Shown: positions 1 through 64,000 of the stretch, one piece after another
Layout: each line of letters opens with the position of its first letter
How positions within the stretch are numbered: position 1 is the stretch's first letter
Virus record (IMG/VR): IMGVR_UViG_3300005518_000003
Location: 14,564-78,563 of that record
Length of the DNA stretch: 64,000 nt
Source: a virus
Reading direction: 5' to 3' (one strand)
Notes under the pieces: model-generated
Told to the model about the DNA's origin: nothing
The model's input: only the letters and a program-made list of their open reading frames with translations
Database searches by the model: none
Made by a program: the position numbers and the translations under genes

Positions 1-687
1 GAACGCGATTCGGCACGGTCCCTGAAGACGAATGTCGAGTGCGTTCCAGTCGTGCGCATCGTCCCAGCGCGTTTTGAGATCGTAGAACGTATCGAGCTCA
101 CCCGTTACGCCCTCACCTGGTGGTTTTCCTCCGAGCGGAGGCGTGTACGCCGTGAGCTGCACGTAAAACGGCGTTGGTGTCGCAACGGTATTGAAGAGCA
201 ATCCAGGTCCAGCGGAATCGCGGAACGCGAGGTTCTGCTGATTTCCGCCGGTAAGCGGATCCATCCTTTGCTCTTGAAGTGGCGGACGACCATACGGTTC
301 GTTCTTCCCCATTAGGCGCATGTGCCACGAGATATTTCCGTCCGGCAGCTTGAAATTCGGCGTTGTTACCCACTGCTCGACGACGCGCGGTCCCGCAGGA
401 GGTCCTGTCACGTCGAGCCTGGTACCGAGCGACCAGCCCATGCGAAATCCGCGAAGCCAAACGTTGCACGCTTCCGGAAAATTCGCCGTGCAGAGCAAAA
501 AGAGGAAACGGTTCGTCGGACCGTGGGTGACGAGCGCAGGCACACGAAGGCCAATCGATGACGTTCCGCCGTACGGATCGCCAGCGAGACCCTGCAATGC
601 TTCGTCGATGCCGGTCGAGACGAGCTCGACTCGGCGTCTTGGAATCACCAGGCTTGGATATCGTCGGAGGTGAGCGACTGCGCCCAT
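1..687 (-). CDS. Putative virion structural protein, partial (runs off the left edge; absent from the ORF track)
   Basis: ATG at 687 with GGAGG upstream, overlapping the stop of 696..1364. The frame stays open to base 1: MGAVAHLRRYPSLVIPRRRVELVSTGIDEALQGLAGDPYGG... Confidence 0.7.
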   Translation of the reverse strand, partial: MGAVAHLRRYPSLVIPRRRVELVSTGIDEALQGLAGDPYGGTSSIGLRVPALVTHGPTNRFLFLLCTANFPEACNVWLRGFRMGWSLGTRLDVTGPPAGPRVVEQWVTTPNFKLPDGNISWHMRLMGKNEPYGRPPLQEQRMDPLTGGNQQNLAFRDSAGPGLLFNTVATPTPFYVQLTAYTPPLGGKPPGEGVTGELDTFYDLKTRWDDAHDWNALDIRLQGPCRIAF

Positions 688-695
688 TCAGCCTC

Positions 696-1364
696 CTACG
701 ACTTGCACGCCGTGATGTAGCAGTCCGGAATCTGGATTCCGCACATATCACGAAGTCGAAGCAGCGCTTCGCGATCCGTGATGTTGACGCCGTCGAACTT
801 GTCCGTGTCGGGCGTAAGCGTTTTGAACGTCATCACGACCGTGATTGGGAAGTCCGGGAGCTGGACACGCGCGAGAAAATCGACCTGGAGCTGCTGTTGG
901 TACGTCATCACCCAGATGCCGTTTGGAAATCCGGGTCCTGGCGTTCCGGCGGCTTTCGCGAGCGTCGAGAGTGGCGTGAACTTCGATGCGATCGACGGCC
1001 GCGGCATGCCGACGACGTTGATCTTCGCTTCGATGCCGCTTTGGAGCGAAAAGAAGAAGTCGCTCTGCGGTTGAAGCACGTTCTGCGGCGTGCGGTCGCG
1101 TGTGATCGTGTACTCGATCTCCTCGATGATCGTGTCCGCGACGATCTTCACGTCGCTTCCGACTTCCGGATTCAGATTGCGATCCGGGTTGTCGAACGTC
1201 GTACGGACGTTGATGTAGTAGGGCACGAACGGAATGCCCTGCGCGCGCGCGAGTGCGAGTCGCGGATACCCGAGTGAGAGAAATCGGTAGATGTCCCTCA
1301 GCCAGTGATCGATCCCGCATGCCCCGGCGCAGTCGCCGAATCCCTTCTTGAGCTCGTCATTCAT
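696..1364 (-). CDS. Putative structural protein (minor capsid-like, beta-rich)
   Basis: 222 aa with alternating hydrophobic strands, directly downstream of the capsid candidate. N-terminal KKGFG and Cys-rich termini. Function inferred from position. Confidence 0.5.
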   Translation of the reverse strand: MNDELKKGFGDCAGACGIDHWLRDIYRFLSLGYPRLALARAQGIPFVPYYINVRTTFDNPDRNLNPEVGSDVKIVADTIIEEIEYTITRDRTPQNVLQPQSDFFFSLQSGIEAKINVVGMPRPSIASKFTPLSTLAKAAGTPGPGFPNGIWVMTYQQQLQVDFLARVQLPDFPITVVMTFKTLTPDTDKFDGVNITDREALLRLRDMCGIQIPDCYITACKS

Positions 1365-1375
1365 GGGGTCTCTCG

Positions 1376-1416
1376 ACGCCTCAGCCCCTCGGCCTTTCGG
1401 CGTCGGGGCTTGGCGT
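1376..1416 (-). promoter_or_regulatory. Structured RNA element, copy 1 (3' of capsid candidate)
   Basis: ACGCC-A-AGCCCC-GAC-GCC-GAAA-GGC-CGA-GGGGCU-GA-GGCGU. Matches copy 2 with compensatory changes. An extra GCGGC-GAAA-GCCGC hairpin lies at 1422-1439. Confidence 0.75.
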
Positions 1417-1444
1417 AGCTAGCGCGGCTTTCGCCGCGTCAGCG

Positions 1445-2827
1445 TTAGATGTTGACGAAGCCGCACTCGCACTCCGAGCAGAGTGCATCGCGCGCGTCCG
1501 CGTTGTTGCGGAGGAACGTCATGAGGTCGCCGTCGAGCTCGCGGCCCTTGACGAGCATCGAGAGCTTGAGGTCGCCCATCTTGTAGAAGGCGCGCTCCGC
1601 GAAGACCGCCTGCGAGTAGTTGACGATCGCCGCGGGCGGCACGTCGAGCGATTGCTCGAGCATGACCGGCGAGCCGCTGACCGTTCCGCCGAAGTTGATG
1701 TTCGTCGCGTCGACGATGAACGGAGGAATCACGCCGTTGCCCTGACGGCCCTGCGTGACCGAGAGGTAGTCGCGCATGATGTCGCCCTGGGTGTCGTCGA
1801 CCTGCTGGAGGACGAGACCGATCGGGATGCCTGCGCCGATGATGTACGGCAAATCGAGCTTTCGGAACTCGCTGTTGCCGCGGAGCATGTGACGGAGGTC
1901 CATGCCGCCGTAGGTGACGGGCGCGAGCTCGAACGCGCGCGACGGACGGAATTCACCGACCGGTACGCCGCCGACCGTGAGCACGCCCTCGCGGATGAAG
2001 TCGATCTTGAGGAAGTCGAACGCCGTTCCGAGCGAGTCGTAGTAGTCGTTCGTGCGACGAATCTCGGCGAGAACTGCGTCCTCGCTGAGACCCGACGAGC
2101 CGTCCTGAGCGTTCGGCGGCATGTACGCCGTGTGACGGAGGATTTCGTCGAGGATGTTCCACTTCGTGCCGATCGCCCAGCGGAGATCGTACGCGCGCAC
2201 GAGGTGCCACGCGACGTAGTTGGCCCACGCACCCCACTGAAGGATGGCAGGACGCATGAACTGCGTCGGCGTCTGACCGTCGAAATTGTCACCGAGGGCT
2301 CCGTTCACGATGTCGGCGACGGTGAAGACATCGGGGCTCGGCGGCTTCGCTTGGCCGACGACCGGGTGCGTCCACGCGTTGCCGAGAATCGACCACGACT
2401 TCGGCTCGGGTTCGAGGTGAAATCCGATCGCGCACGCGAGCATGTGGGTGTTGAGCTCGCCGTTCTGCGGCATCGTCGATTCGACGAATGCCACACCTTC
2501 GACGCTCTTCGAATTTCCGAAGAGATCGATCTCGCTCGAGAAGTTCTTCTCGATCGCCTGGTCGGTGATCGGGCCGACGAGCGTCCAGCGCGTTTGATGG
2601 ATCGTGTCCATCGCGTAGGACGCGCAGTCCATCGAGCTCTTGAGGAGGTTCGTGACGCCAACCGCGCCAAGACCCTTCTTCACGCCGCCTTCGTAAGAGC
2701 GGACCTTCTCGATGCTGATCGGCTCGCCAAGGCCGACTTTCTTGATCTCGATCTCCCGCTTGATTTGGCGGAACTTCGGGCGGAACGGGTGTTTCGGAGT
2801 CGACGGTTTGGCAAGTGCGGTGTCCAT
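1445..2827 (-). CDS. Candidate major capsid protein (non-HK97, possibly jelly-roll)
   Basis: 460 aa, strong GAGGAGA RBS, strongly biased codon use, beta-rich, flanked by paired RNA elements. Basic N-terminal arm with two GLG sites. Fold not verified. Confidence 0.45.
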   Translation of the reverse strand: MDTALAKPSTPKHPFRPKFRQIKREIEIKKVGLGEPISIEKVRSYEGGVKKGLGAVGVTNLLKSSMDCASYAMDTIHQTRWTLVGPITDQAIEKNFSSEIDLFGNSKSVEGVAFVESTMPQNGELNTHMLACAIGFHLEPEPKSWSILGNAWTHPVVGQAKPPSPDVFTVADIVNGALGDNFDGQTPTQFMRPAILQWGAWANYVAWHLVRAYDLRWAIGTKWNILDEILRHTAYMPPNAQDGSSGLSEDAVLAEIRRTNDYYDSLGTAFDFLKIDFIREGVLTVGGVPVGEFRPSRAFELAPVTYGGMDLRHMLRGNSEFRKLDLPYIIGAGIPIGLVLQQVDDTQGDIMRDYLSVTQGRQGNGVIPPFIVDATNINFGGTVSGSPVMLEQSLDVPPAAIVNYSQAVFAERAFYKMGDLKLSMLVKGRELDGDLMTFLRNNADARDALCSECECGFVNI

Positions 2828-2890
2828 GCTGTTCTCCTCTGCTCTCGTGGTTGCCGCAGCCGGGTCACGAGGTGCAGTTTGGTTTTTTCA

Positions 2891-2932
2891 ATGCCTCAGC
2901 CCCTCGGGCTTGCGCCGTTGGGGCTCTGGCAC
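2891..2932 (-). promoter_or_regulatory. Structured RNA element, copy 2 (5' of capsid candidate)
   Basis: GUGCC-AG-AGCCCC-AAC-GGC-GCAA-GCC-CGA-GGGGCU-GA-GGCAU, GNRA loop, covaries with copy 1. Confidence 0.75.
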
Positions 2933-2947
2933 GCTATGTCGAAGCGG

Positions 2948-4684
2948 TTACTCGGCCGCTTCGTCGTTGCGACGGTGTCTCGACGTTCCGGGGAACCGGA
3001 GCGAGGAGTTGTCCTCTTCCACCACGAGTCCGAGACCGCGCGCCGCGCTGTCGAGAACCTGCGGATGGAATTGTCCGAGCGTCGCGAAGCTGCCGCGATG
3101 CTTGGCGATGAGCTGATCGGCGTACTTGCGCTGATCCGGTGTCGCATGTCCTGCCGCATGCGCAGCGAGCACTTCGCGATTCTTTCGAAGCGCGACGTAG
3201 GCTTCTCCGTGCGAGCGTAGGACGTCCGTTGCTCCCGAAACGTCGCCGAGTCCACGGACTCCCACCGGAGCGTACGCGGAAACCGGAGGGCTTTGTGGCG
3301 TCGTCGGAACCATGATGCCCGGAGGCATTTGTTCCGGCGGAACTTGTGGCTGACGCGAAATCGCCGGAGGCGGCACGAATCCGCCTGGCGGGGTGTACGG
3401 GCCTTGATTCACGACGGGCGGATATCCTCCGCCCGGTGGAATCGTCGGATGCGGACCGCCTTGTGGAAGTTGCATTTGCGGCATCACGCTCGGCCCGGTT
3501 GAAGGACCGGACGGAATCATGCTGCGACATCCGCAAGAACCGCCGAGGCCAGGGTACTGACCGCAGGTCGAGCACGGGGCTCCGGCGAGACCGACCGCCG
3601 TGCGCTGTCCGATTTCTCCCGAGAAAAGCTTCTTCCCGGTCGAGTCGGATGCGCTGTCCTTGAAGAGGTACGCCGCGAGATCGTCGACGGCTTTTCCGAC
3701 GAGACGAACGGCTGCGCCGAATCCGAAGAACTGAAGCGCGCTGCGCCCCATCGGCGATCGAATGAACTGCGCGACGACGAGCGGTGTTCCGGCCACGGCG
3801 ACGCCCGCACCAACGCGCGGAAGGAAGTCGTCCATGAGCGGAGCTTCGATGAAGCGCATCGCGAGCGCTTGACCTTTGTCGTCCTTGCGTTCTCGCATCG
3901 TCACGAGACGATCGATCACGTCGGCAGCGGTGTAACCGATGGCGCCCGTGACGAGGCCGACGACGAGCTCCCAGCCAGTGACCGGGTTCTCCATCGCTCC
4001 GCGACGGGAGTGACGACGGCGACGGAGACGCTCACCCGTGATGTGTCCGACGAGGCGCGTGCGGTAGCGCTTGCCGTGCGACTTGCCTCCGCGGCGACGT
4101 GTGAAACGTCCGCGACGGGTGCGACGCACCTGGCGCGGGAACTCGCGCGCACGCGCGCGACGACGACGACCACCTCGACGGCGACGGCGGCGGCGCGGAG
4201 CTTCGGCTGCACGCGCGTAGCGGCGGCGACGGCGGCGGCGCGGAGCTTCTCGAGAACGACGTGCGCGACCTCGACGACGGCGACGGCGGCGCGGAGCTTC
4301 CTCACGCGATTGACGACGACGACGACGACCACCCTTGCGACGTTTGCGGGCCATGTGCACGGTCTCCTTGGAATGAGAACGGCGTCTCGCCCGCACGCGA
4401 GATCGTTTTCTTCGCTTGAGTGAACCGCGACGGCGGCGCTTCGTCAAGCCCTCTTCTTTCGCATGACGACGGCGACGGCGTTTGCCGGCACGACGCTTTG
4501 CAGCTTTCCCGCCGAAACCAGCCTTGATCTGCGCAGGAGTCAGCCTGCGTCGTTTTCCTCTTCGCGCCATCTTTCTGCCTCGTTTTCGTGGGGTGTCTGC
4601 ATGAAGGACCACCGCCCGCCTCGAAGCAGCCTGCTCTGGCTCGGAACGCGCTCGCGAGAGAATCTCTCGATAGTCGACGGGCAT
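2948..4684 (-). CDS. Arg-rich (protamine-like) core/membrane polyprotein
   Basis: About 200 aa of poly-Arg tracts, then MENP, hydrophobic helices, a Cys cluster and a Pro/Gln-rich region with GLG sites. The start may be MARRGK at 4570. Confidence 0.7.
   Translation of the reverse strand: MPVDYREILSRARSEPEQAASRRAVVLHADTPRKRGRKMARRGKRRRLTPAQIKAGFGGKAAKRRAGKRRRRRHAKEEGLTKRRRRGSLKRRKRSRVRARRRSHSKETVHMARKRRKGGRRRRRQSREEAPRRRRRRRGRARRSREAPRRRRRRRYARAAEAPRRRRRRRGGRRRRARAREFPRQVRRTRRGRFTRRRGGKSHGKRYRTRLVGHITGERLRRRRHSRRGAMENPVTGWELVVGLVTGAIGYTAADVIDRLVTMRERKDDKGQALAMRFIEAPLMDDFLPRVGAGVAVAGTPLVVAQFIRSPMGRSALQFFGFGAAVRLVGKAVDDLAAYLFKDSASDSTGKKLFSGEIGQRTAVGLAGAPCSTCGQYPGLGGSCGCRSMIPSGPSTGPSVMPQMQLPQGGPHPTIPPGGGYPPVVNQGPYTPPGGFVPPPAISRQPQVPPEQMPPGIMVPTTPQSPPVSAYAPVGVRGLGDVSGATDVLRSHGEAYVALRKNREVLAAHAAGHATPDQRKYADQLIAKHRGSFATLGQFHPQVLDSAARGLGLVVEEDNSSLRFPGTSRHRRNDEAAE
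4180..4300 (-). repeat. Three tandem coding repeats, EAPRRRRRRR
   Basis: GGCGGCGCGGAGCTTC recurs three times on the + strand. Confidence 0.75.
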
Positions 4685-4759
4685 GACGGTGTTCCCACGT
4701 CACCCGCACGTAACGCTTGGGAGAAGTCTACGCGCAGATCGAGAGATTACGCAACAAGG

Positions 4760-5275
4760 TCACGGAACCACGATTCCGCGGTCATCGACGATGCATCCGT
4801 CCGGCAGCTCGATCCGATAGAACTGCTCCGAGGTCTTTCGACGCCAAAAGGAATAGAGCACCGCGGGTTTCTTGAACGCTCGGCTCTTGAATGGATAGAG
4901 AAGAAGCTGCGTGAGATTCTTCGCCTTGTTGAATTTATGGTGAAAGAACCCCGGATGCTTTGTGCCTGCTCGGTCGTAGTAGATCTCGTTGATCTCTCCG
5001 AGCTTGTGCCACGTGGAAATATTTTCTGGCGGAAGATCGATTCCGCCTTCGAACACGGTTGCGCTGCGACCAAAATAATCTGAACCTTCGTCGCTCTCTG
5101 TCTTTCCACGATCGAACTCACCGATCAGCAAGCTGCACGTGGGCCAGTCTTCACCACTCTCGTCGTAGAGCATCGCCGCGTCGCGAGCCGGCTTGACCCT
5201 CTTACTCCCGCTACCGAGACCGATTCCCGGAGCGCGTAGGTTGATCTCGATCTTGCGTCCCATGCAGATCAGCAT
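4760..5275 (-). CDS. Hypothetical virion-module protein
   Basis: 171 aa, co-oriented in the operon, GIGLGS near the N-terminus. Confidence 0.65.
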   Translation of the reverse strand: MLICMGRKIEINLRAPGIGLGSGSKRVKPARDAAMLYDESGEDWPTCSLLIGEFDRGKTESDEGSDYFGRSATVFEGGIDLPPENISTWHKLGEINEIYYDRAGTKHPGFFHHKFNKAKNLTQLLLYPFKSRAFKKPAVLYSFWRRKTSEQFYRIELPDGCIVDDRGIVVP

Positions 5276-5281
5276 GGAGCC

Positions 5282-6118
5282 TCACTTCGCTCGACGACTC
5301 GCCCACCAAGCTTTGATGTCGTCTTTGTACACAAAGCCGAGAACACCCGCGGTGACGACTGTTCCGCCAAGCATCCACCAACCCCACGGGAACTCCGGCC
5401 CGGCCTTTGGCGTAGTGCATCCGCCAGCCACGAACTTCTGCGCTTCGAGAAGATCGTCGCGCGCCTTCAAATCTTCCTTCGACCAGGGCGCGTTCGGATT
5501 CTGGATGTGATAGTCGACGATTTTGTTGTAGTCCGCATGCAATCGAATGAGCTCGCGATCACATTCGATCTTCGAAAGAATGTCGTCGATGACGAGCGAC
5601 GCGAAGTAGATCAAAGCGATGGCGATCGCTGTAACCGCAAGCATCTGCGCGATGACGGCAACGATCATCACGGGGATGAGCACCTCGATGTTTCCCGTCG
5701 AGTTGTTTTTCATCTGCGTGGCGTCAGCCGGCGTTGGCGTTTTGATTCCGCGTCGCTTCGCAATAATCTGAAGCGTACGAGCCAGCGTATCTGTCGGATT
5801 GTCCGAGCCGCCAGCGCTGATATTTTTGTCGTTCGCGAGCTTCGCGTTGATCGCACTCGAGACCATGAGCGTGATGAAGTCTTGCTTCGAAGGGTTGTCG
5901 TTCGCGATCCACTTTTTGGCGGTGGCTCTTGCATTCGCGGAGGCGAACGCCTGATCCCACGAGCGGCCCTGTACTTGTGCCCAAAACTGTTTGATGAGTA
6001 CGTACGGATTGAGCGAAAACGCAGGAAGTTTGAGCGCTGCGGTGACGTCGTCGATGGGTGCGCCAAGGCCCACGATGCGAAGTGCTTTCTGAAAATCTTC
6101 GTAGCGTACGAGGGTCAT
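5282..6118 (-). CDS. Membrane protein (internal and C-terminal TM segments)
   Basis: Long hydrophobic stretch plus C-terminal WGWWMLGGTVVTAGVLGFVY; GLGAP near the N-terminus. Confidence 0.7.
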   Translation of the reverse strand: MTLVRYEDFQKALRIVGLGAPIDDVTAALKLPAFSLNPYVLIKQFWAQVQGRSWDQAFASANARATAKKWIANDNPSKQDFITLMVSSAINAKLANDKNISAGGSDNPTDTLARTLQIIAKRRGIKTPTPADATQMKNNSTGNIEVLIPVMIVAVIAQMLAVTAIAIALIYFASLVIDDILSKIECDRELIRLHADYNKIVDYHIQNPNAPWSKEDLKARDDLLEAQKFVAGGCTTPKAGPEFPWGWWMLGGTVVTAGVLGFVYKDDIKAWWASRRAK

Positions 6119-7002
6119 CGGCTTCTCACCTTTCGAATGACGACGGCAGCGAGAGCCGACGCAGCGACGATACCACCGCCGACCACGGCCGCCTGCTTGT
6201 TCGTGAGCTTCGGAAGTGAGGGCAGATCGGGAAAGAAATCGCCAAGCTCACCGAGACCACGAACGAGACCGCGAATCGGCTTCGCGAGCTGCGGTGCTGC
6301 GGCTTGGACGCCCTGACCGACGTTATACCAAACCTGTTCTTGCGGATCCGGACCGAGCACCATCTCGCTCGGAAGTTGATGGTACTGGCCGTCACTTCCA
6401 AGACCAAGCACCGGTAGTGCTCCGATTCCGACGAACTCGGCTTGAAGACCCGCGTACGCCGGATCCTTCCACGGGTTCATGCGTGTCTCACGCGACGCCT
6501 TCGCCTTTTCACCCGCCGTGAAGCGCGGCGTGGTCGCATCGAGTGGAAACCATTTCCCATCTTCGAGTTTCACTTCGCAAATCACGTGCTGTTGATGCTC
6601 CGACCCGAAGAACTGGCGAACAATCTCAACTTCGAGTCCCGACGCCGCGCAAAGCGACGCGAGTGCCGTCACGAAGCCATCGCAATCCTCGATCGGAATG
6701 CACGCCAAGGCCCCTTCAACGCAGAGCGTGATCGGCGCGGCTTGGATCAACTCCGTGCCCGGTGGATCGTGCGTGTACCCAATGCTTCGTTTGCAATGGT
6801 TGAAGTGCGCGGTCGCTTTCTCTTTGTTCGTTCGCGGAAACATCGCTTGGCGAAGGATGTTGCCCGCGAAGCTGCGAAAAATTGGCATGGGAGCAGCCTC
6901 CCGAACCTTTTCGCAGATTTTGTGCAGCGACTTTTGGATCCCTTCCTCGCCGTCCGGATACGACTCACGAAGGTACGGAACGCCAGCGGAGGAGGTGTTC
7001 AT
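6115..7002 (-). CDS. Transglutaminase-like cysteine protease with C-terminal membrane anchor
   Basis: DCDG (Cys), QHVICEV (His) and WFPLDAT (Asp) in the order of the transglutaminase-core triad; C-terminal TM followed by a basic tail. Confidence 0.8.
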   Translation of the reverse strand: MNTSSAGVPYLRESYPDGEEGIQKSLHKICEKVREAAPMPIFRSFAGNILRQAMFPRTNKEKATAHFNHCKRSIGYTHDPPGTELIQAAPITLCVEGALACIPIEDCDGFVTALASLCAASGLEVEIVRQFFGSEHQQHVICEVKLEDGKWFPLDATTPRFTAGEKAKASRETRMNPWKDPAYAGLQAEFVGIGALPVLGLGSDGQYHQLPSEMVLGPDPQEQVWYNVGQGVQAAAPQLAKPIRGLVRGLGELGDFFPDLPSLPKLTNKQAAVVGGGIVAASALAAVVIRKVRSR

Positions 7003-7005
7003 CGA

Positions 7006-7398
7006 TCAGTCCTGAATGCACATATACGGGAAGTTCGGCATTCCCGTAGGAACGGAGTGATATCCCGGAGGACACGGATTCGCTTTCGGGTTGGAAAGAT
7101 TCTGCGCGAGCTGACTCGCAACATTTGCAAGATTGACGGGTTGCAATTGCGGCGGCGGCTGCGGTGGTGGCGTCGTATCGACCGGCTTGACGTTTCCAGG
7201 CGGACCGGTTGTCGTCGGCGTCGATCCAGGAGGAAGCGGTTGCTTTCCGCTCGCGATGTCCTCGGTCGTCGATTTCTTCGTAAGGTAGTTCGTGAGGAGA
7301 ACGGCGACGGTCGTTGTTATCGCGGCTGTTGCCCCGGCAATAAGGAGCTGCATCCCCGTGCTCTCGACCGGATTTCTTCGCGCTCTTCGCATCACCAC
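7006..7398 (-). CDS. Small membrane protein with RRNP leader
   Basis: MRRARRNPVES, then a TM helix and a Pro/Thr-rich tail. Confidence 0.7.
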   Translation of the reverse strand: MVMRRARRNPVESTGMQLLIAGATAAITTTVAVLLTNYLTKKSTTEDIASGKQPLPPGSTPTTTGPPGNVKPVDTTPPPQPPPQLQPVNLANVASQLAQNLSNPKANPCPPGYHSVPTGMPNFPYMCIQD

Positions 7399-7970
7399 AC
7401 CGGAAGCGGGTTGGCTGGGAGCAGAAACCCAATCTGCGAAGCGATGGCTTGAACGCTCTTATAGAGCGCGTTGATCAACTCCGAAGAGAGCTGGAGCCCT
7501 TTCATCGCGTTCACCCATGCGGCAACGTCGTTCAAGAGCTGTTGGTTATTCTGCTGGTTCGGCTGACCGTACGCTTGCGGATTCGGCGCGGGCGGTGGTG
7601 TTCCGCCTCCTCCGCCTCCGCCTGGTGGAAGAGTTTTTCCACCGCCACCCATTTGCGCTGAACTTGGACGCAGCGCGAAGTAGAGGCCCGTCCCTAGGAT
7701 GGCTGCACCGCCGAGACCACCGAGGATGTAGAGCGTCGATTTTTTCATGACCGGATTGCTGCGTGCACTTCTTCGGCGTGCGCGTCGACGTTTTACGTAG
7801 CGACGAGAATAATCGCGTCGATCAAGGCTTGCAGATCCACGCGAACCGTGAGGAAGCCATCGCAGAGCTTCTCGTTTGTTCCTCGCTTGGACGTAAAAGT
7901 ACGACGACCTGCTTTCCCCAGGATAGCGGTAGGTCACCTTGTACGATTTGAAATCCCACATCGCGGGCAT
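7392..7970 (-). CDS. Membrane protein with basic domain, RSNP motif and TM
   Basis: RBS before ATG 7970; RRRARRRSARSNPV, then TM ending GLYFALRP. Confidence 0.7.
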   Translation of the reverse strand: MPAMWDFKSYKVTYRYPGESRSSYFYVQARNKREALRWLPHGSRGSASLDRRDYSRRYVKRRRARRRSARSNPVMKKSTLYILGGLGGAAILGTGLYFALRPSSAQMGGGGKTLPPGGGGGGGTPPPAPNPQAYGQPNQQNNQQLLNDVAAWVNAMKGLQLSSELINALYKSVQAIASQIGFLLPANPLPVW

Positions 7971-8034
7971 CCCTCTTTCACGCACGACGCGCCCGCACGA
8001 GCGCCTGCATGTCGTCAGCATACGACGAGGTGGG

Positions 8035-9135
8035 TCACTTCGACAATTCGGCCAATTTGTTGATGGTGGTGGCGATCTTTATAACGACGCTCAGCGCAGA
8101 GAGTGCGGGGCCGAAAGCCAAGGAAAACACTGTTCCGATCGTGGCCATGAACATCTCGAAGACCATCCCAGCATCGACCACTTTGATGCATGGATTTACC
8201 TTCTCGTCGTGCGACTCGAACATGTCGATCAGTCCCGCGATCATCATTCCGCCAACAGACGCGTGGAGCATCGTGAGCGATTTTTGCGGAAGAGGTTTCC
8301 CTTCGCTGTCGGTCGTCGGAAGCGTTTTGTCGTTTTTCTTTGCGAGGTCGCGTGCAAATTGTGCGAGCCGATCGCGCGTCCACGCGGGCATTGCGAACAT
8401 AAAGAGCGAAGAAACATCACCTGGAAGAGAAAACGGCAACGTGATCCCGTATTTCTTCAACGCGGTGAGCACACCTCCGAAGTCTCCGCTGTCCAGTCCT
8501 TTTTTGATGCTGGCCTCCATCGAAGCGACGACCGCTGCGTTGAATGCTCCTGGATCTGCGTGAGGATCGATCGCGTTCCCAGCGTAGCGAATCTGTTTTC
8601 CTTTGTCTCGCGGGTCGCATTGGAGATCGACTCCACACGTCTTGATGATGTCAGGACCGCGATAGACCGTGTTGAAGAACGGGTAGGCCCAATCGTTTCC
8701 GAGCTGAACAACCGCTGCGGCCAACGTCTGGCAATGCGAATGACTCGCAAGTTCGTCGGTCGTGAATTTATTTTCTTTGTTGTAGAAGGCCGCCAGAATG
8801 AGATCGATCACTTTTACGCCGCCGTGCGTGAAGATTTTTCGAAACGCATCGGCTTGAAGAAAAATCGGCGTGCCATTCCCGAGTAGATCCGCCATGGCCG
8901 TCAGCCGTTTCGTAAGCGCTGCGATCTCGATTCCTCGAAGCACGGACACTTGTGCGTACGTCGAGCTCACGGCGAGCATGCTCTCGATCGCGGATTTTTT
9001 CTTTGGCCTTGTCGCCGCGTAGACGATTCCGCCGAAGAGAGCAACGCCAGCACCGATGCCACCGTAAACCGTGAGCTTCGGGTGCTTGTGATAGAAGCGC
9101 TTCGCACTCCTCTTGACGTCGCTGACGAGTTTCAT
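8035..9135 (-). CDS. Membrane-anchored protein
   Basis: N-terminal TM ending GGIVYAATRP and a hydrophobic C-terminus; 366 aa. Confidence 0.7.
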   Translation of the reverse strand: MKLVSDVKRSAKRFYHKHPKLTVYGGIGAGVALFGGIVYAATRPKKKSAIESMLAVSSTYAQVSVLRGIEIAALTKRLTAMADLLGNGTPIFLQADAFRKIFTHGGVKVIDLILAAFYNKENKFTTDELASHSHCQTLAAAVVQLGNDWAYPFFNTVYRGPDIIKTCGVDLQCDPRDKGKQIRYAGNAIDPHADPGAFNAAVVASMEASIKKGLDSGDFGGVLTALKKYGITLPFSLPGDVSSLFMFAMPAWTRDRLAQFARDLAKKNDKTLPTTDSEGKPLPQKSLTMLHASVGGMMIAGLIDMFESHDEKVNPCIKVVDAGMVFEMFMATIGTVFSLAFGPALSALSVVIKIATTINKLAELSK

Positions 9136-9443
9136 GACCGAGTCGCTGAAATCACACCACCGCCGCCACCGTTACTTCCGCCGCCACCGATCTGATTTCC
9201 GTGTTCATCGACCCACGACACGTTTGGAGAGTATGGAGCGAACGCTGCGTAGACTCCCGGAACAGCAGTGGGAGAGATCGTCGTTACGTTTGGCTTGGCT
9301 CCATCACCGCTTGTCGGTGGTCTCGTTCCTTGGGGAGAGACGATCTGCTTCGGCCTAGTGGCGTAGTAGACCGCCCCGCCGATGCCAGCCGCACCTGCGA
9401 GGAGTCCAACGATCCACGCTGCCTTCTTTGCACCCTTCGTCAT
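9132..9443 (-). CDS. Small membrane protein
   Basis: N-terminal TM ending GGAVYYATRP; Gly-rich tail. Confidence 0.7.
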   Translation of the reverse strand: MTKGAKKAAWIVGLLAGAAGIGGAVYYATRPKQIVSPQGTRPPTSGDGAKPNVTTISPTAVPGVYAAFAPYSPNVSWVDEHGNQIGGGGSNGGGGGVISATRS

Positions 9444-9455
9444 CCGGCAACGATA

Positions 9456-9644
9456 TCACTGGTCGGACACCGCCACCAAGATCGCGATCAGAGTGAGCGG
9501 CCAAAACGCGGAAACGAACATCGCTCCGATCGTTACTTCGACCAATTCTTCCGTCGTCGCGCGGTGTTTCCAGGGACGGATCACGGCCGCGCAGAGGCCC
9601 ATTGATCCAGTAAACCCGAGAAGCCAGATGTGAAAGATTGTCAC
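9456..9644 (-). CDS. Small two-TM protein
   Basis: GTG start just after the stop of 9647..11158; two hydrophobic segments. Confidence 0.5.
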   Translation of the reverse strand: MTIFHIWLLGFTGSMGLCAAVIRPWKHRATTEELVEVTIGAMFVSAFWPLTLIAILVAVSDQ

Positions 9645-9646
9645 GA

Positions 9647-11158
9647 TCAGAAGCCTCCCCAACCTCCTTCGCCTGAACCCGTCCCTGGATTTTGCGGAGG
9701 CTGCGGTGGTTGCTGCGGTTGAAGTTGTTGCATCGGCGGCGGCTGTTGAAATTGCGGTGTCTGCTCTTCTTCTTCGGGCGATCCGGCGAGACCACGACGC
9801 TTGGTGGCTTGAGCTTCGAGCCATGCAGCTCCCGCATCCATAAGCCTCTGCGACGGACGCGGATTCATGAGAAGCATCCCGAGCGGATCGACCTTGCCCG
9901 TTTCCTTGTCGCGAACGAGCTTCGCCTTGGTTCCGTCGTCCCACACCGAGGGCAGCTCGGTGATCTGGTACGGGAGATCGTCCTCTTCCTTCACCTCGGG
10001 CGGTGCAGGAAGCATTGGAACGGTCGTCGTCTCTTCCGGCTCTTCGGCCGCAAATCGTTCGCGCATCTTTTCACCGAACGCGACGTAGCGATCGAAAATC
10101 TTGAAACCCTGATCCATCGCCGTAAGCGGATCCATCTGCGTTGACGACGTTGGTGGAGCGCCGAGACCGGCTGCTTTGACGGCAGCGATCATCGCGGTCG
10201 CAAGACCTTCGACGGTCATCTGCGTGATCGGGGTTTGACCCGGAGGAGCTCCGACACCCGGTCGATGTTGTGGTTGTGGTGATTGCGGTTGCTGCCTCAG
10301 CCGCCGATTCTCTTCTTCGAGCGCAGCGAGACGCTTCTCGAGATCGGATTGCTGCGGCGGCGGAAACCCGTATTGAGGTGGGTAGCCGTAGGGCTGGTAG
10401 CCGTACGGAGCCGGAGGTTGCGGAGGTTGCTGCGGCTGCTGTTGCTGCGGCTGCTGCGGTGGTTGTCCAGGAGCAGCGGGGAGCCGGGGAATTTGGCCGA
10501 AGCCCGGTTGCGGGCCGTACTGGCTCGCCATTCGCTGTTGCCACTGGGCTTGACGAAGCGCGTTGATCTCGCCTTGCGACTGAAGCGAGATGTAGCCGTT
10601 GACGATGTACTGTCCGTTCGCTTTCCAGACGAACTGGAGCTCGTAGCGAGCCGGACCGCGCGCGATGTTGTGGTAGTAGTCCTCGACGTACTGTTTGATC
10701 GCCGTTGTCGGCGACATCTCTTGGTTGCCAACGACCGCGCTCGCCTCGAACGCATACCCAATGCTCTGACGCGGCGGCGGATCGATTCGAATCACGTTGA
10801 CGACGACGTCATACGCAGATCGTCCGTGCGCCTCGAGCCATTCGAGAACTTCGGGCCAAAGAACTTCTACTTCTCGGCTCGTCCACTTCGGAGCTCCGTC
10901 TGCACTCGCATCGAATCGATCAGGGATGGCTCCTGCTTTTCCGCTCGGTCTTCCAGGAGTTTTCGGAGCGCCAACACCCGTTTGAGTTGGACCGCGACGC
11001 CTGCCCGCGGGATGTGTTTTTTCTTTCTCTTGAGGTGGAGGCGTTGGAGGAGGAACGACCGGTGCTGTTTCAACTGGTACACCATTCGCTCCTTCCGGCG
11101 GCGGTTCCCAATCTGGTCCCTGACCCGGCGTTGCCGGATCTTGCGTTTCATTGTCCAT
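9647..11158 (-). CDS. Pro/Gln-rich protein (possible scaffold or tape-measure-like)
   Basis: 503 aa, low-complexity linkers, short coiled coil, repeated GVGAP/GLGAP. Confidence 0.7.
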   Translation of the reverse strand: MDNETQDPATPGQGPDWEPPPEGANGVPVETAPVVPPPTPPPQEKEKTHPAGRRRGPTQTGVGAPKTPGRPSGKAGAIPDRFDASADGAPKWTSREVEVLWPEVLEWLEAHGRSAYDVVVNVIRIDPPPRQSIGYAFEASAVVGNQEMSPTTAIKQYVEDYYHNIARGPARYELQFVWKANGQYIVNGYISLQSQGEINALRQAQWQQRMASQYGPQPGFGQIPRLPAAPGQPPQQPQQQQPQQPPQPPAPYGYQPYGYPPQYGFPPPQQSDLEKRLAALEEENRRLRQQPQSPQPQHRPGVGAPPGQTPITQMTVEGLATAMIAAVKAAGLGAPPTSSTQMDPLTAMDQGFKIFDRYVAFGEKMRERFAAEEPEETTTVPMLPAPPEVKEEDDLPYQITELPSVWDDGTKAKLVRDKETGKVDPLGMLLMNPRPSQRLMDAGAAWLEAQATKRRGLAGSPEEEEQTPQFQQPPPMQQLQPQQPPQPPQNPGTGSGEGGWGGF

Positions 11159-11182
11159 GTTGGTCCCTTTTCTGAAATTCGT

Positions 11183-12358
11183 TTACGCGACGAGAGGTGT
11201 CGCACTCGTGACCGGCGTGATCGCGATCTGCTGAATCGTTCCCTGAAGGAACTGAAAAAACGCTTCTGCTTGCGCTTGCGTATTTCCAGTAACGGGCGGA
11301 AAGAATTCCTCGAACTGAGGTGTGATCGTGAACGTCGTTCCCGGAAAGTAGCCTTCGCCTTCGGCGATCGTGTCGATGCGACCGAGACCCATCCGTGCAT
11401 GCGCTGTTGCACCGGTTCCTGGAGCGACGCCCGTGTCGCGAATGAGAATCGATGGAACGGTGACGTAGTTGTCACCAGGATCGGTGACCGTAATGGCCGT
11501 GATGGGAAATCCAGGGCCAGCCCCAACCGTGACGACACCTTGCGCAGGAAGACCTTCGGCCATGACGGCGAAGAGTTTCGCAGGACGGCGAGGAGCGATT
11601 CCGGTCGTCGTCGTAATGAAGACATCCGGCACCGATTCGTAGACGCGACCCATATCGACGATCGTGATCGACTGAACGCGACCTCGGGCGTCGAGCTGAA
11701 GAATTCCCTGCGCAGGAATCGGTGGCGAATTTCCTTCCGGACCGCCACCCTGAATGTTGAGGATCGCTGTTGCCGGGTCATATCCCTCGCCTGGATCCGC
11801 GATGTTGATGTAGCGAACCGCTCCGCCACGTCCACCCTTACGCGTGTCGAAGTTGAAGCCCGCAGGCGGAAGGCCTCCAAGCCACGTGATCCTCGTCGTC
11901 GAGGCCGTGTATCCGGCCCCTCCGGTGTCGAGCGCAGTTTCGTACGCAGCCATGTACGCCCTGAAGAGCGCATCACGTTGGGTCGGTCTCCTCGGAACGA
12001 CGTTTCCGTTCACGATGGGAGCGAGCGGTTCGCGCTGGTTGTTGTTCGCCCGAATGATCGGCGGAAGAATGAAATCACGACCGCGATTCGCAACGTCCAC
12101 GGTTACCTGCTGGATGCGACTTGTGTTCGTGATCGTCGGCGGGTTCAAGAGCGCGGCGACTGAAGGCTCAAAGCCGAGCACGATCGTACGCACGATTGGA
12201 TTCACGGCAGGGATCGTGATGGAGTCCGAAATGATCCGCAGGCCGAGCGCCTGAAGAATGTCTGGCGGGATGGGGGCGCTCGCAATGAACGGCTGAATCT
12301 TGGTCGAGCTGATCCCGAGCGCCTGGACCGTGTAAACGAGCGTGACCTGGGTACCCAT
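11183..12358 (-). CDS. Beta-repeat virion surface/spike-like protein
   Basis: Repeats of I/V-x-I/V-x-D-x-G-x-G-Y...P-x-V-x-I, typical of phage structural beta modules. Confidence 0.55.
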   Translation of the reverse strand: MGTQVTLVYTVQALGISSTKIQPFIASAPIPPDILQALGLRIISDSITIPAVNPIVRTIVLGFEPSVAALLNPPTITNTSRIQQVTVDVANRGRDFILPPIIRANNNQREPLAPIVNGNVVPRRPTQRDALFRAYMAAYETALDTGGAGYTASTTRITWLGGLPPAGFNFDTRKGGRGGAVRYINIADPGEGYDPATAILNIQGGGPEGNSPPIPAQGILQLDARGRVQSITIVDMGRVYESVPDVFITTTTGIAPRRPAKLFAVMAEGLPAQGVVTVGAGPGFPITAITVTDPGDNYVTVPSILIRDTGVAPGTGATAHARMGLGRIDTIAEGEGYFPGTTFTITPQFEEFFPPVTGNTQAQAEAFFQFLQGTIQQIAITPVTSATPLVA

Positions 12359-12370
12359 GCCGCGAGACTA

Positions 12371-12850
12371 CTATGTGCTAGGAGGCGAGACCACCGCCGT
12401 GGTCGGTTGACCGTTTTCTACTTCTTCGTCTTCGTCGAGAACCTCGTCGAATTCGGCTGCGTATCCACCCAAATCGGCCGCAAGCGAATCGAAAAGGGTA
12501 TCCGTGTCGAGGTACCGCGTGAGGCTATGTGTCGGTGCCGTTTTCTGGACGGTCCACCTCACCGGGAAACGTTCCGGTGCCGGCTTCTCGGGAACTCCGT
12601 AGATTCGCGCGCAAACTTCGTCTTCGAAGATCGCCACGATCTTGTGCTCCGCGCTGAGCGGTGAAGTCTCTCCGACCTGGAACTTCTGAAGCTCTCGCTT
12701 GAAGTTGAACCAGTCGAACGAAAACGTCTGCGGCACGTTGGACGGATACCCCTCTTCGCCTTCTGGACGCTCGACGTTCGCACGCACGCAGATCCGTCCC
12801 CAAATGTCAGCTTTCTTCGATTGTTCTTCCGGCATGTTGGTCCCTTTCAA
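12371..12850 (-). CDS. Hypothetical protein
   Basis: Co-oriented ORF with RBS and acidic tail. Confidence 0.6.
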   Translation of the reverse strand: MKGTNMPEEQSKKADIWGRICVRANVERPEGEEGYPSNVPQTFSFDWFNFKRELQKFQVGETSPLSAEHKIVAIFEDEVCARIYGVPEKPAPERFPVRWTVQKTAPTHSLTRYLDTDTLFDSLAADLGGYAAEFDEVLDEDEEVENGQPTTAVVSPPST

Positions 12851-12864
12851 AAAGGGAGCTTACT

Positions 12865-14814
12865 CTACCGGGAACGCACCTTGTGAAGCTTTTTGTCGGC
12901 GAACGAATAGAACTCGCCTTCGCCCATCACCACGTGGTCGATGAACGCGATTCCAGAGGCTTTGCAAGCATTTTTCATTGCTTTGGTCAGGTCGGCATCG
13001 GCATCCGAAAAATCCGCTCCGCCGCTCGGATGGTTGTGCAGGATCGCAAGCCCTTTCGCGCCGCGATCGATGGCCGGCTTGAGGACGTCAGCAGGATCGA
13101 CGGCAACGCGATCGCGCTGACCTACGTGAACGATGGCGACCCCGCGGAGGTCGGAATGGATATCGAGCAGGATCGCGCAGAGGTGCTCCTTGTCCTGCTT
13201 CGAAGCCCACGGATGCATCATGTTGTAGATGTCGCGTGAATTCTTGATCGGACCGATTTGTTGCGCGACCTCGCGAATCTCTCGAAAGTCATCCGCGTTG
13301 CGCTCGACCTTCACGAACGGAATTCCATCCGTCACCTCAACGGGATTCTCACCCACGTGTTTTGCATGTGGCCAGTGCTGTCGCGCGCTTGCTCGTACTT
13401 GATCTTCAGATTCACCACGAATGATGTTGATCGAGTACCCGTGACGATCACGCGCAACCGCTTCCCACTCTTGGCGGACTTCGTCGTACGCGATCTCTAC
13501 GGTCACGACCTTTCGCTCGCGTCCCTCGGCCGCCCCGCCACATCCGTGCTCGCAGCCGCATTCGTTCGCTTCACGCGAGATGCCACCAGGAACACCTCGT
13601 TGCGGATCCAACTTAGACAAAGCCTCGGCATTGCTCGGGAGCTTCCTCACCCGCTTACCAGTGTTTGGCCAGTGATAGAGCCCCTTCTTGTAAAAGAGCT
13701 CGCGCTCGGTGTAGCTGCCGTCATCCCGCGGCGTGTACGTCCGAACGACCCATTTCTTTTTGTCGTCCCAATACTTCACGAAGTGCGTCGCTGAGAACAT
13801 TCCACGATGAGCTTCATGGCGAAGCGCATCGTCGATGTTGTTGAAGTCGCGCGCTTCACGTGGCCCGCTCTCTGGAGGAAGTAGTGGAGGAGTCTCCGGT
13901 CCCGAGTGGAGAATGAGATGCTCCGATTTCATCTTGCCTTTAGAGCCGTCGCGCCAGAGAACGGTGATCTTTTCGCCTTCGACGGAGATCACGACGCCGG
14001 GATTGAGTTTCTTTGCAAGCCTTGGAAGAACGCCAGGCGCAAGCTGCACGTCGTCACCGCGTTGGAAATCGCGCGCCTGGACTGGGTTCTCGCGGAGCAA
14101 CCGATCGACGCCCGACTTCGCCTGTCGCAACGCCTCACCACGTGTGGTCGCACCCCAATGACCTCCACGAACGATGGCCGACCACCACGTGGTTCCGTCG
14201 TCCATGAGATATTTTTCGAGTCGAATGTTCTCGCCGTGGTAGTCGACCGTCTCGCGTTGTTGGATTCGATCGCGCGCCTCGACGGGGTTCTCGCGAACAA
14301 ACGAGACGCTCGGACGCACCGCAGGCTGCGAATTCGCAAAAGCTTCTGCTTCGCCTTTCGTCTTGAACGGGCCGTGATACTCGCTGCTCCGATCACTTGG
14401 TCTGCGGCCGTATGCGTACCAGACCGTGCTCCCGTCTTTCGGACGCTCTGATGGATGCATCTGATCACTCGAAACGATTCGCCAAGGAATCGGTTGCCTC
14501 CATGCCGGCTGAGGACCGCGACGAGGATTCTCTCGCGCACCCGGACGTCGGATCAGTCCAATGTGCACCGCGTAGTCGTACGCGCTCTCGTGCATCTTTC
14601 GTGGATTGAGGAAGCCGTCTTGAATCGCTTCGCCGACTTGATCATCCCACCACTCAATGATGGTCGCGTCGTTCTTCGCGTTGATCAGCTCGACGTGTGC
14701 TCGGTCACGCTCCTCCCAGGTCGAGAGCCGCGTGTCACTGAGAGACAATTCGGGCACGGAATGACGTCCACGGCGACGGGCTTCTTCGGCGGCGGCGGGA
14801 TTCATTCGAGGCAT
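12865..14814 (-). CDS. Multi-domain (polyvalent) protein with C-terminal RadC/JAB domain
   Basis: C-terminal E...HNHPSG...SDAD...DHVV JAB motif; small domains separated by RENP/GENP linkers. Confidence 0.85.
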   Translation of the reverse strand: MPRMNPAAAEEARRRGRHSVPELSLSDTRLSTWEERDRAHVELINAKNDATIIEWWDDQVGEAIQDGFLNPRKMHESAYDYAVHIGLIRRPGARENPRRGPQPAWRQPIPWRIVSSDQMHPSERPKDGSTVWYAYGRRPSDRSSEYHGPFKTKGEAEAFANSQPAVRPSVSFVRENPVEARDRIQQRETVDYHGENIRLEKYLMDDGTTWWSAIVRGGHWGATTRGEALRQAKSGVDRLLRENPVQARDFQRGDDVQLAPGVLPRLAKKLNPGVVISVEGEKITVLWRDGSKGKMKSEHLILHSGPETPPLLPPESGPREARDFNNIDDALRHEAHRGMFSATHFVKYWDDKKKWVVRTYTPRDDGSYTERELFYKKGLYHWPNTGKRVRKLPSNAEALSKLDPQRGVPGGISREANECGCEHGCGGAAEGRERKVVTVEIAYDEVRQEWEAVARDRHGYSINIIRGESEDQVRASARQHWPHAKHVGENPVEVTDGIPFVKVERNADDFREIREVAQQIGPIKNSRDIYNMMHPWASKQDKEHLCAILLDIHSDLRGVAIVHVGQRDRVAVDPADVLKPAIDRGAKGLAILHNHPSGGADFSDADADLTKAMKNACKASGIAFIDHVVMGEGEFYSFADKKLHKVRSR

Positions 14815-14829
14815 CTTACACCGAGTGTA

Positions 14830-15012
14830 CTACCCCTGCTTCTGCGGCGTCGGATCGACCTTGTGGGCGATGAGAGTGATCCCTTGACCCCTGAAATAAA
14901 GCTTGGCGCTCGGTGATTTGAGCGTGTCGTCGAGCTTTTTCGTGAGCATCGCAGCTTGAGCGTCATCCTTCGCATCGAAGACCGCTTCCAGTTTCATCAC
15001 ATACCTCGGCAT
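14830..15012 (-). CDS. Small hypothetical protein
   Basis: MPRYVMKL start after GGAGGA, overlapping the upstream stop. Confidence 0.55.
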   Translation of the reverse strand: MPRYVMKLEAVFDAKDDAQAAMLTKKLDDTLKSPSAKLYFRGQGITLIAHKVDPTPQKQG

Positions 15013-15509
15013 CACTTCCTCCTCTTTCTCCTCAGTTTTTTCACACCTTGTGGAGAACCGTGTCGCGGTGGTCCGCCAGCACATTCGCGCACCAATCGAT
15101 GCGCTTCGTCGATCACGAATGGGTGTTTCCTCCAACCGAATTTCGTGTGGTAGAGGAATTTCATCATCGCGTTGTAGGCAATGGCCACGAGGTGACGCCG
15201 CGGGTCGCCCTCAAAGTGATCGTACGGCACGCCGGTCACGTACTCGACGTAGTGCTTGAGCACGTGGTTGAGCGGATCCGCATCCTCAGTGAGCTCGCTC
15301 AACGAATACTGGAAGCAGTCTTCGTACTTCTCGTCAGCGTACGCGCCGATCTCCGCCATCATCAACAAAAACTCGGGATTGATGGCGTCGTAGCGGTAGC
15401 GAACCTTGTTACGTGTTGCTTTGACTAGCTTTCCCCCCATCCGAACGGGATCGAGCATGTCGCGAACGGTTTCTTCCACCTGCGGACTGAATTTTTTCTT
15501 TCGTTTCAT
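15012..15509 (-). CDS. dATP/dGTP diphosphohydrolase-like (DUF5664) protein
   Basis: K.RYD.I.PE.L...A....Y...KY and H...Y..G...D......HL..IAYNAM pattern. Confidence 0.65.
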   Translation of the reverse strand: MKRKKKFSPQVEETVRDMLDPVRMGGKLVKATRNKVRYRYDAINPEFLLMMAEIGAYADEKYEDCFQYSLSELTEDADPLNHVLKHYVEYVTGVPYDHFEGDPRRHLVAIAYNAMMKFLYHTKFGWRKHPFVIDEAHRLVRECAGGPPRHGSPQGVKKLRRKRRK

Positions 15510-15937
15510 TGCGTGGTCTTCTGAAGAGCTTGATTCCAGGTTTCCAAAAGCTGGAACACGTGCTCTTCGTCCCGGATATTGACGAACTCGATCATCTCCT
15601 TCGGTGTTACCGGTCGGATGATCTTCTCCGTCGTGCGAATCTTTCGCACCTCACCGTCGACCGTGACCTCTTGAACTTTCTCGACGGTGAATTCGATTCC
15701 AGCCTTCATCCACGCGAGATACGCGATGCGCGCCTGAAGAAATTCGTTCCGGTTGATCGGTTCGGGCGGTTTCGAGATTCGCGGCGTGGTACTCGCCGGT
15801 CGAGCAGCTACGAGCGCATCGCGCTGCGCCGTCAGTCGCGCAACTTTTTTGGTGAGGAATTTGTCGTACGCCCACCCGATAAAGTACACGACGACAAATC
15901 CCAGAAGGACGTAGCTCACCCAAGCCGGCGCGTTCAT
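15506..15937 (-). CDS. Membrane-anchored hypothetical protein
   Basis: N-terminal TM helix. Confidence 0.6.
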   Translation of the reverse strand: MNAPAWVSYVLLGFVVVYFIGWAYDKFLTKKVARLTAQRDALVAARPASTTPRISKPPEPINRNEFLQARIAYLAWMKAGIEFTVEKVQEVTVDGEVRKIRTTEKIIRPVTPKEMIEFVNIRDEEHVFQLLETWNQALQKTTQ

Positions 15938-16209
15938 GGACCGAGAAGCTCCGAAAATGCTTCGAGTGCCTTCTCGACTTTCTCGCCTTTGCCGAGCTTA
16001 CGCGCCCACTCCTTGAGCGCCGTCGCGCATTCGTTCGCTTCACGAATCTGCGGATCGTCTCCTCGTTGACCCATCGCCGTACGCATCTGGATCCAGAAAA
16101 GAACCACGAACGGCGCGGTAGGATCGCGACCGAGCAACGTGAAGTGCGGCTCATCGGGGTCTGCTTTCGTGTGGCAGTCGAACTTACCGGGGTTGTTTTT
16201 GGTCGCCAT
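15934..16209 (-). CDS. Conserved small phage protein
   Basis: NPGKFDC...DEPHFTLLGRD motif recalled from phage proteins. Confidence 0.6.
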   Translation of the reverse strand: MATKNNPGKFDCHTKADPDEPHFTLLGRDPTAPFVVLFWIQMRTAMGQRGDDPQIREANECATALKEWARKLGKGEKVEKALEAFSELLGP

Positions 16210-16633
16210 CGCTTTTCCTTTCTCGAAGTATCTGAACGAGCCTCGTGCACCATCGCGTCTGACCTTCTTTGGTCATCCTCCCGAAGAATTCGTTCGCTTC
16301 TTCGTCGGTGAGATCTTCGACTTCTAGATCGACGATCGATTCGCCGCGTTTGATTCGAACGAAGATGCCGGAGCCAGTCTCCGGCGAGCGCTCGCGGACG
16401 CCAGGTCTGTCGTTGTGGAGATCCCCTTCCTTGGTGGGCCCAGCAAGTGCCCATATTCCGCACTTGTCACATTGAAGCCTACGAACCCAGGGTGACCACG
16501 CCTGGTATCGATAGGTACCGCCACATTGTTCGGCTTCGTGCGTCGGGTACTTCTCACGAAGCGGGCAGCCGCGGAAGTGCCGCGTCGGATCGCGATTCAT
16601 GATCTCGGCGCAGTGACACTCTTGCTCAACCAT
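16184..16633 (-). CDS. Cys-rich hypothetical protein
   Basis: Co-oriented overlapping ORF with CxC/CxxC motifs. Confidence 0.5.
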   Translation of the reverse strand: MVEQECHCAEIMNRDPTRHFRGCPLREKYPTHEAEQCGGTYRYQAWSPWVRRLQCDKCGIWALAGPTKEGDLHNDRPGVRERSPETGSGIFVRIKRGESIVDLEVEDLTDEEANEFFGRMTKEGQTRWCTRLVQILRERKSDGDQKQPR

Positions 16634-17378
16634 AATCCGCTCCCGCGTTCATGCGCACGAGCGCGCGTTCCGCCATCGCTTCGATCTCTTTCGGGATCGC
16701 CTTACGAGGTTCGGCGCTCACCCACTTCTCTCCGTGCGGGAAGCATACGTACGCGTGTTCGGTGTCTTCACGAAACTCGCGCTCGATGATCGTGACCGTT
16801 CCTGACTCGGGCTTCGATTCGTGGAACGCATCCGCGGTGAGGCTGTACGAATCGCCTTCAACGAAGGTGACTTCCTGAAGCTTCTCGACGAGTACGGATT
16901 CGGATTCTCCAACCGCGCATCCGCCAGGACCGCATACGATCTTTTGCCTGGAGTGCGTAGGCGTCTTGAATCCGAAGTTGCTCACCTCGTAGAGCACGTC
17001 GGTCATCCGCCCCGAGATGACCGTCGAACGGAAGTGCCACGGATGCGAATGAATCGTCGAGACACTCTCTGTACGGAAGCGATCGTCCCAAACGTGAAGA
17101 CGCATCGATTTCGACAAGTAGAGTCGGAACATTCCGAATCCCTGGAGCGTCCACGTGTCGAACGCGAGCGGTGCCATGAGAATTCGGCGAACCGTCTCGC
17201 GAAGCATTCGCTGCTTTGGTTGGTCTATCGTATTCCAAAGCTCCCACGCTTTCGGGCGCTCCATTCGTCCTTTTCCATCCGAGAACGCACCGCAGTTGGG
17301 ACACCACGCGGGAATCAGTCGAGTGTCTCGCGCTTCGACGATCGTCACCGGGTTCCGACAAAAATTACAGACCGCCAT
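16626..17378 (-). CDS. Zn-ribbon plus cupin-like protein
   Basis: Two CxxC pairs, then RLHVW...IHSHPW.F.S.VISG...FHE cupin pattern. Confidence 0.6.
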   Translation of the reverse strand: MAVCNFCRNPVTIVEARDTRLIPAWCPNCGAFSDGKGRMERPKAWELWNTIDQPKQRMLRETVRRILMAPLAFDTWTLQGFGMFRLYLSKSMRLHVWDDRFRTESVSTIHSHPWHFRSTVISGRMTDVLYEVSNFGFKTPTHSRQKIVCGPGGCAVGESESVLVEKLQEVTFVEGDSYSLTADAFHESKPESGTVTIIEREFREDTEHAYVCFPHGEKWVSAEPRKAIPKEIEAMAERALVRMNAGADYG

Positions 17379-17379
17379 C

Positions 17380-18279
17380 TCAACCCTCCGCCTTCATCCA
17401 AGGAACGGGAAATAGATTCGGCCACCGCTCGACGCAAATGCGCCGGAGCTTCTTCGCAAAGCGCTGCATCTCGAGATCAGCGGCTTCGCCCGCGCGCTCT
17501 TTGACGAGCTTCGCGATGGCGGCGGGGTTGGTTGTCCAGATGAAGCTCGTCTCCGCCTGATGCGGTAGGAAGCTCGACGCCGCTTCGTAGATGCGTTTCT
17601 TGTCCATGCTCGTCGGCGGCTTTCCGTACCGCGCCGCAAAAGAGTCGACTTCCTCTTGAACCGCGCTGAGATAAAAGTCGTACGAAGTCTGCATCGCATG
17701 AACGAAGCGTTCCCGCATCGGGTGGCCAAAGTCGTCCATCGGCAGGGTTTCACGCGCCTGCAAATAGCGTGGCGGCATGATGAAAAACCCGTAGTGGTGC
17801 GTGAACCGCGTGCTCTCTTGTGACGGCGCCCCCTCTTCGCTGCGATCGGCGCCGACGTAGTTTCGGATCAACTCGTGGCTCACACGTCGCGAGATGCCAG
17901 CGAAGAAGAAGCTCATCTTCGCGTGGTACAAAATCGACGCATGTGGGGGATCCATCTCCTGCGTGTGCGCGATGTACTCGGCGTTCGACTTGCGACCGGC
18001 CTTGAGTCCGAACGAGTCGTAGCACTTTCGACCGGCCAGCTCGACGAGCAGCTCGTTGTCAGAAACTTTGTCGGCATGTGGAAAGAGCGAGAGCGTCCGT
18101 CGAGGATCCTTCGACACACCGCGCACCGACCAATCGATGCTGTCACCGTCCGGTAAACACTCCGGTCGATGATCGCGAACCCAATCGACCATGTTGTTGA
18201 TGCCCTCATGCGACAAGCACATCTCGGCGATGACCTCGATCGTCGGATCACCTGTCAGAATCGTGACTTCCTTTTTCAT
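17380..18279 (-). CDS. thyX: FAD-dependent thymidylate synthase (divergent)
   Basis: AGRKCYDS, H.SIL.H, GISRRVSHELIR, SQESTRF, EAA...LP, EMQRFA. Confidence 0.85.
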   Translation of the reverse strand: MKKEVTILTGDPTIEVIAEMCLSHEGINNMVDWVRDHRPECLPDGDSIDWSVRGVSKDPRRTLSLFPHADKVSDNELLVELAGRKCYDSFGLKAGRKSNAEYIAHTQEMDPPHASILYHAKMSFFFAGISRRVSHELIRNYVGADRSEEGAPSQESTRFTHHYGFFIMPPRYLQARETLPMDDFGHPMRERFVHAMQTSYDFYLSAVQEEVDSFAARYGKPPTSMDKKRIYEAASSFLPHQAETSFIWTTNPAAIAKLVKERAGEAADLEMQRFAKKLRRICVERWPNLFPVPWMKAEG

Positions 18280-18493
18280 CTGGTCACCTAGTTTTTCGGC
18301 TTTCGCTTTTGATCCCAACACGCGAGCGCTTCTTCGATTGCTTCGACGAGTGTTCCGCCTTCACCTGGAAACACGCCAAGCTCGGGGTCGTCGGCTGCGT
18401 ATAGCCACACGACGATGCATGCGTTTTGCGTACTGAAGATCTGTAAGCTCAGATCGCGCTCGCGCAGAGCTGCTTCGAGCTCTTCGATCGTCT

Positions 18494-20275
18494 TCATGCG
18501 TCCTCCGCAAGCATCTCTGCCATCTTCACGCGCTCGCGAGACGTCTCTTCGGCGAGCTCGCGTCGTGTGAGCCTCTGGATGTACGCATTGCGCGAAGACG
18601 TTGCCCAGCGCTCTTCCTCCAGCGCTTCCCCAATCTCTTCGCGCGTCATGTCCTTTGGATACGCGTCAGCGAGAACGCGAAGACACTTTGCTTCGGGTCC
18701 TGGAAGCTTGCGAAGCCAGTGTTCGAGCAGCGCTACGCCGGTCGGAAGCTCTTCGTAGTCATCGCCAAGCCATTCGACGCCCTCCAGAGTGATGCGGTGG
18801 CGATCTCCGACCTCCTCAAAGATGCCGGCATTCCGACCGCGCTGGAAATACGCGTTGCGTGTGCTTCCCTTCGCCCCGGTGATTTGTGTGATCTGCGAGC
18901 GCGTCACTCCGCTTTCTCCGAACTGCGCGACCGCAGCCACGAACGACCGCGGAACTTTCACTTCTCCTTCAACCTTCGACGCATCCCCATTCGACTGAGG
19001 TCTCGACGCAACCCTCTTCTTTTCTTTTGGTACGACGACGATCGCCGGAACAACGATCTTTCCGACAGCGAGATGTTGCATCTGCTGGCGAAGTCGCTTG
19101 AGCTCATCGAGCGCTGACTGCGCCATACCCTCGGCTCGGAGCGTTTTCTCTTTCGCATCTTCGGTTGCTTTGCGCGACGAACCCAAAGCTTCAACCAACG
19201 CGTCGACCTGCTTCTCGAGTTTCTTTTCTTGTCGCTTCGTAAGAACCGGTACCTCGATACGCTTTGGGATACGCGCGGGAGATGGATCGGGTTGAAGCTT
19301 CTTGAATTTTCCCGCTGCCTCGAGCTCCTTTTTGAGTCGCATGACTTCTGCCTTCAATGCTTTCGGATCGTTCGCTTTCGCTTGTTCTACGGTCGCCGCC
19401 ATCTGCGCAGAGAGCGCACCAAGATCGACGTCAGCAAGTGTCTTGGGAGGCTTGACCTTCTTCCCATCCGGCGTCCGACTGGAGTCGAACGTCTTTCGTT
19501 CACGGAATGAAACGCATTCGAGCATCCCGTTCATGAGACCTGGCGCCCAAAACCAACCCGTGCCGCGTTCGAGCGACGAAAGCGTTCCTAGCACTTGCTT
19601 TTGCTCTTCTTTGGTCCCGTTGTGTTCGATCCAGTCCCCGAATGCGTTGATGTCCTGCGGTCCCGTGAGGCGAAACGCGATCAAGATCTCGATTTGTGTG
19701 AGCACGTCTTTCGCGATGCGTGCAGGACGCTGCGAAATGAGCGTCACACCGATGCCGCGCGTACGACCACGCAGAACGAAATCGTTGATCGCCCCAACGA
19801 GCGGAAGCATGTCCGCAGAATCGACGCGCTGCGGGACGAAGAGATCGCACTCATCGATGACGATGTGAAGAGGCTCTCGTTGCTTGTTCTTGAGGAGGTA
19901 GAGCTTATCGGCGAAGTCGCGAACGAACCGGCGCATCGCGCTCTTCGAGAAGTCGGAGAGATCGAGCACACACGAGAGACGATTTTCGACGACGTACTCG
20001 GCGAGGACGGTACCTCCACGCTCCTCGAGTGGCATATCCGCATGGAGACCCCCGAAGATCGGAATCGGATAGCCGCCTTCCTTTTTTCCATTGCTCCCCG
20101 CACGAAGCCCCCAGGCTCCGCCTGTCGGATCGATGACAATGGTCTGCACCTTTGCGTCGAGTAGCTCCTCGACGAGGAGCATCCCGGTGTGGGTCTTACC
20201 CGAACCGCGCTTACCGATGATTCCGATGGTCTCGGTTGCGATGTTCGGGATCTTGAGCTTGGGGGCGAGACGCAC
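18494..20275 (-). CDS. HerA/FtsK-superfamily ATPase (DUF87-like) with coiled coil and C-terminal HTH-like region
   Basis: Walker A GKRGSGKT, Walker B IVIDE, RGRTRGIG, SQRPA...KDVLTQ. Confidence 0.85.
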   Translation of the reverse strand: MRLAPKLKIPNIATETIGIIGKRGSGKTHTGMLLVEELLDAKVQTIVIDPTGGAWGLRAGSNGKKEGGYPIPIFGGLHADMPLEERGGTVLAEYVVENRLSCVLDLSDFSKSAMRRFVRDFADKLYLLKNKQREPLHIVIDECDLFVPQRVDSADMLPLVGAINDFVLRGRTRGIGVTLISQRPARIAKDVLTQIEILIAFRLTGPQDINAFGDWIEHNGTKEEQKQVLGTLSSLERGTGWFWAPGLMNGMLECVSFRERKTFDSSRTPDGKKVKPPKTLADVDLGALSAQMAATVEQAKANDPKALKAEVMRLKKELEAAGKFKKLQPDPSPARIPKRIEVPVLTKRQEKKLEKQVDALVEALGSSRKATEDAKEKTLRAEGMAQSALDELKRLRQQMQHLAVGKIVVPAIVVVPKEKKRVASRPQSNGDASKVEGEVKVPRSFVAAVAQFGESGVTRSQITQITGAKGSTRNAYFQRGRNAGIFEEVGDRHRITLEGVEWLGDDYEELPTGVALLEHWLRKLPGPEAKCLRVLADAYPKDMTREEIGEALEEERWATSSRNAYIQRLTRRELAEETSRERVKMAEMLAEDA

Positions 20276-20277
20276 GA

Positions 20278-21645
20278 TTACTCCTCTTCGTCGCCAGCTT
20301 CTCGATCGGGCCTACGCACTTCGTCGTCCGAGGGCGGCTTGGGAGCTTCGAGACTGCGAATCGTGTTGCGAAGCTTGAGGAGCTTGTCCTGTACCTTGTC
20401 GAATTTTCTCTGCGACGGAAGCTTGCTATCGAAGATGTTGTCGCGTTTGTTTTCGAGCTTCGAGATCCAATCGTCGAGCTTGTCGATCTCGCGCTGATTC
20501 GTCCTTCGTTCGCGATCGAGGCTCTTGTCGATCTTCTTCGATTCGCGTGTGAGTTTTACCTCTGCTTTCTTCAGCTTCGCGAGACGCTTCTCTCGTGCGA
20601 TTTCTTTCTTCGACTTCTTTCCCGGTCTCTTCGTGCCCATGGTTTCTCCTATTTGTTCACTACGGTTCCGTTGAACATTTTCGCGAGCGCGATTGCATCG
20701 CGAACCTGAAACGACGTCGCATCGCCCGGCACTCGTCCCTCGACCTCCGCGATCGCTTCGTAATATTTGTGCTCCGGGTTTGCTTCGTAGTCTTTGAGCG
20801 TGAACCCTTTCGGTAGAGGATTCGGTGGAGGCAAGACCTTCGGACCAAACTCCCGGATGTAGTACGTCGAGCCGTACCTCCGAAGCCTCACGAGGCACGG
20901 GTAGCGGAGATGTTGAATGCCCGAGGCACGCGCTATGCGACGCTTCGTGCATTCGGTTGGATTCCAACAGTAGCCGGCGGGAGTGAGCCGTTGCCCGGTC
21001 ACCCCGCATGTTCGGCACTTGTCGTTCGACGTCTTTCCCTCTGCCGTTCCGGCGGTGAGCTCTCCAACGATGGTCATCGTTTCCTCCTCTTTCGTTTCTT
21101 TTTCGGTTCGATAAGCGAACTTGAAAATCTCATCCGAATGAACGACGAGCCGTCCGGTTCGATTGGGACAACGCCGACTTCAACGGTTCGCACTTCTCGA
21201 CCGAGCTGGTTCTTCCCCCATTCCGAACCGGCAGGGAGCACCATCCATCCGAGCGCGCGATACTGTCTTCCCTCGAAGTGAGGAAGCACATCGTCATGGC
21301 AAATCGTTTCGGAGCGTTCCACGCTCACGCGTGCCACGTACTGCTTGAAGTCGTCACCGACGTCGATGATGCGAATCGATTCCACGGTGGGCATTCCTAG
21401 TTCTCGGTAAAGGGTTGAGCAGAGCGCTTGCGTACTCGAAGAATCATTGGTCGACGAACGGCGCGCATGCGACGAACTTTTTTCTTCCACCAATAGAGTG
21501 GGTACGAGATCGCGTAGATGCAGATCGCCCAGAACACAAACACGGGCCAGAACACCTCGGGATGTGCATGCCAGCACCAGCAGCACAAAACGACACCTGC
21601 CCATTCGTCTATGCAGATGAAGATGCGCTGCTGGAGCTTGGTCAT
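20278..21645 (-). other. Four small hypothetical ORFs (20278-20640, 20649-21077, 21074-21394, 21397-21645)
   Basis: Tightly packed, co-oriented, with RBSs; the last has TM segments. Confidence 0.55.
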
Positions 21646-21651
21646 GGCCCG

Positions 21652-22308
21652 TCAGTATTTGGCTGCGGGGCTCGGTTGCTGCGCTTCCGGCGGAGGAGGA
21701 GCCGGCGGCGCTGCGGGAAGCGGCGCAGCTTGTTGCGGCGCGGGCTGTCCGGTCGGGGGTGCGTTCGCTCCAAAGTCGAAGCTCTCTGCCTGCGCGCGCG
21801 TCGGAGTCGGTTGATTGCGGCGCTGACGCGCTGCGAGGATTGAGCCGGCGAAGCGAGAGGCGAACTGCTTCGCTTCCTGAACCTCCATCGGCTTGTGAAC
21901 GCTTGCGCTGCGCGCGGGATCATTTACCCACTGCACGCGATTCGAACGACGGGTTTCCTGGACGATGATCGTCGCACCGGTCGTCTCGTCGGTCTTCTCG
22001 ACGTCTTGCTTGTATTCCTCTTCGTCGACGACGATGAGCACCTCGTTCTTGTTGATGCCGACCGGGTTCGAGAGATCGTCTCCCTCGAGACCGCAGAGGA
22101 GAAGCGCTTCGATCGTGCGCGCTTCCGTACTCTCCGTAAGCCAGCCATCCCAAGGAACACGCTTGCCTTTGGACTCACCCGCCTCGGTGATCTCGAAGAG
22201 GATGAAGAACTCCGGAGTCCCTGCTTTCTTCGATGTGCGAAGACCGCTGATCGGCTTGCCTTCGTGATCGACGCCGATGACTGCTTTTGCTCTGAATGTA
22301 CCTTTCAT
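21652..22308 (-). CDS. Putative ssDNA-binding protein (DUF669-like)
   Basis: Beta-rich core with flexible tail, next to the Sak4-like ATPase. Confidence 0.55.
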   Translation of the reverse strand: MKGTFRAKAVIGVDHEGKPISGLRTSKKAGTPEFFILFEITEAGESKGKRVPWDGWLTESTEARTIEALLLCGLEGDDLSNPVGINKNEVLIVVDEEEYKQDVEKTDETTGATIIVQETRRSNRVQWVNDPARSASVHKPMEVQEAKQFASRFAGSILAARQRRNQPTPTRAQAESFDFGANAPPTGQPAPQQAAPLPAAPPAPPPPEAQQPSPAAKY

Positions 22309-22362
22309 GATCGTTTCTCCTTGTTCACAAACACAAAACACAAACAAACATCCGTCGCTGCC

Positions 22363-23322
22363 TCACTTCGGCAGCTTTTCCTTCGCGTCCGTGAGCTGCG
22401 CTTCGAGCGCGCGGAGCTTGCCGATGTCATCTCCGAACGTCGCGAGGTTCGCTGGAGTCGCCCACAAAAGGAGGTTCTTCGTAACGACGTCATCCGTTGC
22501 GGGAAAAGACTTCGCCAGCGCAATGACGCGCGTGCGCACGTTCTCCGCGGTCTCGTTGAGCTCGCGCGTGAACGAGACGTGATCAAGCCGAACGATAGGC
22601 GGTAGGCGAAATCCGCCGCGTACGCCAGCCTCGAAACCGCTGTTCTCGGCGGTTTGGCACGAGTAGAGCCAGCGGTTCTCCTTCACGATCGCTCGTGTGT
22701 GGATGTTCTCGCCGGGATCGTGGATGGCTCGCTCCTTCGCCGCGTAGAGGACGATGTCCGCCCAGTTGCTCGTGGCGTTCCAGAGAGCACGATGCATGTC
22801 GCCCTGCCAGATGTAGTATTTGTCGCCGAGCTGCGAATCGTTCACGCCAGCTTGCACCGCGTGCGCGAGAAGAACGATCGTCATGCCGCGCTTGTTACGG
22901 CAGTGTTCGAGAAGCGACATCCAAACGCGCCACTCGCGAACGAGGTCTTCTTCCTTGCCCCAGCCCATTTTTTCCCACGAGCCCTTCTTTGACTCGTTGA
23001 CGACGTGATCGAGACAGACCGCGGAAAGCGGCCCAAGGGTGTCTCCAACGAGCGTTTTGAAGTCGTGGTTTCCGTACGCGAGCGCGCGCGTGTAGTTGAG
23101 CAGCTCGGTCCACGTCGTAACGTGACCTTCGTTCGGGAACCGAAAGTCGGCGATCCCATGCGCTCCATCTTCACCGCAAATGAATGCGGGCTTTGGAAAC
23201 GCGGCGGCGAAGGTGGTCTTGCCGATCTTCTTCTCGCCGTAGGTGAGGAGAATGGGCGGTCTCTTGGCTTTTTGTTTCGATCCTGTCGCGAGGATCGCGG
23301 TGTAGTCGACGGTTTGGGTCAT
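22363..23322 (-). CDS. AAA_24 / Sak4-like ATPase (recombination)
   Basis: YGEKKIGKTTFAA, EDG, FKTLVGDT, IVLLAH, WADIVLY. Confidence 0.8.
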   Translation of the reverse strand: MTQTVDYTAILATGSKQKAKRPPILLTYGEKKIGKTTFAAAFPKPAFICGEDGAHGIADFRFPNEGHVTTWTELLNYTRALAYGNHDFKTLVGDTLGPLSAVCLDHVVNESKKGSWEKMGWGKEEDLVREWRVWMSLLEHCRNKRGMTIVLLAHAVQAGVNDSQLGDKYYIWQGDMHRALWNATSNWADIVLYAAKERAIHDPGENIHTRAIVKENRWLYSCQTAENSGFEAGVRGGFRLPPIVRLDHVSFTRELNETAENVRTRVIALAKSFPATDDVVTKNLLLWATPANLATFGDDIGKLRALEAQLTDAKEKLPK

Positions 23323-23366
23323 TTTCTTTCTCCTGGTTCACTCACTCACAATTCAAAAAAAAATCT

Positions 23367-23696
23367 TTAGTGACGCTCGCCCTCAGGCGGCGGTGTTTCG
23401 TCGTCGTCGTCGTCGTCCGACGCATCGATCATCATGCAGAGCTCGTCGTGAGCGAACTCGATAAGCGCCGTTCGCGCTTGATCGAAAGGAATCGGAACCT
23501 TCAGCGGATCGATCATCGTCGCAAGGTTGTAATCGACCTTTTTGCCTTCTTTTCCCGTAAAGACCACGAACGCCAACATGGCCTCTGGCTCGAAGCCCTT
23601 CTCCTGAAGCTCGGTCATCATCCGTCCCATGTGTCGGTTGACGATCTCGTTCTCTTTTTCGGCGTCGCGCGGCATCACTTTGTCTTCTTCCGTCAC
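23367..23696 (-). CDS. Hypothetical protein with acidic tail
   Basis: GTGA overlap with the upstream gene. Confidence 0.55.
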   Translation of the reverse strand: MTEEDKVMPRDAEKENEIVNRHMGRMMTELQEKGFEPEAMLAFVVFTGKEGKKVDYNLATMIDPLKVPIPFDQARTALIEFAHDELCMMIDASDDDDDDETPPPEGERH

Positions 23697-24421
23697 GTTC
23701 CATCTCTCCATTCTGGATTTGCGTATTCGTTCTCCCAGTCGAGTGGTTCGCTCAAACACGCAACTTGCTCGAACTCCTTCAGATACGAAGCAGCGACACC
23801 TTCGTCTCGAATGAAGACAGCATTTTCGAGCGACCGCCGACCATTGTTTGTCCAGTTGAAGGACCCCGTCCATACGGCCTTTGCGACGTAACGCGGCATT
23901 TCTGCGCTAAGCGAAAAAACTGCATCGCAGAACACGACGAACTTGTGGTGCATCCTCGGAACCGACCTTGAACCAGGATCGACCATGCCAACACATCGAA
24001 CGCCGTCCATTTCTGGATCGCCGGAGGACGACATGCGCGACAGCGATGAAAAGAACATGCGATTAGAACCGCGAACTGCCTCGTACAGCGCCCTGAGCTT
24101 CGACTTGCTTGGCCCGCCCACATCGGGGCGAAGAAAATCTTCTTTTTGAACGATGATGGTCGCTTGTTTTAGTCGACTGAGAGCGTCGAGAATCGGTTCG
24201 TGTGTGAGCCATGCAACACAACCGAAGGCAAATTCAAATTGACAGAGATAAGAGATCAAGGCGTCAGGCAACCGCTTGAAGTGCACTGTCACTTGGCCAA
24301 AAGGTGCACTGAAATCGCGTTGAGGATCCCGGTCATTCCCATCTGTTCTGATGCGCATCTCGTTGAGGTCTTCGCGAGCTCGCTCAGCTTCGTCTCTGTC
24401 AATTTTTTCCCACCATTCCAT
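23693..24421 (-). CDS. Phospholipase D-family (single HKD) nuclease
   Basis: MHHKFVVFCD...WTGSFNWT...SLEN. Confidence 0.85.
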   Translation of the reverse strand: MEWWEKIDRDEAERAREDLNEMRIRTDGNDRDPQRDFSAPFGQVTVHFKRLPDALISYLCQFEFAFGCVAWLTHEPILDALSRLKQATIIVQKEDFLRPDVGGPSKSKLRALYEAVRGSNRMFFSSLSRMSSSGDPEMDGVRCVGMVDPGSRSVPRMHHKFVVFCDAVFSLSAEMPRYVAKAVWTGSFNWTNNGRRSLENAVFIRDEGVAASYLKEFEQVACLSEPLDWENEYANPEWRDGT

Positions 24422-24425
24422 CGAC

Positions 24426-25481
24426 CTAAATCTCCTTCAGCTCCTCGTGTTTGTCCTCGACGATCGGAAACTCTTCGATGCGCGCCGTTCCCGAGCACAC
24501 ACTGAAGTACGGGCACATCCCGCCGTAGCGTTTGCACGAGCCGCGATGTCGCGGTGCGCGCTTGGCAAGCTCGTTGTCGCGAATGATCTGAGCGGTCTGC
24601 CAGAGATCGTCAGCGTGCTCGCGCTCGTCTTGTTCGAGACGGACAATATCACCACGTGCGAAATACTTCATCGACGCATCGCGAGCTTTTTCTTCGTCGA
24701 TCACGAGCGGAACCGTCCCGAGCGGTTGGCCAAGGATGTCTTCCGAGACCCGTTGCTCGTACTCGTCCGGCGTTTCGTCGGTCTTGCGCATGTTCGAGTA
24801 GAGCTCGCCGTCCTTCTGACGAAACTTCTGCGACTCCGGCGGCGTTGCCTTGAGCGGGAGGAGCTTTGGTTTGTGAACCACATCGTAGACACACCGGACG
24901 GCTTCTTCTTTCAAACCAACGTCAGATAGAATTTTCCGCGCACCCTTGAAGTAGGTCGAGACCTGGGGATCGAGTGCCGTGATGGTTCGCCAGTACGACG
25001 ACTCGCGTTCAATCTTGTCCGACGTCGTCTTCGTCTCGACGATCAAAATCTCGCGCGTACGAACGTCGCGAACGAGTACGTCGAGCTTACCGCCAAGCTC
25101 ATACACCTTCGAAGGACGACCGGTCCGCGGGTTGACGATCGCGGTCCGAAACATCGGTTGGACGCGAATCACTTCGTACGGCTCGTTCACCCAACGTGCG
25201 TCATACCCGAGGAGGAGAGCTCGAGCTTTCGCAACGTCGAACCGATCAGTCCTCTGCTCCTTCGCGAATTCTTCGAGTCGCGCGAGCATGGAATCGCATC
25301 CGTGGAGTGGTCCTGCCGTCCACCACGCCTGGAGCGCTTCGTCGAACATCTTCCCGAAACGAAGCGCGTACGACTCCGAACGCGGACGACGGCGAAGCTT
25401 GTATCGATAAAAATGCTCTCGCGGGCACCTTTGAAAAGTCTGGACTTCGCTATGGGTAAGGAGTGGAAGCGGTTCGCTCAT
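24426..25481 (-). CDS. PD-(D/E)XK RecB/Cas4-like exonuclease
   Basis: N-terminal CPR, GKLDVLV...IVETKT, Q...Y, C-terminal C...C.Y...C (Fe-S-type Cys set). Confidence 0.85.
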   Translation of the reverse strand: MSEPLPLLTHSEVQTFQRCPREHFYRYKLRRRPRSESYALRFGKMFDEALQAWWTAGPLHGCDSMLARLEEFAKEQRTDRFDVAKARALLLGYDARWVNEPYEVIRVQPMFRTAIVNPRTGRPSKVYELGGKLDVLVRDVRTREILIVETKTTSDKIERESSYWRTITALDPQVSTYFKGARKILSDVGLKEEAVRCVYDVVHKPKLLPLKATPPESQKFRQKDGELYSNMRKTDETPDEYEQRVSEDILGQPLGTVPLVIDEEKARDASMKYFARGDIVRLEQDEREHADDLWQTAQIIRDNELAKRAPRHRGSCKRYGGMCPYFSVCSGTARIEEFPIVEDKHEELKEI

Positions 25482-25936
25482 ACGTGCCTCCAATTCTTCC
25501 CACGAACGATTCTCGACACCGTCATTCGGTGAACCAAAAATCCGCGAGCGATCTCTTTGTTCGTTCGACCTTTCTTCGATTCTCTTCGAATGGTGCGAAC
25601 GTCTTCTTCCGTCAATTTATGACGCGCGTTCCTAGTTCCTACGATCGATCGTCCCTTGGCAATCATGTCGCGTGAATTCTGAGCCTTAGTTCCGACGAAC
25701 AGATGCCTCGGGTTGCAACAAGCCGGGTTATCGCAACGATGAAGTGCGCACGATTTGCCAAGATTTTTTCCAGAAAGAAGAAGCGCAACGCGAGAAGCCT
25801 TGATCGGTCTTCCCTTCACATTGATCTGTCCGTAGCCGTGTTGATCTTTTGATCCCACCCACGGCCAGCACACCTTTTTGGTGCCGACAGCGACCTTCGA
25901 CCAGAAGCGTGCGATGGTTTCCCACGAAAGCCTCAC
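25478..25936 (-). CDS. HNH homing endonuclease
   Basis: CWPW.G...GYG, LHRCDNPACCNPRHL..GT...N; C-terminal HTH. Confidence 0.9.
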   Translation of the reverse strand: MRLSWETIARFWSKVAVGTKKVCWPWVGSKDQHGYGQINVKGRPIKASRVALLLSGKNLGKSCALHRCDNPACCNPRHLFVGTKAQNSRDMIAKGRSIVGTRNARHKLTEEDVRTIRRESKKGRTNKEIARGFLVHRMTVSRIVRGKNWRHV

Positions 25937-28900
25937 TTCGTGTTCTCCAGACGTTCGAGCGCTTTCCTAATTTCATCTCGATGCGATCGCTCGACCGAGT
26001 GCGTACCTGGAACGGCAATGATGCGATCGAGCTTCTTGAGCGCACGTTTGAGCTGCGTCTCTGCGTATTCGACGTTGAGCTGCCAGTCCGTGAGGTACTC
26101 GTTACACGAGATGCGGAGCATTAGTAGCCCTCCCATTCGATATCGCGAATCAGGTACGTGTCCGCGAGCTCACCTGCGCGAATTTTTTCGATCTCGTCGG
26201 CTGCAACTTCGAGAGCCTTCGCGACCGCACGAAGACCAGCCGGCGTTCCTGGCATCATCATCCGCACGTGACGCGGAGGATCGCGTGGGTCGCTGCCTTC
26301 TTGAGGAACGGGCTTATAGCCTTCTCGAATGACGTATTCCAGTCGAACACCTTCGACACCGTACGCGTCCGGACCACGACTGATGAAGAATCTTGCGGCG
26401 TGGTCGCTCATGTGAGCACCGCTCCGATCGTCTCTTGATTCGCGAGGTCGTACGCCTGCTGAAGAGCACACGCGATCTTCCACGCATGTGTCCCCTCACT
26501 GAGAGTCGTAAGCGTTTCTTTGAATTTCTCGTTGATGCCACGCGATTGGTACAGTTCTTTACCAAGCTCGACAGCAATATCCCCGAAGCGTTTCTCAAAC
26601 GGCATCATCGCGCTTCCGTCCTTTTTCTTTGCGATCTCTGCCGCGAGCGCCGTCAGTTCGCCTTGCGTCTTGTCAATCAGCTCCGCCGCCGCGAATAGCC
26701 GCATGAAATCGGCAGCGCCCTTCAATTCAGTCTGCGCGCCTCTGATCGCCATTGCCGCAACGACGAGATCGCAGCGAGCGCGACCGATCGCGCTCTGAAG
26801 CTGTCCGATGAATTCTTCGACGTTCACGGCTTCCACCCCTGCTTCTTGAGCTCGCCCTCGATATGCTCGCGATTCTCGAACGCCACGTACACGTGGTAGC
26901 GACCCACCGTGCCGCTCGGCGACGGACGATGCACCCACGCGCAAGGCCAACGAAGCTGGATTCGTTTGATCTGATTTATGAAATACGAAAAGTCTTCGGG
27001 CCGATCGATGTCAATGAAGAGCTCGTTCGGCTTCGGCTCGACGATGATGCAGCCCTTCTCCTTCGCCTGCTCTTCGGCGGCTTCGCGACGGAGCTTTCCG
27101 GTGTCGGCGCTCACGAATCGTCCTCCGAAAGTTTTTCGATCTCTTCACGCTCTCGCTTCTGAAGCGCTTCGAGATTTTTGACCGCGAATTGAATTGCGCA
27201 GCGGGTCGAGCACACGTGATACCCCCTGGCCTCGCCGAACAAACAAATGAGGTCCCACGGTTTCGGAGGAGCTACGTCAAACGACTCTTTCGTTTGCTCT
27301 TCTTTGCCGCAGTTGTCGCAGGTACAGATCTTTCGAGCGCTCATGGCTTCATCTCTGCGAGCATTTTCCGTGCAACGCCCTGATCGATTTCACCAAGCCC
27401 CGGAATCATTCGCTCGATGAAGACTTCGAGCTTCTTGATGTAGAGCGACGCCTCCGAAGGCGTCCCGTCCGGCTTCACGCCGAACAAATTCTCGCGCGAG
27501 GCAAACGCGAGGTGGACGCGATGCTCCTTCAAATCCTTATCGAGCTTGGCGTTGCGAACGAGAAGCCAGTTGATGAGCGCGACGATCGCGCCCTTACTGT
27601 AGCGGTTGGTCACCATCTTCATCGCGGTCGCGTACTGCTCGTGTGACTCCGAACGCGTTGGATGCGCTTCGTGAATCGCTTCGCTCCATTCGTCCTTCGC
27701 ATCGATCCACGCGTCGCTATCGGTGGTCGCAGTCGAAGCCAAAAGCGATTCTTCTAGCGCCTTCAAACGCTTTACCGCTTCGGGACCATAGAGAACCTGA
27801 AGTGCCTCGTCGTAGGTTCCCAATGCTCTGCGACCGCAGTTTTCGATGCAATGTTCGAGCTTGTAGATGAACGCTTTGTTGTCGAGCGCGGGGACCAGCA
27901 ATCGCCATTCCTCGGAGTTGCAGCGAAGCTCTTGAAGCTCGGCGAGCGTCACGTTCCCACGCGCGATGAGCGCTTCGACTTCGGGTTTCATATCGTCCCC
28001 GCTTCAATACGATCGGCGAATCCGAGAAGCGTTCCTTTCGCGACCGCCATAACACCTTCGACAATCGCGCCGGCAAACCCCGGAGTTTTTTTCGCCGTGA
28101 CATCTTTCGCGACTTCGTCTCGCAGCATCTTTACGATGCGAGCGCGTTCATTTTCCGCACCCTGCGCGTACGCTTGCGTGATTTCCGATCGAAGTGCCGG
28201 GATCGTGTGCTGATCCATCTCGTAGACCTGGTCGTAGAGCTTCGGACATGTGAGGCAGTCCGTGTGCCATGTGATGCTCGCCTCGTATGCATCGATCCGA
28301 TCGAGCAAGAGAGCGACATCCGATATTCGGATCCCTTCAGCGCCAGCGGTGGGGCTTCGCTGCGCTCCCACGAAATCGCGAACGCGCTGCTCAGCCGCTT
28401 TCATCTTTGCGATGCGCGCCTTGTGCTCTTCGAGGGTAGTCATGTCTCCTCTCCCAAGTACCGAAAGAACTTTCGAATGCACTCCGGACACACCTCGACG
28501 TGTTTCGTTCCGTTTCCAGAAGCATGCTGGATTTGAAAGTGTTCCCAGCCCTTCGGTGGCACCGCGCTTCGGATAACGAACACGTTGGAGTCCACTTTCC
28601 CCGTCTCGTACTCCATGCTGTCGTAGCCGACCGGAATGCTCTTCGCTTCGGCGCCACACTTCGCGCAAATGTGATCGAGTGTGATCCCCTTCGTGCGATC
28701 GACGCGAATGGTCACTTCAACGATGTTCGTGTTTTCGTTTTCTTCGTGCATGAGACGCGTTGCCTCTTCGATCATGTCCTGGCGTACGAAAGGATCGACG
28801 TCGGGCCGCTTGATCTTTTCTTCAAGCTTTGAGATCCGCTGTTTGCGGTTCACTTCTTTTCCACGCGCGGAATTGCTTTCTTGAAGAGCGAGTACGCGTA

Positions 28901-29401
28901 CATGGCGACGCCACCGATGAGGAGATAGCCAAGCCACGGCGATCCCCAGAGCGAAGACGAGCTGCGATCGTGTTTGACCTGGGCGTAAAGCGCTTCGAAT
29001 TCGTGCATGCGAGCCGCGCCGACCATGCGAATGTGATGAAGCTGTTGCGCCAGATTGAGCGCTCGTTCCCGTTCGTTGCCCGTCGAACCCACGGGAGGAG
29101 CGGTGAGATCAATCTGCGCAAGCTCGAAGAGATGAACTGTTTCGAGGTACGTCTTCTCCAGCGAGACGAGCTCGACCTGAAGTTGCGCGAGCTTTTCGTC
29201 CTGCGCTTTTTCTTTCGCTAGACGCTCTTCGCGTTCTTTCCGAACCAGCTCGTCGGTCTCGCGGCGTTCGCGCTCGGCTCGTTCCGCCGCTTCGCGATCG
29301 GCTATATGTCTCGCCTCGAATTCGTCGCGCTCCTGCTGCTCTGCTGCTTCACGAGCTTCGCGTCGAATGCGCTGCGCCTTCGTCTCTCGCTTCTTCTTCA
29401 C
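25933..29401 (-). other. Run of about ten overlapping hypothetical ORFs
   Basis: Consecutive co-oriented ORFs with 4-bp overlaps; several CxxC motifs and coiled coils; no family recognised. Confidence 0.55.
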
Positions 29402-29949
29402 GCCGCACCCCAATCCTTGGTCCAATGTTGACCATGTACGATTCGAAAAATCTGCGTGATACCGACTCCGAAACGGTGGGCTAACTCTCGGTAGACCGCT
29501 CCCGACTTTCGGAGCTGACGAATTTGCTCAACCTGGGTTGATGAAAGTTTCGCTGCGCCATTTCTCTCCCCACGCGGTTCCACTTTCAGCGGCGGAGCAG
29601 CAATTTTCTTCGATGCCAATTTTTCTCTCCATTTCGCGACGTAAGCGAAGACTGGAACAGAATTTGGATGAGTGATCAGTCCTTCAATCGTGTTGCATCG
29701 CACACAAAGCAAGCCGCGAGGTTCACCAGTCAAGTGACAATGATCGATGACGGGTTCTTTCTTCTTTTCGAGAAACTTCGAACCGCAACATTCGCATCGA
29801 CCATCGGCTCGTTTTTCAGCGGCCACAAACCACTCGTAGAATTCGTTGGCCGACATGTTGATGCCGGCGTGACCAGCGATTCGAGCTTCCATGTTCGCTC
29901 TTACGCGTCGATACCCAATGTTCTTTCGCTTCGAGTCAGCCCAGCCCAC
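29398..29949 (-). CDS. Endonuclease VII-like HNH protein with C-terminal HTH
   Basis: CECCG...IDHCHLTGEPRGLLCVRCN. Confidence 0.85.
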   Translation of the reverse strand: MGWADSKRKNIGYRRVRANMEARIAGHAGINMSANEFYEWFVAAEKRADGRCECCGSKFLEKKKEPVIDHCHLTGEPRGLLCVRCNTIEGLITHPNSVPVFAYVAKWREKLASKKIAAPPLKVEPRGERNGAAKLSSTQVEQIRQLRKSGAVYRELAHRFGVGITQIFRIVHGQHWTKDWGAA

Positions 29950-30180
29950 GTCGAACCTTCGCTTTCACTGTTGCGACGCACTTTTTGTGAAGCCCAGTCT
30001 GAGACTCCAAGCTGCCCCCGCCCACGACGATCGCCAAATCGCAGTTGAATCGCCCGCACGCGATGCAAACGAGATGGCTCTCGTCGGTGGGCGAGAGCTC
30101 CACCCGGAGGAAAGTGTTCCGCACGTTGTTTGGATCCCTTTCACGACCTGGTCTACAGGTCGCGTCTGACAAAGTCAACT

Positions 30181-30381
30181 CTAAGCAGCCTGCGCTTTTA
30201 CTTTCGAACGTTCGAGCGCTTCATCAACAACTCGTCGAAGCCAGGCGGAAGGATTCTCGAACCCGTTCTGACGTGCAGCATCTTCGATGCGCTTCTTGTT
30301 ACGCCGTGTCGTGCGAAAGAAGATCTGCACGTCCTTCGTCTGTTTCGTGGCCATGATTTTGTCTAGCATTGTCTTGACCAC
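30181..30381 (-). CDS. Ribbon-helix-helix-like regulator
   Basis: VQIFFRT strand plus two helices (IEDAARQNG..NPSAWLRRVV); first gene of the leftward operon. Confidence 0.6.
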   Translation of the reverse strand: MVKTMLDKIMATKQTKDVQIFFRTTRRNKKRIEDAARQNGFENPSAWLRRVVDEALERSKVKAQAA

Positions 30382-30403
30382 TTTCGCAAGCGCGAGTTAG
30401 GTT
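30374..30403 (+). promoter_or_regulatory. Candidate sigma70-type promoter of the rightward operon
   Basis: TTGACC-N18-TAGGTT at the divergence point. Confidence 0.4.
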
Positions 30404-30430
30404 GGATCCTCCTGGCTCGTTCAGCGGGAA

Positions 30431-30508
30431 TCAAATTCCAATCCCCGGCTCCGGTGCCCGATCGCCTTCGGGCGCTCTCGACAAGGCACCGACCGGGCAC
30501 GGAATTGA
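30431..30508 (+). promoter_or_regulatory. Long leader hairpin with cUUCGg loop
   Basis: AATTCC/GGAATT, CCCGG/CCGGG, CGGTGCC/GGCACCG, CGCC-TTCG-GGCG. Confidence 0.55.
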
Positions 30509-30520
30509 AAAGGGATAAAA

Positions 30521-30958
30521 GTGGACGCTTCGGTGTTGGGCGCAGAGACGCAGCTCATGTACGTGAAGTTTGCCGCCAAGGAGGGCAACTGGCGTTCGCT
30601 AAATCGTCGTGGCTTCGAGCCGACCGAAACAATGCGACGTCTCTTCATCTCGATGCGTGCAAAGTACCTCGAATGGAAGAAACGTCGTGACCTCGAAGAT
30701 GCGATCGAAGAAGCACAACCAAAGTTCTGGTTCGAGCTTGAGCCCGGTCATTGGGTTCGCGCGTCGAGTGAAGAAAAAGCTCGCGCGTTCGCCGAGTCCG
30801 TGAAGCCGATCGAAGTCATCGAAGCCGAGGAACGCGAACGAAAATATCCAGAAATCGATACGAGTCACACCTGCGATCACTGCGGGTGTAGGACGCTTGG
30901 GCCAGGAATTGAAAAGTGTTCGGCGTGCTGGGCGATCAACAGAAAGTGGACGCAGTAA
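30521..30958 (+). CDS. Hypothetical protein with C-terminal Zn ribbon
   Basis: CDHCGC...CSAC. Confidence 0.55.
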   Translation: MDASVLGAETQLMYVKFAAKEGNWRSLNRRGFEPTETMRRLFISMRAKYLEWKKRRDLEDAIEEAQPKFWFELEPGHWVRASSEEKARAFAESVKPIEVIEAEERERKYPEIDTSHTCDHCGCRTLGPGIEKCSACWAINRKWTQ

Positions 30959-32584
30959 ATGGCAGCACCTCTCCTGAGACCTTACCAGGACTTCGCCCTC
31001 GTCAACGGTCGCGTCCACATTCTCGCCGGACGAAAGCGCATCATTCTTTGCGCGTGCACGGGCGGCGGAAAGACCGTTATCGCCTCCGCGATCATCCACT
31101 CCGCGCGTAAGAACTTCAACGCGAAGATTCTCTTTGTCGCGCATCGCCTGGAGCTGATCGATCAAGCGGTCGCGCAGCTCGAACGTTGGGGTATCACCGA
31201 GGTCGGCGTCATCCGCGCCGACGATAAACGAACCGCTCCGCTCATGCCCGTGCAAGTAGCGTCGATCCAGACGCTTGCGCGCCGCGAGCTTCCTTGGATC
31301 CCCGACATCATCTTCATCGATGAATGCCATCGCTCGGCAGCGGAGAGCTACCAGAAGCACATCTTTGAGAAGTTCCCGGACTCAATCATTTTCGGCCTCA
31401 CGGCGACGCCATGTCGTGCAGATGGAAAACCGCTTGGCAAAATCGTCGGAGGTCCATTCGACGCGCTCGAGATCGCAGCATCGTACTCGCACTGCATCAC
31501 GGACGGTTTTATCTCGGAGCCGCGTTGCTTCTCGTGTCCTCCAATGCAAGCGCCTGATCTTTCGAAGGTGCATACCGTGGGTGGCGATTTCGACATCGGC
31601 GAGCTCGAAGAGATTATGGTCGGTGAAGCGCTCGTCGCCGGCATCTACGATCGGTGGGCCGAGCTTCACGACGGACGAAAGACCGTCATCTTCGCGACCG
31701 GCGTCCAGCACTCGCAGTCGATCGTAAAGAAGTTCCACGAGAAAGGCGTAAAGGCCGCGCATCTAGACGGCAACACGCCCGAAGGACTTCGTCGAGAAAT
31801 TCTGGCGATGCTCGAAGACGGTAGGCTCGACGTCGTCTCGAACTGCCAGATTCTCACGGAGGGTTGGGACCAACCGAGCGTGAAATGCATCATCCTCGCG
31901 CGCCCGACGAAGTCACTCGTCCTCTACATGCAGATGTGCGGTCGTCCGCTTCGTCCGTGCTGCGAATGCGGACACCCACCCGAAACACATCCGGAAAAAG
32001 GGCCGTGCACGATTTGTACGAGTTTGCTCTGTCATCCAGGTTTTCGTCCGATCACGCCCCTCATTCTCGATCACGCCGGTAACTACGATCGCCATCGCGC
32101 TCCCCACATCGATCGTGAATGGTCGCTCGACACGCCCCCGAAGCATCCGAAGGAGAGCAAGTTCAAAACGTGCCCAGAGTGCTTCGCATACATCCCATCG
32201 AACGCGCGCGAGTGTCCACACTGCAAGCATTCGTTCGTCGTCGTGCAGCCGTTCACCCCACCGAGAGAGCACAATGTTCCGCTCGTCGAGCGAAAGCCGG
32301 TGAGTGAGAAGCGAGAATTTTTCGAGAAGAAGCTCCGCGAGGCACGCGCGAACGGATACAAGCCCGGCTACGTGTCGGCGAAGTACAAGGACGAGTACGG
32401 CGCGTGGCCTCCGTGGTCGTGGAGCGAAGAAGTATCGCTGATCTTCGATCAAGACCCCACCTGGCAATCTCGCCTCGCCCGCAAAGAAGAGTGGCGCGCG
32501 AAAAGGCGCGCCGAAGAGGGTCAGACGACCGACGACCGACTCGTTCAAATGGCTGAGGCCGCGATGAAGGAATGGGACACGTGA
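30959..32584 (+). CDS. Superfamily 2 DExH helicase with Zn fingers
   Basis: LRPYQ, TGGGKT, DECH, TAT, LTEGWD, QMCGR; C-terminal CPEC...CPHC. Confidence 0.92.
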   Translation: MAAPLLRPYQDFALVNGRVHILAGRKRIILCACTGGGKTVIASAIIHSARKNFNAKILFVAHRLELIDQAVAQLERWGITEVGVIRADDKRTAPLMPVQVASIQTLARRELPWIPDIIFIDECHRSAAESYQKHIFEKFPDSIIFGLTATPCRADGKPLGKIVGGPFDALEIAASYSHCITDGFISEPRCFSCPPMQAPDLSKVHTVGGDFDIGELEEIMVGEALVAGIYDRWAELHDGRKTVIFATGVQHSQSIVKKFHEKGVKAAHLDGNTPEGLRREILAMLEDGRLDVVSNCQILTEGWDQPSVKCIILARPTKSLVLYMQMCGRPLRPCCECGHPPETHPEKGPCTICTSLLCHPGFRPITPLILDHAGNYDRHRAPHIDREWSLDTPPKHPKESKFKTCPECFAYIPSNARECPHCKHSFVVVQPFTPPREHNVPLVERKPVSEKREFFEKKLREARANGYKPGYVSAKYKDEYGAWPPWSWSEEVSLIFDQDPTWQSRLARKEEWRAKRRAEEGQTTDDRLVQMAEAAMKEWDT

Positions 32585-32859
32585 CGCCTGTTCAAATCAA
32601 AAACCTGCGGAAGTCTTTTGATCTCGAACGAGCTTCGTTCGCAGCTCTCCTCGGCTGTAACGAACGCACGCTCACTCGTTGGGAAGATGGTTCCAACTCT
32701 CCCCAAGGACTTCACCGAACCCTTTTGAGTTGGCTCATTCGAGTCGAACGCGAAACTCCAGCCATCGACATGAAGCTCTGGGGAAAGAAATGCTGGGACC
32801 TCATGTTCGACAAAGGCCATTTGATCGCCCTTCGAGAACTTCTCCGAGGTCCCCAGTGA
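32581..32859 (+). CDS. XRE-family HTH regulator
   Basis: IKNLRKSFDL...FAALLGCNERTLTRWEDG. Confidence 0.8.
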   Translation: MTPVQIKNLRKSFDLERASFAALLGCNERTLTRWEDGSNSPQGLHRTLLSWLIRVERETPAIDMKLWGKKCWDLMFDKGHLIALRELLRGPQ

Positions 32860-33260
32860 CCTGGCGCGATCACCTCTACGAGCTGAAGAAAGCCACGGAG
32901 ACGGAGCTGCGTCCGTACTTCGTCGCGTGGTGTACCGAAACGATCACCGACGCGCGCTTCCTCATTCGGAACGTCGGCAATGTCGAGACCGAGGGGAGGC
33001 ACTTCAAGGCCGGCGTCCGTGGACAAAGTGATGTTTACGGCTGGCTCTTTCGCGATCCGTATCCAATGGAATTCGAGATCGAGCTCAAGAACGTCAAAAC
33101 CAAACAAAGCGATGAGCAGAAGGCGTGGGCGGCGTTCTGCACGAAGTTCAAAATCCCGTACATCCTGCTTCGCGCGAACGAAGGTGAAACGCCGTACCGC
33201 ATCGTTGAACAGTGGGCGAGGGAAACATGGGAATGGATGAAGGAGCTGCGAAAACGATGA
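32856..33260 (+). CDS. VRR-NUC-like PD-(D/E)XK nuclease
   Basis: GVRGQSD...EIELK...QSDEQKAW. Confidence 0.75.
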   Translation: MTWRDHLYELKKATETELRPYFVAWCTETITDARFLIRNVGNVETEGRHFKAGVRGQSDVYGWLFRDPYPMEFEIELKNVKTKQSDEQKAWAAFCTKFKIPYILLRANEGETPYRIVEQWARETWEWMKELRKR

Positions 33261-33736
33261 AAGAAGTCTGGAAACAAATAGCTAAGCACCCTCGATACAT
33301 GGTGAGCAACCTTGGGAGAATTCGGTCTCGCACTAAGATTCGGAAGTTGGTCCCGAATAATCGTCGAGGCGGGTACCTAGGATGCAGCGTCGTCAAGAAT
33401 GGGAAACATTTCCTTCTTCTCGTTCATGTTCTTGTTGCTGAAAATTTTGTTGGTCCACGCCCGTTCGCCAGAGCCGAAGTGAGGCACCTGGATGGAGATG
33501 TAACAAACAATCGGTTCGACAATCTAAGGTGGGGAGATCGCGATGATCAATTCGCTGATCAAGTTCGTCATGGCACTGACACTCGCGGACCACGAAACGG
33601 AAACGCCAGACTGACGCAGCGTGAAGCCGACACGATTCGATCCAGCTTTCGGTCTGGAAAAATTCTCTCTGAGACCTACGGCGTGTCGCAATCAACGATC
33701 AGTAGGATTCGGGGAGGGCAGAGGTACGCGTCATGA
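33257..33736 (+). CDS. NUMOD4-HNH homing endonuclease
   Basis: EVWKQI...YMVSNLGRIRS, VHVLVAENF, VRHLDGD..NN..NLRW. Confidence 0.9.
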   Translation: MKEVWKQIAKHPRYMVSNLGRIRSRTKIRKLVPNNRRGGYLGCSVVKNGKHFLLLVHVLVAENFVGPRPFARAEVRHLDGDVTNNRFDNLRWGDRDDQFADQVRHGTDTRGPRNGNARLTQREADTIRSSFRSGKILSETYGVSQSTISRIRGGQRYAS

Positions 33737-34566
33737 GTGCACGACCGTTTGTTAAGTGGGCTGGGGGGAAAACGAAACTTCTTCCGGAGCTGCTCAAACA
33801 TGTGCCCGAGAAGATCGATACGTATGTCGAACCGTTCGTGGGTGGGGGAGCATTGTTCTTCGAGCTGGCGAACCAACGTCGGTTCAGGAAGGCGATCATC
33901 TGCGACATGAACGCGGAGCTGATCAACGCGTTCGTCGTCGTCTGGCGATCGTTTCCCGCGCTCGTCATCCAGCTCGAACGGCACAAAGAGAAACACTCCG
34001 AAGAATATTTCTATGAGGTGCGAGCCCTCGATACGAGCGCTCTCTCGGACGTCGCGCGCGCCGCTCGATTCATCTACTTGAACAAGACGTGCTTCAACGG
34101 CCTCTACCGTGTGAACAAGGCCGGGAAGTTCAACGTGCCGTTCGGTAAGTACAAAAACCCAACCGTCTGCGATCTCGAAAATCTTCGCGAGGTCTCGAAG
34201 CTTCTTCGCGAGGTCGAAATCGAATTCGTCGTCGCCGATTACGGCAGGCTTCTTGAAAACCTCGATGTTTTCGGGAAGGGCGGATTCCACTTCGTTTACT
34301 GCGATCCGCCATACGACACCATCTCCAAAAACGCCGACTTCACGAGCTACACCGAGGGCGGTTTCGGCTGGAAAGAACAAGAACGGCTCGAAGCAATCGC
34401 TCGTGCGATTCCTGCCGGACGAACAAAAATCGTTCTCAGCAATGCCGACACGCCCCGCGTCCGAAAACTCTACGAGAAGTGGACGCTTCACGAGGTGAGG
34501 GCGGAGCGATCCATCAATTCGAACCCTGACAAGCGCGGCAAGGTCGGGGAGCTCGTCATCACGTGA
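33733..34566 (+). CDS. dam: Dam-family DNA adenine methyltransferase
   Basis: KWAGGK, YVEPFVGGGA, NKTCFNGLYRVN, DPPY. Confidence 0.9.
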   Translation: MSARPFVKWAGGKTKLLPELLKHVPEKIDTYVEPFVGGGALFFELANQRRFRKAIICDMNAELINAFVVVWRSFPALVIQLERHKEKHSEEYFYEVRALDTSALSDVARAARFIYLNKTCFNGLYRVNKAGKFNVPFGKYKNPTVCDLENLREVSKLLREVEIEFVVADYGRLLENLDVFGKGGFHFVYCDPPYDTISKNADFTSYTEGGFGWKEQERLEAIARAIPAGRTKIVLSNADTPRVRKLYEKWTLHEVRAERSINSNPDKRGKVGELVIT

Positions 34567-35219
34567 ACGAGCACGAAGAGAAGGTACGTCGCTTGATCGC
34601 GCTCGCTCTCAACGCGGGCGCCACGGACGGCGAATCGAGGAATGCTGCCATTCAAGCGCTGCGTCTCATCGAGAAGCACGGACTCATCGGAAATAGTTCT
34701 GGTCCGCAGGCTCCCACGGGTCGAGATGACACCGCATACAACCACATCGTCATCGCGAACCTTCAGGAGCGCATCCGCCTCCTCGAGTCGATGGTGCGCG
34801 GCGCGCGCATGAACGACGCACTTTTGCAAGGTCAGATCCGACGCCTCAACGAGGATCTTGCGAGGGCGCACAACGAAATCGCTGGCCTCAAACACGAGGT
34901 CATGGAGGAGAAAGACAAAAAGCGCGATGCCGAGGATCGTGCTCGACGCTTCCGTGATCATCGCTTTCCAACAACGGTGACTGAGCCTGTATGGAGACCC
35001 GGTCCGCATCCCATGAGCCAACCTGGTCGAGGGACGGTGCGGGACCCCGAACCATCAAACGGATCAAAGCCACGTCGCAAAATCATCCGTTCCCAGTATT
35101 CAGGGACGTGCAGCCGGTGTAAGGAACCGTTCGAAGTGGGCGATCGGATCGCCTGGCGAAAGGGCGCCGGGGCTCTGCATCTGCTCTGTTACGAGCGCGA
35201 GCTCCAGGAGCCTGCATGA
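34563..35219 (+). CDS. DUF2786-like N-terminal domain, coiled coil and Zn ribbon
   Basis: KVRRLIALA....TDGESRNAA..A.RLIEKHGL. Confidence 0.6.
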   Translation: MNEHEEKVRRLIALALNAGATDGESRNAAIQALRLIEKHGLIGNSSGPQAPTGRDDTAYNHIVIANLQERIRLLESMVRGARMNDALLQGQIRRLNEDLARAHNEIAGLKHEVMEEKDKKRDAEDRARRFRDHRFPTTVTEPVWRPGPHPMSQPGRGTVRDPEPSNGSKPRRKIIRSQYSGTCSRCKEPFEVGDRIAWRKGAGALHLLCYERELQEPA

Positions 35220-37531
35220 TGCACGCCCCCGCATCGACCATCCGATTCGACTTCAGCACTGATCCGGACATTCGCGTGCTCGACGCCGCGATCGAATACT
35301 TCCGCGCGGGCGCTGTTCCGGTCTTCTTGCATGGCATCGAGGGCGGCAAGTGTACGTGCGGTAAGTCGCACGACCAGAAGACGAACGGAAAACACCCAAT
35401 CCTTCGCAATTGGCAAAGCTCGATCCCAAAGGACGAGAACGCCATCCACGATCAATTTCAGTCGATCAAGGTCGCCGCTCCGAACGTCGGTCTCGTACTC
35501 GGTGCGCAGCAAACCGGCGACTACCTCATCGCGATCGACAAGGACAGCGAAGAGCGGTTCGACGAGCTTACGGGCGAATTCGGAGCGCTTCCGAAAACAC
35601 CACGCTGCGATTCAGGCCGCGGACACCGTCTCTTCTATCGCCTGCCCGCGGGCATCCCTACGGATCGCCTAAAGAACGTCACCGGTATCGGGGGTCAACC
35701 CGGCGTCGATGCGAAGGTAAAAGGCGGACAAGTCGTCGTCGCACCGTCGAAGCATTTTCTTGGCGGCGTTTACTCATGGGTCGCCGACACCATGGGCGCG
35801 CTCGCCGAGCTACCCATGACGTGGGTCGATGCGCTCATCGCCGAACCACTGCCGCCGCCATTCGCGCGCGAGTACACGCCGGAGACAATTCGCGCCGACG
35901 ATCGTGCAAAACGAAAGCTCGAACGGTACCTCGAACGTGCTGTCATCGAAGAGTGCTCGCGTCTTTCGCGCATGCCCGAAGGACTTCGGAACACGTATCT
36001 CCATCGCAAAGCGATCTCGCTCCTCTCGCTCGTCAACGGATGCTTCATTCCTGCACGTTGGGGCTACGTTCTCTCCGAGCTCGATAGAGCTGCGCGTGCG
36101 GCTGGTCTCTCTGGATCGGAAGTTCGAAAGACGCTGACCTCTGCCGAAAACTTCGTCACGCGCGAAGGTGCGACGCGCGGTCCGCGTCCTGTTGTCGATC
36201 CGCCAACGTCGTCGCCTCCGTCCGGAGGTGAACCACCAACGAATGGCGCTGCGCCCTCTGCGCAGCCTGCGCCCGAGGGAGAACCGTCGCCGCAGCGCTA
36301 TCCGCTCATCGTTCTTGTTCAAGATCGAGGACAGAACGCAGCGATCGCAGAGAACGTCGCGCGCGTCCTGTCCCATCATCCGGAATGGAATGGAGGTCCG
36401 CGTCGAGACATGCTCGGGCAAACCGTACGCTGGTCAAATCCTCTTCCTTCCCCGATCGCAGACATCCCGCGATCACGTTCAGCGATTGCGGACGAAGATC
36501 GAGCAGTGGTCCAAGCGTGGGCGTTAGGGAACTTTCAGGTTCGAGCCGGCCTCGATGTCGTTCGAGAAGGAATTGATCTCGCTGCGCGCCGTCACTCGTA
36601 CGACAGTCTTATGGAGTACGTCGAAAGGCTCCCTCAGCACGACGGTGCACCTCGCCTCGACTTTTGGCTTACGACTTACTTTGGAGCTGCCGATGCGAGG
36701 GTTATTCGTCGCATCGGCCGCGCTTGGCTCACGAGTGCGATGGCTCGTGCGCTCTACCCTGGGTGCGTGGCCGATGGAATGCTCATTCTCGAAGGCCAAG
36801 AGGGAACGGGAAAAAACTGGGGCATCGAAGAGCTTTTTGGAAATGAGTGGGTAAGCCAACTCGGAAGATACAAAATTGGTGAGGATTCTGAAGCGGATCG
36901 TCTTGCCGGAATGTGGTGGGTTCTTCACGACGACGAGCTTCGCTTTCGGAAAATGCAGAAGGACGCGATGTTCTCGTGGATCACACGAAAGACCGACACC
37001 TTTCGTCTCCAGCACAAGAAGGAAATTCTAACGGTGCCGCGTCGAGCGGTGGTCGTCGGATCGAAGAATCCTCCGTACCAATACCTCGACGACGGAGAAA
37101 ATCGTCGCTTCTGGCCCGTGCGTACCGGAAGGATCGACATCGCAGCGATCAAACGAGATCGCGAACAACTTCTGGCCGAAGCACTGCTTCTCGCTCGAAG
37201 ACAGGATCCAAGCGAATGGATCATTGAAAAGGACGATCCCATTTGGGAAGACCTCGCCGAAGAGCGCGCCGAACGCATCATCAACGACCCGTTGGTGATG
37301 GACGTCATGCAGGTCCTTCCTCACGACGCAGAGATCGTCACCACGCGATGGATCCTGAACGAGCTCGGCGTTCCGCCCGAGCGGCGAAAGCAGATGGACC
37401 AAGCGGTTGCGACCGCGCTCGAGCGACTTGGCTACACGAGTCAACGTGCACCTCGGACCGTTCCGGGTCGTCCCCGGATCCATGTCCGGTCCGGGGTGGT
37501 CCTAGGTGGAAAAATGAAAGTTTATTCGTGA
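35216..37531 (+). CDS. Bifunctional primase-polymerase fused to VirE/VapE-type helicase
   Basis: CTCG...GKHP, NVGL, IDKD, GRGHRLFY, VVVAPS.H; C-terminal LEGQEGTGKN, DDE, ENRRFWPV. Confidence 0.88.
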   Translation: MMHAPASTIRFDFSTDPDIRVLDAAIEYFRAGAVPVFLHGIEGGKCTCGKSHDQKTNGKHPILRNWQSSIPKDENAIHDQFQSIKVAAPNVGLVLGAQQTGDYLIAIDKDSEERFDELTGEFGALPKTPRCDSGRGHRLFYRLPAGIPTDRLKNVTGIGGQPGVDAKVKGGQVVVAPSKHFLGGVYSWVADTMGALAELPMTWVDALIAEPLPPPFAREYTPETIRADDRAKRKLERYLERAVIEECSRLSRMPEGLRNTYLHRKAISLLSLVNGCFIPARWGYVLSELDRAARAAGLSGSEVRKTLTSAENFVTREGATRGPRPVVDPPTSSPPSGGEPPTNGAAPSAQPAPEGEPSPQRYPLIVLVQDRGQNAAIAENVARVLSHHPEWNGGPRRDMLGQTVRWSNPLPSPIADIPRSRSAIADEDRAVVQAWALGNFQVRAGLDVVREGIDLAARRHSYDSLMEYVERLPQHDGAPRLDFWLTTYFGAADARVIRRIGRAWLTSAMARALYPGCVADGMLILEGQEGTGKNWGIEELFGNEWVSQLGRYKIGEDSEADRLAGMWWVLHDDELRFRKMQKDAMFSWITRKTDTFRLQHKKEILTVPRRAVVVGSKNPPYQYLDDGENRRFWPVRTGRIDIAAIKRDREQLLAEALLLARRQDPSEWIIEKDDPIWEDLAEERAERIINDPLVMDVMQVLPHDAEIVTTRWILNELGVPPERRKQMDQAVATALERLGYTSQRAPRTVPGRPRIHVRSGVVLGGKMKVYS

Positions 37532-37755
37532 TTTCACATATTTATCTTGCCGGTCCGGGGTACCTTGGATCCAAGCGGTCCAACTTTTCCCTACGCGCGC
37601 ACACGCGCTCGCGCGCGCCCGCGGGCACGGGTGGGCTACAGTTTTCTTATTCTTCTTCTATTCTTCAAAAAACCTTGGACCACCTTGGACCATGGCCACA
37701 TCATTGAAAAAAAACCTTGGCCCACCCCTTGGACCATCTTGGACCACCACGGTAC
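37480..37755. repeat. Candidate replication origin with iteron-like repeats
   Basis: GGTCC copies on the left, CTTGGACCA x4 on the right, separated by a GC block and a T-rich tract; follows the primase gene. Confidence 0.6.
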
Positions 37756-37759
37756 CAAA

Positions 37760-38269
37760 GTGAAAATTCGAGCGAAATTCATTCCCTGGCTGCTTCATCA
37801 GGTCGAGCGACGGGATCCCGTGGGCGACCTCGCAAAAGACGTCATGCAAGACATGGCGGATTACGATGCCGGCACTGAGCTCGATGGCGACAGACCCGAC
37901 TTGGGCTGGTCGTGGAAGAATTTGTACAGACATATCCACGCCTTCGCAGCATTCGACGTGAAGCTCGCGATCATCGAGGCAGCGAAACTCTGGCGGTCCA
38001 ATCCTTTTCTCGAATTCCGAGATCCACCGACATGCGCGGGCGTGTACTGCGTGAGCTACGGAAGTTTGCCTCAGCTCGTGAAGATCGGACGAGCGAACAA
38101 CATCGCGAAACGATTGAGGGGTTTGGGAACTGGAGCACCGGGTGGAGTCGTACTTCGCGCCGTTCTTAGTCTCGATCCCGACGACGAGAAGGTCTTTCAT
38201 GAAAAATTTGCACGTCATCACTTCGACGGTGAGTGGTTTCGCGCCGATCTCCTCAAAGAAGTCGAATGA
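37760..38269 (+). CDS. YozE-like domain fused to GIY-YIG (T5orf172/MUG113-like) domain
   Basis: F..WL....R.DPVGDLAKD; GVY....VKIGRA....RL..L...EK.FH..F......GEWF. Confidence 0.7.
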   Translation: MKIRAKFIPWLLHQVERRDPVGDLAKDVMQDMADYDAGTELDGDRPDLGWSWKNLYRHIHAFAAFDVKLAIIEAAKLWRSNPFLEFRDPPTCAGVYCVSYGSLPQLVKIGRANNIAKRLRGLGTGAPGGVVLRAVLSLDPDDEKVFHEKFARHHFDGEWFRADLLKEVE

Positions 38270-38884
38270 TGAACGGCACTTACGTCCCTGGTCGGATCAA
38301 ACCTTCGGAGCGCAGCATTCCGGTCCGAGGAAAACTGCTCGACCGTCTTCGACGTGCGATCGAGCTCCACGGGCGCGCGCGGGTCGCCAAGATACTCGGG
38401 ATCGATCGCGCAAAGCTCGACCGGATCTGGAAGCTTCGCGTCGTTTACCGGTCGACACACGAGCTTCTCTTGCGAAAGTTGCCGCCCTGAACGTAAAGTG
38501 TGGGCAGAGCCAAACTCGCAAGGGTCCCTTTCGCCGCTTCGACGGCGTCCAATGCCCCGCGGGGCAGTGCTCTGAAACGGTTGGTTTCGCGCCCGCACGC
38601 GCCAAGCCCACCGTTTCTCTTTCCCTAGCTCACGTGGCAGAGTAAGCTCCGCTCAAAGGGATCCCATGGGAAAGAAAGACGAGACGCAAGAGAAGCCGCA
38701 GCGAACGCACACCAAGTTCATCCAGCTCTTGGGCGATGCAGAAGCGATTTACGCCCTCGATGCTGAGGGTCGCGTGTTCATCTACGTCGACGACGACTCC
38801 ACCGACGAACACGGTTGGTATCAGCTCGAATACGACGACGTTCGAGTGATCGCACAAACGCCGGACGCCGACGAAGATTGAGTC

Positions 38885-39223
38885 ATGGTGGTCCTCGTGT
38901 GCGGAGGTCGCGACTACAAGGATCGCAACCTCGTCTTCCGGGTGCTCGACTCGTTTTTGTTCGACGAGCTTGTCCACGGCGCATGTCCAACCGGCGCTGA
39001 CTTCTTTGCGGATATGTGGGCTCGCAACCGCGGACACAAGAAGGTGAAGACGTACCCCGCGGATTGGGACGCTCACGGACGCGCCGCTGGACCGATTCGC
39101 AATGCGTTCATGCTCGACGACGCGAAACCGAACTTCGTGATCGCGTTCCCTGGCGGACCGGGAACAGCCAACATGGTCGCGCTCGCAACTGGGAAGGTTC
39201 CCGTTCTCAAAGTGGACTGGTGA
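38885..39223 (+). CDS. SLOG/YspA-like (DUF2493) protein
   Basis: VLVCGGRDY, HGACPTGAD, ADW..HGRAAGPIRN..M, AFPGGPGTANM. Confidence 0.85.
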   Translation: MVVLVCGGRDYKDRNLVFRVLDSFLFDELVHGACPTGADFFADMWARNRGHKKVKTYPADWDAHGRAAGPIRNAFMLDDAKPNFVIAFPGGPGTANMVALATGKVPVLKVDW

Positions 39224-39536
39224 AGGAGAAAAAAATGGCATCCGAAAGCAATTGGATCTGCGATTGGTGCGGTGTGCGTGTAGAGAATTCGGATCAATTT
39301 CCGAAGAACTGGGCGGTGCTCGATACACATCGCGCTACAGCACGTCGCGGTTACGGACAACACAACGAAATTCAGCTCTTTCCGAAAGAGATGTCCGTCG
39401 AAAAGACCGATGAGCATCCTCGCAACTACGAAGCCGAGTTTTGCGGTGAGTGCTTTCAAGCCATACTCGACGCTCTCAAGAACACGCGAGAAATCCGCAT
39501 CTCGAAGCGCTCGAGAAAATAAGGTAGGCTCGATGC

Positions 39537-39683
39537 ATGAAGCGCAACCCCACCACCTGGACGCGTTCACCGTTCGGTCTCGGTCTCGTCGGTCTCGCAA
39601 TGGTCGGGACGGGTCTCTTCGCCGCTTGGGCGTGGAAGAACATGAGCGAGCGCGAGCGCGAGAAATTCGTCAAGAACCTCTGA
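39537..39683 (+). CDS. 48-aa membrane protein with KRNP leader (absent from the ORF track)
   Basis: MKRNPTTWTRSPFGLGLVGLAMVGTGLFAAWAWKNMSEREREKFVKNL*; fills the gap between neighbouring ORFs. Confidence 0.6.
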   Translation: MKRNPTTWTRSPFGLGLVGLAMVGTGLFAAWAWKNMSEREREKFVKNL

Positions 39684-39690
39684 GGCCCGC

Positions 39691-42165
39691 GTGATGGGCC
39701 GGTTGCGCACCAAACTGCGCCAACCGATGACGAACAGGCAGTTCATCGTAACGATGGTCGTGTTCGTGGTCTTCTTCGTCGGGATGGAGATCAAAATAGC
39801 GCTCATTCAGCGCGATACCATGCGGCACCTCGACAACATCAACGCGTCGCTCGACGAGATGGACAAATCTTTCGTCGCCATCAACGCTTCGCTCGATCAC
39901 ATGCTTGACGGAGGAGGTGATCCGTGACCGGTCTCCGAACTTCGCTCAGCGTAGACGGCAAGACGATCGTATTTCTCTGTCACAAATGTGGTCGCGAGCA
40001 GGCGTACGCGTCGGAGGAGAATCCCGGCGGCGTCACGCATCAGGAAGCTAAAAACTTCGGCTGGAAGGTCACAACGAGACACTGGCCGAGAACGGTCGAA
40101 ACGCAACTCTGTCCCTTCTGCGAGCCATGAGCATGGGTTTTTCGCGCGAGGACCAACGGCGCGTGTTTGTCCTTTGCAAGGACCGCAGCATCACGGTTGT
40201 ATGGAATTATTCACCGAAGAGCTTCATCTATCACGCAACTGCGAACGGTTTGAAAGCCGTGTGTGGAGCGCAAACCGTACTTCAGGAAGAGGAGCCCGGC
40301 ATCGGTGCGTTTGATCGATCCAAAAACGTCATGACGTGCCAAAAATGCGCAGGTCTGGTCGCGCGAACGATGCGTGTGAGAGAGCCGGCCTGATGAAGGA
40401 GCGCGAGACCGTCGATCGACTGATCGCGCTCGCGCTCGATCGGGGAGCATCCGAAAACGAATCCCGGAATGCCGCGCTTCTCGCGGTCAAGCTCATCGAC
40501 GAGCACGACATGCTTGGCGCTCATCTCTTCGAGGAGAAAACGAAAAGGAAGCGTCCATCGATCTCGATCATGATCGAATTCAAGTCGGTGTTGGAAAAGA
40601 TTCAGTCCGCCGACTTCGAGGGTGCGATTCGCGAGATCGAAGTGATCAAGCGTCGCGCCGAACGGCTATCGCACGAGCGCATTCGAAACATGCGCGACGA
40701 CATGGAGGCGAAACCGACGTGGACCGAGCAGACTACCCACCATGCCCGGCATGCGTCGCAAATCCACGAGTGTGCGCACTGCCACGAGACCATCATGCTC
40801 TGGTCGTGGATGGTGAATCCGCACCGCGGATCGATCGCGATGCACCTCCGGTGCTTTAGAGAAGGTGGCCATGGAAAACGTTGATCCGAATTTGCTCGAG
40901 ATCGCCGAGTACCTCCGCGAATCGGCCAAGATGTGGAAGTACGTCGGGCCTCGCCCATACGAGGGATGGGAGATCCTGGTGTACGCACCGAACTTCCCGA
41001 GGCCTCAAGGAGTTCCAGAGGAATGGCGACTCTCGGCACGCCGAAGTAATCGCAGGACACCTACAGACAATGATCTCCGATGGCTGACGAAGCTCGCGAA
41101 GGCCGTGAGCGAAGACAAGGCGGAAGGACCGTTCGAGGCGACCGGAAAAGTCGAACACAACTTGAACGGATTTCGCGACAACATCACGTTCACGCACTAT
41201 TTCACGTGGTCGGTGAAGAGAGAAGACAATGATTGGGATGGATTCGAAAATGACGACGGAGATTCGGAGGACGAAGATGCAACTCGAGGATGAGACGAAG
41301 GCGTTGATCAATCGATCGAACCAGCTCCATGCGGCGCTCATGGAACAGAAGAAAATTCAGGCCGCGTTCTGGGATCGCTTCCACGGCGCTTCGAAGAAGC
41401 TCCATGAGGTAAGCGATGCATTCGCAGCATCACTTATCTCCAAGGAGGAGTGGGCGGCCTTCTACGTCGAGTGGCAAAAGATTCGCGAAGAGGATCCGCC
41501 GAAACCGCCGGACGCGACGGATTGGACGATCGCAAAAGAGGAAGCGATGATGGCTGTCGCTCAAGACGCCGGTCTTCGTCTACGCATCGACGGACTATGA
41601 AGAACCAACGCATATTCCTCAAGCTCTGCGAGCCGTGCAGAAAAAAGTCTTGCACTCCAGGCGCGAAATCTCCGCACACCGTACTGCGTATCCAAACGTC
41701 TTCCGAGAATGCCGGTCCCCTTCTTCCATGGCCGATGGAAGAGGATTGGGTCGATCTCTGCAACGAATGCAAAGCGAAGATCATGCAGGCCGTGCGGCTC
41801 TTGATCTCGGACAACCTTCAGCCTGCGGCCGTCGTCGTCGAGATGACGGAGATACCGATCCGAAAGGAACTTGATCGAACGTGCCGTACCGACCTGCTCC
41901 TTCTTATCGAGGAGCTACGAGGGTCGTGATCCACATCATCCTACGCATCTATCTCCTTCTTTTTCCGCGGTGCGAGATGATGGTGAGCTTTCTTACCGAC
42001 TTTTCGCACTGCAACGACTCGTCGGCGTGGGCGACGCATTGCTACGCGAAGAGTGATTGGGACTACGGCGGGGCAATGCCAGCGGAGCCACTGACACGTC
42101 GCTACGATCCCGAGGCGTTCATCATCCAACTGCCGTTCGTTCGCAGCGTGAGCTGCTGGCGTTAG
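39691..42165 (+). other. Run of small hypothetical ORFs, including a second DUF2786-like protein (40393-40884)
   Basis: Overlapping co-oriented ORFs; VDRLIALALDRGASENESRNAA in 40393-40884. Confidence 0.55.
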
Positions 42166-42169
42166 GCGA

Positions 42170-42502
42170 TCACCGAAGTCTCTTCGCGAGTTGCCAGCCG
42201 AGCAAACCGCCGCCAATAATTCCGGCGCCGGCAGCGATGAGGCTGTACTTCACAACGGCGGAACGCGCAGCCTGCGCGCCCGTTTCTCCGGCCATGGCAG
42301 CTTGTTGATGGACGTAGTCTTTCGAGCTGTTGATGACGCTCTGAGCGAGGCTATCGAGCTGCGGTTTCACCTGGGCGATGATCTGGGCTCGGATGTTCGC
42401 TTCGAGTCTAGCAATCTCGCTATCGACGGTCTTGCGAACGTCGAGCAGATCTCCGGGTGAGAGCCCGAGACCGATGCGCGCGGCGAGCTCGGCGTCGTTC
42501 AT
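42170..42502 (-). CDS. Small C-terminally anchored membrane protein
   Basis: RIGLGLS near the N-terminus, helical body, C-terminal TM plus basic tail. Confidence 0.65.
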   Translation of the reverse strand: MNDAELAARIGLGLSPGDLLDVRKTVDSEIARLEANIRAQIIAQVKPQLDSLAQSVINSSKDYVHQQAAMAGETGAQAARSAVVKYSLIAAGAGIIGGGLLGWQLAKRLR

Positions 42503-42713
42503 CGAATCCCTGCTGCTCGCTGAAGCTCTGGAATTTGATCCGTAGGGATAAGGAATCCGCCCTGGGCTGCCGTAGCCCAACCAGCCTTCCAGAGGGATTC
42601 ATAGATGCTCCAACCTTCGTCGCTCGGGACGAGAATGCGACCACGAGCGAGAAGAAGCTTCACGAGTGCGCGAAGTTGCGGAGGTCGGAGCTGTTCGAGA
42701 GATTTTTTCTTTT

Positions 42714-43514
42714 TCATCCGAACCTCACGACGGCTTTGATCGGCGTACCCTGAAATTGAATCGTGCGCATGCGCCCGCCGGGCGGAAGCTGGCGCAAACG
42801 GATGTACTGGTCAGTGACGTCGACCTTTCCGCTTTTGAAACCGTGCTTCTTCGCCCATGTTTGCGCAGTCTCCGGTGTGAAACTCGAACGCGGAAAGAGG
42901 AGCGTCTGCACGCGACCGCCGCCGGCTCCAGGAGCTTTCGATGCTGGACGTTTTCCAGGAAGACGCTTGACCGGATTTTCTTCAGCGGCTGCAAGACGTC
43001 CAACGACAGGGATTTGCCGAAAGAGATCAGGGCGGAAGTAGTAGACCGCCCCGCCCGTGGCGGCAGCGATGAGTGCGACCGTGACGACTGGATGCTCTTT
43101 CACCCAAGCAGCAGCTCCTCCCGAACCGATCGCACCCTCGTACTCATTTTGGTATTGGAGAACTTTTTGGACGTAGTTTTGCGTTTCCGCGTACGGAGGA
43201 ATGCCTCCAGCTTGAGCGACCGCACCTGGACCTGCGTTGTACGCAGCCACCGCCAAAGGTGTGGAGCCAAACCTCTGCAAGTTCTGTTTCATGAGGCGCG
43301 CAGCGCCGTCGATCGCTTGCGCCGGATCCATGGGGTTCACCCCGAGGTTTGCTGCCACTTCAGGCATGATTTGCATGAGACCCCGTGCGCCCGCTGGGCT
43401 CATCGCGTTCGGATTGAATCCGGATTCCGCCCTCGCCATCGCAGCGAGCAAGGCAGGGTCGACGTGGTATTTCTTACCGGCGGCGACGAAGAGCGAAGCG
43501 TACGGAATGCTCAT
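42714..43514 (-). CDS. Soluble lytic transglycosylase domain + TM + ENP + small basic domain
   Basis: AESGFNPNAMSPAGARGLMQIMP, AYNAGPG, ETQNYV; ATGA overlap fixes the start at 43514. Confidence 0.92.
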   Translation of the reverse strand: MSIPYASLFVAAGKKYHVDPALLAAMARAESGFNPNAMSPAGARGLMQIMPEVAANLGVNPMDPAQAIDGAARLMKQNLQRFGSTPLAVAAYNAGPGAVAQAGGIPPYAETQNYVQKVLQYQNEYEGAIGSGGAAAWVKEHPVVTVALIAAATGGAVYYFRPDLFRQIPVVGRLAAAEENPVKRLPGKRPASKAPGAGGGRVQTLLFPRSSFTPETAQTWAKKHGFKSGKVDVTDQYIRLRQLPPGGRMRTIQFQGTPIKAVVRFG

Positions 43515-44155
43515 CGGCGGAAGTATCCTTTGCGCCAGAGGACCGCAGCGGTCGCGATCGCTCCGACAGCGCCAACTGCAACGAATATCTTCGTCGTGCT
43601 GCTCCATTGGCTGCTAATGGCTTTCGCAACAGCGCTTGCCCACGTTTGAGCTCCAGCACCGTAGAGATGTACGCCATCGCCTTGGCCGGCGTTCACCGCT
43701 GCTTGCGTCGCCGGCCTGGAATCGAAGACGGCAGAACCGGCTGCCTTGTAGAACGCCGCGACGGCAGCATTCGTGTAGTACGGCACGTTCCCACGCGTCG
43801 CGGGCGGACCAATCCAGAACGTTTGCTTCGCGTTGTAGCTCGCGATCGCCTTTTTGATGTCGGCGACGGCTTGCGTGACGGAGCGACCGCCCGCGGCGGC
43901 ATTCGCTGCATCGTTCGTCCCGAGCGAGACGATAAGCAGATCAGGTGAGTGCGGGAGCTTCGACTGGTCGACGCACCACGAGTTGTCAGGTCGACAAACG
44001 GTCTGTCTCGTGGCCCACATCAGGCCGTTCGAGGATCCAACGCCCGCGACGGTGACGATGTAACCCTGCGCCTGGAGAAGCTTCGCGAGATCCGGCCCGA
44101 ATGCACCCACCGGCTCGACATGGCTGTCGCCAATAATGAGCGCGGTTTTCGCCAT
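43511..44155 (-). CDS. SGNH/GDSL hydrolase with C-terminal membrane anchor
   Basis: GDSH, GVGSS, LGTND, DGVH blocks; C-terminal TM. Confidence 0.88.
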   Translation of the reverse strand: MAKTALIIGDSHVEPVGAFGPDLAKLLQAQGYIVTVAGVGSSNGLMWATRQTVCRPDNSWCVDQSKLPHSPDLLIVSLGTNDAANAAAGGRSVTQAVADIKKAIASYNAKQTFWIGPPATRGNVPYYTNAAVAAFYKAAGSAVFDSRPATQAAVNAGQGDGVHLYGAGAQTWASAVAKAISSQWSSTTKIFVAVGAVGAIATAAVLWRKGYFRR

Positions 44156-44180
44156 GGGGAGAGCTTACCTTTCCCGACCG

Positions 44181-44774
44181 TCAGGCCGCAACCATAGGTA
44201 CAGTCCGCCCCTGATAGTCCGCGTAAACGAAGTCGATGTCGACCTCGACGCCCGCACGTTCGACCTCGCACACGCATTGGTACATGCACCATCCGCACTT
44301 CGGTGCGGCTTCGGCACCGTTTCGATCGAGAACGCGCGAGCACGAGTGCCAGTATCGAACGACCGCAAGCTTGTAGAGCTCGAGACTCGTAAGAAGCGCG
44401 CCTGCGCCAACATAGAGACCTGGGATGTAGCCCGCGGCTTTGAGCGCGTTCGCCCACGTGTTGATCCGATTTTGTAGCGTGACGACGTCGTCGGTAACGC
44501 CTTCGACGTCGAGCCACACCACGGTGCCTTTTGGAATACCGAGACGCTGGAGCGCAGCGATCTCGTCAGACGGATCGAAGCTGTTCGCGTAGGAGATGAG
44601 CGTGACCGCGAGTCCTGCGCGAAGGATGTCCGAAAGTTCGGCTGCCGATAGAGATACGACGTATCGACCGACGAATCGAAAACCCGCGTCGAAGAGCTTG
44701 AGGCTGTCCATGTATGTGAGTTTGACAACGGTATCCGCACCTTTGGATCCGGCTTCAAGCGTGACGACGTTCAT
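44181..44774 (-). CDS. DUF1906 / GH25-like glycoside hydrolase (candidate endolysin)
   Basis: GAD, GFRFVGRY, VWLDVEG, GYIPGLY, DID. Confidence 0.75.
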   Translation of the reverse strand: MNVVTLEAGSKGADTVVKLTYMDSLKLFDAGFRFVGRYVVSLSAAELSDILRAGLAVTLISYANSFDPSDEIAALQRLGIPKGTVVWLDVEGVTDDVVTLQNRINTWANALKAAGYIPGLYVGAGALLTSLELYKLAVVRYWHSCSRVLDRNGAEAAPKCGWCMYQCVCEVERAGVEVDIDFVYADYQGRTVPMVAA

Positions 44775-45669
44775 CGGCTTGCTCCTGTTCGTTCTCCGTT
44801 TCCCACGGGTAGCTGCACGAAACATAAAGCGACTCGCAGGGAAATTCTTCGGTGAGGGGGACAATGATCTCCTGGTCGCGCATCAGTCGAGCGAGTTGGG
44901 CGCTGGAGACTTTCATCTCTCCGAGCGACTCTTTGAGCTGCTCTTTCGTAATGCGAAGCTTGCGCTCTTTTTCTCCACGAGTCGTAGGTGTCCAGCTCGT
45001 GAAGGCTGCATCGGAAAGATTGACGCGAACGACCGCCTCTTCAAGCCCAAGCCACGCGAGAAGCGCGCTGAAAGATTCGCCGTCCCAGTCTTCGAACGCG
45101 CGCGGGAAGACCGTGCCGTAACCACCACCATCTTGCTCAGGACCGCTTCCTTCGGTCGAGATTTGCTCCCAATACGCATTCGCAAAGATCCGTTCGGGCA
45201 TCTTCTCGAAGAGCGCTTCCACTGTTTCGCGAAGCTCTGGGTCGGCGCGGCCGGCAAGTTCGTCTCGCGTATCACGAAGGCCGTAGTCGTTCCAATTCTC
45301 GTCCTGGATTTCTTGGGTGAGATCACTCTCGTCGCTTTCACTTAGAATTGGATACTCTTCGAGTGCGTCGATCGCTTCTTTCTGATCGGTCGGCGCAATG
45401 TCGATGCGAACGAAGATGCCGCTGCTTCCGAGATCCCACCACGTTTTTCCTTCGGTCTCCGCGAAGTCGTCTTTCCACACGCGATAGTTCGATTCATTCG
45501 TCGGCCCACCCGAGTCATACGAGCGCGAGTGGTACGTGTACGGCACCATCGTGAAGGCCTTCGGCCATCGCTTGATCATGTACTCTGCGTCGCTGTAGTC
45601 CGGTTCGTGATCGCGAAGGTACGCGAGCGGTTTGTTTCGAAACTCGCCGTACTCGAGGTCATAGCTCAT
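44755..45669 (-). CDS. Acidic hypothetical protein
   Basis: 304 aa co-oriented ORF. Confidence 0.6.
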   Translation of the reverse strand: MSYDLEYGEFRNKPLAYLRDHEPDYSDAEYMIKRWPKAFTMVPYTYHSRSYDSGGPTNESNYRVWKDDFAETEGKTWWDLGSSGIFVRIDIAPTDQKEAIDALEEYPILSESDESDLTQEIQDENWNDYGLRDTRDELAGRADPELRETVEALFEKMPERIFANAYWEQISTEGSGPEQDGGGYGTVFPRAFEDWDGESFSALLAWLGLEEAVVRVNLSDAAFTSWTPTTRGEKERKLRITKEQLKESLGEMKVSSAQLARLMRDQEIIVPLTEEFPCESLYVSCSYPWETENEQEQADERRHA

Positions 45670-45871
45670 AGCCGGATCCCCAAGATGCGTAGTGCGATAC
45701 TGGCGTCTGCGCGATGGCGAAGCTCCGAAGCAATTTTGGAAAGCCGCTGGTGTTCACGAATTTCTTCTTCGGCCGGAAGTGCCGGACGTCCGTTGACGAT
45801 TCGATTCACGATCGCATCCTGCGCCTCGAGATCAAAGAGGCGAGAGAGCTCCTGAAGCATCGCCGGTTTCA

Positions 45872-46102
45872 TCATCGCCGGACGACGACCATTCCGAGAC
45901 CGATGAGATCGTAGATGCCGCCAACCACCTTAGTCAGAGCTTTGCCTTTGACAATCGCGTACGTTCCCGATCCGAGAAGAAGAGCGCCGCCAAGTTGCGG
46001 AGCTCCCAGCACGGCGGAAGCGATACCAACGAGACCACCGATCGTGAGGACGGAATCGACGTTCTCGGGCGGATTCCGTTTTGCTTTTCTTCGACGTCGC
46101 AT
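45872..46102 (-). CDS. Small multi-TM protein with KRNP leader
   Basis: MRRRRKAKRNPP followed by hydrophobic helices. Confidence 0.65.
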   Translation of the reverse strand: MRRRRKAKRNPPENVDSVLTIGGLVGIASAVLGAPQLGGALLLGSGTYAIVKGKALTKVVGGIYDLIGLGMVVVRR

Positions 46103-46645
46103 CAGTCCTCCTCGCGTTTGATCGGTGGTCTAAACGGTGCGGGATCCGTATCTGGGGCAGGTTCGAGCGGTGGAGGTCTTTCGAGAGCTTGCCTCGATTC
46201 GGGTGAAGTTGGAACATCATCCTCATCGTCCTCGGGAAGCCCATGCTGCTTGCGCCATTCTTTGTAGCGATCGGGCTTGACGTACCGAAGATGGCGCTTT
46301 TCTTCGTTGTCCCAGCACCACGCACAAGGCCCTTCGATCTCCGTCGATGGGCGCTTTTGCGAGTTACACTGCGGACAGTGAAGCCACCCGAAGGCTTGGA
46401 GCACACCGCTCGGTTTTGCCCACGGACGCTTCTCGCTCATTGCTCCCGTATCATAGCCGGATGAGCCCGCATCGTCGTCGCTGTCTCACGAAAGCGATCT
46501 TGGAACTGAAAGGTGCGCTCGCTGGAGTCACCGCGGAAAAACTCCTCAAGATGAGCGATAGGGAGCTCACCACGGTCTACGAAGAAATCGAGAAGTCGCT
46601 GGCGGCGGCAAACGCCACCGAACCGATGCCTCCGCCAAGAGAAGG

Positions 46646-47089
46646 CTAGATGGGTGCGATTCGGCGAATGGAAACCACCTGGAGGTCGATGGGGTTTCCT
46701 GCAATCGGGTTTGTGACGCTGAAATCGACGTTGGTCCCATTGATCGCGGGAGCATTGACGGTCGGAGGATTCGCAAGTCCAGGCTGAATGACTTGGAATT
46801 CATTCTGCGTCGCGATGAACGGGGTATTGAGATTCACCTCCGAACGAAGCGTGGTGTACATGTTTCGTTCGAGAGTGTGATCGCGGAACATGAACGTCGT
46901 TTCGAGGAGGACCGGGTTCGTTGTCACCGGCACCGACAACACGATGACGGGCGCGCCGCTGTCGGGCACCGTCAGTACCGCAGAGAAAGGCGTACCGAAA
47001 GAGAGAAGCTGCGTAAGCGCTGACGATGCGGATGTGAGGGCGCGCCTAATCAGCTTTTCAAGCCGTTCGACACGACCGAGGAGTTTCAT
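46646..47089 (-). CDS. Spike/fibre-like paralogue 3
   Basis: N-terminal RVERLEKLIRRALTSAS, beta-rich body. Confidence 0.6.
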   Translation of the reverse strand: MKLLGRVERLEKLIRRALTSASSALTQLLSFGTPFSAVLTVPDSGAPVIVLSVPVTTNPVLLETTFMFRDHTLERNMYTTLRSEVNLNTPFIATQNEFQVIQPGLANPPTVNAPAINGTNVDFSVTNPIAGNPIDLQVVSIRRIAPI

Positions 47090-47379
47090 TGCGGCGGCTC
47101 GGAATCGAGCGTCCCGAGCGTTTCGGGAATCGTCTCGTGGAGAACCTCATCGACAGCTTCGGGATCGACGACGGCTGGAGGATCGGTATCTGCGGACAAT
47201 CCGATCCCGATGGCGTCCGCCCAATCGTCCGCGTTGCGATGGTCTTCGTCGAAGTGACCTCGGTTCACGTTGTTCGGGTCGGTGACGTCTTCCACACCGC
47301 GACCGATGCGAAAGATTTTACCGTCGCGCGTGACCTCTCCACCGCGCTTGAGAATTTCGAGAGCTTCTTCGAACGTCAT
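47086..47379 (-). CDS. DUF2829/Tad2-like small protein
   Basis: MTFEEALEILKRGGEVTR...ADDW pattern. Confidence 0.45.
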   Translation of the reverse strand: MTFEEALEILKRGGEVTRDGKIFRIGRGVEDVTDPNNVNRGHFDEDHRNADDWADAIGIGLSADTDPPAVVDPEAVDEVLHETIPETLGTLDSEPPQ

Positions 47380-47392
47380 GTTGATCCTCTTT

Positions 47393-47923
47393 TCAGACTT
47401 GATATGCGCGGATGCCGTAGACGTTGACCCCGCTCGTCCCGTCTCCGGTATACGAGAGCCCGTCGTCGACGTCGGAGAGACCGAGGGATGCATCCGTGAT
47501 CTCCGCGTCGTGGCCACGCACGATCAGGGTGAGATGATACCAACCGGATTCCGAAGCCGAGATCTGAAGCTCCACCTTGCCATTCGGCGAGTATTGAGTC
47601 CCGCGCGTACCGTCCACGGGTTTGAAGAACGCGTACCAATCTTGCTCGTCTTCCCCTGCCTCCAAAAAGAGAAGCGACATCCAGAACCACCGGCTGCCCG
47701 AATTGTTCTTGACCCAACACTCGAGCCGGACCTCTTCTCCCGCTGGCGTGGTTGGGTAGACGTCGGATGTCACTTCGTGCGCCGACGCAGAGGAGTCTTC
47801 CTTCACGAAGACGGCCGTCGATCCACCATCGGGATCAGATTGCCCGCCTGTCGTCGTTGTATGGACGAGATACCAGAGATCTCCAGCAGCATTTTCGATC
47901 TTCGAGGGAACGATCGTCTTCAT
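47393..47923 (-). CDS. Carbohydrate-binding-like head-spike domain protein
   Basis: ECWVK, SGWYHL, SYTGDGTSG pattern of phage fibre modules. Confidence 0.55.
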   Translation of the reverse strand: MKTIVPSKIENAAGDLWYLVHTTTTGGQSDPDGGSTAVFVKEDSSASAHEVTSDVYPTTPAGEEVRLECWVKNNSGSRWFWMSLLFLEAGEDEQDWYAFFKPVDGTRGTQYSPNGKVELQISASESGWYHLTLIVRGHDAEITDASLGLSDVDDGLSYTGDGTSGVNVYGIRAYQV

Positions 47924-47940
47924 GGCAATTCAGCTCCTCG

Positions 47941-48984
47941 TTATGTGGTCGCGACTTCCCAGTCGATGGTTGAGGTGTCCGCGCCGTTGACCGCTCCGCC
48001 GCCCGCCGCGACGAGCGCCGAGATCTGGAACGAGCCTGGATTTCCGTTGACGCGATCCGCAGCAAGCGCCGCGTACTTTATGGTGAGGGCATCACCAACA
48101 GGTGTCTTGAGAGACACGAGAATGCGGCTGTTTGCGTTGAGAAACGCGGGGATAGCCGCCGTCTTTCCCGTTCCAGCCACGATTGCGGTCGAGCCGCGAG
48201 CGACCATCCCGAGAGGAATGACCGCTGCGGCAGCAACCTGCGTGTTGTACGGAAGGAGTCCGGGGAATGCCGTCGATGAGACGAAGACGTTTCCCGTGAC
48301 GCCGACGCCAACGGAAAGCATGTTCGCGTCGAGAACGGCGGTGTCTTCGATGAAGATCTGAAGCACTCCGCCGACCGATGCGCGAACGGCGATCGAGCCG
48401 CCGTCGAGCGTGGAAATGAACGCTCCGTCCTGCATGTAGAGATTGAGTGATCCCGCCGTCATAGCGAGAAACGAAACGCCGGCACCCGAAAGAACGCTCT
48501 GGTAGATCGCCGAGAATCCGCCCATGTAGTAATCGACCTGGTTTGCGGCGGTCACGGAGATGACATTCGATGTCGATCGGTTGTCGATCTGAACGTCGAA
48601 TTGCCCGGAGAGCCCATGGATAGTCACGGCGGCATTCGCGATCGTGATGAACGGCGCCGAGTTGGTCTTGCTCGCGTTGACCAAGTAAACGGGGCCAGAA
48701 ATGCCAGGCGGTCGAAGATCCCATGCACCAGCAGGGATAACGGCGGCGGCGAGATCAGTGTCGACACCGATCGTAACGTCGCCGTTCACTTTTGCGACGG
48801 CAGCAACGACCTCAGCCCAAGTTGCGTAGACGTTGTCCGCGCTGACGCCACCTGGACGCCAGATGACGCTCGTCGATTGAGCAAAGGAGGTTGCAGAAGC
48901 GACGGCGGCAGCGAAAGCTCGATTTTTTTTGAGCAGGCTTTCGATCCGATCAATGCGCGGTCGACCTGCGGGAATAAACGTCAT
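47941..48984 (-). CDS. Spike/fibre-like paralogue 2 (possible beta-helix)
   Basis: MTFIPAGRP leader; Ala/Gly/Val/Thr-rich. Confidence 0.6.
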   Translation of the reverse strand: MTFIPAGRPRIDRIESLLKKNRAFAAAVASATSFAQSTSVIWRPGGVSADNVYATWAEVVAAVAKVNGDVTIGVDTDLAAAVIPAGAWDLRPPGISGPVYLVNASKTNSAPFITIANAAVTIHGLSGQFDVQIDNRSTSNVISVTAANQVDYYMGGFSAIYQSVLSGAGVSFLAMTAGSLNLYMQDGAFISTLDGGSIAVRASVGGVLQIFIEDTAVLDANMLSVGVGVTGNVFVSSTAFPGLLPYNTQVAAAAVIPLGMVARGSTAIVAGTGKTAAIPAFLNANSRILVSLKTPVGDALTIKYAALAADRVNGNPGSFQISALVAAGGGAVNGADTSTIDWEVATT

Positions 48985-49028
48985 GGCGATCTCCCTAAAA
49001 CGCTAGAAGTTGACGGACCTCGACGCGG

Positions 49029-49541
49029 TTAGATCACTTCTTCGAGGAGAAGCGCTGCGCCATCGATGCCGGCGCCGGCCACACCGCCGAGCGTAACGGC
49101 ATCGTCCCCTGCGGTCGTCTGCCAGTGCACCGAGATCACCGTGCCGGCCGGAGCTCCTGAATCGAACTCGAACACGGTGCTCGCACCGTCGACGACTCCT
49201 GCGGTCGCAACCGGAGCCCACGAATACACCGTGGTGAAAGCACCCGCGCCGACCTTCACCTGAAGGAACGCGTTGACGCCGCCTGCACCGCCGCCTCCCA
49301 CGCCGGAGTAGCTCGCATTGATGAGGATTTTTCCGGTCGGCCCTTTCGTCGTGATCGATGCGTCCGGGGTGATTGTGGTGCCCGCAGCGACGACCACACC
49401 GGAGAGCGCGACTTGCTGTACGCGGTTTCCGAGGATCGCGAGCTGAGCGAGCGCAGCGCTTGCGCTGGCGAGGGCGCGCTTGATCAGTTTTTCGAGACGT
49501 TCGACGCGAGAGGTAGGACGACCTGCGGGAATGAATGTCAT
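49029..49541 (-). CDS. Spike/fibre-like paralogue 1
   Basis: MTFIPAGRPTSRVERLEKLIKRALASAS leader, beta-sandwich-like body. Confidence 0.6.
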   Translation of the reverse strand: MTFIPAGRPTSRVERLEKLIKRALASASAALAQLAILGNRVQQVALSGVVVAAGTTITPDASITTKGPTGKILINASYSGVGGGGAGGVNAFLQVKVGAGAFTTVYSWAPVATAGVVDGASTVFEFDSGAPAGTVISVHWQTTAGDDAVTLGGVAGAGIDGAALLLEEVI

Positions 49542-49681
49542 GACACGGACTCCTGTTCAACCTCCCGAAGGAGGAGTGTTCGTCGTCCGCACACGACGTG
49601 TTGGGTGAGCAAAGCTTCGCACGTTTGCTCCCGAATCGGCAAATCTTTGCTTCGCATCGCCTGGGCGACTAGGTTCGCTGG

Positions 49682-50242
49682 ATGGAATCACTCAAGGTTT
49701 GGGTCTTGGCTGCGATGGTGACCGCGTGGCTATCCATTGGAAAACTCGTTGGAATCACACCGGTCGACGTTGCTCTCGCCATTGCGCAGGCGTCGATCGA
49801 GAAGCCTCTTTACGAGGGTCCCGAGGGTGCTCTTCGAACGGCGTCGCTGCTCACGGCGGTGGGCGTCTATGAGAGCGGTTTCGACAACAAGGCGAAGGGT
49901 GACTGCAAAGACAAGCCACCTGGATGGCCCGGCTGCGGGAAGGACAACGACAGCGTTCCGACGTCGTTTTGCTTTCTCCAGGTTCATTTCATCGATGGTG
50001 TGACCAAGGTGAAGGGGTACACGCCCGAGGAGTTGATGGCCGATCCGATCAATTGTGCACGCGCCGGCCGCGAGATCATGCGCGACTCGCTTCTGGAGCA
50101 CAAAAAGCGAATCAAAGAAAATCCTGAAGCCGTGAGCGAACCGCTTTTGCAGTACGCCGGCACGGGAACTCAGGCCAGGCGTCGCTTCGAGCTCGCCCGT
50201 AAGCTCTTCAAGGACGTGCCGTACTCGATTCGCTGCGACTAA
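49682..50242 (+). CDS. Lysozyme/transglycosylase-like protein with N-terminal hydrophobic signal
   Basis: LLTAVGVYESGF...GD...FCFLQV resembles the lysozyme-superfamily catalytic Glu helix. Confidence 0.5.
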   Translation: MESLKVWVLAAMVTAWLSIGKLVGITPVDVALAIAQASIEKPLYEGPEGALRTASLLTAVGVYESGFDNKAKGDCKDKPPGWPGCGKDNDSVPTSFCFLQVHFIDGVTKVKGYTPEELMADPINCARAGREIMRDSLLEHKKRIKENPEAVSEPLLQYAGTGTQARRRFELARKLFKDVPYSIRCD

Positions 50243-51330
50243 ACGGAGATGTGTGGCTCGTCGTTCACGATCACAAGGTCTTTATCGGTCCAGGTCGCAC
50301 CGCACGACGTGCAGCGGTGGTAGGGGCCGTTCACCTCAATGAGGGTGTCACCAGCCATATCCTTGTGGTCACATCGGCTCGAGCTGGGCACCGTCACGTC
50401 GTTGCTTTCGACCATCCTCTTCTCTCCTAGTTCGCATCGCGGCAAACCGCACGTTGTACTCGACGGCGTCGTAGACGTCGAACGGACGAATCCACACCTC
50501 CGCGAATTGCACCGCGATGGGCGGTCCCTGGCTGATGAACACGCGCGTTCCGACATGAGCGATTGCGACGATCATGCCCGCTACCGACTCCTGGACGTGG
50601 ATCACCACATTTTCACGCTAGCAGGTTCGGCTGCTGGCGTAGAACGTCCAAAATCAGAACCGCTAGTTTTCCGCGGTCGGTGAGCGTGACGGCCAGAACA
50701 TCGTGCAGGCCGCAGGCCGGACAACGCCGTCGTCTCTCGGAGAGACACCCACGAGCCACCAGCGATCGCATTGCGGGCATGTCCTCTTTCGTGAACGTGC
50801 CCGGTCCTGCACGAAGTGCGCGGAGCAAATATTCTTCTTGAGAGTCGAGCCACTTCACGCTTGGCCCACCGTTTTCTTTGATCCGAAAATCTGATCCCAC
50901 CCTTCACGGTACTTCGGCGTTGAGACCTGCGCAGGTCCGCTTGAGCTCGACGCGGGTTTTTTCGGGACGCCGATCTGCTCCATGTAGCGGTCGACGGATT
51001 CGTGAATCATCTTCACGAAGGGTTCGTTCGGGCATTCTCCACCGCCCTCTTGTCCGAACTCTTTCTTCGTGCGCGGACACTCGGCGTCGTGAACGAGTCC
51101 GGTCGTCTCGTCGTGAAAAAGTTTCTCGGGTTTGTCTTTTTCATCCATGGCGCACCTTGAGAAGTTCAGGGTGTTTTTCGATCGCGATGTCCATCACCCA
51201 GCGTAGGGCCGAAAGCTCAGAACGGTAGCGGTTCGCGGAATTTTCGCTGAGGTTCGGGATGTCGAGCTGCCTTTCGATCCATAAGCAACGTCTTTGAAGC
51301 GTTGCCCATCGATCCCGAAGTCGTGAAGGT

Positions 51331-51939
51331 TCAGTCACCGGTCGCTTCCTCCGACGTAAGAACTTCCTCCGACGTACGAACCCAGCGCCTTTGGACTTTG
51401 TCCCAGATGCATTCTTCACTGAGACGGTTTAGATCGACGCGCGCGCCGGGGTCTTCCTTGGCGCAGCGCACCCAGCCGCTCGTTTGGAAATTCAGTTGCG
51501 CCAGAGGGGGGAGAAGCTTCCAGCGGCACCAGAATCCGTATTCGATGCACTCTTTCACACCAGGCCAGGTGCCGGTCCAACGTATCGACTCGTAGCTCAG
51601 CGACGGCACGTCGCTGCATCCGCAAGAAATGATCTGACCCCCGCAGAACGGGCATTGCTCGACGTCGCACCCTGGATCGTGCTCATGGCCGGGAAGCGCA
51701 TTGCAGTCGTGGCAGCGATGCTCTTCGAAGCGAGCGCGAATCCGTTCGACGGCGGTAGAAAGCCGAGCCTGCTTTGCCGGCACGCTGGATTCTTGTTCGC
51801 GCTTCACGGCCCACGGATTCGCTTCGCGAGTCTTTGCCCAATCCACGTCGCCGTCGTCGTCGAACACGATCATCACGGGCGAGCCGTCGCCCCAAAGTCG
51901 TGGGTGCCCGTTGTTGTCGCAAAGCGTTTCGATGTTCAT
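51331..51939 (-). CDS. Cys/His-rich metal-binding protein
   Basis: CHDC....G..H..GCDVEQCPFCGGQIISCGC. Confidence 0.6.
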   Translation of the reverse strand: MNIETLCDNNGHPRLWGDGSPVMIVFDDDGDVDWAKTREANPWAVKREQESSVPAKQARLSTAVERIRARFEEHRCHDCNALPGHEHDPGCDVEQCPFCGGQIISCGCSDVPSLSYESIRWTGTWPGVKECIEYGFWCRWKLLPPLAQLNFQTSGWVRCAKEDPGARVDLNRLSEECIWDKVQRRWVRTSEEVLTSEEATGD

Positions 51940-52516
51940 TTGTCTAGCTCGAGTCGCTGCTGGTGGAACTTCTCTACGTCGCGTCCCTCTGGCAAGAGGT
52001 ATGCGTCAGCGATCGTTTTGTCCTTCCGAACCTTGAGAATGTCGTCGGTCGCCTTATCAACGGGTCCGCGGAAACGTGCGATGAATCTTTTACTCCCGAG
52101 GTAGCGGATCCAAACGATGTGAGGCAGGTGTGAGGTGAGCTGTTCACTTGGCATGTTCCCTCTTCACTTCTTGAAGCTCATGGAATTTTCGTTCGGCTTC
52201 TTCGACCTCGTTCATCGCCTTCTCGGAGACCTCGCCGCGTGTTTTGTTTTGGCGGAGCGCACGGTCGAGCGCGCTATGCCAACGGCCACGAGCGAACGCA
52301 ATGGCAAGGTCGAGCGCTTTCATTGTCTTTCGACCTCTGCACGCATTGTGCGCGCCACGAGATGAGCGATCTTTGGCCATTTGAATGGCTTCGCTGCGCC
52401 GCGCCAGTGCACGAAGCTTTCGCCGTCCCAGTAGGTTTGACTACCGGGTTTCTTCACGAACTCTTCGCGAGGGCCTTTCCACTCAAAGCGCCATTTGACG
52501 ATGATCCAGAGCGCTT

Positions 52517-53182
52517 TCACCACGGGATTTGTCCTTCCGCGCGTCGTTTCTCTTTCAGGACGCTGATGGCTAGATGCGCGCGTTCATTCCATCGGGCATC
52601 GAAGAGCGCATTGTGCTCGAGTCCTGTTTCTTGCGGTGGAAGTTCCTCGCGCGTGATGCCGTGGACCGCCATCTCTTGCTTCAAGTCGAGGCAGTACATC
52701 GGCAGAAGCTTCGGCAGATCGATCATTCGACCAAATATTTGGCAAAACAAAACCCAGTCGTAGTCTGCGAAATAGCCCCAGATCTGGGGCTTCGTCGGCT
52801 TCTCGCCCTCAACTCCAGCGAGGACGAGCTTCAGTCCTTGCCTGACCGGTCCTCGGAAAAATTCGAGCAGGTCATCGCGAATCTGCGCGCGGCTTCGGAT
52901 GTCGAGTCCTTGCTCTTCGCGAAGCTCGGCGAGCGCTTCCGGGTCGCCACCGTCAACGTAAGAAAGAATCCGACCGTTGAGACAGCTCGGGTTGATGCGC
53001 GAATGAAGAGACAGAAACGGAAGAACGTGTTCGCGGACCCACGGATTGACCTGCTTCGGATCCCATCCATCGCCAGCGACCGCGTAGTATTCGCGACCGT
53101 CTTCGCAGCGAACGCCGATCGAGATCAGGTTGATGCGGCCGTAGCCGCTCTCGTCGAATTCGGTGTCGAGGTAGTAACGCAT
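52517..53182 (-). CDS. DEDDh 3'-5' exo(ribo)nuclease (Rv2179c-like)
   Basis: YLDTEF, LISIG, ADYDWV, HNALFDARW. Confidence 0.85.
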   Translation of the reverse strand: MRYYLDTEFDESGYGRINLISIGVRCEDGREYYAVAGDGWDPKQVNPWVREHVLPFLSLHSRINPSCLNGRILSYVDGGDPEALAELREEQGLDIRSRAQIRDDLLEFFRGPVRQGLKLVLAGVEGEKPTKPQIWGYFADYDWVLFCQIFGRMIDLPKLLPMYCLDLKQEMAVHGITREELPPQETGLEHNALFDARWNERAHLAISVLKEKRRAEGQIPW

Positions 53183-53517
53183 AAGCTTACTCTACCACGC
53201 TCTCTTCGTCGTCGGATACTTTCAGTGGGTGCCAAATCCCAGCATCGCGTTCTTCGCGAATCGTAAGACGTCGAGAGGCGAGTGGTCTCAAGTCTTCGAA
53301 AGAGTTGTGACCATGCACGCGCCCGTACTTGGTCGTGCGTGGGCGATTGCTTTTGCTCTTTCGCATCTCGACGAATCGAGCATCGTGAGCGACGCTGCCT
53401 CGGCGCCTAGATTCGTTTTTGTACACACACGGCTCACCAGGTTTCGCTTTGCAGCGTGGGCATTCCACATTCGTGATGATCGGAACGTACTCGGCGCGTT
53501 CCTTCTCGGTGACAGGA

Positions 53518-53925
53518 TTAGGCATGGCTCGCTGCCTTGAGTTGACGGTCTGCTCCGATCTGCATCGCGTGGAGCTCGCCGTAGGTCTTGTTGCTCTTTG
53601 GTTCAACCAGATGCGCAAGGAACACGTCCTCGAACGCGAAGACACCGCTGACAACTCCTTCGAGCTGGGCCTTGATGATGAGCGCGAAGGCGCGCCAGAG
53701 GCGACGATGCTCTTTCGCGTACATGTCCGGGCGCTTGAACTTATTTCGGTCTGGAGACGGGAGCACGAACCGCACGCGATGGCCTCGGAATTCGAACGCC
53801 ATCATGCAGCGGTCGCCTTCGTAGACCGTGGCCAAGCGACTCGCACCGTATTTGATGACGAATCGCTCGATCTCTGCGCGTGAGCGCTCGACCGAAACGC
53901 GTGTGTTGGCTGCAAACCTTCTCAT
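53518..53925 (-). CDS. Conserved phage hypothetical protein
   Basis: T.VSVERSRAEIE...WRA..LIIKAQLE......FEDVFLAH. Confidence 0.6.
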   Translation of the reverse strand: MRRFAANTRVSVERSRAEIERFVIKYGASRLATVYEGDRCMMAFEFRGHRVRFVLPSPDRNKFKRPDMYAKEHRRLWRAFALIIKAQLEGVVSGVFAFEDVFLAHLVEPKSNKTYGELHAMQIGADRQLKAASHA

Positions 53926-54118
53926 GGCTCCATCCTTTTCTGGTAACCCTCGTTCGCGCAATCGACGAAGAACTGCATCGGAGCAACGACGCGCTCGTTG
54001 AATTCTCGCCTTTCGTGGTCATTCGTCGCCCGTCGTCGAGCAACGATGTTTCCGTTCCTATCTGAGACGATGACCTCTTCACCATCGGAGGTAAGCCACC
54101 ACTGAATCATGCCGGCTT

Positions 54119-54355
54119 TCATTCGTAGGCCTCCTCTTCCATTTGTTCGCGCATCTTCTCGACCTCGCGTTCCAGCGCAGGATGCGCCTTGAGCCAGCGC
54201 CCGATTGTCGAGCGCGAAACGCCAAGCGCACGCGCGGCCTCGTTCAGATTGCCCTGCGCCTCCGTGATGGCTTTTTTCACACGGAGGTGTGCTTGTCCCC
54301 ACGGGCCGATCATGGCGACCGACAGCTCTGGGTTTCCACTTCGAAAGATCGTCAT
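54119..54355 (-). CDS. Fis-type HTH protein
   Basis: AITEAQGNLNEAARALGVSRSTIGRWL. Confidence 0.8.
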   Translation of the reverse strand: MTIFRSGNPELSVAMIGPWGQAHLRVKKAITEAQGNLNEAARALGVSRSTIGRWLKAHPALEREVEKMREQMEEEAYE

Positions 54356-55444
54356 CGTCGTTTTCTCCTGTTCCGAAGGTCCTGAATCCATTTCTTCTGT
54401 TGGTCGATGAGCGCGCGTTGCTTCTCCAACAGATCGGCGGCTTGGCGAAGTGTTTCCGCTGCCGCCTTCACCATCTCGGGTGATGGCTCCTCTTCGAGAC
54501 GTCGAGCAATCTCGCGCGTCATCATCTCGACGGTGAGATTCGCGAAGAGACCGAGCACTTCGGCAACGGTTCTCACTGGCGTGCGGTAGGGATCAGAGCC
54601 CACGAGTCCGCCTTTCGAAATCGACGAAGAACGGATCGTTCGGTTGCGAATGGCACTTCTTGCACGAATAGCGTCCGGTCTTCGGGTCCCAAAGACTCGG
54701 ACCGGGACCACCGCACGGTTCGCACCGTCGCAGGCTTGCTTTGGTCGTTTGATCGTGCGCTGGTAATCCGAATTCGTGCGAACCGAATTTGTTGAAGTGA
54801 TCACCAATCGTAAGTCGGCACTCGTGGAGCATCTTCGCCAACTCCTCGTAGCCGGCTTCGCGAAGATCATCCTCCTCCTCGTGGAGAGTGTCCGCGCACT
54901 TGATCAAACACTGGCCCACGTCCCATTTGGTGAGGCTCATAGCGGCGTCTCTGCTTTCTCTCCGGCTTTGCGCGCCAGGTCCGGCGCAAGTTTCAGAATG
55001 ATGCCGAGCTTTACTGCCGTGCCGTGGTATTGGCGAACCGGATCGTCGCCAGGCACGTCGATTCCGACGATCAAGAATTTCCAGCCGTCCGCGTGGCCCT
55101 GATACGCTTTGAAGTTGATGACCGGCGCGGCCTTGTCGATCTCGTGGAGATCGGGAATCCAGACCACCTTAGGCAGCGCGGCTTCGACCTCGACAAGCGC
55201 CTTTCGGATCGCGTCCAATGCCGAGCGTTGGTAGTCGCGAAGATAGTCGCTCATTCGATCCTCCATTCGCCCACGGACCGGCCTTCAAGGTTGATGATGC
55301 CGCGTCGCGTGATCGATTCAGAAATACGCGGTGTGTCTTCGCTCTCCTTCATGAGAAAGCGTCCGGTTCTCACGAGAAGCTCGCCCACGCCCTTGGTAGC
55401 TGCGATGCCGTCGTCATCGTTGATGTTGATCTCCAAGACGAGCT

Positions 55445-55981
55445 TCATGGAGTCTCCTTCGGAGGGTTCGGAGTGACGCTGTAACCGGGGATGCCTTTGG
55501 CTTCGTTCGCGCGCGCGATGTCCATGATTCGCTGCACGGCGTGCGCGGGGCCACCTCGGACCTTACGGAGCCCATCGCGTGTGATCTCCATCACGAGCAC
55601 GTGCTGGCCCATCGCTTCAAGAGCGCCGTTCGCCCGCTCCGTGCGAGACGCGCCGGCCTTGAGCTCGTGAATCATGATGTACGCATCGGGGTCTTCTTCG
55701 TTCGTGTCGGTATCGCTGACCGTGAACGTCGAGACGCTGAGTACGAAGCCGATACGGTCCGGACGAAAATCTTCGGGAAGCGTTCCGGCAAGCCAAAGAC
55801 ACTCGTAGCTGGCGCAATCTTCGGGACGAGTCTTGTAGATCGCGCAGCCTTTGATCGGACCGCGTCTCAGGTGCTTGCATCGCTCGTAGTCGGCCTTGCC
55901 GAGCGATTTCACTTGGAGCGCTTCGCAGCACGCCGTGCACGAGCCGCATGACCGTTCTTGGACGAGCGGAAGTCGAGTCAC
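55445..55981 (-). CDS. YkgJ-like CxxCxxCC cysteine-cluster protein
   Basis: CGSCTACC...C.HL...CAIY..RP..C..Y.CLW. Confidence 0.75.
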   Translation of the reverse strand: MTRLPLVQERSCGSCTACCEALQVKSLGKADYERCKHLRRGPIKGCAIYKTRPEDCASYECLWLAGTLPEDFRPDRIGFVLSVSTFTVSDTDTNEEDPDAYIMIHELKAGASRTERANGALEAMGQHVLVMEITRDGLRKVRGGPAHAVQRIMDIARANEAKGIPGYSVTPNPPKETP

Positions 55982-56647
55982 GGTTTCACCTTGGCGCGGG
56001 CGGCTTGGTATTCGGCGTCCAGTGCGCAGCCGTGACACCACTGGTCCTTGAATACGAACGGGATCCGCGTGTCGCACGACGTTCCGTACGAACATCGGTG
56101 GTGTCGAAAGGCTGAATGAAACGCATCCGCCTTCTCCAACGCGGCTTCTTGCTGGGCGATGCGCACGTTGGCGTGGTGCAGTCTTGATTCCAGCTCGCCA
56201 ATGAGAAGGCCAGGCGTCGTGCCTCCAGAATTGTACAAACGCTGGACCTCGGCTTCGAGTTGGGCGATGCGGGCGTGCATTTCGTTTTGCACATCGCATA
56301 GCCGTGCGATCTCTCTCAGCAGCGGCTTTTGCACCTCCTCGAACTGAAAGGTGAGGGAGGCAACGGTGTTTGCGCCTCCGTAGCCACTACGCGGATCTTC
56401 CAGCCACTTCTGCGCGCGCTCTTCGTCGGTCATCGTTCCCTCGCAATCTTTGCCATCGCGATCAGCGCCTTGCCGAGCCGTTCGGCCTCGATAGGTCGCA
56501 GCCCAATCTCGAATGCTGCTTCAAGTGAAGTTCCTCGCGGCGTGTGCATGTCGAGGACGTACTTGCCGGTGAACACGTCCACCGTTTGCTCGATGACGAT
56601 GGGGATGTCGCCAATCAGGTTCACAACTCTACTTCGTTGGGTTTTTC

Positions 56648-56869
56648 TCATTTGATGTGCTCTCGTAATGCGTCGAGTCCAGTCGCAGCGTGTCTCGTGT
56701 TCCACTGCATACTGGCGCTGCGCGCTGGGATTTCCTCAAGATCCGGAATCTTGATCGCACGCGTCTCGTGTGGACCCTGCGCTCCACACGAAAGGCATAT
56801 GACACGTTCGACGCCGTACTCCGAGCGCGTATAAAGGGACGTCGAACCGCAAAAGGGACACGGTTTCAC
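56648..56869 (-). CDS. Lar-family restriction-alleviation-like Zn finger
   Basis: KPCPFCGS...C..CGAQGP...WNTR. Confidence 0.7.
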   Translation of the reverse strand: MKPCPFCGSTSLYTRSEYGVERVICLSCGAQGPHETRAIKIPDLEEIPARSASMQWNTRHAATGLDALREHIK

Positions 56870-57336
56870 TGCCAGAGCCCCCAGCACGAATTCGTGACGT
56901 ACGCGGGAGCGGGCGAATTTTTGATGTCCGTGCAGCTCGCGCTTTGCAGGTCCGAGAGGCACTGCGTCTCGCAGAGCATCTTGTTCGAGCATGAGCTAAC
57001 GCTGATCTGCGCAGCGCATTGCGAACCGCCTGCGTTCGCCCACGCAGACATGCACTGTCCGTTGCAGCACGTTTTCATGCGTGCGCACCATGCCGTGATC
57101 GCGTCGTTGCAAGCTGGCGTTCCCGTGGGGCACACCCACGAATCGACACCGGTATCGACGGTGGACGAGTCCCGGCTGTCTTCGCGTGCATCTAGTCCAC
57201 CACCGTCACCAGTGGTTTCGCTGCCTTGAGCGTCGAGTGGACTAGCATCGCCCGAATCGGGTCCGGAATCGCCCGGTGCGCGCGTGAAGTCGTCGGGACC
57301 GCACGCGGCGAGAAGAAGAAAAAGTGCGTATCGCAT
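56866..57336 (-). CDS. Cys-rich lipoprotein
   Basis: Lipobox LLAAC, D-[AST]-G linker repeats, Cys-rich C-terminal domain. Confidence 0.8.
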   Translation of the reverse strand: MRYALFLLLAACGPDDFTRAPGDSGPDSGDASPLDAQGSETTGDGGGLDAREDSRDSSTVDTGVDSWVCPTGTPACNDAITAWCARMKTCCNGQCMSAWANAGGSQCAAQISVSSCSNKMLCETQCLSDLQSASCTDIKNSPAPAYVTNSCWGLWQ

Positions 57337-57339
57337 GAC

Positions 57340-57555
57340 CTAGCATTCCAATCCTGCGCGCCTGAGCTTCGCGCGCGTGTTGTAGTAAGCGCCGGGGCTC
57401 GCTTTGGTCGTCGTGCACCACGCCACAAAACGACCCTCCGGTGTGTAGAAGTGAATGTGTGCGCTTCCGCTCCGTGTGGTGCGCCAGCCGGATTCCTCGG
57501 CAATGCGAATCAGTTCGCGAAGCTTGTCGTCTCGAACGCCTTGGGTGTTGCTCAT
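57340..57555 (-). CDS. HicA-like small protein
   Basis: GW...RSGSAHIHF..P.G pattern. Confidence 0.55.
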   Translation of the reverse strand: MSNTQGVRDDKLRELIRIAEESGWRTTRSGSAHIHFYTPEGRFVAWCTTTKASPGAYYNTRAKLRRAGLEC

Positions 57556-57739
57556 GGCTTCGCTCCGGGTTTCTTCACGGGAGATGGCGCAGGACGCGTA
57601 TCGATCTTTGCTACGCGGTTCCGATATTCGTCGAGCATGTAGTCGGCGCTCTTCGCTGCTCGTTCAATGTCGAAAGTGTCGGCACGAGTCATTGCGGCGC
57701 ATGCGAACTGAACCCACACGTTAGCTTCATGTTGGTTTC

Positions 57740-58354
57740 TCACGGCATCCTCCCGTACTTGACCGTGTACTGAATCGCAGCGGTCAGCTCGTGCTCGTCC
57801 GTGTTCTCGAATCTGTCCGTGATCGCGCGAAGGCACATCCGAGCCTTCTCCACGTCTTTACGATCCCACTCCCCTGGTCTCACCATCATTAGGAAGTCGT
57901 AGACTTCTCGTTGTAGCTTGCGAAACGGTTGGGTGTACGGCTCGCCTAGCCCGTCTTTCTTGGGAGCCCACGGGTCGAGAACGGTTTCCAATTCCTTGCG
58001 GAGCTTCGCGACCTCGAGCTCTAGCTCGGGGAGCTTCACGATGCGCGCCATCAGGGCTTCGACGTTCGAACCACCATCGACGCGGATCCGTCCGTTTCCT
58101 GTCTCGACAGATCGTCCACCTTTGGCGAGCTTCCACGCGCCATCGTAAACGGTCGCCATGCCTTTGGGTGCCAGCCAAGCCTTGCCGCACTTCTGGCAAG
58201 CCATCCAACCGCGCAGCGTGAGACCTCCGCACGTGTCGCCCACGAGATTAGGATCGAACTTCAGATCGCCACCGCAATCCGGGCAGATCTGGAAAAGCTC
58301 GTGCGCGAATGAATCGATCGATTCCGGTGCGGCTTTTTTCTTCTTCGCGCTCAT
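57740..58354 (-). CDS. Zn-ribbon hypothetical protein
   Basis: CPDCG...CQKCG. Confidence 0.55.
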   Translation of the reverse strand: MSAKKKKAAPESIDSFAHELFQICPDCGGDLKFDPNLVGDTCGGLTLRGWMACQKCGKAWLAPKGMATVYDGAWKLAKGGRSVETGNGRIRVDGGSNVEALMARIVKLPELELEVAKLRKELETVLDPWAPKKDGLGEPYTQPFRKLQREVYDFLMMVRPGEWDRKDVEKARMCLRAITDRFENTDEHELTAAIQYTVKYGRMP

Positions 58355-58580
58355 TTCTCGTATCCGTTCTCGCGAAGGCGACGGATGCGCTCGCGCGAAT
58401 CCTTCCGTGCCTTCTCTGCGTTTCGAGCGCGCCAACGCTCTTGCGCCTCGCGATTCTGACGCTTGGCGCGTTCGGGGTCCTCGGCACGGTAGCGAGCGAC
58501 GCGATTGCGTTCGTGTGCGCGCACGTCTTCTAGCTCATCGTCCTTTTCTTCTGCGCGGTTCGCAGGCGGAGGGAGCTTGC

Positions 58581-59435
58581 TCATGACGTCTTCTTTCGTC
58601 GGATGCGCTTAGGCTTCGAAGGTTCTAGGTGTTTTCGCGCAATGTCTGCCCACGTTCCGCGCGGTTCGATCGCGAGGTATCGCTGCCAGCTCACGCGTGC
58701 GCGTTCGCGATTGCTCGTTTGCTCGCACGCCATGCCGAGGTTGAACCACGCGTCAGCGAAGCGCGGGTCAATGTCTACGGCCCGCTCGAGAGAGGAGACT
58801 GCGTCCTTCGGTTTGCCACGGTCGAGGAAGATGTATCCGAGGTTGTAGTGAGCTTCCGCGCATCGCGGATCGTCCTCGATCGCGCGCCGGTAAGCTTCTT
58901 CGGCTTTCGCGACGTTACCGCCACGGAAGTAGAGGTTTCCGAGGTTGCATCGCGCGTTGGCGAATGCCGGCTCGATAGCGAGCGCGCGGAGGTAGAGATC
59001 TTCCGCCTTCTTCGGCTCGACGTCATCGATCTCCGTGGCTTCGCGGTAGAGATCGTCCGCGCTACGCGTGTCGGACTGGCCTTCGCCCTCGATCACTCGC
59101 AGCCCGTGCTTCGCGTAGTGCTCGCGAATCGCAAAGAGATTGAGACCAGGCGATTCGATTCGCTTTTCCAGCGTCTTGATGTGTTGCCTGAGATCTTCGA
59201 TAGTCGATTGCGCTTCGATTAGCTCGTCCGAATCGCCCTCTTTGTCGGAAAGCTCCTCCTCTTTGTCGGCAAGGTCCTTCTTCACGCTTTCTGCGTAGTC
59301 GGAGACGTCCTGCCATTCGCATTCGAGAACGAACGCCGCTTCATGAAGCACCGTCAGCGCTTCGTGGAGCCGTTCGCGCAGATCGCGCTCGGGTACGCCG
59401 TGTGCTTCTAGCCAAGCCGTGGTGTAGGCGCTCAC
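58581..59435 (-). CDS. Coiled-coil plus TPR-repeat protein
   Basis: Repeated A..NLG.......A...Y.RA...DP units. Confidence 0.88.
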   Translation of the reverse strand: MSAYTTAWLEAHGVPERDLRERLHEALTVLHEAAFVLECEWQDVSDYAESVKKDLADKEEELSDKEGDSDELIEAQSTIEDLRQHIKTLEKRIESPGLNLFAIREHYAKHGLRVIEGEGQSDTRSADDLYREATEIDDVEPKKAEDLYLRALAIEPAFANARCNLGNLYFRGGNVAKAEEAYRRAIEDDPRCAEAHYNLGYIFLDRGKPKDAVSSLERAVDIDPRFADAWFNLGMACEQTSNRERARVSWQRYLAIEPRGTWADIARKHLEPSKPKRIRRKKTS

Positions 59436-59691
59436 TTCGCACCGCCCTTCAGAGCGGCGCGGCCAGCGTCGGTGAGCTGCAAAAACTGGCGATCGTAGGT
59501 CCAGGCGGCAAGGCCGCGCTCGACCAAAACTTCCGAATCGTACTGATCGCAAGGGTTGGCAAGGCCGTGGGTCTCCAGCGCTTCCAACGCGTCGCGCTGC
59601 GCTTTCGTGAGCTTTGGTGTGGCTAATACATCAGCGCACGGTCCGGAGTGGCCGCGATCGTGGTAACAGCGCGTGCTGCATCTGGGCGCGC

Positions 59692-60132
59692 TCATGGCGT
59701 CGCCCCAGGCTTTGGGGTGTGATCGGTGAGGTACTCGTCCACCTTCGCGTTCAGGGCTTCTACGAAAACGTCCGTGAGGTAGTCCTTGACCTCGTTGCGG
59801 TCACGTCCTGAGATCGTGAGGCGAAACCCCCACGCAAGAGACGGACGCACGGTCACGGTGTGTTCGGTCCACCCGTCGTAGTGGCCCGTGTCATTCATGT
59901 GATGGTAGGCCGTCGTGAATACAAGTCGGTCCCCGGTCGATCGATCGATGTCGATCTTCGTTCCGTTGTCGATGCCAGCGCCGGACGGCATGTGCTGGGC
60001 TACAAGCTCGCGAACGCGGGCGAGATGATTCGCACGCCATTCCGCAGCGTTCGCGTTGGTCTTTTTCGTTTGCTCGCATGTGCGGGCAGCGTCGAGCGCC
60101 GCCGCAAGTGCTTGATAGAGCGGTTTCTTCAC
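59692..60132 (-). CDS. Conserved phage hypothetical protein
   Basis: PSGAGID.G, YHHMNDTGHYDGWT.H...V.PSL. Confidence 0.6.
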   Translation of the reverse strand: MKKPLYQALAAALDAARTCEQTKKTNANAAEWRANHLARVRELVAQHMPSGAGIDNGTKIDIDRSTGDRLVFTTAYHHMNDTGHYDGWTEHTVTVRPSLAWGFRLTISGRDRNEVKDYLTDVFVEALNAKVDEYLTDHTPKPGATP

Positions 60133-60259
60133 GGTCGCTTTCCTTTCCTCGGCTCGTGTGCCGAAAGAAGAATGCGATCCGGGGATCAAACCTCCGTCCG
60201 ATCGCGTTCTTCTTTCGGCGCGCGAATGCGCGCCTAGCTCACTAAGTGAGCATCCGTCG

Positions 60260-60982
60260 TCACTTTGACAAGAGACGTTGTGAACGCTCTGGCAAGGCGC
60301 TTCGTTGGGTGATGCCTGCGCCGTCGCGCTTGCCTTGCTGGTACGCGCCGCTATCGCGGACCGATCCGCTCGTGCGCGCCTTCCCGAGCTTGGGATAGCA
60401 AGAGTCACGCGCGCCCGTGGCGAGCTTATGGCGTTCGTCGAGCAATACGAGAGCGCTCGACGTCGCGGTTTTGGTTTCCTCTTTGCGAGCGACGTACATC
60501 GCTTCGCGGATTCCAGCGACCGCGCCCATGCAGTAGGAATTCCGCCACGCGCGGCCTTTGCCTTTGCCGTTCAGCTCGCAGAGCCGAGCGATCTCGACCG
60601 CGAGGTACGCGTATTGGAAACGAACGATCGCAAGGTCAGACTTGCGACCGAACATGTGAACACCCTGCTTCCACGTTCCGCCGTCATACCCGGCGATTCC
60701 GAGTACAACGCGGCACGAGTATTGATTGCAGAGCGCAGAGATGAGCTGAATCTGCCAGTGGACGGTGCGCTTACCGTCCCAAAGCAGATCTTTCGCGTCC
60801 ACGATCGGATCGTCGGGAAGCTCGTCGCGGTTACCCGCCGCTTCCACCTGCGCGGATTCGATCCGGAATTGTTGCATGATGCGTTCGGCGGCGGCGGCGG
60901 CGGCGGCGGCTTCGTTCGCGTTGCTAGATTGGGACAACGCGCGGAGCTTCACCACCTTTGCCAGTGCTTCATCAAAAGTCAT
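60260..60982 (-). CDS. DUF2786 domain protein
   Basis: KVVKLRALSQSSNANEAAAA...ERIM, R.SYC.GAV, AY..G..DG. Confidence 0.75.
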   Translation of the reverse strand: MTFDEALAKVVKLRALSQSSNANEAAAAAAAAERIMQQFRIESAQVEAAGNRDELPDDPIVDAKDLLWDGKRTVHWQIQLISALCNQYSCRVVLGIAGYDGGTWKQGVHMFGRKSDLAIVRFQYAYLAVEIARLCELNGKGKGRAWRNSYCMGAVAGIREAMYVARKEETKTATSSALVLLDERHKLATGARDSCYPKLGKARTSGSVRDSGAYQQGKRDGAGITQRSALPERSQRLLSK

Positions 60983-61814
60983 GGTCTCTCTCTTTCCTCG
61001 GCTCACGAGCCGACTACCGCGCGCGGTTTCCCGTGCGCGGTGTGTCGATCCGCGAGTTACAGCACCATGATATCAAGCCCGCCGCTGAGAAGCGGAACCA
61101 GTGCGCGCCATTCTCCGTTGACGCAGATCTCCGTGTCGTCAGTTACGACCGCTTCCCCGGTGTCGCTGGCGTCTCCCATGAAGTAGAACGGGCCGCCGCT
61201 ACCTCTAACGAGATAGCGGCCTTGCTCGTCGCGATCCGCGTGCGCCTTGATCGTGCAGTGCATCGATCGTGCAGGTCCGATCCATCCCATGACGTCACCT
61301 ACCGCCTTTGCGACCGTCGAAAAGCACGGACGCGCCGCACTTGGTCAGGGCCGCGTGGAATTCGCGATCCCATTCGGGGGAGCATGACAGGTGCCGCGTG
61401 ATAGCGGAATCATCTCCTACTTGGTCGAATGTGGCCGGTTGCTCGACGCGTGCGCCTGGTGCGAGAACTACAAACGGCGTGTTCGTGCGGGAACCAGGCG
61501 CATCCGTTTCGGCTTGTTGTCCGAACGCGTAGCAGGTGAACGCGCGCGACTTGCGTTTTCCTTTTTCGAGGTACTCGACGTGAAGCGCGCGATCGTGCTG
61601 CGCGTACCGGCCCGGTTTGATCGTGATGGATCGGCATTCGACGCGCCGATACCCGAACGATCCACCGATGTAGAGAACGCACCCGGTAAAAACGTGCGTC
61701 TCTGGTTCGATCACTTGTGTTTCTGGTTGCATTGCTCGTTTCGCTTTCTCTTGCGACATGCGCAAGCTACGGCACGCGATCGTTTCCAATCGCGTGCCGT
61801 GTGCTCGTGCGCGT

Positions 61815-62927
61815 CTACTTGGCGAGCGCGAGAATCTTCCCGCCTTCACGTTCTAGATTCACGCGTTCGTCTTGATAGGGGATGCTGCGCGCGTAGGCCG
61901 TTACTCCCGTTGCGGCGTCCCACAAGGATTCGATCGGCCTCCCTTCATCGGAGAGGTGCGCAGCCTTGATCGCGCTCGTTTGCGAACGCGAAAAGCGAGA
62001 CGCGAGAAACTTCGTCACATCGTCATCCCGCGTTTCTGCGTTGCCGATCTTCGTACCCATTGCGGCTTCTACCGCGCTACGTACGCCGATCGTGGAACTG
62101 TTCGCGTAGTCCTGAAGAGCAGGCAACGCTTGATCGACCCAACGTTCCGGCGCGCGCAAGGTGTGACGGATCGTGATTTCTTCGTATCCCTGCGCGCCCC
62201 AAACGATGCGATTGCAGCACACATAGTCGAAAAGGAACGTTGCGATCCCGAACTTGCACTTTCCCGTTTCGGAATTCCAAACGAAGAAGCCGCGCGCGAG
62301 GCTTCCGTTTTCCCCGTTGCGACGGTTCGGCACTTCGATCCGATGCTCTTCATCGGCGAGAAACACGAACATGTCCCGATCGGACGCGTATAGCGTCGTG
62401 TTGTCCTTCGTGACGGCAACGCGCTTGCCGAATTCACCGGGGACGCGGAAAGCGCCGGTCAATCCGTCACCGAATCGATCGACGAGTGCCTTCGTGATTG
62501 CAGCATTCCAGATCCGCCCGTAGTCCGGGCCGGTAACCGCCTTGATCTGGGCGGGTCCCCCGTTCTTGTAGAGCAAAACGCCGATATCCTCGACCGTGCG
62601 TGTTTGCAGACCGTAGTTGATGCAATCTGCGGCGAGAGGCGCGGGAATGTCGCGGAGGTAGCCGGCAGGGGCGCCAGCACGTTGCGCAAGCTGCGTAAAC
62701 GCCCAGTGCGTGGGAGCAACGGGTACGCCGTTCGGTCCCGCAATCACTAGCGCGTGAATGTCGTTTTCAACGGGCCGTGCCTCGAGCGCCCGGCTTTCGA
62801 GCGTGAGCGCTTTACTGTTCGCACGGATGTTCTGGCAATGGGCGTTCAGCTCGACCAACGAAACGAATCGTTCGTCAGACGGGCGGGTACTCCACTGGTG
62901 GGATGCTTGCATGAGAGTTGTTTCCAT
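61815..62927 (-). CDS. DUF932-like phage protein
   Basis: QW..RP.DERF.SL, W.F.QL, YGRIWN, LYASDRDMFVFL, GFFVWNSE.G, C.NRIVWG. Confidence 0.7.
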   Translation of the reverse strand: METTLMQASHQWSTRPSDERFVSLVELNAHCQNIRANSKALTLESRALEARPVENDIHALVIAGPNGVPVAPTHWAFTQLAQRAGAPAGYLRDIPAPLAADCINYGLQTRTVEDIGVLLYKNGGPAQIKAVTGPDYGRIWNAAITKALVDRFGDGLTGAFRVPGEFGKRVAVTKDNTTLYASDRDMFVFLADEEHRIEVPNRRNGENGSLARGFFVWNSETGKCKFGIATFLFDYVCCNRIVWGAQGYEEITIRHTLRAPERWVDQALPALQDYANSSTIGVRSAVEAAMGTKIGNAETRDDDVTKFLASRFSRSQTSAIKAAHLSDEGRPIESLWDAATGVTAYARSIPYQDERVNLEREGGKILALAK

Positions 62928-63559
62928 TTTGTCACCTGAAAAGGCCTCGCATCGCGGGAGGCATCGCTGAGGTTTCGTTTACCCCATGGCATGCGCGATC
63001 CATCTCCCGCACCTTGTGGGTGTGGTAGAGTAAGATCATGCATGCGAGCGAAAAACGAAACACAAATAGTCCCCGTTCGGCTCTACCCGTTGGGGGGACT
63101 GTTACGCGGGGAATGCTCGTGCATCGGGCCGCGTCGCTCTTTGCTCGTGCGCCTAGGTCGTGCCCGTGCGTCCACAAAAGACGCGATCGATCGTGCGTGC
63201 GAGCGCTTCGCGCGAAGCGAAGCGAGAGACGTTCAGGTTTTCAGAGAACAGGGACCCCCTCTTTTTCAGAGGGAAAACCAGCTTACCACTAGTGACGTGG
63301 TAGAGCAAGCAATTATTCGATCTTTTTTCCAAAGGGAAAACGCCTAGTTACACGTGACAGTCCCTACTGTAACGGTTCGAAAAAGCCGGGAAGACATCCG
63401 ATCGGACCCTGAGAAAGTGCGGATCGCACACGATCCCACCTTGCGCGCCAGCTCGCGATCCCGTGTTCGCGTCTCTCGCGACGTGTGCGAGCCTGGAAAA
63501 GAGCCAGGGGTGCGGTGCGCGCGCCCAAAATCAGGCCAAAAATCGTGCCAGCTCCATAA

Positions 63560-63640
63560 TGGTGCAAGTCGAAAAACGCAATTATATCAACTACTTACGC
63601 TGGACGTTCCGCTCGGTTAGTCCTCGTGATACATCACTGA
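63560..63640. promoter_or_regulatory. Candidate res/promoter region of the recombinase
   Basis: AT-rich CAATTATATCAACTACTTAC and inverted repeat GTGAT-AC-ATCAC directly upstream of the recombinase. Confidence 0.35.
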
Positions 63641-63646
63641 ACAGCG

Positions 63647-64000
63647 ATGGGACGCAAAAAGCCGCCGCCGGGCGACCCAAAACGCGCGATCGCCTACCTC
63701 CGCGTGTCGACTGACCGCCAAGAACACGGCCCCGAGGCGCAGCGCGCTGCCCTGACAGCGTGGGCCGGCCGCGGAGGGATACAGATCGTTGAATGGGTTG
63801 AGGAAAAGGAGAGCGGCGCAGCAACGATCGAGGAGCGGCCTGAGCTCCAGAAGGCGCTTGCGGCACTCAGGACGAACGGTGCGGGGGTTTTCCTCGCTTC
63901 CAAGCGCGACCGCGTGGCGCGCGATGTGACGATCGCGCGAGACATTGCGGCGCACGTGCGCACGCTCGGTGCTGTCGTGATCACCGCGGACGGTATGTCC
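63647..64000 (+). CDS. Serine recombinase (resolvase family), partial; absent from the ORF track
   Basis: MGRKK...AIAYLRVSTDRQ...ESGA...RPEL...KRDRVARD; runs off the right edge. Confidence 0.9.
   Translation, partial: MGRKKPPPGDPKRAIAYLRVSTDRQEHGPEAQRAALTAWAGRGGIQIVEWVEEKESGAATIEERPELQKALAALRTNGAGVFLASKRDRVARDVTIARDIAAHVRTLGAVVITADGMS

Follow-up and report, generated by a model that had tools for sequence, protein, structure and literature searches.

The first 14,814 positions of the window (the whole stretch of 64,000 nucleotides analysed here) hold 16 genes, all on the minus strand according to a codon-usage gene call, close to the about 15 co-oriented genes counted in an earlier sequence-only reading. 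The gene at the left edge extends 182 nt past it (whole gene G000:C1:14381-15250, 289 aa) and TM-rich genes carry on for ∼6 kb further left; the block is thus cut at this edge, as had been cautioned. The capsid-sized beta-rich protein, the Arg-rich protein and the protease singled out in that reading correspond to the 460-aa, 578-aa and transglutaminase-like proteins of Table 1. TM helices, called on the Kyte–Doolittle scale in 19-residue windows at ≥1.66, occur in seven genes (those of the 278-aa protein, the protease and the five membrane proteins in 7006..9644), in line with the at least seven anchored products expected. In the wider module (genome positions 8285-29377), TM genes number 11 of 28 versus 3 of 110 elsewhere (Fisher p 9e-7, threshold 1.8). 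The five small and medium membrane proteins have no family match in Pfam or PHROGs. This density of TM proteins makes a lipid layer in the virion moderately likely; the proteins could instead mark an outer envelope, or be host-membrane proteins unconnected with the virion.

Table 1. Features of the module and two distant genes (window coordinates)
Feature	Position	Strand	Basis
p289, penton-like jelly-roll protein; C-terminal 229 of 289 codons in the window	1..687	-	AF2 model, HHIV-2 penton match
p222, 222-aa beta-rich protein, candidate second capsid protein	696..1364	-	Universality, position
Stable RNA hairpins, coding strand, directly 3' of capsid gene	1370..1444	-	MFE -45.5 kcal/mol, z -5.2 vs shuffles
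Major capsid protein candidate P0001, 460 aa	1445..2827	-	Beta-rich AF2 model, codon bias, viral jelly-roll matches
Hairpins 5' of capsid gene, including a copy of the downstream GCCCC/GGGGC stem	2828..2947	-	MFE -46.8 kcal/mol, z -3.4
Protamine-like core protein, 578 aa	2948..4684	-	Arg content, charge, position
p171, 171-aa conserved protein between protease and core protein	4760..5275	-	Homologues in 20/38 loci, 5/10 genomes
Single-pass membrane protein, 278 aa	5282..6118	-	Hydropathy peak 2.69, residues 152-170
Cys protease, transglutaminase-like (papain-type), anchored by a C-terminal TM helix; candidate for virion maturation	6115..7002	-	Pfam Transglut_core E 1.7e-6, above curated cut-off
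Five small/medium membrane proteins (7006-7353, 7392-7970, 8035-9135, 9132-9443, 9456-9644)	7006..9644	-	Hydropathy peaks 1.66-2.30
Pro/Gln-rich protein, 503 aa	9647..11158	-	Partly conserved in G001 and in 5 loci
391-aa protein, repeated beta domains; candidate surface/vertex protein	11183..12358	-	PHROG repeat-domain matches
Acidic protein, 159 aa	12371..12850	-	ORF, coding score 42
Multi-module protein, 649 aa, ending with intact RadC-type JAB domain (HNHPSG...SxxD)	12865..14814	-	Pfam RadC E 2.3e-28
HerA-like P-loop ATPase, 593 aa	18494..20275	-	DUF87 and PDB HerA matches
Membrane-anchored SLT lytic transglycosylase; candidate virion-borne wall-cutting enzyme	42714..43514	-	GLMQ motif and TM

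The window belongs to a single contig of 78,563 bp with a 90-bp direct terminal overlap, which gives a genome length of 78.47 kb. IMG/VR classes the record, from a rhizosphere metagenome, as direct terminal repeats, its CheckV completeness is 100% and the contig ends interrupt one serine-recombinase gene, split across both; the genome (G000) is apparently a complete, circular dsDNA molecule. Its relatives come from soil, peat and wetland and form a widespread lineage. The set compared comprises 32 IMG/VR records (this genome and 31 others) of 54–125 kb, 25 of them ≥90% complete, and complete genomes span 67–125 kb. No prior description was found in a literature search, so that the lineage, large as had been proposed, is apparently undescribed. 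The pan-genome of 10 complete genomes has only six universal genes, encoding the Cys protease, the Arg/Lys-rich core protein, the capsid protein, the 222-aa protein, the penton-like protein and the RadC/JAB protein. The order protease, p171, core protein, capsid protein, p222, p289 recurs in every gene-mapped long locus (seven metagenome loci and L003), and all 38 long loci contain the core gene families. The SLT enzyme and an endolysin, together with LysM and peptidoglycan-binding membrane proteins in relatives, point to a bacterial host.

The gene of the 460-aa protein has the highest GC3 in the genome (0.87) and also the top coding score. Clustering at 50% leaves 129 representative homologues, and clustering at 90% at least 168 groups, all annotated 'hypothetical'. 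The confident AF2 model (pLDDT 88, pTM 0.84) is mostly beta, with about 19 strands, and is laid out as a disordered basic N-arm (about residues 1–60) followed by a jelly-roll core with large insertions. Its Foldseek and VIA-align matches are mostly viral jelly-roll capsids, the best in VIA-align being HCIV-1 (6h9c_D, Z 5.2), SPV1 (4.7), PRD1 P3 (4.4), STIV (4.0) and HPV L1 (3.7); P23-77 VP16 and VP17, polyomavirus VP1 and picornaviruses also appear, and no HK97-fold entry is among the matches listed. The best Z lies under the tool's stated typical best for unmatched models (7–8), and such weak scores support only the jelly-roll fold class for the predicted structure, not kinship with any match. 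Whether this shell is of the PRD1 type (Bamfordvirae) has to be weighed here: in such a virus the 460-aa protein would represent a divergent double jelly roll and p289 the penton, with the ATPase at 18494-20275 pumping DNA via a unique vertex into a membrane-lined procapsid. The presence of the PRD1 P3 and STIV coat proteins among the matches fits such an arrangement, as do the about 19 strands, which exceed the needs of one eight-stranded roll. However, single-domain matches cover residues about 62–450 of the model; the rolls are thus not the tandem N- and C-terminal halves of a classical double jelly roll, and no such tandem is recognisable in the model. The P3 alignment, moreover, has an rmsd of 7.3 Å.

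The two smaller proteins next to the capsid gene are equally constant. The p289 AF2 model (pLDDT 80, pTM 0.81) finds its best VIA-align match in HHIV-2 chain 6h82_b (Z 9.2, 120/135 residues, rmsd 3.4 Å), read as the VP9 penton protein (PMC6414509). Next come the HFTV1 turret (8.3), the YomS (7.3) and XepA (7.1) pentamers and the STIV turret (6.7); SPV1 chains also match (Z 5.9). For the capsid protein and p289, the structural comparison proposed in the sequence-only reading returned jelly-roll capsid and penton matches. p289 occurs in 10/10 complete genomes and 38/38 long loci, and so does p222, whose gene always lies between those of the capsid protein and p289. p222 has no match in Pfam or PHROGs. 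Among named ESM-Atlas clusters, those of the PRD1 P3 and PM2 P2 capsid families come nearest to it, a further point for a PRD1-type virus; with scores of only 0.76 and 0.75 this likeness is therefore a lead only.

Domains of the discoidin, CBM, TNF and C1q types match the same beta-sandwich core with similar Z. The block might then encode lectin-like beta-sandwich proteins, secreted or in the membrane, along with a protease on a plasmid-like element, with no virion module at all, the virion being a prediction from sequence. This explanation is very improbable: the element encodes phage-type replication, recombination and lysis genes and has direct terminal repeats, the top matches of p289 are virion vertex proteins, and the block is the sole universal gene set of a lineage with a narrow range of genome sizes. 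A protamine-like gene beside the shell gene would also be hard to explain in a lectin cluster.

The gene of that protamine-like protein immediately precedes the capsid gene in all cases. The protein consists of an Arg-rich N-half, hydrophobic helices, a Pro-rich linker and a C-terminal domain; Arg makes up 20% of its residues, one 150-aa stretch contains 71 Arg and 12 Lys, and its net charge is +96. In its homologues (10/10 genomes) net charges of +60 to +103 are likewise followed by a hydrophobic segment. The protease, also universal (10/10), has a hydropathy peak of 2.34 at residues 271–289, and its triad is conserved in 41 homologues (C107 in 41, H139 in 40 and D155 in 41). G[LIVMF]G sites are enriched in the module (32 observed versus 15.1 ± 3.9 expected). 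Two glycines of the capsid N-arm, G32 and G34, reach ≥90% conservation across 73 sequences and lie where the local pLDDT is 50–59.

Pfam and PHROG searches with p171 give no match, and family matches are likewise absent for the 503-aa protein, a scaffold or sub-capsomer protein at a guess, and for the 159-aa acidic protein. Through its repeat domains, with E 1e-8 to 4e-3, the 391-aa protein matches PHROGs that carry the labels baseplate wedge, head closure, virion structural and tail fibre; it is not conserved across the lineage. A few module proteins match tail- or baseplate-labelled PHROGs via shared repeat or SLT domains. The JAB protein, present in 10/10 genomes, has mostly 200–330 aa and lies upstream of the protease in relatives. 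The SLT gene is far from the module here, but 12 of the 32 long relatives have it ≤10 kb from the capsid gene; tblastn matches occur in 22 loci, and one sequence of alignment A4 has a Pfam SLT match (E 1e-27).

Tailed-phage hallmarks were sought in several ways. All called genes of at least 60 aa (78.5 kb) were compared with PHROGs; most were also compared with Pfam, the exceptions being smaller genes in the replication region. These scans found neither a terminase nor a portal, and no HK97 capsid, tape measure or tail tube (best 25 families in three batch scans). The profiles Terminase_6N, TerL_ATPase, Phage_portal and Phage_capsid found nothing in six-frame searches of G000 and G001 but matched in control genomes, and Terminase_6N is absent from all 32 records. 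The 14.5 kb to the left of the window, inspected for a packaging ATPase or terminase as the sequence-only reading had proposed, hold neither, and this genome has no unexplained ORF of >400 aa able to serve as portal or terminase. The absence of hallmark genes noted from the window alone extends to the complete genome and, for the profiles and records just named, to relatives. An extremely divergent tailed phage, with HK97 capsid, portal and terminase past HMM detection and jelly rolls as decoration, fibre or receptor-binding proteins, is hardly credible. Such domains are indeed frequent in phage decoration, turret and fibre proteins, the p289 matches include the HFTV1 turret, a phage 7-7-1 fibre and Pam1 capsid-associated chains, relatives encode fibre-like collagen-repeat and lectin-like proteins, and many ORFs lack annotation. 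Yet the terminase large subunit is normally the best-conserved phage gene, whereas BLASTP clustering and Walker-A scans reveal, at the sequence level, no ATPase common to the 10 complete genomes with their six universal genes, and it is a jelly-roll protein that is the most codon-biased and most conserved.

The HerA-like ATPase was considered as the packaging enzyme and judged accessory. It belongs to the HerA/FtsK superfamily and matches phrog_2666, labelled 'terminase large subunit', as a PRD1-type motor might. However, no more than three of the 10 complete genomes encode it and it is missing from G001, its gene neighbours are nucleotide-metabolism and recombination genes, and homologues exist outside the lineage, one (42% identity) in a tailed phage that encodes both a terminase and a portal and another in a record without this capsid family. 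Its 593 aa are also far above the roughly 200–250 aa of P9/A32-type ATPases. The PRD1-type explanation is thus unlikely, and of the sequence-only reading the large tailless membrane virus is supported, while the PRD1-type (Varidnaviria) frame, with neither a recognisable tandem double jelly roll nor a conserved FtsK/HerA-type packaging ATPase, is not. A very divergent or host-supplied motor is possible.

Collectively, the block is very probably a non-tailed jelly-roll virion module; the sequence and predicted folds point to jelly-roll capsid proteins, not HK97, amid the many membrane proteins that had been foreseen. The fuller explanation, that positions 1–14,814 and the ∼6 kb to their left form a morphogenesis module working as follows, is the best one and likely. 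The products of its genes most likely form the shell with its vertices, an inner membrane and a core that condenses the DNA, in an uncultured virus of soil bacteria. The 460-aa protein, from its codon bias, conservation and kind of structural match, would be the major shell protein, p289, from its fold match, the five-fold vertex (penton) protein, and p222, from its universality and position, may be a further capsid component. Single-pass membrane proteins would populate a lipid layer, most likely beneath the shell. The composition of the protamine-like protein suggests that its Arg/Lys-rich half neutralises and condenses the genome and that its hydrophobic helices tie it to the membrane. The membrane-anchored Cys-His-Asp protease may mature virion proteins, probably cutting at G-[LIVMF]-G, for instance at the near-invariant G-L-G in the capsid N-arm, a target suggested by the enrichment of such sites and the conservation of this one. 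Since an ATPase common to the lineage is missing, it is tempting to propose that DNA is probably enclosed by co-assembly around the nucleoprotein core, not pumped by a motor, although encapsidation without a motor is a tentative idea.

The closest working analogues of this module are the sphaerolipovirus-type viruses and SPV1. The former (HHIV-2, HCIV-1, SH1 and the Thermus phage P23-77), once placed in the kingdom Helvetiavirae and now in the realm Singelaviria, have vertical single jelly-roll capsid proteins. Their tailless icosahedral particles contain an internal membrane, and their pentons dock on membrane proteins (PMC6414509). The present lineage resembles them in the best matches of p289 (HHIV-2 VP9, Z 9.2) and of the capsid protein (HCIV-1, Z 5.2, weak), in its adjacent capsid genes and in the many membrane proteins of the module, here known from genes. 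It differs in genome size (67–125 kb versus about 17–31 kb, partly from PMC12643093). Further differences are the nil sequence similarity, the missing conserved packaging ATPase, an apparently circular genome with a primase-helicase instead of terminal proteins, and a universal protamine-like protein and Cys protease.

In SPV1 (Sulfolobus polyhedral virus 1, Portogloboviridae; PDB 6OJ0), a jelly-roll shell of VP4 hexamers and VP10 pentamers covers a lipid layer; inside this, a basic protein condenses the circular dsDNA to form a nucleoprotein core (PMC8459092). A maturation protease, for which the present lineage has a candidate, does not figure in that description (PMC8459092). SPV1 chains match the capsid protein (Z 4.7) and p289 (Z 5.9), at low scores; the SPV1 host is an archaeon, its genome has 20 kb and sequence similarity is nil. 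SPV1 VP1 is not known to be protamine-like and membrane-anchored. PRD1-type viruses (Tectiviridae PRD1/PR772, Corticoviridae PM2, Turriviridae STIV) are tailless and membrane-lined, with a jelly-roll coat and a jelly-roll penton, and they carry a lytic transglycosylase in the virion along with numerous small membrane proteins. The structural matches of the capsid protein to P3 and to the STIV coat are shared ground, whereas a recognisable tandem double barrel, a lineage-wide FtsK/HerA-type ATPase and a protein-primed polymerase are not, and the present genomes are five to eight times larger. Finally, in adenovirus, which has the packaging ATPase IVa2 and no membrane, Arg-rich core proteins condense the genome, and virion precursors are cleaved by a Cys protease whose consensus sites contain Gly. 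The protease here is of another fold family, transglutaminase-like, and its cleavage is predicted; the comparison is functional only, an Arg-rich core protein and a Cys protease being found in both.

The left part of the window appears to encode a tailless, jelly-roll virion module, as the sequence-only reading had proposed for a large, membrane-containing bacterial virus, but the PRD1-type frame of that reading is not supported as it stands, the matches to double jelly-roll coat proteins being weak and a lineage-wide ATPase absent. About 15 co-oriented genes had been counted in this module; 16 are called, all on the minus strand, and seven of their products have a clear hydrophobic helix, matching the at least seven transmembrane (TM) anchors announced. 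The capsid-sized β-rich protein, the Arg-rich protein and the protease of the same reading correspond to a 460-aa product, a 578-aa product with 20% Arg and a protein matching Transglut_core, respectively. The suspected truncation at the left edge is confirmed by the missing 14.5 kb (L001), where TM-rich genes extend ∼6 kb further left.

The contig (G000:C1) is single and 78,563 bp long, and the window covers its bases 14564-78563. Its first 90 bases are repeated at its end, IMG/VR classes it as having direct terminal repeats, CheckV rates it 100% complete, and a serine recombinase (resolvase/invertase) gene is divided between its ends. Therefore, the genome is treated as a complete molecule of ∼78.47 kb, circular or circularly permuted. 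A related genome (G004) carries an IMG/VR provirus flag, which, beside the split recombinase gene, suggests that some members of the lineage may integrate. The sequence is found in two rhizosphere metagenome DNA runs, which may be its source, and no RNA run is listed as containing it. A codon-usage call on the genome gives 138 genes, the majority on the minus strand. Outside the module, they form a typical phage set for replication, recombination and lysis (primase-polymerase/VapE protein, SF2 helicase, Dam methylase, Sak4-like annealing protein, PD-(D/E)XK nuclease), with ThyX, HNH endonucleases, SLT transglycosylase, endolysin and a tandem GroES also annotated. The last, a 214-aa protein, matches Cpn10 (GroES) twice (E 1.8e-28) and shows weak conservation near relatives' capsid genes; it may be a viral co-chaperonin for folding the capsid. 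A 165-aa protein resembles the N-terminal domain of dATP/dGTP diphosphohydrolases (MazZ-type, PF18909, E 3.5e-6), is 48% identical to a protein of a distant relative (G001) and adjoins ThyX and a Lar-like zinc protein; this neighbourhood hints at nucleotide-pool manipulation or modified bases. Further right, nearly all members of a run of small genes lack a family match; the matches include a TPR protein, a GDSL lipase, an Rv2525c-like glycoside hydrolase, RNase H and an SLT enzyme.

Positions of the features discussed, in window coordinates unless prefixed by L001 (the 14.5 kb left of the window) or by L009, L024 or L075 (loci of relatives)
Feature	Position	Strand	Remarks
Virion module, 16 genes	1-14814	minus	
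p289, 289 aa	1-687	minus	cut by left edge
p222, 222 aa	696-1364	minus	
Hairpin	1370-1444	minus	MFE -45.5 kcal/mol, z -5.2
Capsid protein, 460 aa	1445-2827	minus	
Hairpin	2828-2947	minus	MFE -46.8 kcal/mol, z -3.4
Basic core protein, 578 aa	2948-4684	minus	
p171, 171 aa	4760-5275	minus	
Hydrophobic-helix gene	5282-6118	minus	hydropathy
Predicted protease	6115-7002	minus	hydrophobic helix (hydropathy)
Hydrophobic-helix gene	7006-7353	minus	hydropathy
Hydrophobic-helix gene	7392-7970	minus	hydropathy
Hydrophobic-helix gene	8035-9135	minus	hydropathy
Hydrophobic-helix gene	9132-9443	minus	hydropathy
Hydrophobic-helix gene	9456-9644	minus	hydropathy
RadC/JAB protein	12865-14814	minus	C-terminal RadC-type JAB domain
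MazZ-type protein, 165 aa	15012-15509		
HerA-like ATPase, 593 aa	18494-20275	minus	
Run of ∼45 small genes	42170-62927	minus	
Serine recombinase, two parts	63647-63910; L001:4-642		
Module with G-[LIVMF]-G excess	1-12358; L001:8285-14384		
GroES-type protein, 214 aa	L001:9945-10589		
Protein with capsid-derived stretch, 113 aa	L001:11877-12218		∼2.3-2.7 kb left of window
Relatives' collagen-repeat or Laminin_G_3/pectate-lyase-like proteins	L075:15928-19668; L024:18172-19506; L009:15264-17987		

The gene of the 460-aa capsid protein has the strongest codon bias of the genome (GC3 0.87). It is bracketed by two hairpin regions with a similar GCCCC...GGGGC stem and a GNRA-type inner loop, which may be transcript-stabilising or terminator-like elements around what would be the most expressed gene. 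Its homologues, all unnamed, comprise 129 representatives at 50% clustering and at least 168 clusters at 90% identity, and the longest contigs carrying them concentrate at 60-82 kb. Identity to the main subgroup of the lineage is 31-36%, and the genome is taken as a divergent branch. The AlphaFold2 model, built from a 73-sequence alignment (pLDDT 88, pTM 0.84), has a basic disordered N-arm (residues 1-60) followed by a β-rich body. Foldseek lists for this model consist, at marginal E-values, nearly entirely of viral jelly-roll capsids (papillomavirus L1, hepevirus, astrovirus), with no HK97 protein among the matches listed; only the kinds of protein listed are used, the TM-score (∼0.1-0.2) and rmsd (12-33 Å) values being meaningless for this model and for that of p289. 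Among 48,161 chains compared with VIA-align, the best match is HCIV-1 chain 6h9c_D (Z 5.2, 132 residues, 4.0 Å), followed by SPV1 (Z 4.7) and by HHIV-2, PRD1 P3, P23-77 VP16 and VP17, and PBCV-1 (Z 3.8-4.2), and a second look gives PRD1 P3 at Z 4.4 (175 aa, rmsd 7.3 Å), STIV at 4.0 and HPV L1 at 3.7, all scores below the typical best score that VIA-align states for unmatched models. Their support extends to the fold class of the model, a jelly roll and not HK97, but does not reach kinship. Targets with a single barrel (110-150 residues) align over residues 62-450, which argues for a predicted core of one barrel with its strands spread through the whole chain and large inserted domains. Such a barrel would differ from the N-half/C-half layout of classical double jelly rolls. 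A tblastn search with the capsid protein against 50,697 phage records gives no match, phmmer and profile searches with its family against PDB sequences give chance hits only, and the ESM Atlas offers no usable match. In L001, a 113-aa protein with an N-terminal TM helix contains a ∼36-44-aa stretch copied from the capsid protein; in tblastn, it matches relatives' capsid genes at 61-72% identity, and no separate copy of its gene is present in the loci inspected, the matches there being the capsid gene itself.

The neighbouring p289 gives a clearer structural signal. Its full-length AlphaFold2 model (29 homologues; pLDDT 80, pTM 0.81) has a top VIA-align match that stands out, HHIV-2 chain 6h82_b (Z 9.2, 120 of 135 residues, 3.4 Å). 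In HHIV-2 and HCIV-1, the capsid subunits are labelled A-X and a, and the HHIV-2 penton protein VP9 is disordered at its first 40 residues (PMC6414509). Since chain b covers residues 39-173, we infer that it is VP9. Further matches are the HFTV1 turret (8.3), YomS (7.3), XepA (7.1), the STIV turret protein (6.7) and nucleoplasmin cores (∼6.5). As the chain read as VP9 is thus followed by other five-fold or pentameric jelly rolls, p289 is a probable penton. For p222 there is a single lead: among named ESM-Atlas clusters, those closest to it are the capsid families of PRD1 P3 and PM2 P2, with weak scores. Comparison by hhalign reveals no relation among the capsid, p222 and p289 families.

The module belongs to a widespread lineage. 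Scans returned 80 related metagenome loci and 40 from IMG/VR, and the metagenome record titles seen, together with run metadata, name soil, rhizosphere, wetland and groundwater. In all 38 loci of at least 12 kb, the capsid gene is accompanied by the same core gene families, and the order in every mapped locus is protease, (p171), Arg/Lys-rich protein, capsid protein, p222, p289, then membrane proteins. LysM and peptidoglycan-binding domains are found on these membrane proteins in relatives, where collagen-repeat or lectin-like proteins, variable in length, come next. In some relatives, the region downstream of the capsid genes encodes a Laminin_G_3/pectate-lyase-like protein and proteins with collagen-triple-helix repeats, of up to 1246 aa; these are probably vertex fibres or receptor-binding proteins. 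The present genome is devoid of such proteins and has a 391-aa repeat protein in their stead. Clustering of ORFs from ten genomes, the present one and nine classed complete by IMG/VR or CheckV (67-125 kb), leaves six universal genes only, encoding the protease, the capsid protein, the basic core protein, the RadC/JAB protein, p289 and p222; the primase-helicase occurs in eight of the ten. A genome-contig scan found only two short MAG contigs (Chloroflexota, 4.4 kb; Polyangiaceae, 2.3 kb), with viral genes throughout, from which no host is deduced. A literature search, incomplete in coverage, found no description of such a lineage.

Two of the universal proteins may bear on the core and on maturation. 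The protease scores 28.7 bits against Pfam PF01841 (Transglut_core; cut-off 23), and C107, H139 and D155 are conserved in 41/41, 40/41 and 41/41 homologues, so that it has the Cys-His-Asp triad of this papain-type fold and is a predicted protease, with a C-terminal TM anchor. Module proteins contain 32 copies of the motif G-[LIVMF]-G versus 15.1 ± 3.9 expected from shuffles, and the rest of the proteome has 19 versus 24.8. The tripeptides, roughly doubled over expectation in the module, often follow a basic or hydrophobic residue near N-termini. Two glycines of the capsid N-arm, G32 and G34 in the motif V-G-L-G, reach at least 90% conservation across the family in an arm that is otherwise variable and modelled with low confidence; a conserved cleavage site would look like this, and cleavage is putative. 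The 578-aa core protein has 71 Arg in one 150-residue stretch, and in all ten complete genomes its counterpart has a net charge of +60 to +103 with a hydrophobic segment after; it is read as a putative DNA-condensing, membrane-tethered protein. Under a strict hydropathy threshold, a strong TM helix is found in 11 of 28 proteins of the wider block versus 3 of 110 in the remaining genome (Fisher p 9e-7). This enrichment, and the membrane anchors of the protease and the wall-binding proteins, indirectly suggest a lipid bilayer in the virion.

Hallmarks of tailed phages are not recognised. The sequence-only reading had recognised no terminase, portal, HK97 capsid, tape measure or tail gene, and neither the first four nor a tail tube appears in scans with PHROGs (all called genes of at least 60 aa) and Pfam (most genes, the smaller ones of the replication region being covered by PHROGs only), the results of three batch scans comprising the best 25 families. 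Six-frame searches of this genome and G001 with Terminase_6N, TerL_ATPase and one Pfam family each for portal (Phage_portal) and HK97 capsid (Phage_capsid) are negative, and control genomes are positive. Nor does Terminase_6N match any of the 32 related records searched, of which 25 are at least 90% complete. The large terminase, HK97 capsid and portal that define Caudoviricetes thus seem to be missing, a very divergent portal or capsid being possible.

A packaging ATPase is equally elusive. Across 38 loci, the 10 kb on either side of the capsid gene contain no conserved Walker-A family, and no ATPase is common to the ten complete genomes. Accordingly, the ATPase beside the capsid genes that marks vertical single jelly-roll (sphaerolipovirus/P23-77) viruses has no counterpart, nor is the FtsK/HerA-superfamily (A32/P9-type) ATPase of PRD1-type viruses found at the level of the lineage. 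In three genomes, the sole Walker-A ORF is a RecD-like helicase. The HerA-like ATPase was considered as the motor and rejected, as it occurs in three of ten complete genomes, is absent from G001 and has homologues in unrelated phages: its N-terminal 332 residues are 42% identical to the ‘HerA helicase’ of a 43-kb tailed phage (MW202482) that has its own terminase and portal, and another homologue lies in a 73-kb record without this capsid family. A profile from the three proteins found no further members, and the gene is accessory. The protein also matches phrog_2666, labelled ‘terminase large subunit’; given its identity to the ‘HerA helicase’, this label looks unreliable for the family. In p171, GEFDRGKT was rejected as a Walker A motif, the protein being too short and a convincing Walker B not seen. 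A motor supplied by the host, or one diverged beyond recognition, is possible; because no ATPase is common to the lineage, encapsidation by co-assembly, as in SPV1, is the simplest reading.

Under co-assembly, viral membrane proteins would mark a patch or vesicle of host membrane, on which the membrane-anchored, protamine-like protein would condense the circular genome. A jelly-roll shell would be closed over the membrane by p289 pentons and by capsomers in which p222 may accompany the 460-aa protein, vesicle and shell assembling around the condensed genome. The anchored Cys protease would then trim precursor arms and mature the particle at G-L-G sites. Entry would rely on wall-binding and wall-cutting membrane proteins and on vertex fibres. 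It is tempting to propose, as a possibility more than a probability, a deep and perhaps realm-level lineage of 67-125 kb bacterial dsDNA viruses that encapsidate in this way, by protamine condensation, vesicle and jelly-roll shell and protease maturation, without a packaging motor. To our knowledge, an encapsidation logic like that of SPV1 or adenovirus has no precedent in bacterial viruses, and we know of no described tailless prokaryotic virus whose genome is not several times smaller than 67-125 kb.

Among bacterial and archaeal viruses, the described tailless and membrane-lined ones have small genomes (roughly 10-45 kb), and a prokaryotic dsDNA virus with a large genome is assumed to be a tailed phage using terminase. 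Metagenomes from soil, peat and rhizosphere commonly contain the present lineage, whose complete genomes of 67-125 kb number in the dozens. It would show that bacterial jelly-roll capsids scale to phage-sized genomes, that such genomes can do without a packaging ATPase, and that protamine-like DNA condensation and proteolytic maturation, known from eukaryotic viruses, are used by bacterial viruses too. Marker-based virus classification also has a blind spot here, as ‘hypothetical’ is the annotation of all six lineage-wide genes; these genes are ready markers for host hunting and ecological surveys. Genome size, protamine-like core protein, protease-site pattern and lack of a shared packaging ATPase stand out in this lineage, which is known from sequence.

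Judged from genes and models, the groups nearest by design would be the sphaerolipovirus/P23-77-type viruses and SPV1, and the virus is not filed as a member of either, nor of the PRD1-type group. With PRD1-type viruses, it has in common the general plan and, by the predicted fold of p289, a single jelly-roll penton (a Bamfordvirae feature). Of their hallmarks, the tandem double jelly roll is matched weakly (P3, Z 4.4; STIV, Z 4.0) and the A32/P9-type ATPase is not lineage-wide, and therefore the virus is not filed in any family compared. The sphaerolipovirus/P23-77 type, characterised by two adjacent single jelly-roll capsid proteins forming heteromeric capsomers, provides the best match of p289 (the HHIV-2 penton) and weak matches of the capsid protein (coat proteins of HCIV-1, HHIV-2 and P23-77, Z 4.0-5.2). 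In SPV1, the circular DNA and a basic protein are wound together into a core, around which lie a membrane and a jelly-roll shell (PMC8459092). Matches to SPV1 are weak (Z 4.7, 5.9) and there is no sequence similarity; jelly-roll proteins, a universal highly basic protein and a genome with terminal overlap fit the Portogloboviridae design, and a nucleoprotein core without a motor would do so too. The likeness to SPV1 is one of design, not of membership.

Follow-up and report, generated by a model that had tools for sequence, protein, structure and literature searches.

Adenoviruses, poxviruses, ASFV, virophages and polinton-like viruses characteristically mature their particles by means of a virus-encoded cysteine protease that cuts at glycine motifs. 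The clan CE enzymes pS273R of ASFV and I7 of poxviruses cut at GG↓X and AG↓X (the arrow marks the cut). Among the prohead proteases of tailed phages, T4 gp21 cuts at L/I-x-E and phiKZ gp175 at S/A/G-x-E, and in these phages a short N-terminal propeptide ending in one shared motif is found on many head proteins, and the scaffold is chopped into pieces. In adenovirus, the protease processes numerous precursors of the capsid and core at Gly motifs, IVGL↓G among them, and the adenain (MEROPS C5) sites (M/I/L)XGG↓X and (M/I/L)XGX↓G are found in pIIIa, pVI, pVII, pVIII, p-mu, pTP and L1 52/55k (PMC4246237). Prokaryotic (bacterial, tailless) relatives of that lineage have been described as being without such a protease (PMC4405056), and the word 'protease' is absent from a 2018 survey of prokaryotic double-jelly-roll viruses (PMC5894146). 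Two bacterial transglutaminase-like cysteine proteases, LapG and DvhG, act at an Ala-Ala motif of small residues; DvhG contains a membrane helix (PMC10990149).

The window analysed here is a stretch of 64,000 nucleotides from an uncultured, tailless, 78-kb virus from soil (genome length 78.5-kb) whose host is presumably bacterial. Its particle module (positions 696-12358; 12 proteins, 3706 aa) includes the following features.

696-1364, minus strand: minor-capsid (penton-like) candidate, 222 aa, with KKGFGD at residue 8 (KKGFGDC, nt 1335-1343)
1445-2827, minus strand: major capsid protein candidate, 460 aa, with an N-terminal arm of ~54 residues that holds two G-x-G sites, site 1 being KVGLGE (G32-L-G34, nt 2726-2734) and site 2 KKGLGA (G52-L-G54, nt 2666-2674)
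2948-4684, minus strand: arginine-rich core protein with a membrane domain, 578 aa, N-terminal half 33% Arg; sites at nt 4511-4519, 3716-3724, 3581-3592, 3542-3550, 3245-3253 and 3029-3037
4760-5275, minus strand: 171-aa module protein with GIGLGS at residues 17-21 (nt 5213-5227)
5282-6118, minus strand: membrane protein, 278 aa, whose 19-residue leader ends in RIVGLG, followed by AP (nt 6062-6070)
6115-7002, minus strand: candidate maturation protease of 295 aa, a cysteine enzyme of transglutaminase fold with a membrane anchor at its C-terminus; catalytic residues Cys107 (nt 6682-6684), His139 (6586-6588) and Asp155 (6538-6540)
7392-9443, minus strand: three small membrane proteins with GGLGG (7710-7718), GGIGA (9052-9060) and AGIGG (9378-9386)
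9647-11158, minus strand: Pro/Gln-rich scaffold-like protein with a coiled coil, 503 aa; sites at nt 10970-10978, 10496-10504, 10250-10258, 10160-10168 and 9782-9793
11183-12358, minus strand: 391-aa virion-type protein with a single internal site, RMGLGR (nt 11381-11389)

The preliminary description had proposed a code of G-hydrophobic-G sites across the structural proteins, and each site that it listed was found in the sequence. The sites lie mostly in linkers or near termini, as it had stated. The motif is specific to the particle module, and the conservation of site positions holds across relatives of 27-50% identity. We propose that unrelated particle proteins share G-hydrophobic-G, often with Ala or Ser and then Pro behind it, as a short signal for recognition, and that it is most likely cut by the enzyme 6115-7002, a reading to which we assign a probability of about 0.5. 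Precursors would assemble with their leaders on, with the enzyme sitting in the particle membrane. The enzyme would trim N-terminal leaders from the capsid candidate (~54 residues), from the minor-capsid-like protein and from the membrane protein 5282-6118 (19 residues), cut the scaffold-like protein 9647-11158 at linkers, detach the exterior portion of the arginine-rich core protein from its membrane domain, and possibly release itself from its own anchor. A papain-type S2 pocket for a hydrophobic residue, with flanks admitting Gly only, would suit the motif. The bond that is cut may lie either behind the second Gly or, as in adenovirus IVGL↓G, just before it, following the middle residue.

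The 12 module proteins contain 22 G[LVIF]G sites, compared with 7.5 +/- 2.7 expected from whole-protein shuffles, none of which reached 22 in 3000 trials (Poisson tail 1.2e-5). Shuffling in blocks of 10, 20 and 40 residues gave expectations of 10.2, 8.8 and 8.3, and again 22 was never reached (0/1500 for each block size), so that the motif stays enriched after correction for composition. The other 87 proteins of the 78.5-kb genome are at chance level, with 23 sites against 24-29 expected. Glycine content is not the cause of the excess since the control motif G[not LVIFMG]G is not enriched in the module (22 versus 23-25 expected). In a Fisher test on all G-x-G triplets, the middle residue is hydrophobic in 22 of 59 cases in the module and in 23 of 127 in the remaining proteins (odds ratio 2.7, p = 0.0045). 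The longer word G[LVIFM]GAP occurs five times in the module extended by two genes upstream, where 0.10 is expected, and is found nowhere else. The 22 sites are spelled by 17 distinct 9-base words, which indicates a signal at the level of protein rather than DNA. With membrane helices left out, the module proteins have 12.8 sites per 1000 aa in their first 65 residues and 3.9 in their remainder, and the non-module proteins have ~1.0. Three of the 22 sites, those of the proteins in 7392-9443, are inside predicted membrane helices and are glycine-zipper-like; the hydropathy mask flags two of them, and GGIGA (9052-9060) is at the start of a hydrophobic run. These three are in the raw enrichment count, yet cutting there is unlikely.

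Enrichment of G-hydrophobic-G recurs in five of six related loci, with counts of 36 versus 17.8 expected (L002), 31 versus 18.1 (L004), 29 versus 19.5 (L005), 29 versus 20.4 (L006) and 17 versus 10.9 (L007), and the control motif is enriched in none of the related loci. Overall enrichment is absent from the sixth locus, L003 (16 versus 16.5 expected). An enrichment of about threefold that is restricted to the module and to hydrophobic middle residues, and that is repeated in related loci, favours cleavage; the exception of L003 weakens that reading, as do several sites that are specific to a lineage or structural in nature. At least six unrelated protein families have the layout of a leader plus a site, among them accessory families with a common 'PHWPQ...GVGA' leader. 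The leader ranges in length from 13 to 58 residues, or is gone with the site retained, and this combination of variable or lost leaders and a site that is kept also favours cleavage. A second recurring motif, R-x-N-P, is a competing candidate for the target of the protease and counts against the reading.

The capsid candidate has the top codon score of the whole genome and at least 168 homologues. The AF2 model shows a beta-sandwich, for which matches to jelly-roll capsid proteins are weak (Z <= 3.7). Site 2 is present in all 116 of the homologues compared, with a hydrophobic middle residue in 114 and the pattern x-G-[LFMIV]-G-[SAD]. Site 1 is present in 113 of the 116, and in 99 of these 113 V, I or L comes directly before it ([VIL]-G-x-G), which places the hydrophobic residue one position closer than in the adenovirus motif. 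The N-terminal arm is otherwise variable, and near-invariant sites in an unconserved arm favour cleavage. Site 2 is in a predicted helix (moderate confidence in the AF2 model) and not in a disordered stretch, which weakens the case. An N-proximal G-hydrophobic-G is found in 29 of 30 orthologues of the minor-capsid candidate, most of which have a leader helix (xPEQFxxLL) followed by GLGAP and then [KR]xxG[LF]G-C; the copy in the window keeps the second site and is missing the helix and the first site.

The membrane protein 5282-6118 has VGLGAP at residue 17, and both G17 and G19 are invariant in its alignment with homologues in which the enzyme and the membrane protein are fused. The site of the fused homologues is in the linker joining the two modules, and the window gene begins ~16 residues upstream of that linker site. 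That the site lies at natural fusion linkers and where the split gene of the window begins argues for cleavage. The scaffold-like protein has GVGAP twice, GLGAP and GLAGS at residues 61, 301, 331 and 456, as well as GFGQ at residue 219, which had not been listed before. Four of its sites are conserved in position among seven orthologues of roughly 27-32% identity and are in low-complexity linkers between conserved blocks, which likewise favours cleavage.

The core protein has GLAGA (365), GLGG (379), RGLGD (478) and RGLGL (550), to which we add GFGG at residue 56 and FFGFGA at residue 321. Of 24 orthologues, 23 have a P-[ST]-[AS]-G-L-G site after the membrane domain, and we read GLAG at residue 365 of the window protein as its putative counterpart. 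FFGFG (321) and the G-x-G of a Cys-rich knot (379) are conserved, yet look structural. GIGLGS of 4760-5275 is missing at that place in 15 other orthologues and therefore does not belong to a conserved code. The proposed code thus stands as enriched and specific to the module, and GIGLGS and the GLGG at residue 379 fall outside its conserved part.

The enzyme 6115-7002 belongs to the transglutaminase-like superfamily, as profile, triad and fold all agree. It matches Pfam PF01841 (Transglut_core) with 28.7 bits (cut-off 23, E = 1.7e-6) and nothing else in a Pfam scan at E <= 0.01, and PF01841 is also matched by its intein-bearing and fused homologues. C107, H139 and D155 are invariant in 16 sequences with identity down to 23%. 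In the AF2 model the core is folded to about residue 183 (pLDDT >50 from residue 12) and a C-terminal helix spans residues 268-294, and the linker segments 184-197, 215-254 and 256-272 have pLDDT <50. The sites reported between the protease domain and its anchor are present, namely VGIGA at 192 (nt 6421-6429), LGLGS at 200 (6397-6405) and RGLGE at 249 (6250-6258). The best match in VIA-align is the putative protease 3kd4 (Z 11.2, rmsd 3.4 over 134 residues), and all of the top structural matches are transglutaminase-like, including factor XIII (9.6), 3isr (9.2) and LapG (4fgo; 7.7). The gene is present in 20 related loci, which is every examined locus that extends far enough upstream, and several relatives have inteins directly ahead of the catalytic Cys. 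Its presence in these loci, the invariant triad and the position of the inteins favour a role in cleavage. A separate SLT lysin is encoded at 42714-43607, so the enzyme is not needed as a lysin, which counts for the same reading.

The enzyme does not appear to be a relative of adenain or Ulp1. No clan CE family (adenain C5, Ulp1-like C48, poxvirus I7 C57, ASFV C63) gave a Pfam match among the scanned proteins of the module and elsewhere, and no clan CE chain is among the best 50 VIA-align matches or the Foldseek matches listed. The order Cys107-His139-Asp155 is that of papain and transglutaminases, whereas clan CE runs His, Asp/Glu, Cys. The analogy with adenoviruses, poxviruses and ASFV drawn in the preliminary description therefore holds in that a conserved cysteine enzyme with an intact triad is encoded among the same genes, but not in residue order and apparently not in fold, and any likeness to the clan CE viral proteases would be convergent. 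Neither PF06035 (LapG/BTLCP, E <= 0.01) nor any NCBIfam family was matched, so the likeness to LapG is at the level of fold only. Ten module proteins gave no PHROG or Pfam match to a tailed-phage prohead protease of the HK97 gp4 or T4 gp21 type.

Compared with these described systems, the locus looks like adenovirus-style particle maturation built on a different enzyme fold. As in adenovirus, a cysteine enzyme of the particle, here with putative cutting activity, goes together with a short Gly motif in unrelated precursors of capsid, cement, scaffold and basic core proteins; an arginine-rich core protein is common to the two viruses, and RIVGLG in the window contains the pVI site IVGL↓G. The catalytic residues are His-Glu-Cys in a clan CE fold in adenovirus and transglutaminase-like Cys-His-Asp in the window, where the enzyme is also membrane-anchored and the host is presumably not eukaryotic but bacterial. 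The hydrophobic residue is at P4 in adenovirus and between or directly before the glycines in the window, a register that appears from the sequences to be related to the adenovirus code but different. ASFV and the poxviruses are, like the window virus, large membrane-containing viruses with Gly-directed precursor processing (putative in the window virus), and differ in enzyme fold, motif and their eukaryotic hosts. LapG and DvhG have the same fold superfamily and Cys-His-Asp residues as the window enzyme and a motif near the N-terminus of the substrate, but act on a single periplasmic adhesin and have no link to viruses. That LapG and DvhG cut a small-residue motif and the adenovirus protease cuts at Gly motifs favours cleavage here. 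The scheme follows the propeptide-plus-motif logic of the prohead proteases, which differ in being serine enzymes of assemblin-like fold, with motifs ending in Glu and HK97-fold capsids.

A serious rival, which we nevertheless consider doubtful, is that the motif is an uncut docking or sorting tag, in which the hydrophobic side chain between the glycines plugs a pocket of a common partner (the capsid protein, a membrane protein or an assembly factor) and unrelated proteins are thereby recruited to the particle, with the enzyme doing something else. Recurrence, N-terminal bias and conservation would fit a binding motif equally well, and a tag would also agree with the helical prediction for capsid site 2 and with retention of the site where the leader is truncated. 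Repeated sites within one protein, in linkers and at natural fusion junctions are more typical of processing, however. The upstream sequence is variable and can be lost, which also speaks against a tag, and a docking tag would leave the conserved cysteine-triad enzyme of the module without a target. The sites could instead be cut by a host protease or by the RadC/JAB-domain protein 12865-14814, which seems quite improbable. The gene for the latter directly adjoins the module, its RadC-like JAB domain is matched with an E of 2.3e-28, and JAB enzymes typically cut after Gly-Gly; but RadC-type JAB domains are not known to have a peptidase role, and no such family is conserved within 10 kb of the capsid gene in the related loci, 20 of which have the transglutaminase-fold enzyme.

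That the enzyme is a protease is an assumption, since its superfamily also includes cross-linkers, amidases and cell-wall isopeptidases, and this too weakens the case for cleavage. It is conceivable, if unlikely, that the enzyme is a transglutaminase which cross-links particle proteins rich in Gln, Pro and Lys, or an isopeptidase that acts on the cell wall during entry, and that the sites are structural hinges or turns in flexible arms and linkers. Factor XIII, TG2 and TG3 (Z 9.0-9.6) and the pseudomurein isopeptidases PeiP and PeiW (Z 7.1-7.9) are among the best structural matches, and Gln/Pro-rich tracts, which are typical of transglutaminase substrates, occur in the module proteins 9647-11158, 7006-7398 and 7392-8021. 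A structural hinge gives no reason for a hydrophobic middle residue, given that the control motif is unenriched, and explains neither the five-residue word G[LV]GAP in unrelated proteins nor the site at fusion junctions, and a dedicated SLT lysin is encoded elsewhere in the genome. Protease and cross-linker are both compatible with the sequence because the fold family contains both kinds of enzyme. Least probable of all is that the enzyme is a transpeptidase that opens the sites and joins the ends to amines of particle proteins or membrane lipid, with a covalently stitched shell or lipid-anchored proteins as the expected result, by a chemistry like that of sortase or Atg4/Atg8.

Salisaeta icosahedral phage 1 (SSIP-1, JN880423) is a cultured, tailless, membrane-containing phage whose gp34 is homologous to the window enzyme (hhalign probability 97.5%, E 8e-12, 156 aligned columns, catalytic motifs aligned). 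Annotation of gp34 as a structural protein favours cleavage as the role of the enzyme. N-proximal G-[LM]-G is likewise found in SSIP-1 gp37, gp53, ORF36 and ORF52, but enrichment of the motif in the late block is weak (20 versus 14, p = 0.07), and in the profile comparison the enzyme is the sole window module protein to match an SSIP-1 protein. If this enzyme does cut the motif, a widespread group of 65-80-kb soil viruses would have reached the same solution as adenoviruses and the other viruses with a Gly-directed protease by way of an unrelated enzyme, the common features being N-terminal leaders, processing of a basic core protein and a scaffold that is cut up. With the sites, the catalytic Cys and SSIP-1 as a cultured distant relative all named, the prediction is specific and easily put to the test; a short, portable, protease-specific tag could have practical use.

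Two genes remain, each with a single site. RMGLGR of 11183-12358, a protein with weak PHROG matches to baseplate and head-closure proteins, is probably incidental (one site versus 1.36 expected). The other gene is outside the module.

42170-42580, minus strand: small ORF with RIGLGL at residue 37 (nt 42464-42472)

This ORF sits just downstream of the SLT lytic transglycosylase gene 42714-43607, which has an SLT domain match with an E of 1.3e-27.

In the putative particle proteins encoded at 696-12358 (the module), the short motif G[LVIF]G appears, from the protein sequences, to work as a signal that a common factor recognizes. This conclusion rests on the combination of features that the sites display, as they are specific to particle proteins, conserved amid drift, carried on leaders that can be lost, repeated in linkers and present at fusion junctions. 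The contig is one piece of 78,563 bp, of which the window covers bases 14564-78563. Gene calling with a self-trained codon model gave 79 genes in the window and 99 in the whole genome. The genes of 696-12358 are all on the minus strand and are nearly without known matches. Among ten module proteins compared with PHROGs, 11183-12358 had a weak match and the other nine had none, nor did PHROGs match any orthologue of the enzyme 6115-7002, whose match to Transglut_core (28.7 bits, cut-off 23) is the only Pfam match in the module. Domain searches outside the module identified a RadC/JAB protein, ThyX, a primase-helicase and a methylase. The overall impression is of a large, tailless prokaryotic virus that probably contains a membrane, and the features relevant to its particle are as follows.

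1445-2827, minus strand: capsid candidate, 460 aa, highest codon score of all genes called
2948-4684, minus strand: arginine-rich protein, N-terminal half 33% Arg
9647-11158, minus strand: scaffold-like Pro/Gln-rich protein with a coiled coil, from its translation
Within 696-12358, minus strand: several small module proteins with hydrophobic helices, from their translations
18494-20275: HerA/FtsK-type ATPase (DUF87), best PHROG match annotated as terminase large subunit (E 4.8e-17), likely the packaging ATPase
42714-43607: SLT lytic transglycosylase (PF01464, E 1.3e-27), well away from the main module
L008:9945-10589 (bases of the same genome before the window): Cpn10/GroES-like co-chaperonin (PF00166, E 1.8e-28)

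In the related locus L007, the orthologue of the SLT transglycosylase lies inside the module. The N-terminal half of 2948-4684 is protamine-like, with runs of 5-8 Arg, and is accompanied by a membrane domain, a Cys-rich knot and a Pro-rich tail; the Arg content of its orthologues ranges from 8% to 39%.

The preliminary description listed Gly motifs across the structural proteins, and every one of them is present in the translated proteins. The 12 module proteins contain 22 G[LVIF]G sites, where shuffling of whole proteins predicts 7.5 +/- 2.7 (0 of 3000 shuffles reach 22) and shuffling within blocks of 10, 20 or 40 residues, which preserves local composition, predicts 10.2, 8.8 or 8.3, respectively, again with no shuffle reaching 22. 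In the genome's remaining 87 proteins there are 23 sites, where 24-29 are expected. A control motif in which the middle residue is neither hydrophobic nor Gly is not enriched in the module (22 versus 23-25 expected), indicating that Gly content is not the cause of the excess, and together with the block shuffles this rules out both glycine content and local composition as its source. In a Fisher test of the kind suggested in the preliminary description, applied to all G-x-G triplets, the middle residue is hydrophobic in 22/59 in the module versus 23/127 elsewhere (p = 0.0045). For the longer form G[LVIFM]GAP the genome has five occurrences, all in the module or the two genes upstream of it, where 0.10 are expected. 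As the 22 sites are encoded by 17 different 9-base words, the signal resides in the protein, and a repeat at the DNA level was rejected.

The sites are unevenly distributed within the module proteins. When membrane helices are excluded, site density in these proteins is 12.8 per 1000 residues over residues 1-65 and 3.9 thereafter, versus about 1.0 in non-module proteins. Three of the 22 sites fall in predicted membrane helices, where glycine-zipper packing is the better reading. Immediately after the motif Ala is enriched 2.2-fold and Ser is enriched as well, Pro is enriched at the next two positions, and Lys is over-represented two or three residues before the motif. Two module-type proteins are encoded just upstream of the window, one at L008:13302-14384 with IIGLGAPP at residue 14 and a weak bacterial SH3 match, and the other at L008:12701-13291 with AAGLGAW at residue 16 and EGLGIL at residue 27.

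Homologues of the capsid candidate number at least 168. They are all metagenomic, many of them on contigs of 60-82 kb, and 34 non-redundant related loci were gathered. Neither the capsid candidate nor the enzyme domain had a relative among 50,697 phage records searched by tblastn, and a single-protein scan of viral contigs returned none for the capsid candidate. Relative to shuffles in 20-residue blocks, the region surrounding the capsid gene has an excess of the motif in the related loci L002 (36 versus 17.8), L004 (31 versus 18.1), L005 (29 versus 19.5), L006 (29 versus 20.4) and L007 (17 versus 10.9), though not in L003 (16 versus 16.5), and the control motif is enriched in none of L002-L007.

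Conservation of the sites in position, seen on comparison of homologous sequences, is the strongest evidence for a signal. The first ~55 residues of the capsid candidate are hardly alignable, yet two G-x-G sites are conspicuous in them. A VRW anchor is present in 116 homologues, and every one of these carries G-x-[GA] (site 2) at a distance of 22-28 residues before the anchor. Its middle residue is hydrophobic in 114 (84 L, 19 F, 5 M, 3 I and 3 V), and 101 continue with S, A or D. Site 1, about 44 residues upstream of the anchor in 113/116, has a more variable middle residue than site 2 and follows V, I or L in 99. The leader ahead of site 1 varies from 13 to 58 residues, and the conserved core of the protein begins directly after site 2. 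The capsid candidate was modelled with AF2 (pLDDT 80.8) as a beta-sandwich. Foldseek gave no clear match for this model in the PDB, and VIA-align gave only weak ones (Z <= 3.7), to jelly-roll capsid proteins such as those of HCIV-1, PRD1 (P3) and P23-77. A small ORF at genome bases 11877-12323 (window -2686..-2240) groups with the capsid-protein family by BLAST.

Other families of the module have comparable arrangements. An N-proximal site is found in 29/30 members of the minor-capsid-like family (696-1364), most of which have a conserved helix (xPEQFxxLL) followed by GLGAP and then [KR]xxG[LF]G-Cys, whereas the window copy and three others are without the helix and first site and keep a stub of 6-8 residues and the second site. 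A lipoprotein box, considered for the GLG-C of this family, was rejected since a hydrophobic signal region is missing and the residue at -3 does not fit. A type IV prepilin leader, considered for [KR]-G before F or L, was rejected for want of a hydrophobic stretch afterwards, and a Sec or Tat signal peptide was rejected, the leaders being highly charged. The scaffold-like family (9647-11158) has four sites at conserved positions in low-complexity linkers at identities of roughly 27-32%, and P-[ST]-[AS]-G-L-G follows the membrane domain in 23/24 members of the arginine-rich family. Three accessory families absent from the window have the leader-plus-site arrangement at residues 12-40, and some accessory families share a 'PHWPQ...GVGA' leader. 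GIGLGS of 4760-5275, initially counted as part of the code, is missing from its 15 orthologues and does not qualify as conserved, and in the family of the gene crossing the left edge of the window the conserved motif is LQxxGGDP rather than G-x-G.

The enzyme 6115-7002 has a putative catalytic triad of Cys107 (in D-C-D-G/D), His139 and Asp155, invariant in 16 sequences with identities down to 23%, and an orthologue is present in 20 related loci, which are all of those that reach far enough upstream. Several relatives (L003:4942-7245 and proteins P0144, P0149 and P0158) have an intein (Hint + LAGLIDADG) directly before the catalytic Cys, which is the +1 residue. Inteins are usually located at essential sites of this kind. 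In the AF2 model a folded core extends to near residue 183 and a C-terminal helix spans 268-294, and all three of the enzyme's own sites are within the low-confidence segments between them. The enzyme has no match in NCBIfam or in a profile search of PDB sequences. Foldseek and VIA-align place the modelled core in the transglutaminase-like superfamily, with VIA-align matches to the putative protease 3kd4 (Z 11.2), factor XIII (9.6), the putative cysteine protease 3isr (9.2), PNGase (9.1), the pseudomurein isopeptidases PeiP (7.9) and PeiW (7.1) and LapG (7.7), and the predicted fold is considered settled. Since the catalytic order is Cys-His-Asp and no adenain or Ulp1 profile matches, the enzyme is not a relative of these proteases.

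In the window the enzyme gene is followed, with a 4-base start/stop overlap, by that of the membrane protein 5282-6118, whose sequence starts with MTLVRYEDFQKALRIVGLGAP. The two form one protein of 490-546 residues in many relatives (proteins P0137-P0143 and P0146-P0159), and the fused forms examined have G-[LVFA]-G-A-[PI]-[WI] in the linker where the membrane module starts. G17 and G19 of 5282-6118 are invariant in comparison with the fused homologues, so the site marks a module boundary in a natural polyprotein-like form, and the split gene keeps the site along with a short leader.

The nearest candidate for the common factor is this enzyme, and because it has a cysteine triad and belongs to the same module, cutting of the sites is the most economical reading, to which we assign a probability of about 0.5. 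Papain-type enzymes select their substrates mainly through a hydrophobic S2 pocket. Such a pocket would suit a cut at Gly-hydrophobic-Gly|Ala/Ser. Cleavage one position earlier, just before the second Gly, would be equally possible, as at the adenovirus site IVGL|G (PMC4246237). Transglutaminase-like folds can act as site-specific, even membrane-bound, proteases at small-residue motifs, as in LapG and DvhG (PMC10990149). It is unlikely that the motif is a docking tag which is never cut. More doubtful still is that the protein is a cross-linking or cell-wall enzyme and the motif a structural hinge. That some other enzyme does the cutting, for example the neighbouring RadC/JAB protein or a protease of the host, is improbable.

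Among eukaryotic viruses, maturation by a viral cysteine protease that acts at Gly sites is well known. Their tailless relatives in prokaryotes have been described as without such a protease (PMC4405056), the word 'protease' is absent from a 2018 survey of prokaryotic double-jelly-roll viruses (PMC5894146), and a literature search found no description of this motif and enzyme system. The enzyme family profile aligns with gp34 of SSIP-1, a cultured tailless membrane-containing phage (JN880423), at 97.5% probability (hhalign, E 8e-12) with the catalytic motifs in register; gp34 carries the annotation of a structural protein. Four family profiles, among them those of the capsid candidate and the minor-capsid-like protein, matched none of the SSIP-1 late proteins. 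N-proximal G-[LM]-G occurs in gp37 and gp53 of SSIP-1, as GLG (residues 34-36) and GMG (residues 31-33), and in ORF36 and ORF52, and the overall excess of the motif in that phage is weak (20 versus 14, p = 0.07).

Another short motif, R/E-x-N-P-V, precedes the membrane helices of 7006-7398, 7392-8021 and 2948-4684 (RRNPVE, RSNPVM and MENPVT) and may be a competing candidate processing signal; it recurs in the RadC protein 12865-14814.

Follow-up and report, generated by a model that had tools for sequence, protein, structure and literature searches.

A covarying hairpin at the junction of two capsid-candidate genes in an uncultivated tailless virus

Gene arrangement at the locus

The uncultivated tailless virus analyzed here has a genome of 78,563 bp, from which a window of 64,000 nucleotides (the whole stretch of DNA that was analyzed) was taken; the G+C content of the sequence is 58%. 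Two hairpin elements are present at positions 2891-2932 and 1376-1416, and their coding strand is the minus strand. Both lie in one block of co-oriented genes, 1.5 kb apart, in short intergenic spacers between intact open reading frames (ORFs), and they bracket the ORF at 1445-2827. Along the minus strand, the region is organized as follows:

2948..4684, minus strand: Arg-rich gene of 578 amino acids (aa), upstream of the upstream hairpin copy
2891..2932, minus strand: upstream hairpin copy, GUGCC / AG / AGCCCC / AAC / GGC-GCAA-GCC / CGA / GGGGCU / GA / GGCAU; dG -26.1 kcal/mol, z -4.6; covariance model 69.9 bits
2872..2890, minus strand: A-rich 3' flank of the upstream copy (UUGAAAAAACC...), from alignment and blastn
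2844..2871, minus strand: leader hairpin of the 460-aa gene, CUCGUG .. CCG-GCUG-CGG .. CACGAG, 16 nt before the ATG
1445..2827, minus strand: capsid-candidate gene of 460 aa, beta-rich, with a strong GGAG Shine-Dalgarno sequence
1418..1443, minus strand: separate simple hairpin with a GCGGC-GAAA-GCCGC core, between the stop codon of the 460-aa gene and the downstream copy
1376..1416, minus strand: downstream hairpin copy, ACGCC / A / AGCCCC / GAC / GCC-GAAA-GGC / CGA / GGGGCU / GA / GGCGU; dG -26.7 kcal/mol, z -5.2; covariance model 61 bits
1365..1375, minus strand: leader of the 222-aa gene; GAGAG, a weak Shine-Dalgarno-like sequence, lies immediately 3' of the hairpin
696..1364, minus strand: gene of 222 aa, 3' of the downstream element, modelled as a single jelly-roll sandwich

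The upstream copy starts 15 nt past the stop codon of the 578-aa gene and ends 63 nt ahead of the ATG of the 460-aa gene. The downstream copy is positioned 28 nt past the stop codon of the 460-aa gene and 11 nt ahead of the ATG of the 222-aa gene. Together, both copies form a direct repeat of 45 nt with 80% identity and a spacing of 1515 nt (repeat family D19). A search of the window revealed neither tRNA nor tmRNA genes (ARAGORN), and a scan for sigma-70 promoters gave no call at either element.

The AlphaFold2 model of the 460-aa protein has a pLDDT of 82.8. Its structural matches are weak and are led by jelly-roll capsid proteins from viruses with an internal membrane, and nothing was found at E <= 0.001 by Foldseek against the PDB and BFVD. 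Likewise, the model of the 222-aa protein has weak matches, the best of them to viral capsid proteins, and its gene adjoins the 460-aa gene in all relatives examined. Homologues of the 578-aa gene are located ahead of the capsid-candidate gene in two relatives (L043 and L046). For none of the three proteins was a family found in Pfam or PHROGs, and no match was obtained in a PDB sequence search or by tblastn against GenBank phages.

Fold of the hairpin

The hairpin comprises about 41 nt and is built in tiers, namely an outer stem, a purine loop of 1-2 nt, the AGCCCC/GGGGCU stem, a 3x3 internal loop of RAC/CGA, a stem of 3 bp and a GNRA loop. The helix contains about 14 canonical pairs and about five non-canonical layers, resulting in about 19 layers in total. 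Mismatches of the G·A/A·G type are stacked within it, and the 3x3 loop consists of G·A/A·G/C·C. On each side of the hairpin, about 15 nt of flanking sequence are conserved.

An earlier, sequence-only reading of this region had described two copies of a structured RNA around the capsid-candidate gene, and its description of the anatomy was reproduced. The parts said to be shared (AGCCCC/GGGGCU, the RAC/CGA loop and a GA-containing loop) are all present on the minus strand in both copies. The exchange of the inner stem (GCC-GAAA-GGC vs. GGC-GCAA-GCC) and the change of the outer stem (ACGCC/GGCGU vs. GUGCC/GGCAU) are likewise found in the sequence. Both loops are GNRA on the coding strand (GCAA and GAAA) and no U-run follows either copy, as had been reported.

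The folding energies calculated with RNAfold were equaled by none of 200 shuffles for either copy; however, 89 windows of 46 nt on the minus strand reach -21 kcal/mol or better. Energy is thus not distinctive on its own, and the case for the element rests on the paralogy of the two copies and on their conservation across other genomes. Within the 64-kb window, the pattern GCCCC-N11-19-GGGGC occurs at the two hairpin sites only (0.29 matches expected), and a pattern search as well as a covariance model each detected exactly two copies in the whole genome of 78,563 bp.

Conservation in related viruses

The same hairpin was found beside the homologous capsid-candidate gene in four other uncultivated viruses. 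In total, seven copies are present in five genomes: two in the window, two in L043 and one each in L046, L009 and L010, the last being a variant. The capsid-candidate proteins of these relatives are 41-69% identical to that of the window, with 44% for L043. Covariance-model searches of whole genomes gave two copies in G000, two in G006 and one in G007, and none in three relatives lacking the motif.

The inner stems of the copies are GCC/GGC, GGC/GCC, GAC/GUC, GGA/UCC, GGUC/GACC, GGCG/CGCC and GGCC/GGCU, and the outer stem is distinct in each copy. A formal covariation count was performed on a limited sample of these seven copies from five genomes, in which the nearest relatives (P0002-P0008, at 70-89% identity) are not represented. 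Here, 93.4% of the cells were paired, and changes on both sides were present in four pairs, corresponding to six cells. The covariation score was 0.275 compared to 0.138 for shuffles, with 0 of 500 reaching the observed value, and at most 0.092 for slid registers. Furthermore, four G·U pairs (one each in the upstream copies of the window and L043, two in L010) would become A·C on the opposite strand, and in five of the seven copies the loop is GNRA on the coding strand only. This confinement to the coding strand suggests that the element acts as RNA, and the view that it represents a genuine candidate for a covarying, strand-specific structured RNA is supported by the covariation count together with the strand-confined G·U pairs and GNRA loops.

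The 19-nt core AGCCCC-RAC ... CGA-GGGGCU is invariant in six of the seven copies. The exception is L010, in which the 3x3 loop is replaced by a G-C and a G·U pair plus a 1x1 C/C mismatch, and one pair of the middle stem is changed from C-G to U-A. Over 47 nt that take in the upstream element and its unpaired flank, the window and L043 agree at 91% (blastn). This is the best-conserved nucleotide stretch between both genomes, whose coding sequences align only in patches, at 68-73%.

The position of the element is conserved as well. A copy between the 460-aa and the 222-aa gene is present in all five motif-bearing genomes, and the distance from the helix to the downstream ATG is nearly fixed (11, 13, 12, 12 and 14 nt, with 11 nt in the window). 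In contrast, anything between 19 and 76 nt separates the capsid stop codon from the helix. The upstream copy is present in two of the five genomes and missing from three. The proposed bracketing of the capsid candidate therefore holds in part: both copies do border this ORF in the window, but the bracket is not conserved. The constant feature is the junction of the 460-aa and 222-aa genes and not a bracket around the capsid gene.

The A-rich flank at 2872..2890 has a near-identical counterpart next to the upstream copy in L043 and is similar to the UUGAAGG..ACC-AUG leader found 3' of the downstream copies. It looks like a vestigial leader that was brought along in a duplication. Judged from these resemblances, the upstream copy arose by duplication of the entire downstream junction, together with a vestige of its leader.

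Most relatives without the motif still have a strong hairpin 3' of the capsid-candidate gene, some of them with U-runs (L047 and L033). In a position matching 1418..1443, L009 has a simple hairpin with a UUCG loop, and that of L043 has a GCGA loop and is followed by UCUUUUC. The sequencing runs listed for the virus include no RNA run; in DNA contigs from wetland and rhizosphere samples, relatives have sequence that can be aligned to both elements. Matches in the genome collection were limited to two short contigs of metagenome-assembled genomes (MAGs), titled Chloroflexota and Polyangiaceae, the latter MAG containing L048. Outside the virus family, the pattern was matched in L034-L042, L044 and L045, a number about as expected by chance, and five of these records, each searched whole, contain no capsid homologue. 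The gene content of the relatives is mosaic: the packaging-type ATPase of G006 shows 61% identity, and G007 has replication genes in common with the virus.

Comparison with known RNA elements

A search of positions 1-6000 of the window against Rfam release 15 at E <= 10 gave no match at the gathering score. The sole overlap was to COG2908 RNA on the opposite strand, with 22.8 bits vs. a gathering score of 58.7. Five related loci, covering the copies in L043, L046, L009 and L010, gave nothing at E <= 1. The suggestion of a candidate new motif is therefore upheld as far as Rfam is concerned, since no family was found for the element or the related loci. Compensatory changes occur at homologous positions and on one strand, which is what characterizes a generic structured cis-acting mRNA element.

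Among known elements, the RNase III sites of phage T7 are one of the closest comparisons. In T7, several related copies are present per genome, and the processed hairpin stays on the 3' end of the upstream mRNA segment and stabilizes it. Similar to the element described here, hairpins of the R1.1 type are irregular, contain internal loops, lie between genes of the phage mRNA and lack a U-tail. In contrast, they comprise about 60 nt compared to 41 nt and about 19 layers here, and there is no sequence similarity. The present element is also set apart by its GNRA cap and by the symmetric 3x3 loop of G·A/A·G/C·C. Since substrates of the T7 type have roughly two turns of double-stranded RNA, often with an internal loop, about 19 layers would be at the low end for known substrates.

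A second group is represented by intercistronic hairpins such as those of the Rhodobacter puf operon and the REP sequences of E. coli malEFG, by which neighboring genes of an operon obtain different mRNA levels. These stabilizers and those of ompA and papA share with the viral element a stable stem-loop, the location at a cistron boundary and the mechanism that is proposed below for an unequal output of capsid genes. However, stabilizers of the puf and REP type are generic hairpins or high-copy repeats, whereas here two copies, an invariant core and a fixed spacing to the start codon are observed. Terminal stem-loops are an established means of stabilizing segments of bacterial mRNA (Emory, Bouvet and Belasco, 1992; Bricker and Belasco, 1999; both in the reference list of PMC3997798), and references for the stabilizing stem-loops at the 5' terminus of ompA and papA are given there as well.

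Several other identities were rejected. REP/BIME palindromes require many dispersed copies, and exactly two are present in the 78.5-kb genome. A repeat of host origin was considered as well; in 301 genomes from the phylum of the Polyangiaceae-titled MAG, the core pattern gave nine matches vs. eight for a reversed control, without a self-complementary spacer, and a host repeat is thus rejected for this sample. Domain V of group II introns shares the AGC and the GNRA loop, but has a 2-nt bulge instead of a symmetric 3x3 loop; in addition, no Rfam intron was matched and the copies lie in intergenic spacers between intact ORFs. For a kink-turn, a 3-nt bulge together with GA/GA would be required, and the loops found here are symmetric 3x3 and of 1-2 nt. 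A CRISPR repeat and a long-range pairing of the two copies were rejected on anatomy.

Proposed role at the cistron boundary

Comparison of the copies indicates that the element is a genuine conserved mRNA signal at a gene boundary, kept by compensatory changes; how it acts, we infer as follows. With a probability of about one half, it is a cistron-boundary hairpin that would serve processing, stability or insulation and would uncouple the expression of the neighboring capsid genes. Here, transcription would run through the element and the paralogous hairpins would act as RNA inside the minus-strand mRNA of the structural genes. The very stable, irregular helix would halt 3'->5' exonucleases, be cleaved by a double-strand-specific RNase, or both. 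By this, the mRNA segment of the capsid gene and that downstream of it would each gain hairpin-protected ends and half-lives of their own. The helix may also shield the weakly initiated downstream cistron from ribosomes or polymerases leaving the heavily expressed capsid cistron. As a result, adjacent capsid genes that are needed in very different amounts would be expressed unequally. That the two products are needed in unequal amounts is plausible, since the proteins of both flanking genes are modelled as jelly rolls with weak matches to viral capsid proteins. The strong hairpins that most motif-less relatives have 3' of the capsid-candidate gene, and the known action of the T7 and puf hairpins, are in line with the boundary role.

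Some observations qualify this picture. Compared to classical RNase III substrates, the helix is short, which speaks against the boundary role. The absence of the upstream copy from three of the five motif-bearing genomes suggests that a two-sided bracket is not required. An invariant 19-nt core and a conserved unpaired 3' flank would not be needed by a generic nuclease barrier or insulator, which favors a specific binding partner. Furthermore, the separate simple hairpin between the capsid stop codon and the element, present in several genomes, could itself be a 3' stabilizer.

Alternative explanations

A specific binding partner is the central idea of the main alternative, possible though tentative, in which a viral or host protein reads the core and flank as a sequence-specific RNA operator, e.g., in the autoregulation of a capsid or assembly protein. 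Translation of the gene 11-14 nt downstream would then be repressed or activated, and the upstream copy would do the same for the capsid gene. In line with this, the core is invariant in six of seven copies across genomes with 41-45% identity of their capsid proteins, the upstream copy with its unpaired flank is 91% identical in the window and L043, and the Shine-Dalgarno sequence and ATG follow at a fixed distance. Tandem G·A pairs plus a C·C loop and a GNRA cap are also typical surfaces for protein or tertiary contacts. However, L010 keeps the element despite an altered 3x3 loop and middle stem, which fits recognition of shape better than reading of bases. No RNA-binding domain, RNase or N-, Q- or Nus-like gene was recognized in the scanned ORFs (24 by Pfam, 14 of these also by PHROGs), a scan past which small Arg-rich proteins would slip in the case of an N-like antiterminator. 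The few ORFs restricted to motif-bearing genomes have neither a Pfam family nor a recognizable domain; the sample is small, and phylogeny alone may explain their distribution. It is more doubtful that the element is the operator of a dedicated, as yet unrecognized viral RNA-binding protein, possibly a jelly-roll capsid protein, by which the proportion of major and minor capsid protein is set in a new lineage of soil viruses that are large (65-80 kb), tailless and probably contain a membrane. If true, this would be a dsDNA-virus counterpart to the coat-protein/operator autoregulation of RNA phages.

A factor-independent terminator or attenuator without a U-tract, lowering read-through into the capsid gene and into the next gene, is unlikely. 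The G+C-rich stem, the stable GNRA tetraloop and the position directly 3' of a gene are shared with intrinsic terminators, the strong hairpins of most relatives at the homologous gene, some with U-runs, point in the same direction, and the unrelated viral contigs L034 and L045 have the same core followed by UUUUUAUU. On the other side, a U-tract is absent from all seven copies (the 3' flanks in the window are UUGAAAAAACC and CGAGAGACCCC), a terminator scan was silent at both sites, and the invariant stem sequence is not normally kept by terminators. In L043, the separate hairpin with its UCUUUUC tail between the capsid stop codon and the element would make the latter redundant as a terminator. 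A role at the DNA level, either as recombination linkers for the exchange of a capsid cassette or as cruciforms or sites for a dimeric DNA-binding protein, appears rather improbable. Direct repeats flanking one gene, a core that is an inverted repeat and the mosaic gene content would fit such a role, but the spacer and outer arms vary and yet stay complementary, which is needless for a duplex operator or linker, and the G·U pairs and GNRA loops are confined to the coding strand. In addition, three of the five genomes have a single copy, and conservation is limited to the structural core, whereas a recent exchange would leave a long identical tract.

Very little speaks for a nut-like antitermination site, at which the linear box CGCUUCGACAU and the GNRA hairpin would load a factor onto RNA polymerase for reading through terminators. 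As in lambda nut (boxA plus boxB), two copies per genome are oriented with transcription, a small hairpin has a GNRA-like loop, and an 11-nt box, CGCUUCGACAU, is common to the 5' side of three copies (upstream in the window, downstream in L043 and L009). However, the box is missing from the other four, boxB lacks internal loops and consists of a 5-bp stem with a pentaloop, the copies are located 1.5 kb apart inside one co-oriented gene block and not just past promoters, and no N-like protein was seen. Finally, a chance resemblance or a neutral, functionless leftover of a duplication is hardly credible. Stable hairpins are indeed common in this G+C-rich genome, and the loose GCCCC/GGGGC pattern gives two matches in 4 of 100 shuffles, but a genome with only 44% identity of the capsid-candidate protein has kept both copies, with compensatory changes.

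Implications and additional hairpins

The expression signals of uncultivated tailless prokaryotic viruses with jelly-roll capsids are essentially unknown to date. Here, the nucleotide stretch with the highest conservation between genomes whose capsid proteins share about 44% identity is located where two capsid genes meet, whose copy-number needs are presumably very different. An element of 41 nt with natural compensatory variants would thus provide a compact handle on how the ratio of structural proteins is tuned in such viruses. It is a candidate for a new family in RNA databases; its kind, an intercistronic mRNA hairpin, is familiar, and the element by itself opens no long-standing question.

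In addition to the conserved element, the capsid-candidate gene is preceded by the leader hairpin at 2844..2871. For this leader region, an RNAalifold consensus was absent across 26 loci because of register shifts. A positional equivalent of the leader hairpin is nevertheless present ahead of the capsid-candidate gene in most relatives.

The Structured Element and Its Neighboring Genes

Across the first 15 kb of the window the genes are directed along the minus strand, and on this coding strand two copies of the element, an RNA hairpin of about 41 nt, are found. The features concerned are the following:

2948-4684, minus strand, 578-aa Arg-rich ORF, co-oriented with the 460-aa and 222-aa ORFs
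2891-2932, minus strand, upstream copy of the element
2844-2871, minus strand, leader hairpin
1445-2827, minus strand, 460-aa ORF, capsid candidate
1418-1443, minus strand, simple tetraloop hairpin
1376-1416, minus strand, downstream copy of the element
696-1364, minus strand, 222-aa ORF, single beta-sandwich model

Both copies display the same layout, namely an outer 5-bp stem, one to two purines, AGCCCC, RAC, a 3-bp stem and a GNRA loop, followed by the second half with the 3-bp stem, CGA, GGGGCU, GA and the outer stem. RNAfold reproduces this three-tier hairpin in both copies (-26.1 and -26.7 kcal/mol, z -4.6 and -5.2), as the sequence-only reading had described it for two intergenic elements; folding stability by itself is unremarkable in the G+C-rich DNA of the window. 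The copies form a 45-nt direct repeat with 80% identity and a spacing of 1515 nt, and a pattern search as well as the covariance model revealed only these two genome-wide. Furthermore, neither copy has a U-run on its 3' side, and scanning for terminators gave no call at the two sites, in agreement with the earlier view that these are not ordinary terminators.

Occurrence in Related Viruses

Relatives were drawn from collections of viruses, metagenomes and genomes, as the stretches of DNA that surround a homologue of the 460-aa gene. In the closest loci compared, L009 and L010 (67–69% protein identity), the element lies 3' of the gene. The L009 copy has the inner stem GGCG-CGAG-CGCC and the outer stem UGCCC/GGGCA, while the L010 copy carries a C-G to U-A change in the middle stem, and in place of the 3x3 loop it has G-C and G·U pairs together with a C/C mismatch. 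A core scan of viral contigs, blind to context, returned 13 contigs, two of which encode a capsid homologue. Here, L043, a complete genome of 77,874 bp (44% protein identity), contains both copies at the same two positions and L046 (41%) the downstream copy only. The remaining contigs are about as many as predicted by chance, and the capsid homologue is absent from five of these records, each searched whole.

A covariance model built from the seven copies found nothing further in 353 kb of related loci except look-alikes selected by the pattern; applied to whole genomes, it detected two copies in each of two motif-bearing genomes, one copy in the third and none in three further genomes. The element does recur in relatives, with both copies in L043. 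DNA contigs from four other metagenomes also align to both elements. The family comprises seven copies in five genomes; small as it is, it shows good conservation. The protein tree places the bearers in two clades with good support, (window,(L009,L010)) and (L043,L046), without fixing how the two are related; it is compatible with a single origin as well as with separate ones.

Hairpins that resemble the element and have its AGCCCC-RAC...CGA-GGGGCU core also occur in unrelated viral contigs, L034/L045 (11729-11756/11090-11117, minus strand) and L036 (602-630, plus strand). The former is followed by UUUUUAUU and is terminator-like, the latter reaches 36 bits with the covariance model; both are probably chance or convergent matches.

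Evidence for an RNA Structure on the Coding Strand

The inner stems differ in all seven copies and are paired in every one of them, and the outer stems vary as well. In the model-based alignment 93.4% of the cells are paired, with changes on both sides in four pairs (six cells); the few unpaired cells stem from one-column register shifts of the outer stem, for which the variable purine loop is responsible. Covariation scores 0.275, compared to 0.138 for shuffles (0 of 500 reach 0.275) and at most 0.092 for slid registers, scored on seven sequences, a set too small for a formal test such as R-scape. The covariation noted before between the two window copies is also seen across the family. Read on the coding strand, four pairs are G·U, which the opposite strand would turn into A·C. 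Four copies have a GAAA loop and the other three GCAA, CGAG, and UUCAC; hence, the GNRA loops claimed for the coding strand hold for both window copies and for five of seven overall, on that strand only, but not for L009 (CGAG) and the UUCAC copy. All of this points the same way, suggesting that the element is an RNA structure of the coding strand.

Position and Duplication

Six of the seven copies have an unchanged core. The upstream element of the window is 91% identical to that of L043 over 47 nt, whereas coding DNA of the two aligns only patchily at 68–73%. For the downstream copy, the distance from the helix end to the ATG of the 222-aa homologue is 11–14 nt in five of five genomes, with a Shine-Dalgarno sequence of the GAAGG or GAGAG type immediately 3' of the helix, whereas on the other side 19 to 76 nt separate the helix from the capsid stop. 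Within the latter interval a simple tetraloop hairpin (GAAA, UUCG, or GCGA loop) is often present, also in L009 (about 2038-2049) and L043 (about 11690-11725); the L043 hairpin has a U-rich tail, UCUUUUC, and resembles a conventional terminator.

In the window and in L043, the upstream copy is located 15–16 nt past the preceding stop and 63–65 nt ahead of the capsid ATG. These two copies share AAC and the 3' flank UUGAAAA-R-ACC, which resembles the leader 3' of the downstream copies, and the 5' flank of the window's upstream copy is common to the L009 and L043 downstream copies. The upstream copy therefore derives from a duplication of the downstream junction as a whole. Two lineages have kept it, and L009 and L046 lack it (the L010 contig ends short of the region). 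The bracketing of the capsid candidate seen in the sequence-only reading is thus real in this genome, but takes second place to the position at the border of the two jelly-roll genes.

In a rhizosphere contig of run X7 (window 1200-3100), the start of the 222-aa gene is followed by sequence aligning to the upstream copy (2886-2925) and then by the 3' end of the capsid candidate. By this order its downstream element is closer to the upstream than to the downstream copy of the window, which may indicate that sequence was exchanged or converted between the two sites.

Most relatives also have a hairpin ahead of the capsid-candidate ATG (within the 60 nt before the ATG, L003-L058), 16 nt before it in the window. 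Its parts are an outer stem, a bulge rich in purines and an apical GCC/CCC stem that carries a loop of the UNAG type; by eye, the outer stems vary between loci with pairing kept. Folding z-scores average -0.66 over 26 leaders (p = 0.004), and this may be a second, family-wide leader motif.

Possible Function

Terminal and intercistronic stem-loops have established roles in T7 and puf. A Rfam search of window 1-6000 and five related loci gave no match to the element, leaving its proposed novelty standing. Intrinsic terminators were rejected on the U-tract, REP elements on copy number and nut sites on boxA. Its likeness to T7 RNase III sites is one of putative function, and the element is rated as belonging with the cis-acting intercistronic mRNA hairpins of phages, an already known kind.

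We consider a cistron-boundary RNA element the best reading, with a probability of about 0.5. Here, the irregular helix, which is very stable and stacked without a break, would stop exonucleases and/or serve as a processing site and could insulate the weakly initiated downstream gene, which may result in unequal expression of the adjacent capsid genes. Such a mechanism would be in line with what is established for terminal and intercistronic stem-loops (reference list of PMC3997798). Since the invariant core and the conserved single-stranded flank exceed what a boundary role needs, a sequence-specific protein operator stays the main rival, at roughly one chance in five; the L010 copy, in which pairs have taken the place of the internal loop, speaks against it. 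The ORFs scanned include no gene recognisable as encoding an RNase or an RNA-binding protein, and a search of sequencing runs turned up no RNA data set containing the virus. A terminator acting without a U-tract fits less well than a boundary element and is unlikely. Still less probable is a linker or operator at the DNA level, a poorer fit beside strand-specific loops and G·U pairs, and a nut-like site, also fitting less well, appears the most improbable of these.

Capsid Assignment and Genome Setting

No Pfam or PHROG family was found for the 578-, 460-, or 222-aa protein. The Arg-rich tract of the first is encoded by tandem 45–51-nt DNA repeats (window 4158-4349). At least 168 homologues of the 460-aa protein were found in metagenomes, many of them on 65–80-kb contigs. 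The AlphaFold2 model of this protein is beta-rich (pLDDT 82.8). Foldseek gave no clear match for this model; VIA-align gave weak ones, several to capsid proteins of the jelly-roll type from viruses with an internal membrane (HCIV-1, Z 4.2, rmsd 4.5, 133 residues aligned; SPV1, Z 4.0; PRD1 P3, Z 3.5). The 222-aa model is a single jelly-roll beta-sandwich (pLDDT 83.3) with viral capsid proteins as top matches (EhV-201, Z 7.1; HHIV-2, Z 6.5; SPV1, Z 6.4), all these Z values falling under the tool's advised trust level. From the model, it is possibly a penton or second capsid protein encoded beside the 460-aa protein.

The IMG/VR record is 78,563 bp long, has direct terminal repeats and is rated complete; the window corresponds to its bases 14,564-78,563. 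The following ATPase is encoded in the window:

18494-20275, minus strand, HerA/FtsK-type ATPase (Pfam DUF87; PHROG 2666, annotated terminase large subunit)

Of the 24 ORFs scanned, none could be recognised as encoding an HK97-type capsid, a portal or a tail protein, which, together with the ATPase, is consistent with a tailless virus with FtsK/HerA-type DNA packaging. In combination with the weak structural matches, this makes the capsid assignment of the 460-aa gene likely, not proven.

Across six whole genomes (G000, G006-G010) gene content is mosaic, with a structural module common to all. The ATPase is shared with G006 alone (61% identity), whereas a helicase (58%) and a block at window 21.6–33.3 kb (AAA_24 ATPase 63%, PD-(D/E)XK nuclease 52%) are shared with G007 alone; the primase-helicase matches G007 best (41%) and G006, G008, and G010 weakly. 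In the genome's other half, a 69-nt direct repeat of 74% identity occurs 2434 nt apart (window 47007-47075/49441-49509, plus strand). Inside the structural gene block, a 649-aa ORF (window 12865-14814, minus strand) carries a C-terminal RadC-like JAB domain (Pfam E = 2e-28).

Follow-up and report, generated by a model that had tools for sequence, protein, structure and literature searches.

Does the Asn-Pro pair that recurs in proteins encoded along a 64,000-nucleotide stretch of viral DNA (the window, to whose positions all coordinates refer) mark the boundaries between their parts, and what could it do there? The motif, usually preceded by arginines or a glutamate, really does mark protein seams in this virus and its close relatives. 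In several proteins of the 78.5-kb uncultivated virus, it separates arms rich in arginine, helices in the membrane and modules that can be swapped, and the element is lineage-specific and short, with the consensus (R/K/E)-N-P-(aliphatic). No published description of an Asn-Pro seam motif was found in the literature.

Motif instances and placement

Every string cited by the earlier note was located in the translation of its open reading frame, and its claim that the motif marks domain and helix boundaries stands: the sites are non-random, lie at seams and are conserved in homologues. Because the codons for N, P and V differ from instance to instance, the signal lies in the protein and a DNA-level signal is ruled out. 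The residue after NP is V, L, I, T, P or R at every site; tolerated variants are RESPV (homologue P0002), ENGPE (a paralogue in the related genome G001), and KEHPV and KHPK (both in the window). NP stands 3–8 residues ahead of hydrophobic helices in five proteins here and in about ten of G001, and all instances share the same basic side of the membrane, presumably the cytoplasmic or virion-interior one. Most carriers are encoded in or next to the conserved structural module. On the plus strand, fitting snugly into a gene array, is the gene for a 48-residue membrane miniprotein (39537..39683, NP codons 39546–39551) that starts with MKRNPTTWTRSPFGLGL.

Membrane anchors

Encoded at 2948..4684 (minus strand, NP codons 3983–3988) is a protamine-like membrane protein, in which RRGAMENPVTGWEL stands between an Arg-rich tract of approximately 230 residues and a membrane domain. 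In its homologues and in the four related genomes, (A/P)-M/L-E-N-P or R-R-N-P is found exactly at the junction of the Arg tract and the membrane domain, and this is the only protein that retains NP in all five genomes. Some homologues are annotated with the start MENP, that is, without the Arg tract as annotated.

The small single-pass membrane protein encoded at 7006..7398 (minus strand, NP codons 7369–7374) starts with MRRARRNPVESTG, followed by its helix, and aligns as a paralogue of the membrane protein encoded at 7392..8021 (minus strand, NP codons 7752–7757), which comprises a small N-terminal domain, RRRARRRSARSNPV, MKKST and a Gly-rich helix. The carriers had been taken to be otherwise unrelated, which is therefore not fully right for this pair. 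Small anchors and protamine-like anchors are not detectably homologous. As HMMs of the two give no cross-matches, one common anchor for all carriers is unsupported. A small-anchor HMM built exclusively on other genomes scores 7006..7398 at E = 1e-5, and a 76-residue membrane protein (45872..46102, minus strand, NP codons 46070–46075), starting with MRRRRKAKRNPPENVD followed by a helix, is a borderline member of the family (E = 0.0018).

In homologues P0008–P0011 and P0017 of the 7392..8021 protein, RRxARRNP is kept 3–6 residues ahead of the helix. Across approximately 20 divergent anchors Asn is never swapped for Ser, Thr or Asp; Asn codons are disfavoured in GC-rich genomes. The anchor itself does not need Asn-Pro, because two minus-strand genes (8035..9135 and 9132..9443) encode the same Gly-rich N-terminal anchor without it (KHPK; MTKGAKK). 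Small anchors of the related genomes G003, G005 and G006 mostly have a Lys-type MKKSTK start and lack Asn-Pro, and in an automated, noisy table Asn-Pro accompanies tails of the Arg type (9 of 18 versus 2 of 17, Fisher p = 0.027).

The SLT-anchor protein and the RadC polyvalent protein

The SLT-anchor protein (42714..43514, minus strand, Pfam SLT 1.3e-27, NP codons 42972–42977) runs from an SLT transglycosylase through a helix, the AAAEENPV linker and a basic tract to a C-terminal domain that is conserved. E179, N180 and P181 are invariant in 12 homologues, among which one N-terminal enzyme domain is exchanged for another and indels are frequent in the adjoining linker. ENPV is followed by a basic, Pro/Gly-rich segment for which a helix is impossible.

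The polyvalent protein encoded at 12865..14814 (minus strand, Pfam RadC 2.3e-28) is tipped by a RadC/JAB domain and contains at least four other modules, with seams at ARENP (NP codons 14524–14529), VRENPV (14284–14289), LRENPV (14083–14088) and VGENPV (13342–13347). Module sets vary among homologues P0002–P0006, ENPV standing at the junctions of the shuffled modules, and N243/P244/V245 and E489/N490/P491/V492 are invariant in comparison with P0002–P0005. In its several unrelated domains, its RadC/JAB end and its variable architecture, the protein resembles the polyvalent proteins of phages and conjugative elements as described in parts of Iyer et al. (2017, PMC5512222), whose passages on linkers and cleavage sites contain no conserved seam motif of the kind seen here. 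Seams of this kind are missing from the RadC proteins of all the relatives.

In an AlphaFold model of this protein (mean pLDDT 48, poor overall), the seams are placed in low-confidence inter-module segments (pLDDT <50), N176/P177 open a helix (177–182) and N243/P244 directly follow another (225–242); the RadC domain was the sole part recognised by Foldseek. As modelled, the ENPV sites appear to lie between modules, not inside folded cores. NP is conserved in four families in all: the small membrane proteins, as RRxRRNP 3–6 residues ahead of the helix; the protamine-like membrane protein, as A-M-E-N-P in each of the five related genomes; the SLT-anchor protein; and the RadC polyvalent protein. 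It is invariant in alignments A3, A4 and A9, with SP and N-G-P variants in some paralogues.

Enrichment over background

In 2000 within-protein shuffles of a 141-gene call on the whole 78.5-kb genome, none reached the observed counts of NP (80 versus 46 expected), [RKES]xNP (29 versus 11.1) or [RKES]NPV (9 versus 0.74), and ENPV occurs 5 times against 0.18 expected; three motif instances are seams of one protein. [RKE]NP is enriched in G000 and G001 only, and not in G003, G005 or G006. NP lies at most 12 residues upstream of a hydrophobic helix at 13 of 81 helices of this genome and G001, compared with 1 of 48 in controls. Three outcomes had been named as counting against the motif: lack of enrichment, lack of conservation in homologues, and NP sites within folded cores. 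Given the enrichment, the conservation and the ENPV seams modelled outside folded cores, none of the three was found.

Bare NP enrichment is weak evidence, because the dipeptide is over-represented generally: in 354 control phage proteins the observed/expected ratio is 1.25, with single loci up to 2.16. This background, the paralogy of 7006..7398 and 7392..8021, and the rank of NPV (only 14th among over-represented tripeptides) would together permit a recurrence with no function of its own. Such a reading, already disfavoured, is very improbable in view of the conservation data: NP is invariant across families at 33–45% identity, is kept in both small and protamine-like anchors despite their lack of detectable homology, and is found upstream of helices so seldom in controls.

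Candidate protease and related genomes

Apart from RadC/JAB, which is the only peptidase candidate embedded in the polyvalent protein, the sole protease-like candidate is a transglutaminase-like protein (6115..7002, minus strand, Pfam Transglut_core 1.7e-6) that has a helix at its C-terminus and a basic tail. Its Cys-His-Asp triad is intact, C107, H139 and D155 being invariant in five genomes, and its gene is syntenic in all five.

Were the motif a maturation site, a viral protease would cut after Glu (x-x-E|NPV) or at N|P and release Arg-rich arms and polyvalent-protein modules, the candidate being the membrane-anchored 6115..7002 protein or, less likely, the RadC/JAB domain. Consistent with this are the invariance of ENPV in variable linkers of three families, the invariant triad of an enzyme whose gene adjoins those of its would-be substrates in five genomes, and two details of the small anchors: P0010 starts MKRRRRNP-LKRGSS where P0008 starts MP-LKRGSS, and NPV in 7392..8021 stands directly ahead of the MKKST start used by relatives. 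The seams also separate shuffled polyvalent modules, a class for which passages of Iyer et al. (2017, PMC5512222) propose domain release by autoproteolysis; passages of the same paper deem RadC a likelier nucleic-acid enzyme than peptidase. In small anchors NP is preceded by R, S, A or K rather than by Glu, and SP, HP and N-G-P variants exist. Neither a prohead-protease nor a prepilin peptidase family is among the Pfam matches listed for 104 proteins (25 of 36 families in one listing).

Of the four related genomes fetched whole, three (G003, G005 and G006) have the same structural module and an intact protease-like gene, yet their small anchors mostly lack Asn-Pro and the relatives' RadC proteins have no seams, so a general code read by a conserved enzyme is unlikely. 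The enzyme is present in five genomes and [RKE]NP enrichment in two; the Asn-Pro motif is not a general code. The proposal of the earlier note that the motif is a maturation-protease site or packaging tag finds no backing, as there is no sign of cleavage or packaging and the protease-like gene persists where NP is mostly absent. Overall, we regard a protease site as fairly unlikely.

Maturation-site codes include (M/I/L)XGG|X in adenovirus, (L/I)xE| for T4 gp21 and S/A/G-x-E| in phiKZ-type phages, and adenovirus VII and mu are protamine-like core proteins. The virus described here is similar in having a short linker motif in virion proteins, an Arg-rich core-like protein and, in three families, a small/hydrophobic-x-Glu pattern ahead of NP. 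It differs in that no assemblin-like or adenain-like protease was found and in that the motif is absent from relatives keeping the candidate protease. A maturation code of a new kind, in which the transglutaminase-like enzyme or Asn-lyase chemistry cuts at E|NP or N|P within the particle during its assembly, is rather unlikely. If true, the freed Arg-rich peptides would condense DNA and the modules of an injected polyvalent protein would be released, amounting to an adenovirus-like core maturation in a bacterial virus, with a different site and a different enzyme.

Alternatively, the motif could be a short linear motif for binding, serving as a tag for sorting or packaging; a capsid, membrane-assembly or packaging factor would read it and so bring membrane proteins and cargo into the virion. 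Its invariance within disordered linkers, its constant position on the basic membrane side and the location of most carriers in or beside the structural module fit such a tag. As no reader protein has come to light, and related viruses with the same structural module have the same anchor family without NP, we consider it improbable. The only TPR protein (58581–59552) was discarded as a reader because none of the four relatives fetched whole encodes a homologue.

Self-cleavage of the Asn-Pro bond by Asn peptide lyase chemistry is the least probable of the readings. Autocleavage at N|PTH is a property of FlhB/YscU. As described in parts of PMC10328401, other precedents, which occur in a viral membrane-penetration protein and beside transmembrane helices, include reovirus mu1 (N42|P43) and the anti-sigma factor RsgI. 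Shared with these sites are the strict conservation of Asn and Pro and their proximity to membrane-active or transmembrane segments. The RsgI site is in a folded domain, at a beta-turn, whereas the sites here lie in Arg-rich tails or in linkers with pLDDT <50 (a weak result, given the low model quality), and there is no homology. The SP and N-G-P variants would abolish the chemistry, and no similarity to known self-cleaving domains was found with Pfam or PHROG, or with Foldseek, which returned RadC only.

A proposed hinge between arms and modules

The best explanation, one that we hold to be slightly short of probable, is that the motif acts as a helix-stop/helix-start hinge insulating Arg-rich arms and modules. 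With such a hinge, a helix would be kept from running on from an Arg-rich arm, or from the final helix of one module, into whatever helix or module comes next, and the arm could then rest on DNA, on lipid head groups or on the capsid. The motif is read in this way because Asn-Pro is the strongest helix-start dipeptide and both residues are also favoured just beyond the C-terminus of a helix. The chief motifs at helix starts are Asx N-caps and an N1 proline (present in 15% of caps, approximately threefold over expectation), and by general statistics N-P is the archetypal helix start (PMC4515027).

Supporting the hinge are the position of the motif, the model, the tolerated variants, the anchor that does without NP and the seamless RadC proteins of the relatives. 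The capping-box pattern agrees as well: predicted helices begin right after Asn-Pro, commonly carrying Glu, Gln or Thr at N3, and in G000 an E, D, Q, S or T occupies N3 at 9 of 12 junction sites, about 3 being expected from composition. In the low-confidence model P177 opens a helix, and hydrophobic helices follow within 3–8 residues elsewhere; none is possible after ENPV of the SLT protein, a point against the hinge, as is the poor AlphaFold model. In ordinary caps Asn, Asp, Ser and Thr replace one another, whereas at these sites Asn hardly varies, and conservation extends to the Glu or Arg beside it and to the aliphatic residue that comes next. The constancy of Asn in the anchors, and of E-N-P-aliphatic in variable, indel-rich linkers of three unrelated families, exceeds the usual needs of a helix cap.

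Comparison with known signals

A twin-arginine (Tat) signal has R-R-x and then two hydrophobic residues directly before the hydrophobic region; here Pro takes the first hydrophobic position (RRNPV) and 4–8 polar residues precede the helix. Type IV prepilins are alike in their order of basic leader, motif and helix, with cleavage by prepilin peptidase between Gly (−1) and Phe/Met (+1, G|F) and Glu at +5, and the sites here have no Gly −1, Phe +1 or Glu +5. The ribosome-skipping 2A peptide (D-x-E-x-NPG|P) shares E-(x)-N-P, but NPGP occurs at no site and Gly-Pro is absent after NP.

Uncleaved signal-anchors, which follow the positive-inside rule, and the small virion membrane proteins of internal-membrane phages (PRD1, PM2) likewise combine a basic N-terminal tail with one hydrophobic helix, and here as there many small paralogues are encoded in a structural gene module. 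The tails here differ in being unusually Arg-rich, up to approximately 230 residues long, and in the fixed Asn-Pro that links tail to helix. No protein here was found to resemble those of PRD1 or PM2 in sequence. A PDB profile search and the ESM Atlas gave no result on capsid or virion architecture, and a 460-residue capsid candidate was modelled by AlphaFold at pLDDT 30. Single-protein scans of viral contigs yielded no close relatives, and a single metagenome scan yielded only an unrelated RadC locus.

A conserved four-residue linker seam is one of few experimental handles on how the particle is built, and mutation, tagging and mass spectrometry would test it at low cost. Were it cut or bound, it would be a new viral maturation or sorting signal; if only a hinge, it would still be a useful annotation marker for a protein module that no domain library recognises. 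Common to the large uncultivated viruses of this group are a structural module in which no tailed-phage parts can be recognised and a protamine-like membrane protein, along with arrays of Arg-tailed ones.

An Asn-Pro motif at protein seams

Recurring at the seams of several virion-type proteins of this virus is an Asn-Pro motif of the type (R/K/E/S)-x-N-P, which the earlier note had proposed to be a maturation-protease site or a packaging tag; every string that it cited is present in the translations. The codons for N, P and V vary from site to site, and the signal therefore resides in the protein. The enrichment over background that the note had called for is found: with residues shuffled within each protein (141 genes called in the whole genome, 2000 shuffles), NP is observed 80 times against 46 expected, [RKES]xNP 29 against 11 and [RKES]NPV 9 against 0.74, none of these counts being reached in any of the shuffles, and ENPV 5 times against 0.18. 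Enrichment of the bare dipeptide is weak evidence, as control phage proteins (n = 354) also show an observed-to-expected ratio of 1.25, with single loci up to 2.16. The placement is specific: NP lies at most 12 residues upstream of 13 of the 81 hydrophobic helices of the present virus and the related contig G001, versus 1 of 48 in the controls, and the hydropathy filter used overlooked several Gly-rich helices bearing the motif.

Conservation in four protein families

Homologues of four families (the small anchors, a protamine-like protein, an SLT protein and a RadC polyvalent protein) retain the motif. For the small anchor at 7392–8021, homologues P0008–P0011 and P0017 keep RRxARRNP 3–6 residues ahead of a Gly-rich helix, and G001 encodes about 10 such proteins with NP and Thr/Ser-rich ectodomains, many in tandem arrays. 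The Arg-rich NP connector links the common anchor to small cytoplasmic domains that differ from protein to protein (7392–8021, minus strand, residues 18–75; P0008 and P0010); the N-terminal domain of P0008 and P0010 (LKRGSS..NIRKL..QAVAIALNNARR) is absent from 7392–8021.

The view that the carriers are otherwise unrelated needs amending, since alignment identifies 7006–7398 as a paralogue of 7392–8021; it holds for the small-anchor and protamine-like anchors, between which no homology is detected by HMMs derived from the anchors of other genomes. Recurrence of NP is thus partly paralogy and partly independent. The same approach places 45872–46102 as a borderline small-anchor member (E 0.002).

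In the protamine-like membrane protein (2948–4684), a basic tract that is hypervariable among homologues leads into a junction that is (A/P)-M/L-E-N-P or RRNP in all long forms and in all five genomes. In the SLT protein (42714–43514), E-N-P is invariant in 12 homologues and V nearly so, within an indel-bearing linker that follows a helix and precedes a basic tract and a conserved C-terminal domain. Helix, ENPV, basic tract and C-terminal domain are kept among homologues P0036–P0044, most of which carry a different, unnamed N-terminal domain in place of SLT, so that the family looks like a modular virion enzyme anchor. Module sets also differ among homologues P0002–P0005 of the RadC polyvalent protein (12865–14814), and one module shifts position, with (R)ENPV still at the junctions. 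Across loci L001–L013, the module at 14530–14814 (minus strand) occurs as a stand-alone protein of ~80 residues or as part of very large polyvalent proteins.

Limits of a general code

The proposal of a general sorting or cleavage code stands only in part: the seam motif is non-random and conserved, but it does not extend to most anchors of the more distant relatives, which share the same structural module. The more distant contigs G003, G005 and G006 retain this module and the Gly-rich anchor family, and the majority of their anchors have a Lys-type start (MKKSTK) and no NP. [RKE]NP is enriched in the present virus (19 versus 8.9 expected) and in G001 (18 versus 6.8), and not in G003, G005 or G006; ENPV seams are missing from the RadC proteins of these four relatives and of the half-length contig G004. 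Within the window itself are two NP-free anchors, at 8035–9135 (with KHPK) and 9132–9443, and variants of the motif include RESPV, ENGPE and KEHPV. Tails that carry NP tend to be of the Arg type and not of the Lys type (Fisher p 0.027, from an automated, noisy table). Two G001 proteins (43852–44819) have the mirror order, ectodomain, helix and C-terminal HxxRGGRR tail; in this lineage a basic tail can thus sit next to a helix at the N- or the C-terminus.

Hinge or cleavage site

The most economical reading, which we adopt tentatively, is that NP forms a helix-stop/helix-start hinge. Dominant helix-start motifs place Asx at the N-cap and Pro at N1 (PMC4515027), and position N3 after the present sites is often Glu, Gln or Thr. 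In the AlphaFold model of the RadC protein (overall pLDDT 48, poor; individual modules 70–83), N176/P177 is at the opening of a short helix and N243/P244 immediately follows helix 225–242. The ENPV sites are located in low-confidence segments between modules and hence outside folded cores. With such a hinge in place, an Arg-rich arm that presumably binds DNA, lipid or capsid would be uncoupled from whatever comes after it, membrane helix or further module.

The main rival, true maturation by cleavage at NP, is considered unlikely. Adjacent to the small anchors is a transglutaminase-like protein (6115–7002, minus strand) with a C-terminal membrane helix, a basic tail and a triad (Cys107-His139-Asp155) invariant in five genomes; synteny of the gene extends to all five related genomes, but these include relatives that largely lack the motif. 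Reovirus mu1 and RsgI are precedents for self-cleavage at Asn-Pro (PMC10328401), although the RsgI site depends on its own folded domain. Processing of polyvalent proteins is proposed in PMC5512222, which nevertheless judges RadC likelier to be a nucleic-acid enzyme. That variants are tolerated and some relatives lack NP is easier to reconcile with a structural element than with a requirement set by chemistry or by an enzyme.

Three features are at odds with a pure hinge: three unrelated families preserve an invariant E-N-P-aliphatic inside linkers that are otherwise hypervariable, Asn is kept strictly although the genomes are GC-rich, and ENPV of the SLT protein cannot be followed by a helix. 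Judged by sequence, these look like a short linear motif with a reader.

The 2A peptide, the Tat signal and the prepilin leader are excluded, as the motif breaks the sequence rules of each. Neither Pfam nor PHROG has a family that matches it, and no published description was found in the literature searched; we rate the seam as a variation on signal-anchor tails, arginine-rich arms and helix caps, all of them known.

Seven homologues of the protamine-like protein are annotated with the start MENP. Two residues ahead of NP in 2948–4684 (minus strand) is Met231, whose conservation in four of five lineages suggests nested products, a long, protamine-tailed form and a short one.

Genome and gene content

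No close relative of the window (bases 14564–78563 of one virus record of 78,563 bp; G+C ~58%) turned up in the searched phage collection, and few proteins of the virus can be named by Pfam or PHROG. Its structural module (1–14814) is syntenic in five related IMG/VR contigs (38–77 kb), four of which were fetched whole (G001, G003, G005 and G006; 69–77 kb). As no tailed-phage capsid, portal, terminase, tail or prohead protease is among the Pfam matches listed for 104 proteins, the virus may be non-tailed. The sole packaging-like enzyme among the Pfam and PHROG matches listed is a HerA/FtsK-like ATPase (18494–20275, minus strand), which matches PHROG 2666, labelled terminase large subunit.

Upstream of the window is a gene (genome 9945–10589) common to all five genomes, with homologues in G001, G003, G005 and G006, that probably encodes a Cpn10 (GroES-like) co-chaperonin; Pfam finds Cpn10 in the genome, the matching gene being unspecified. 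A serine recombinase (Resolvase) fragment at the contig start (genome 1–639; L015:1–639) hints at an incomplete or integrative record. Direct terminal repeats are present in the relatives G005 and G006.
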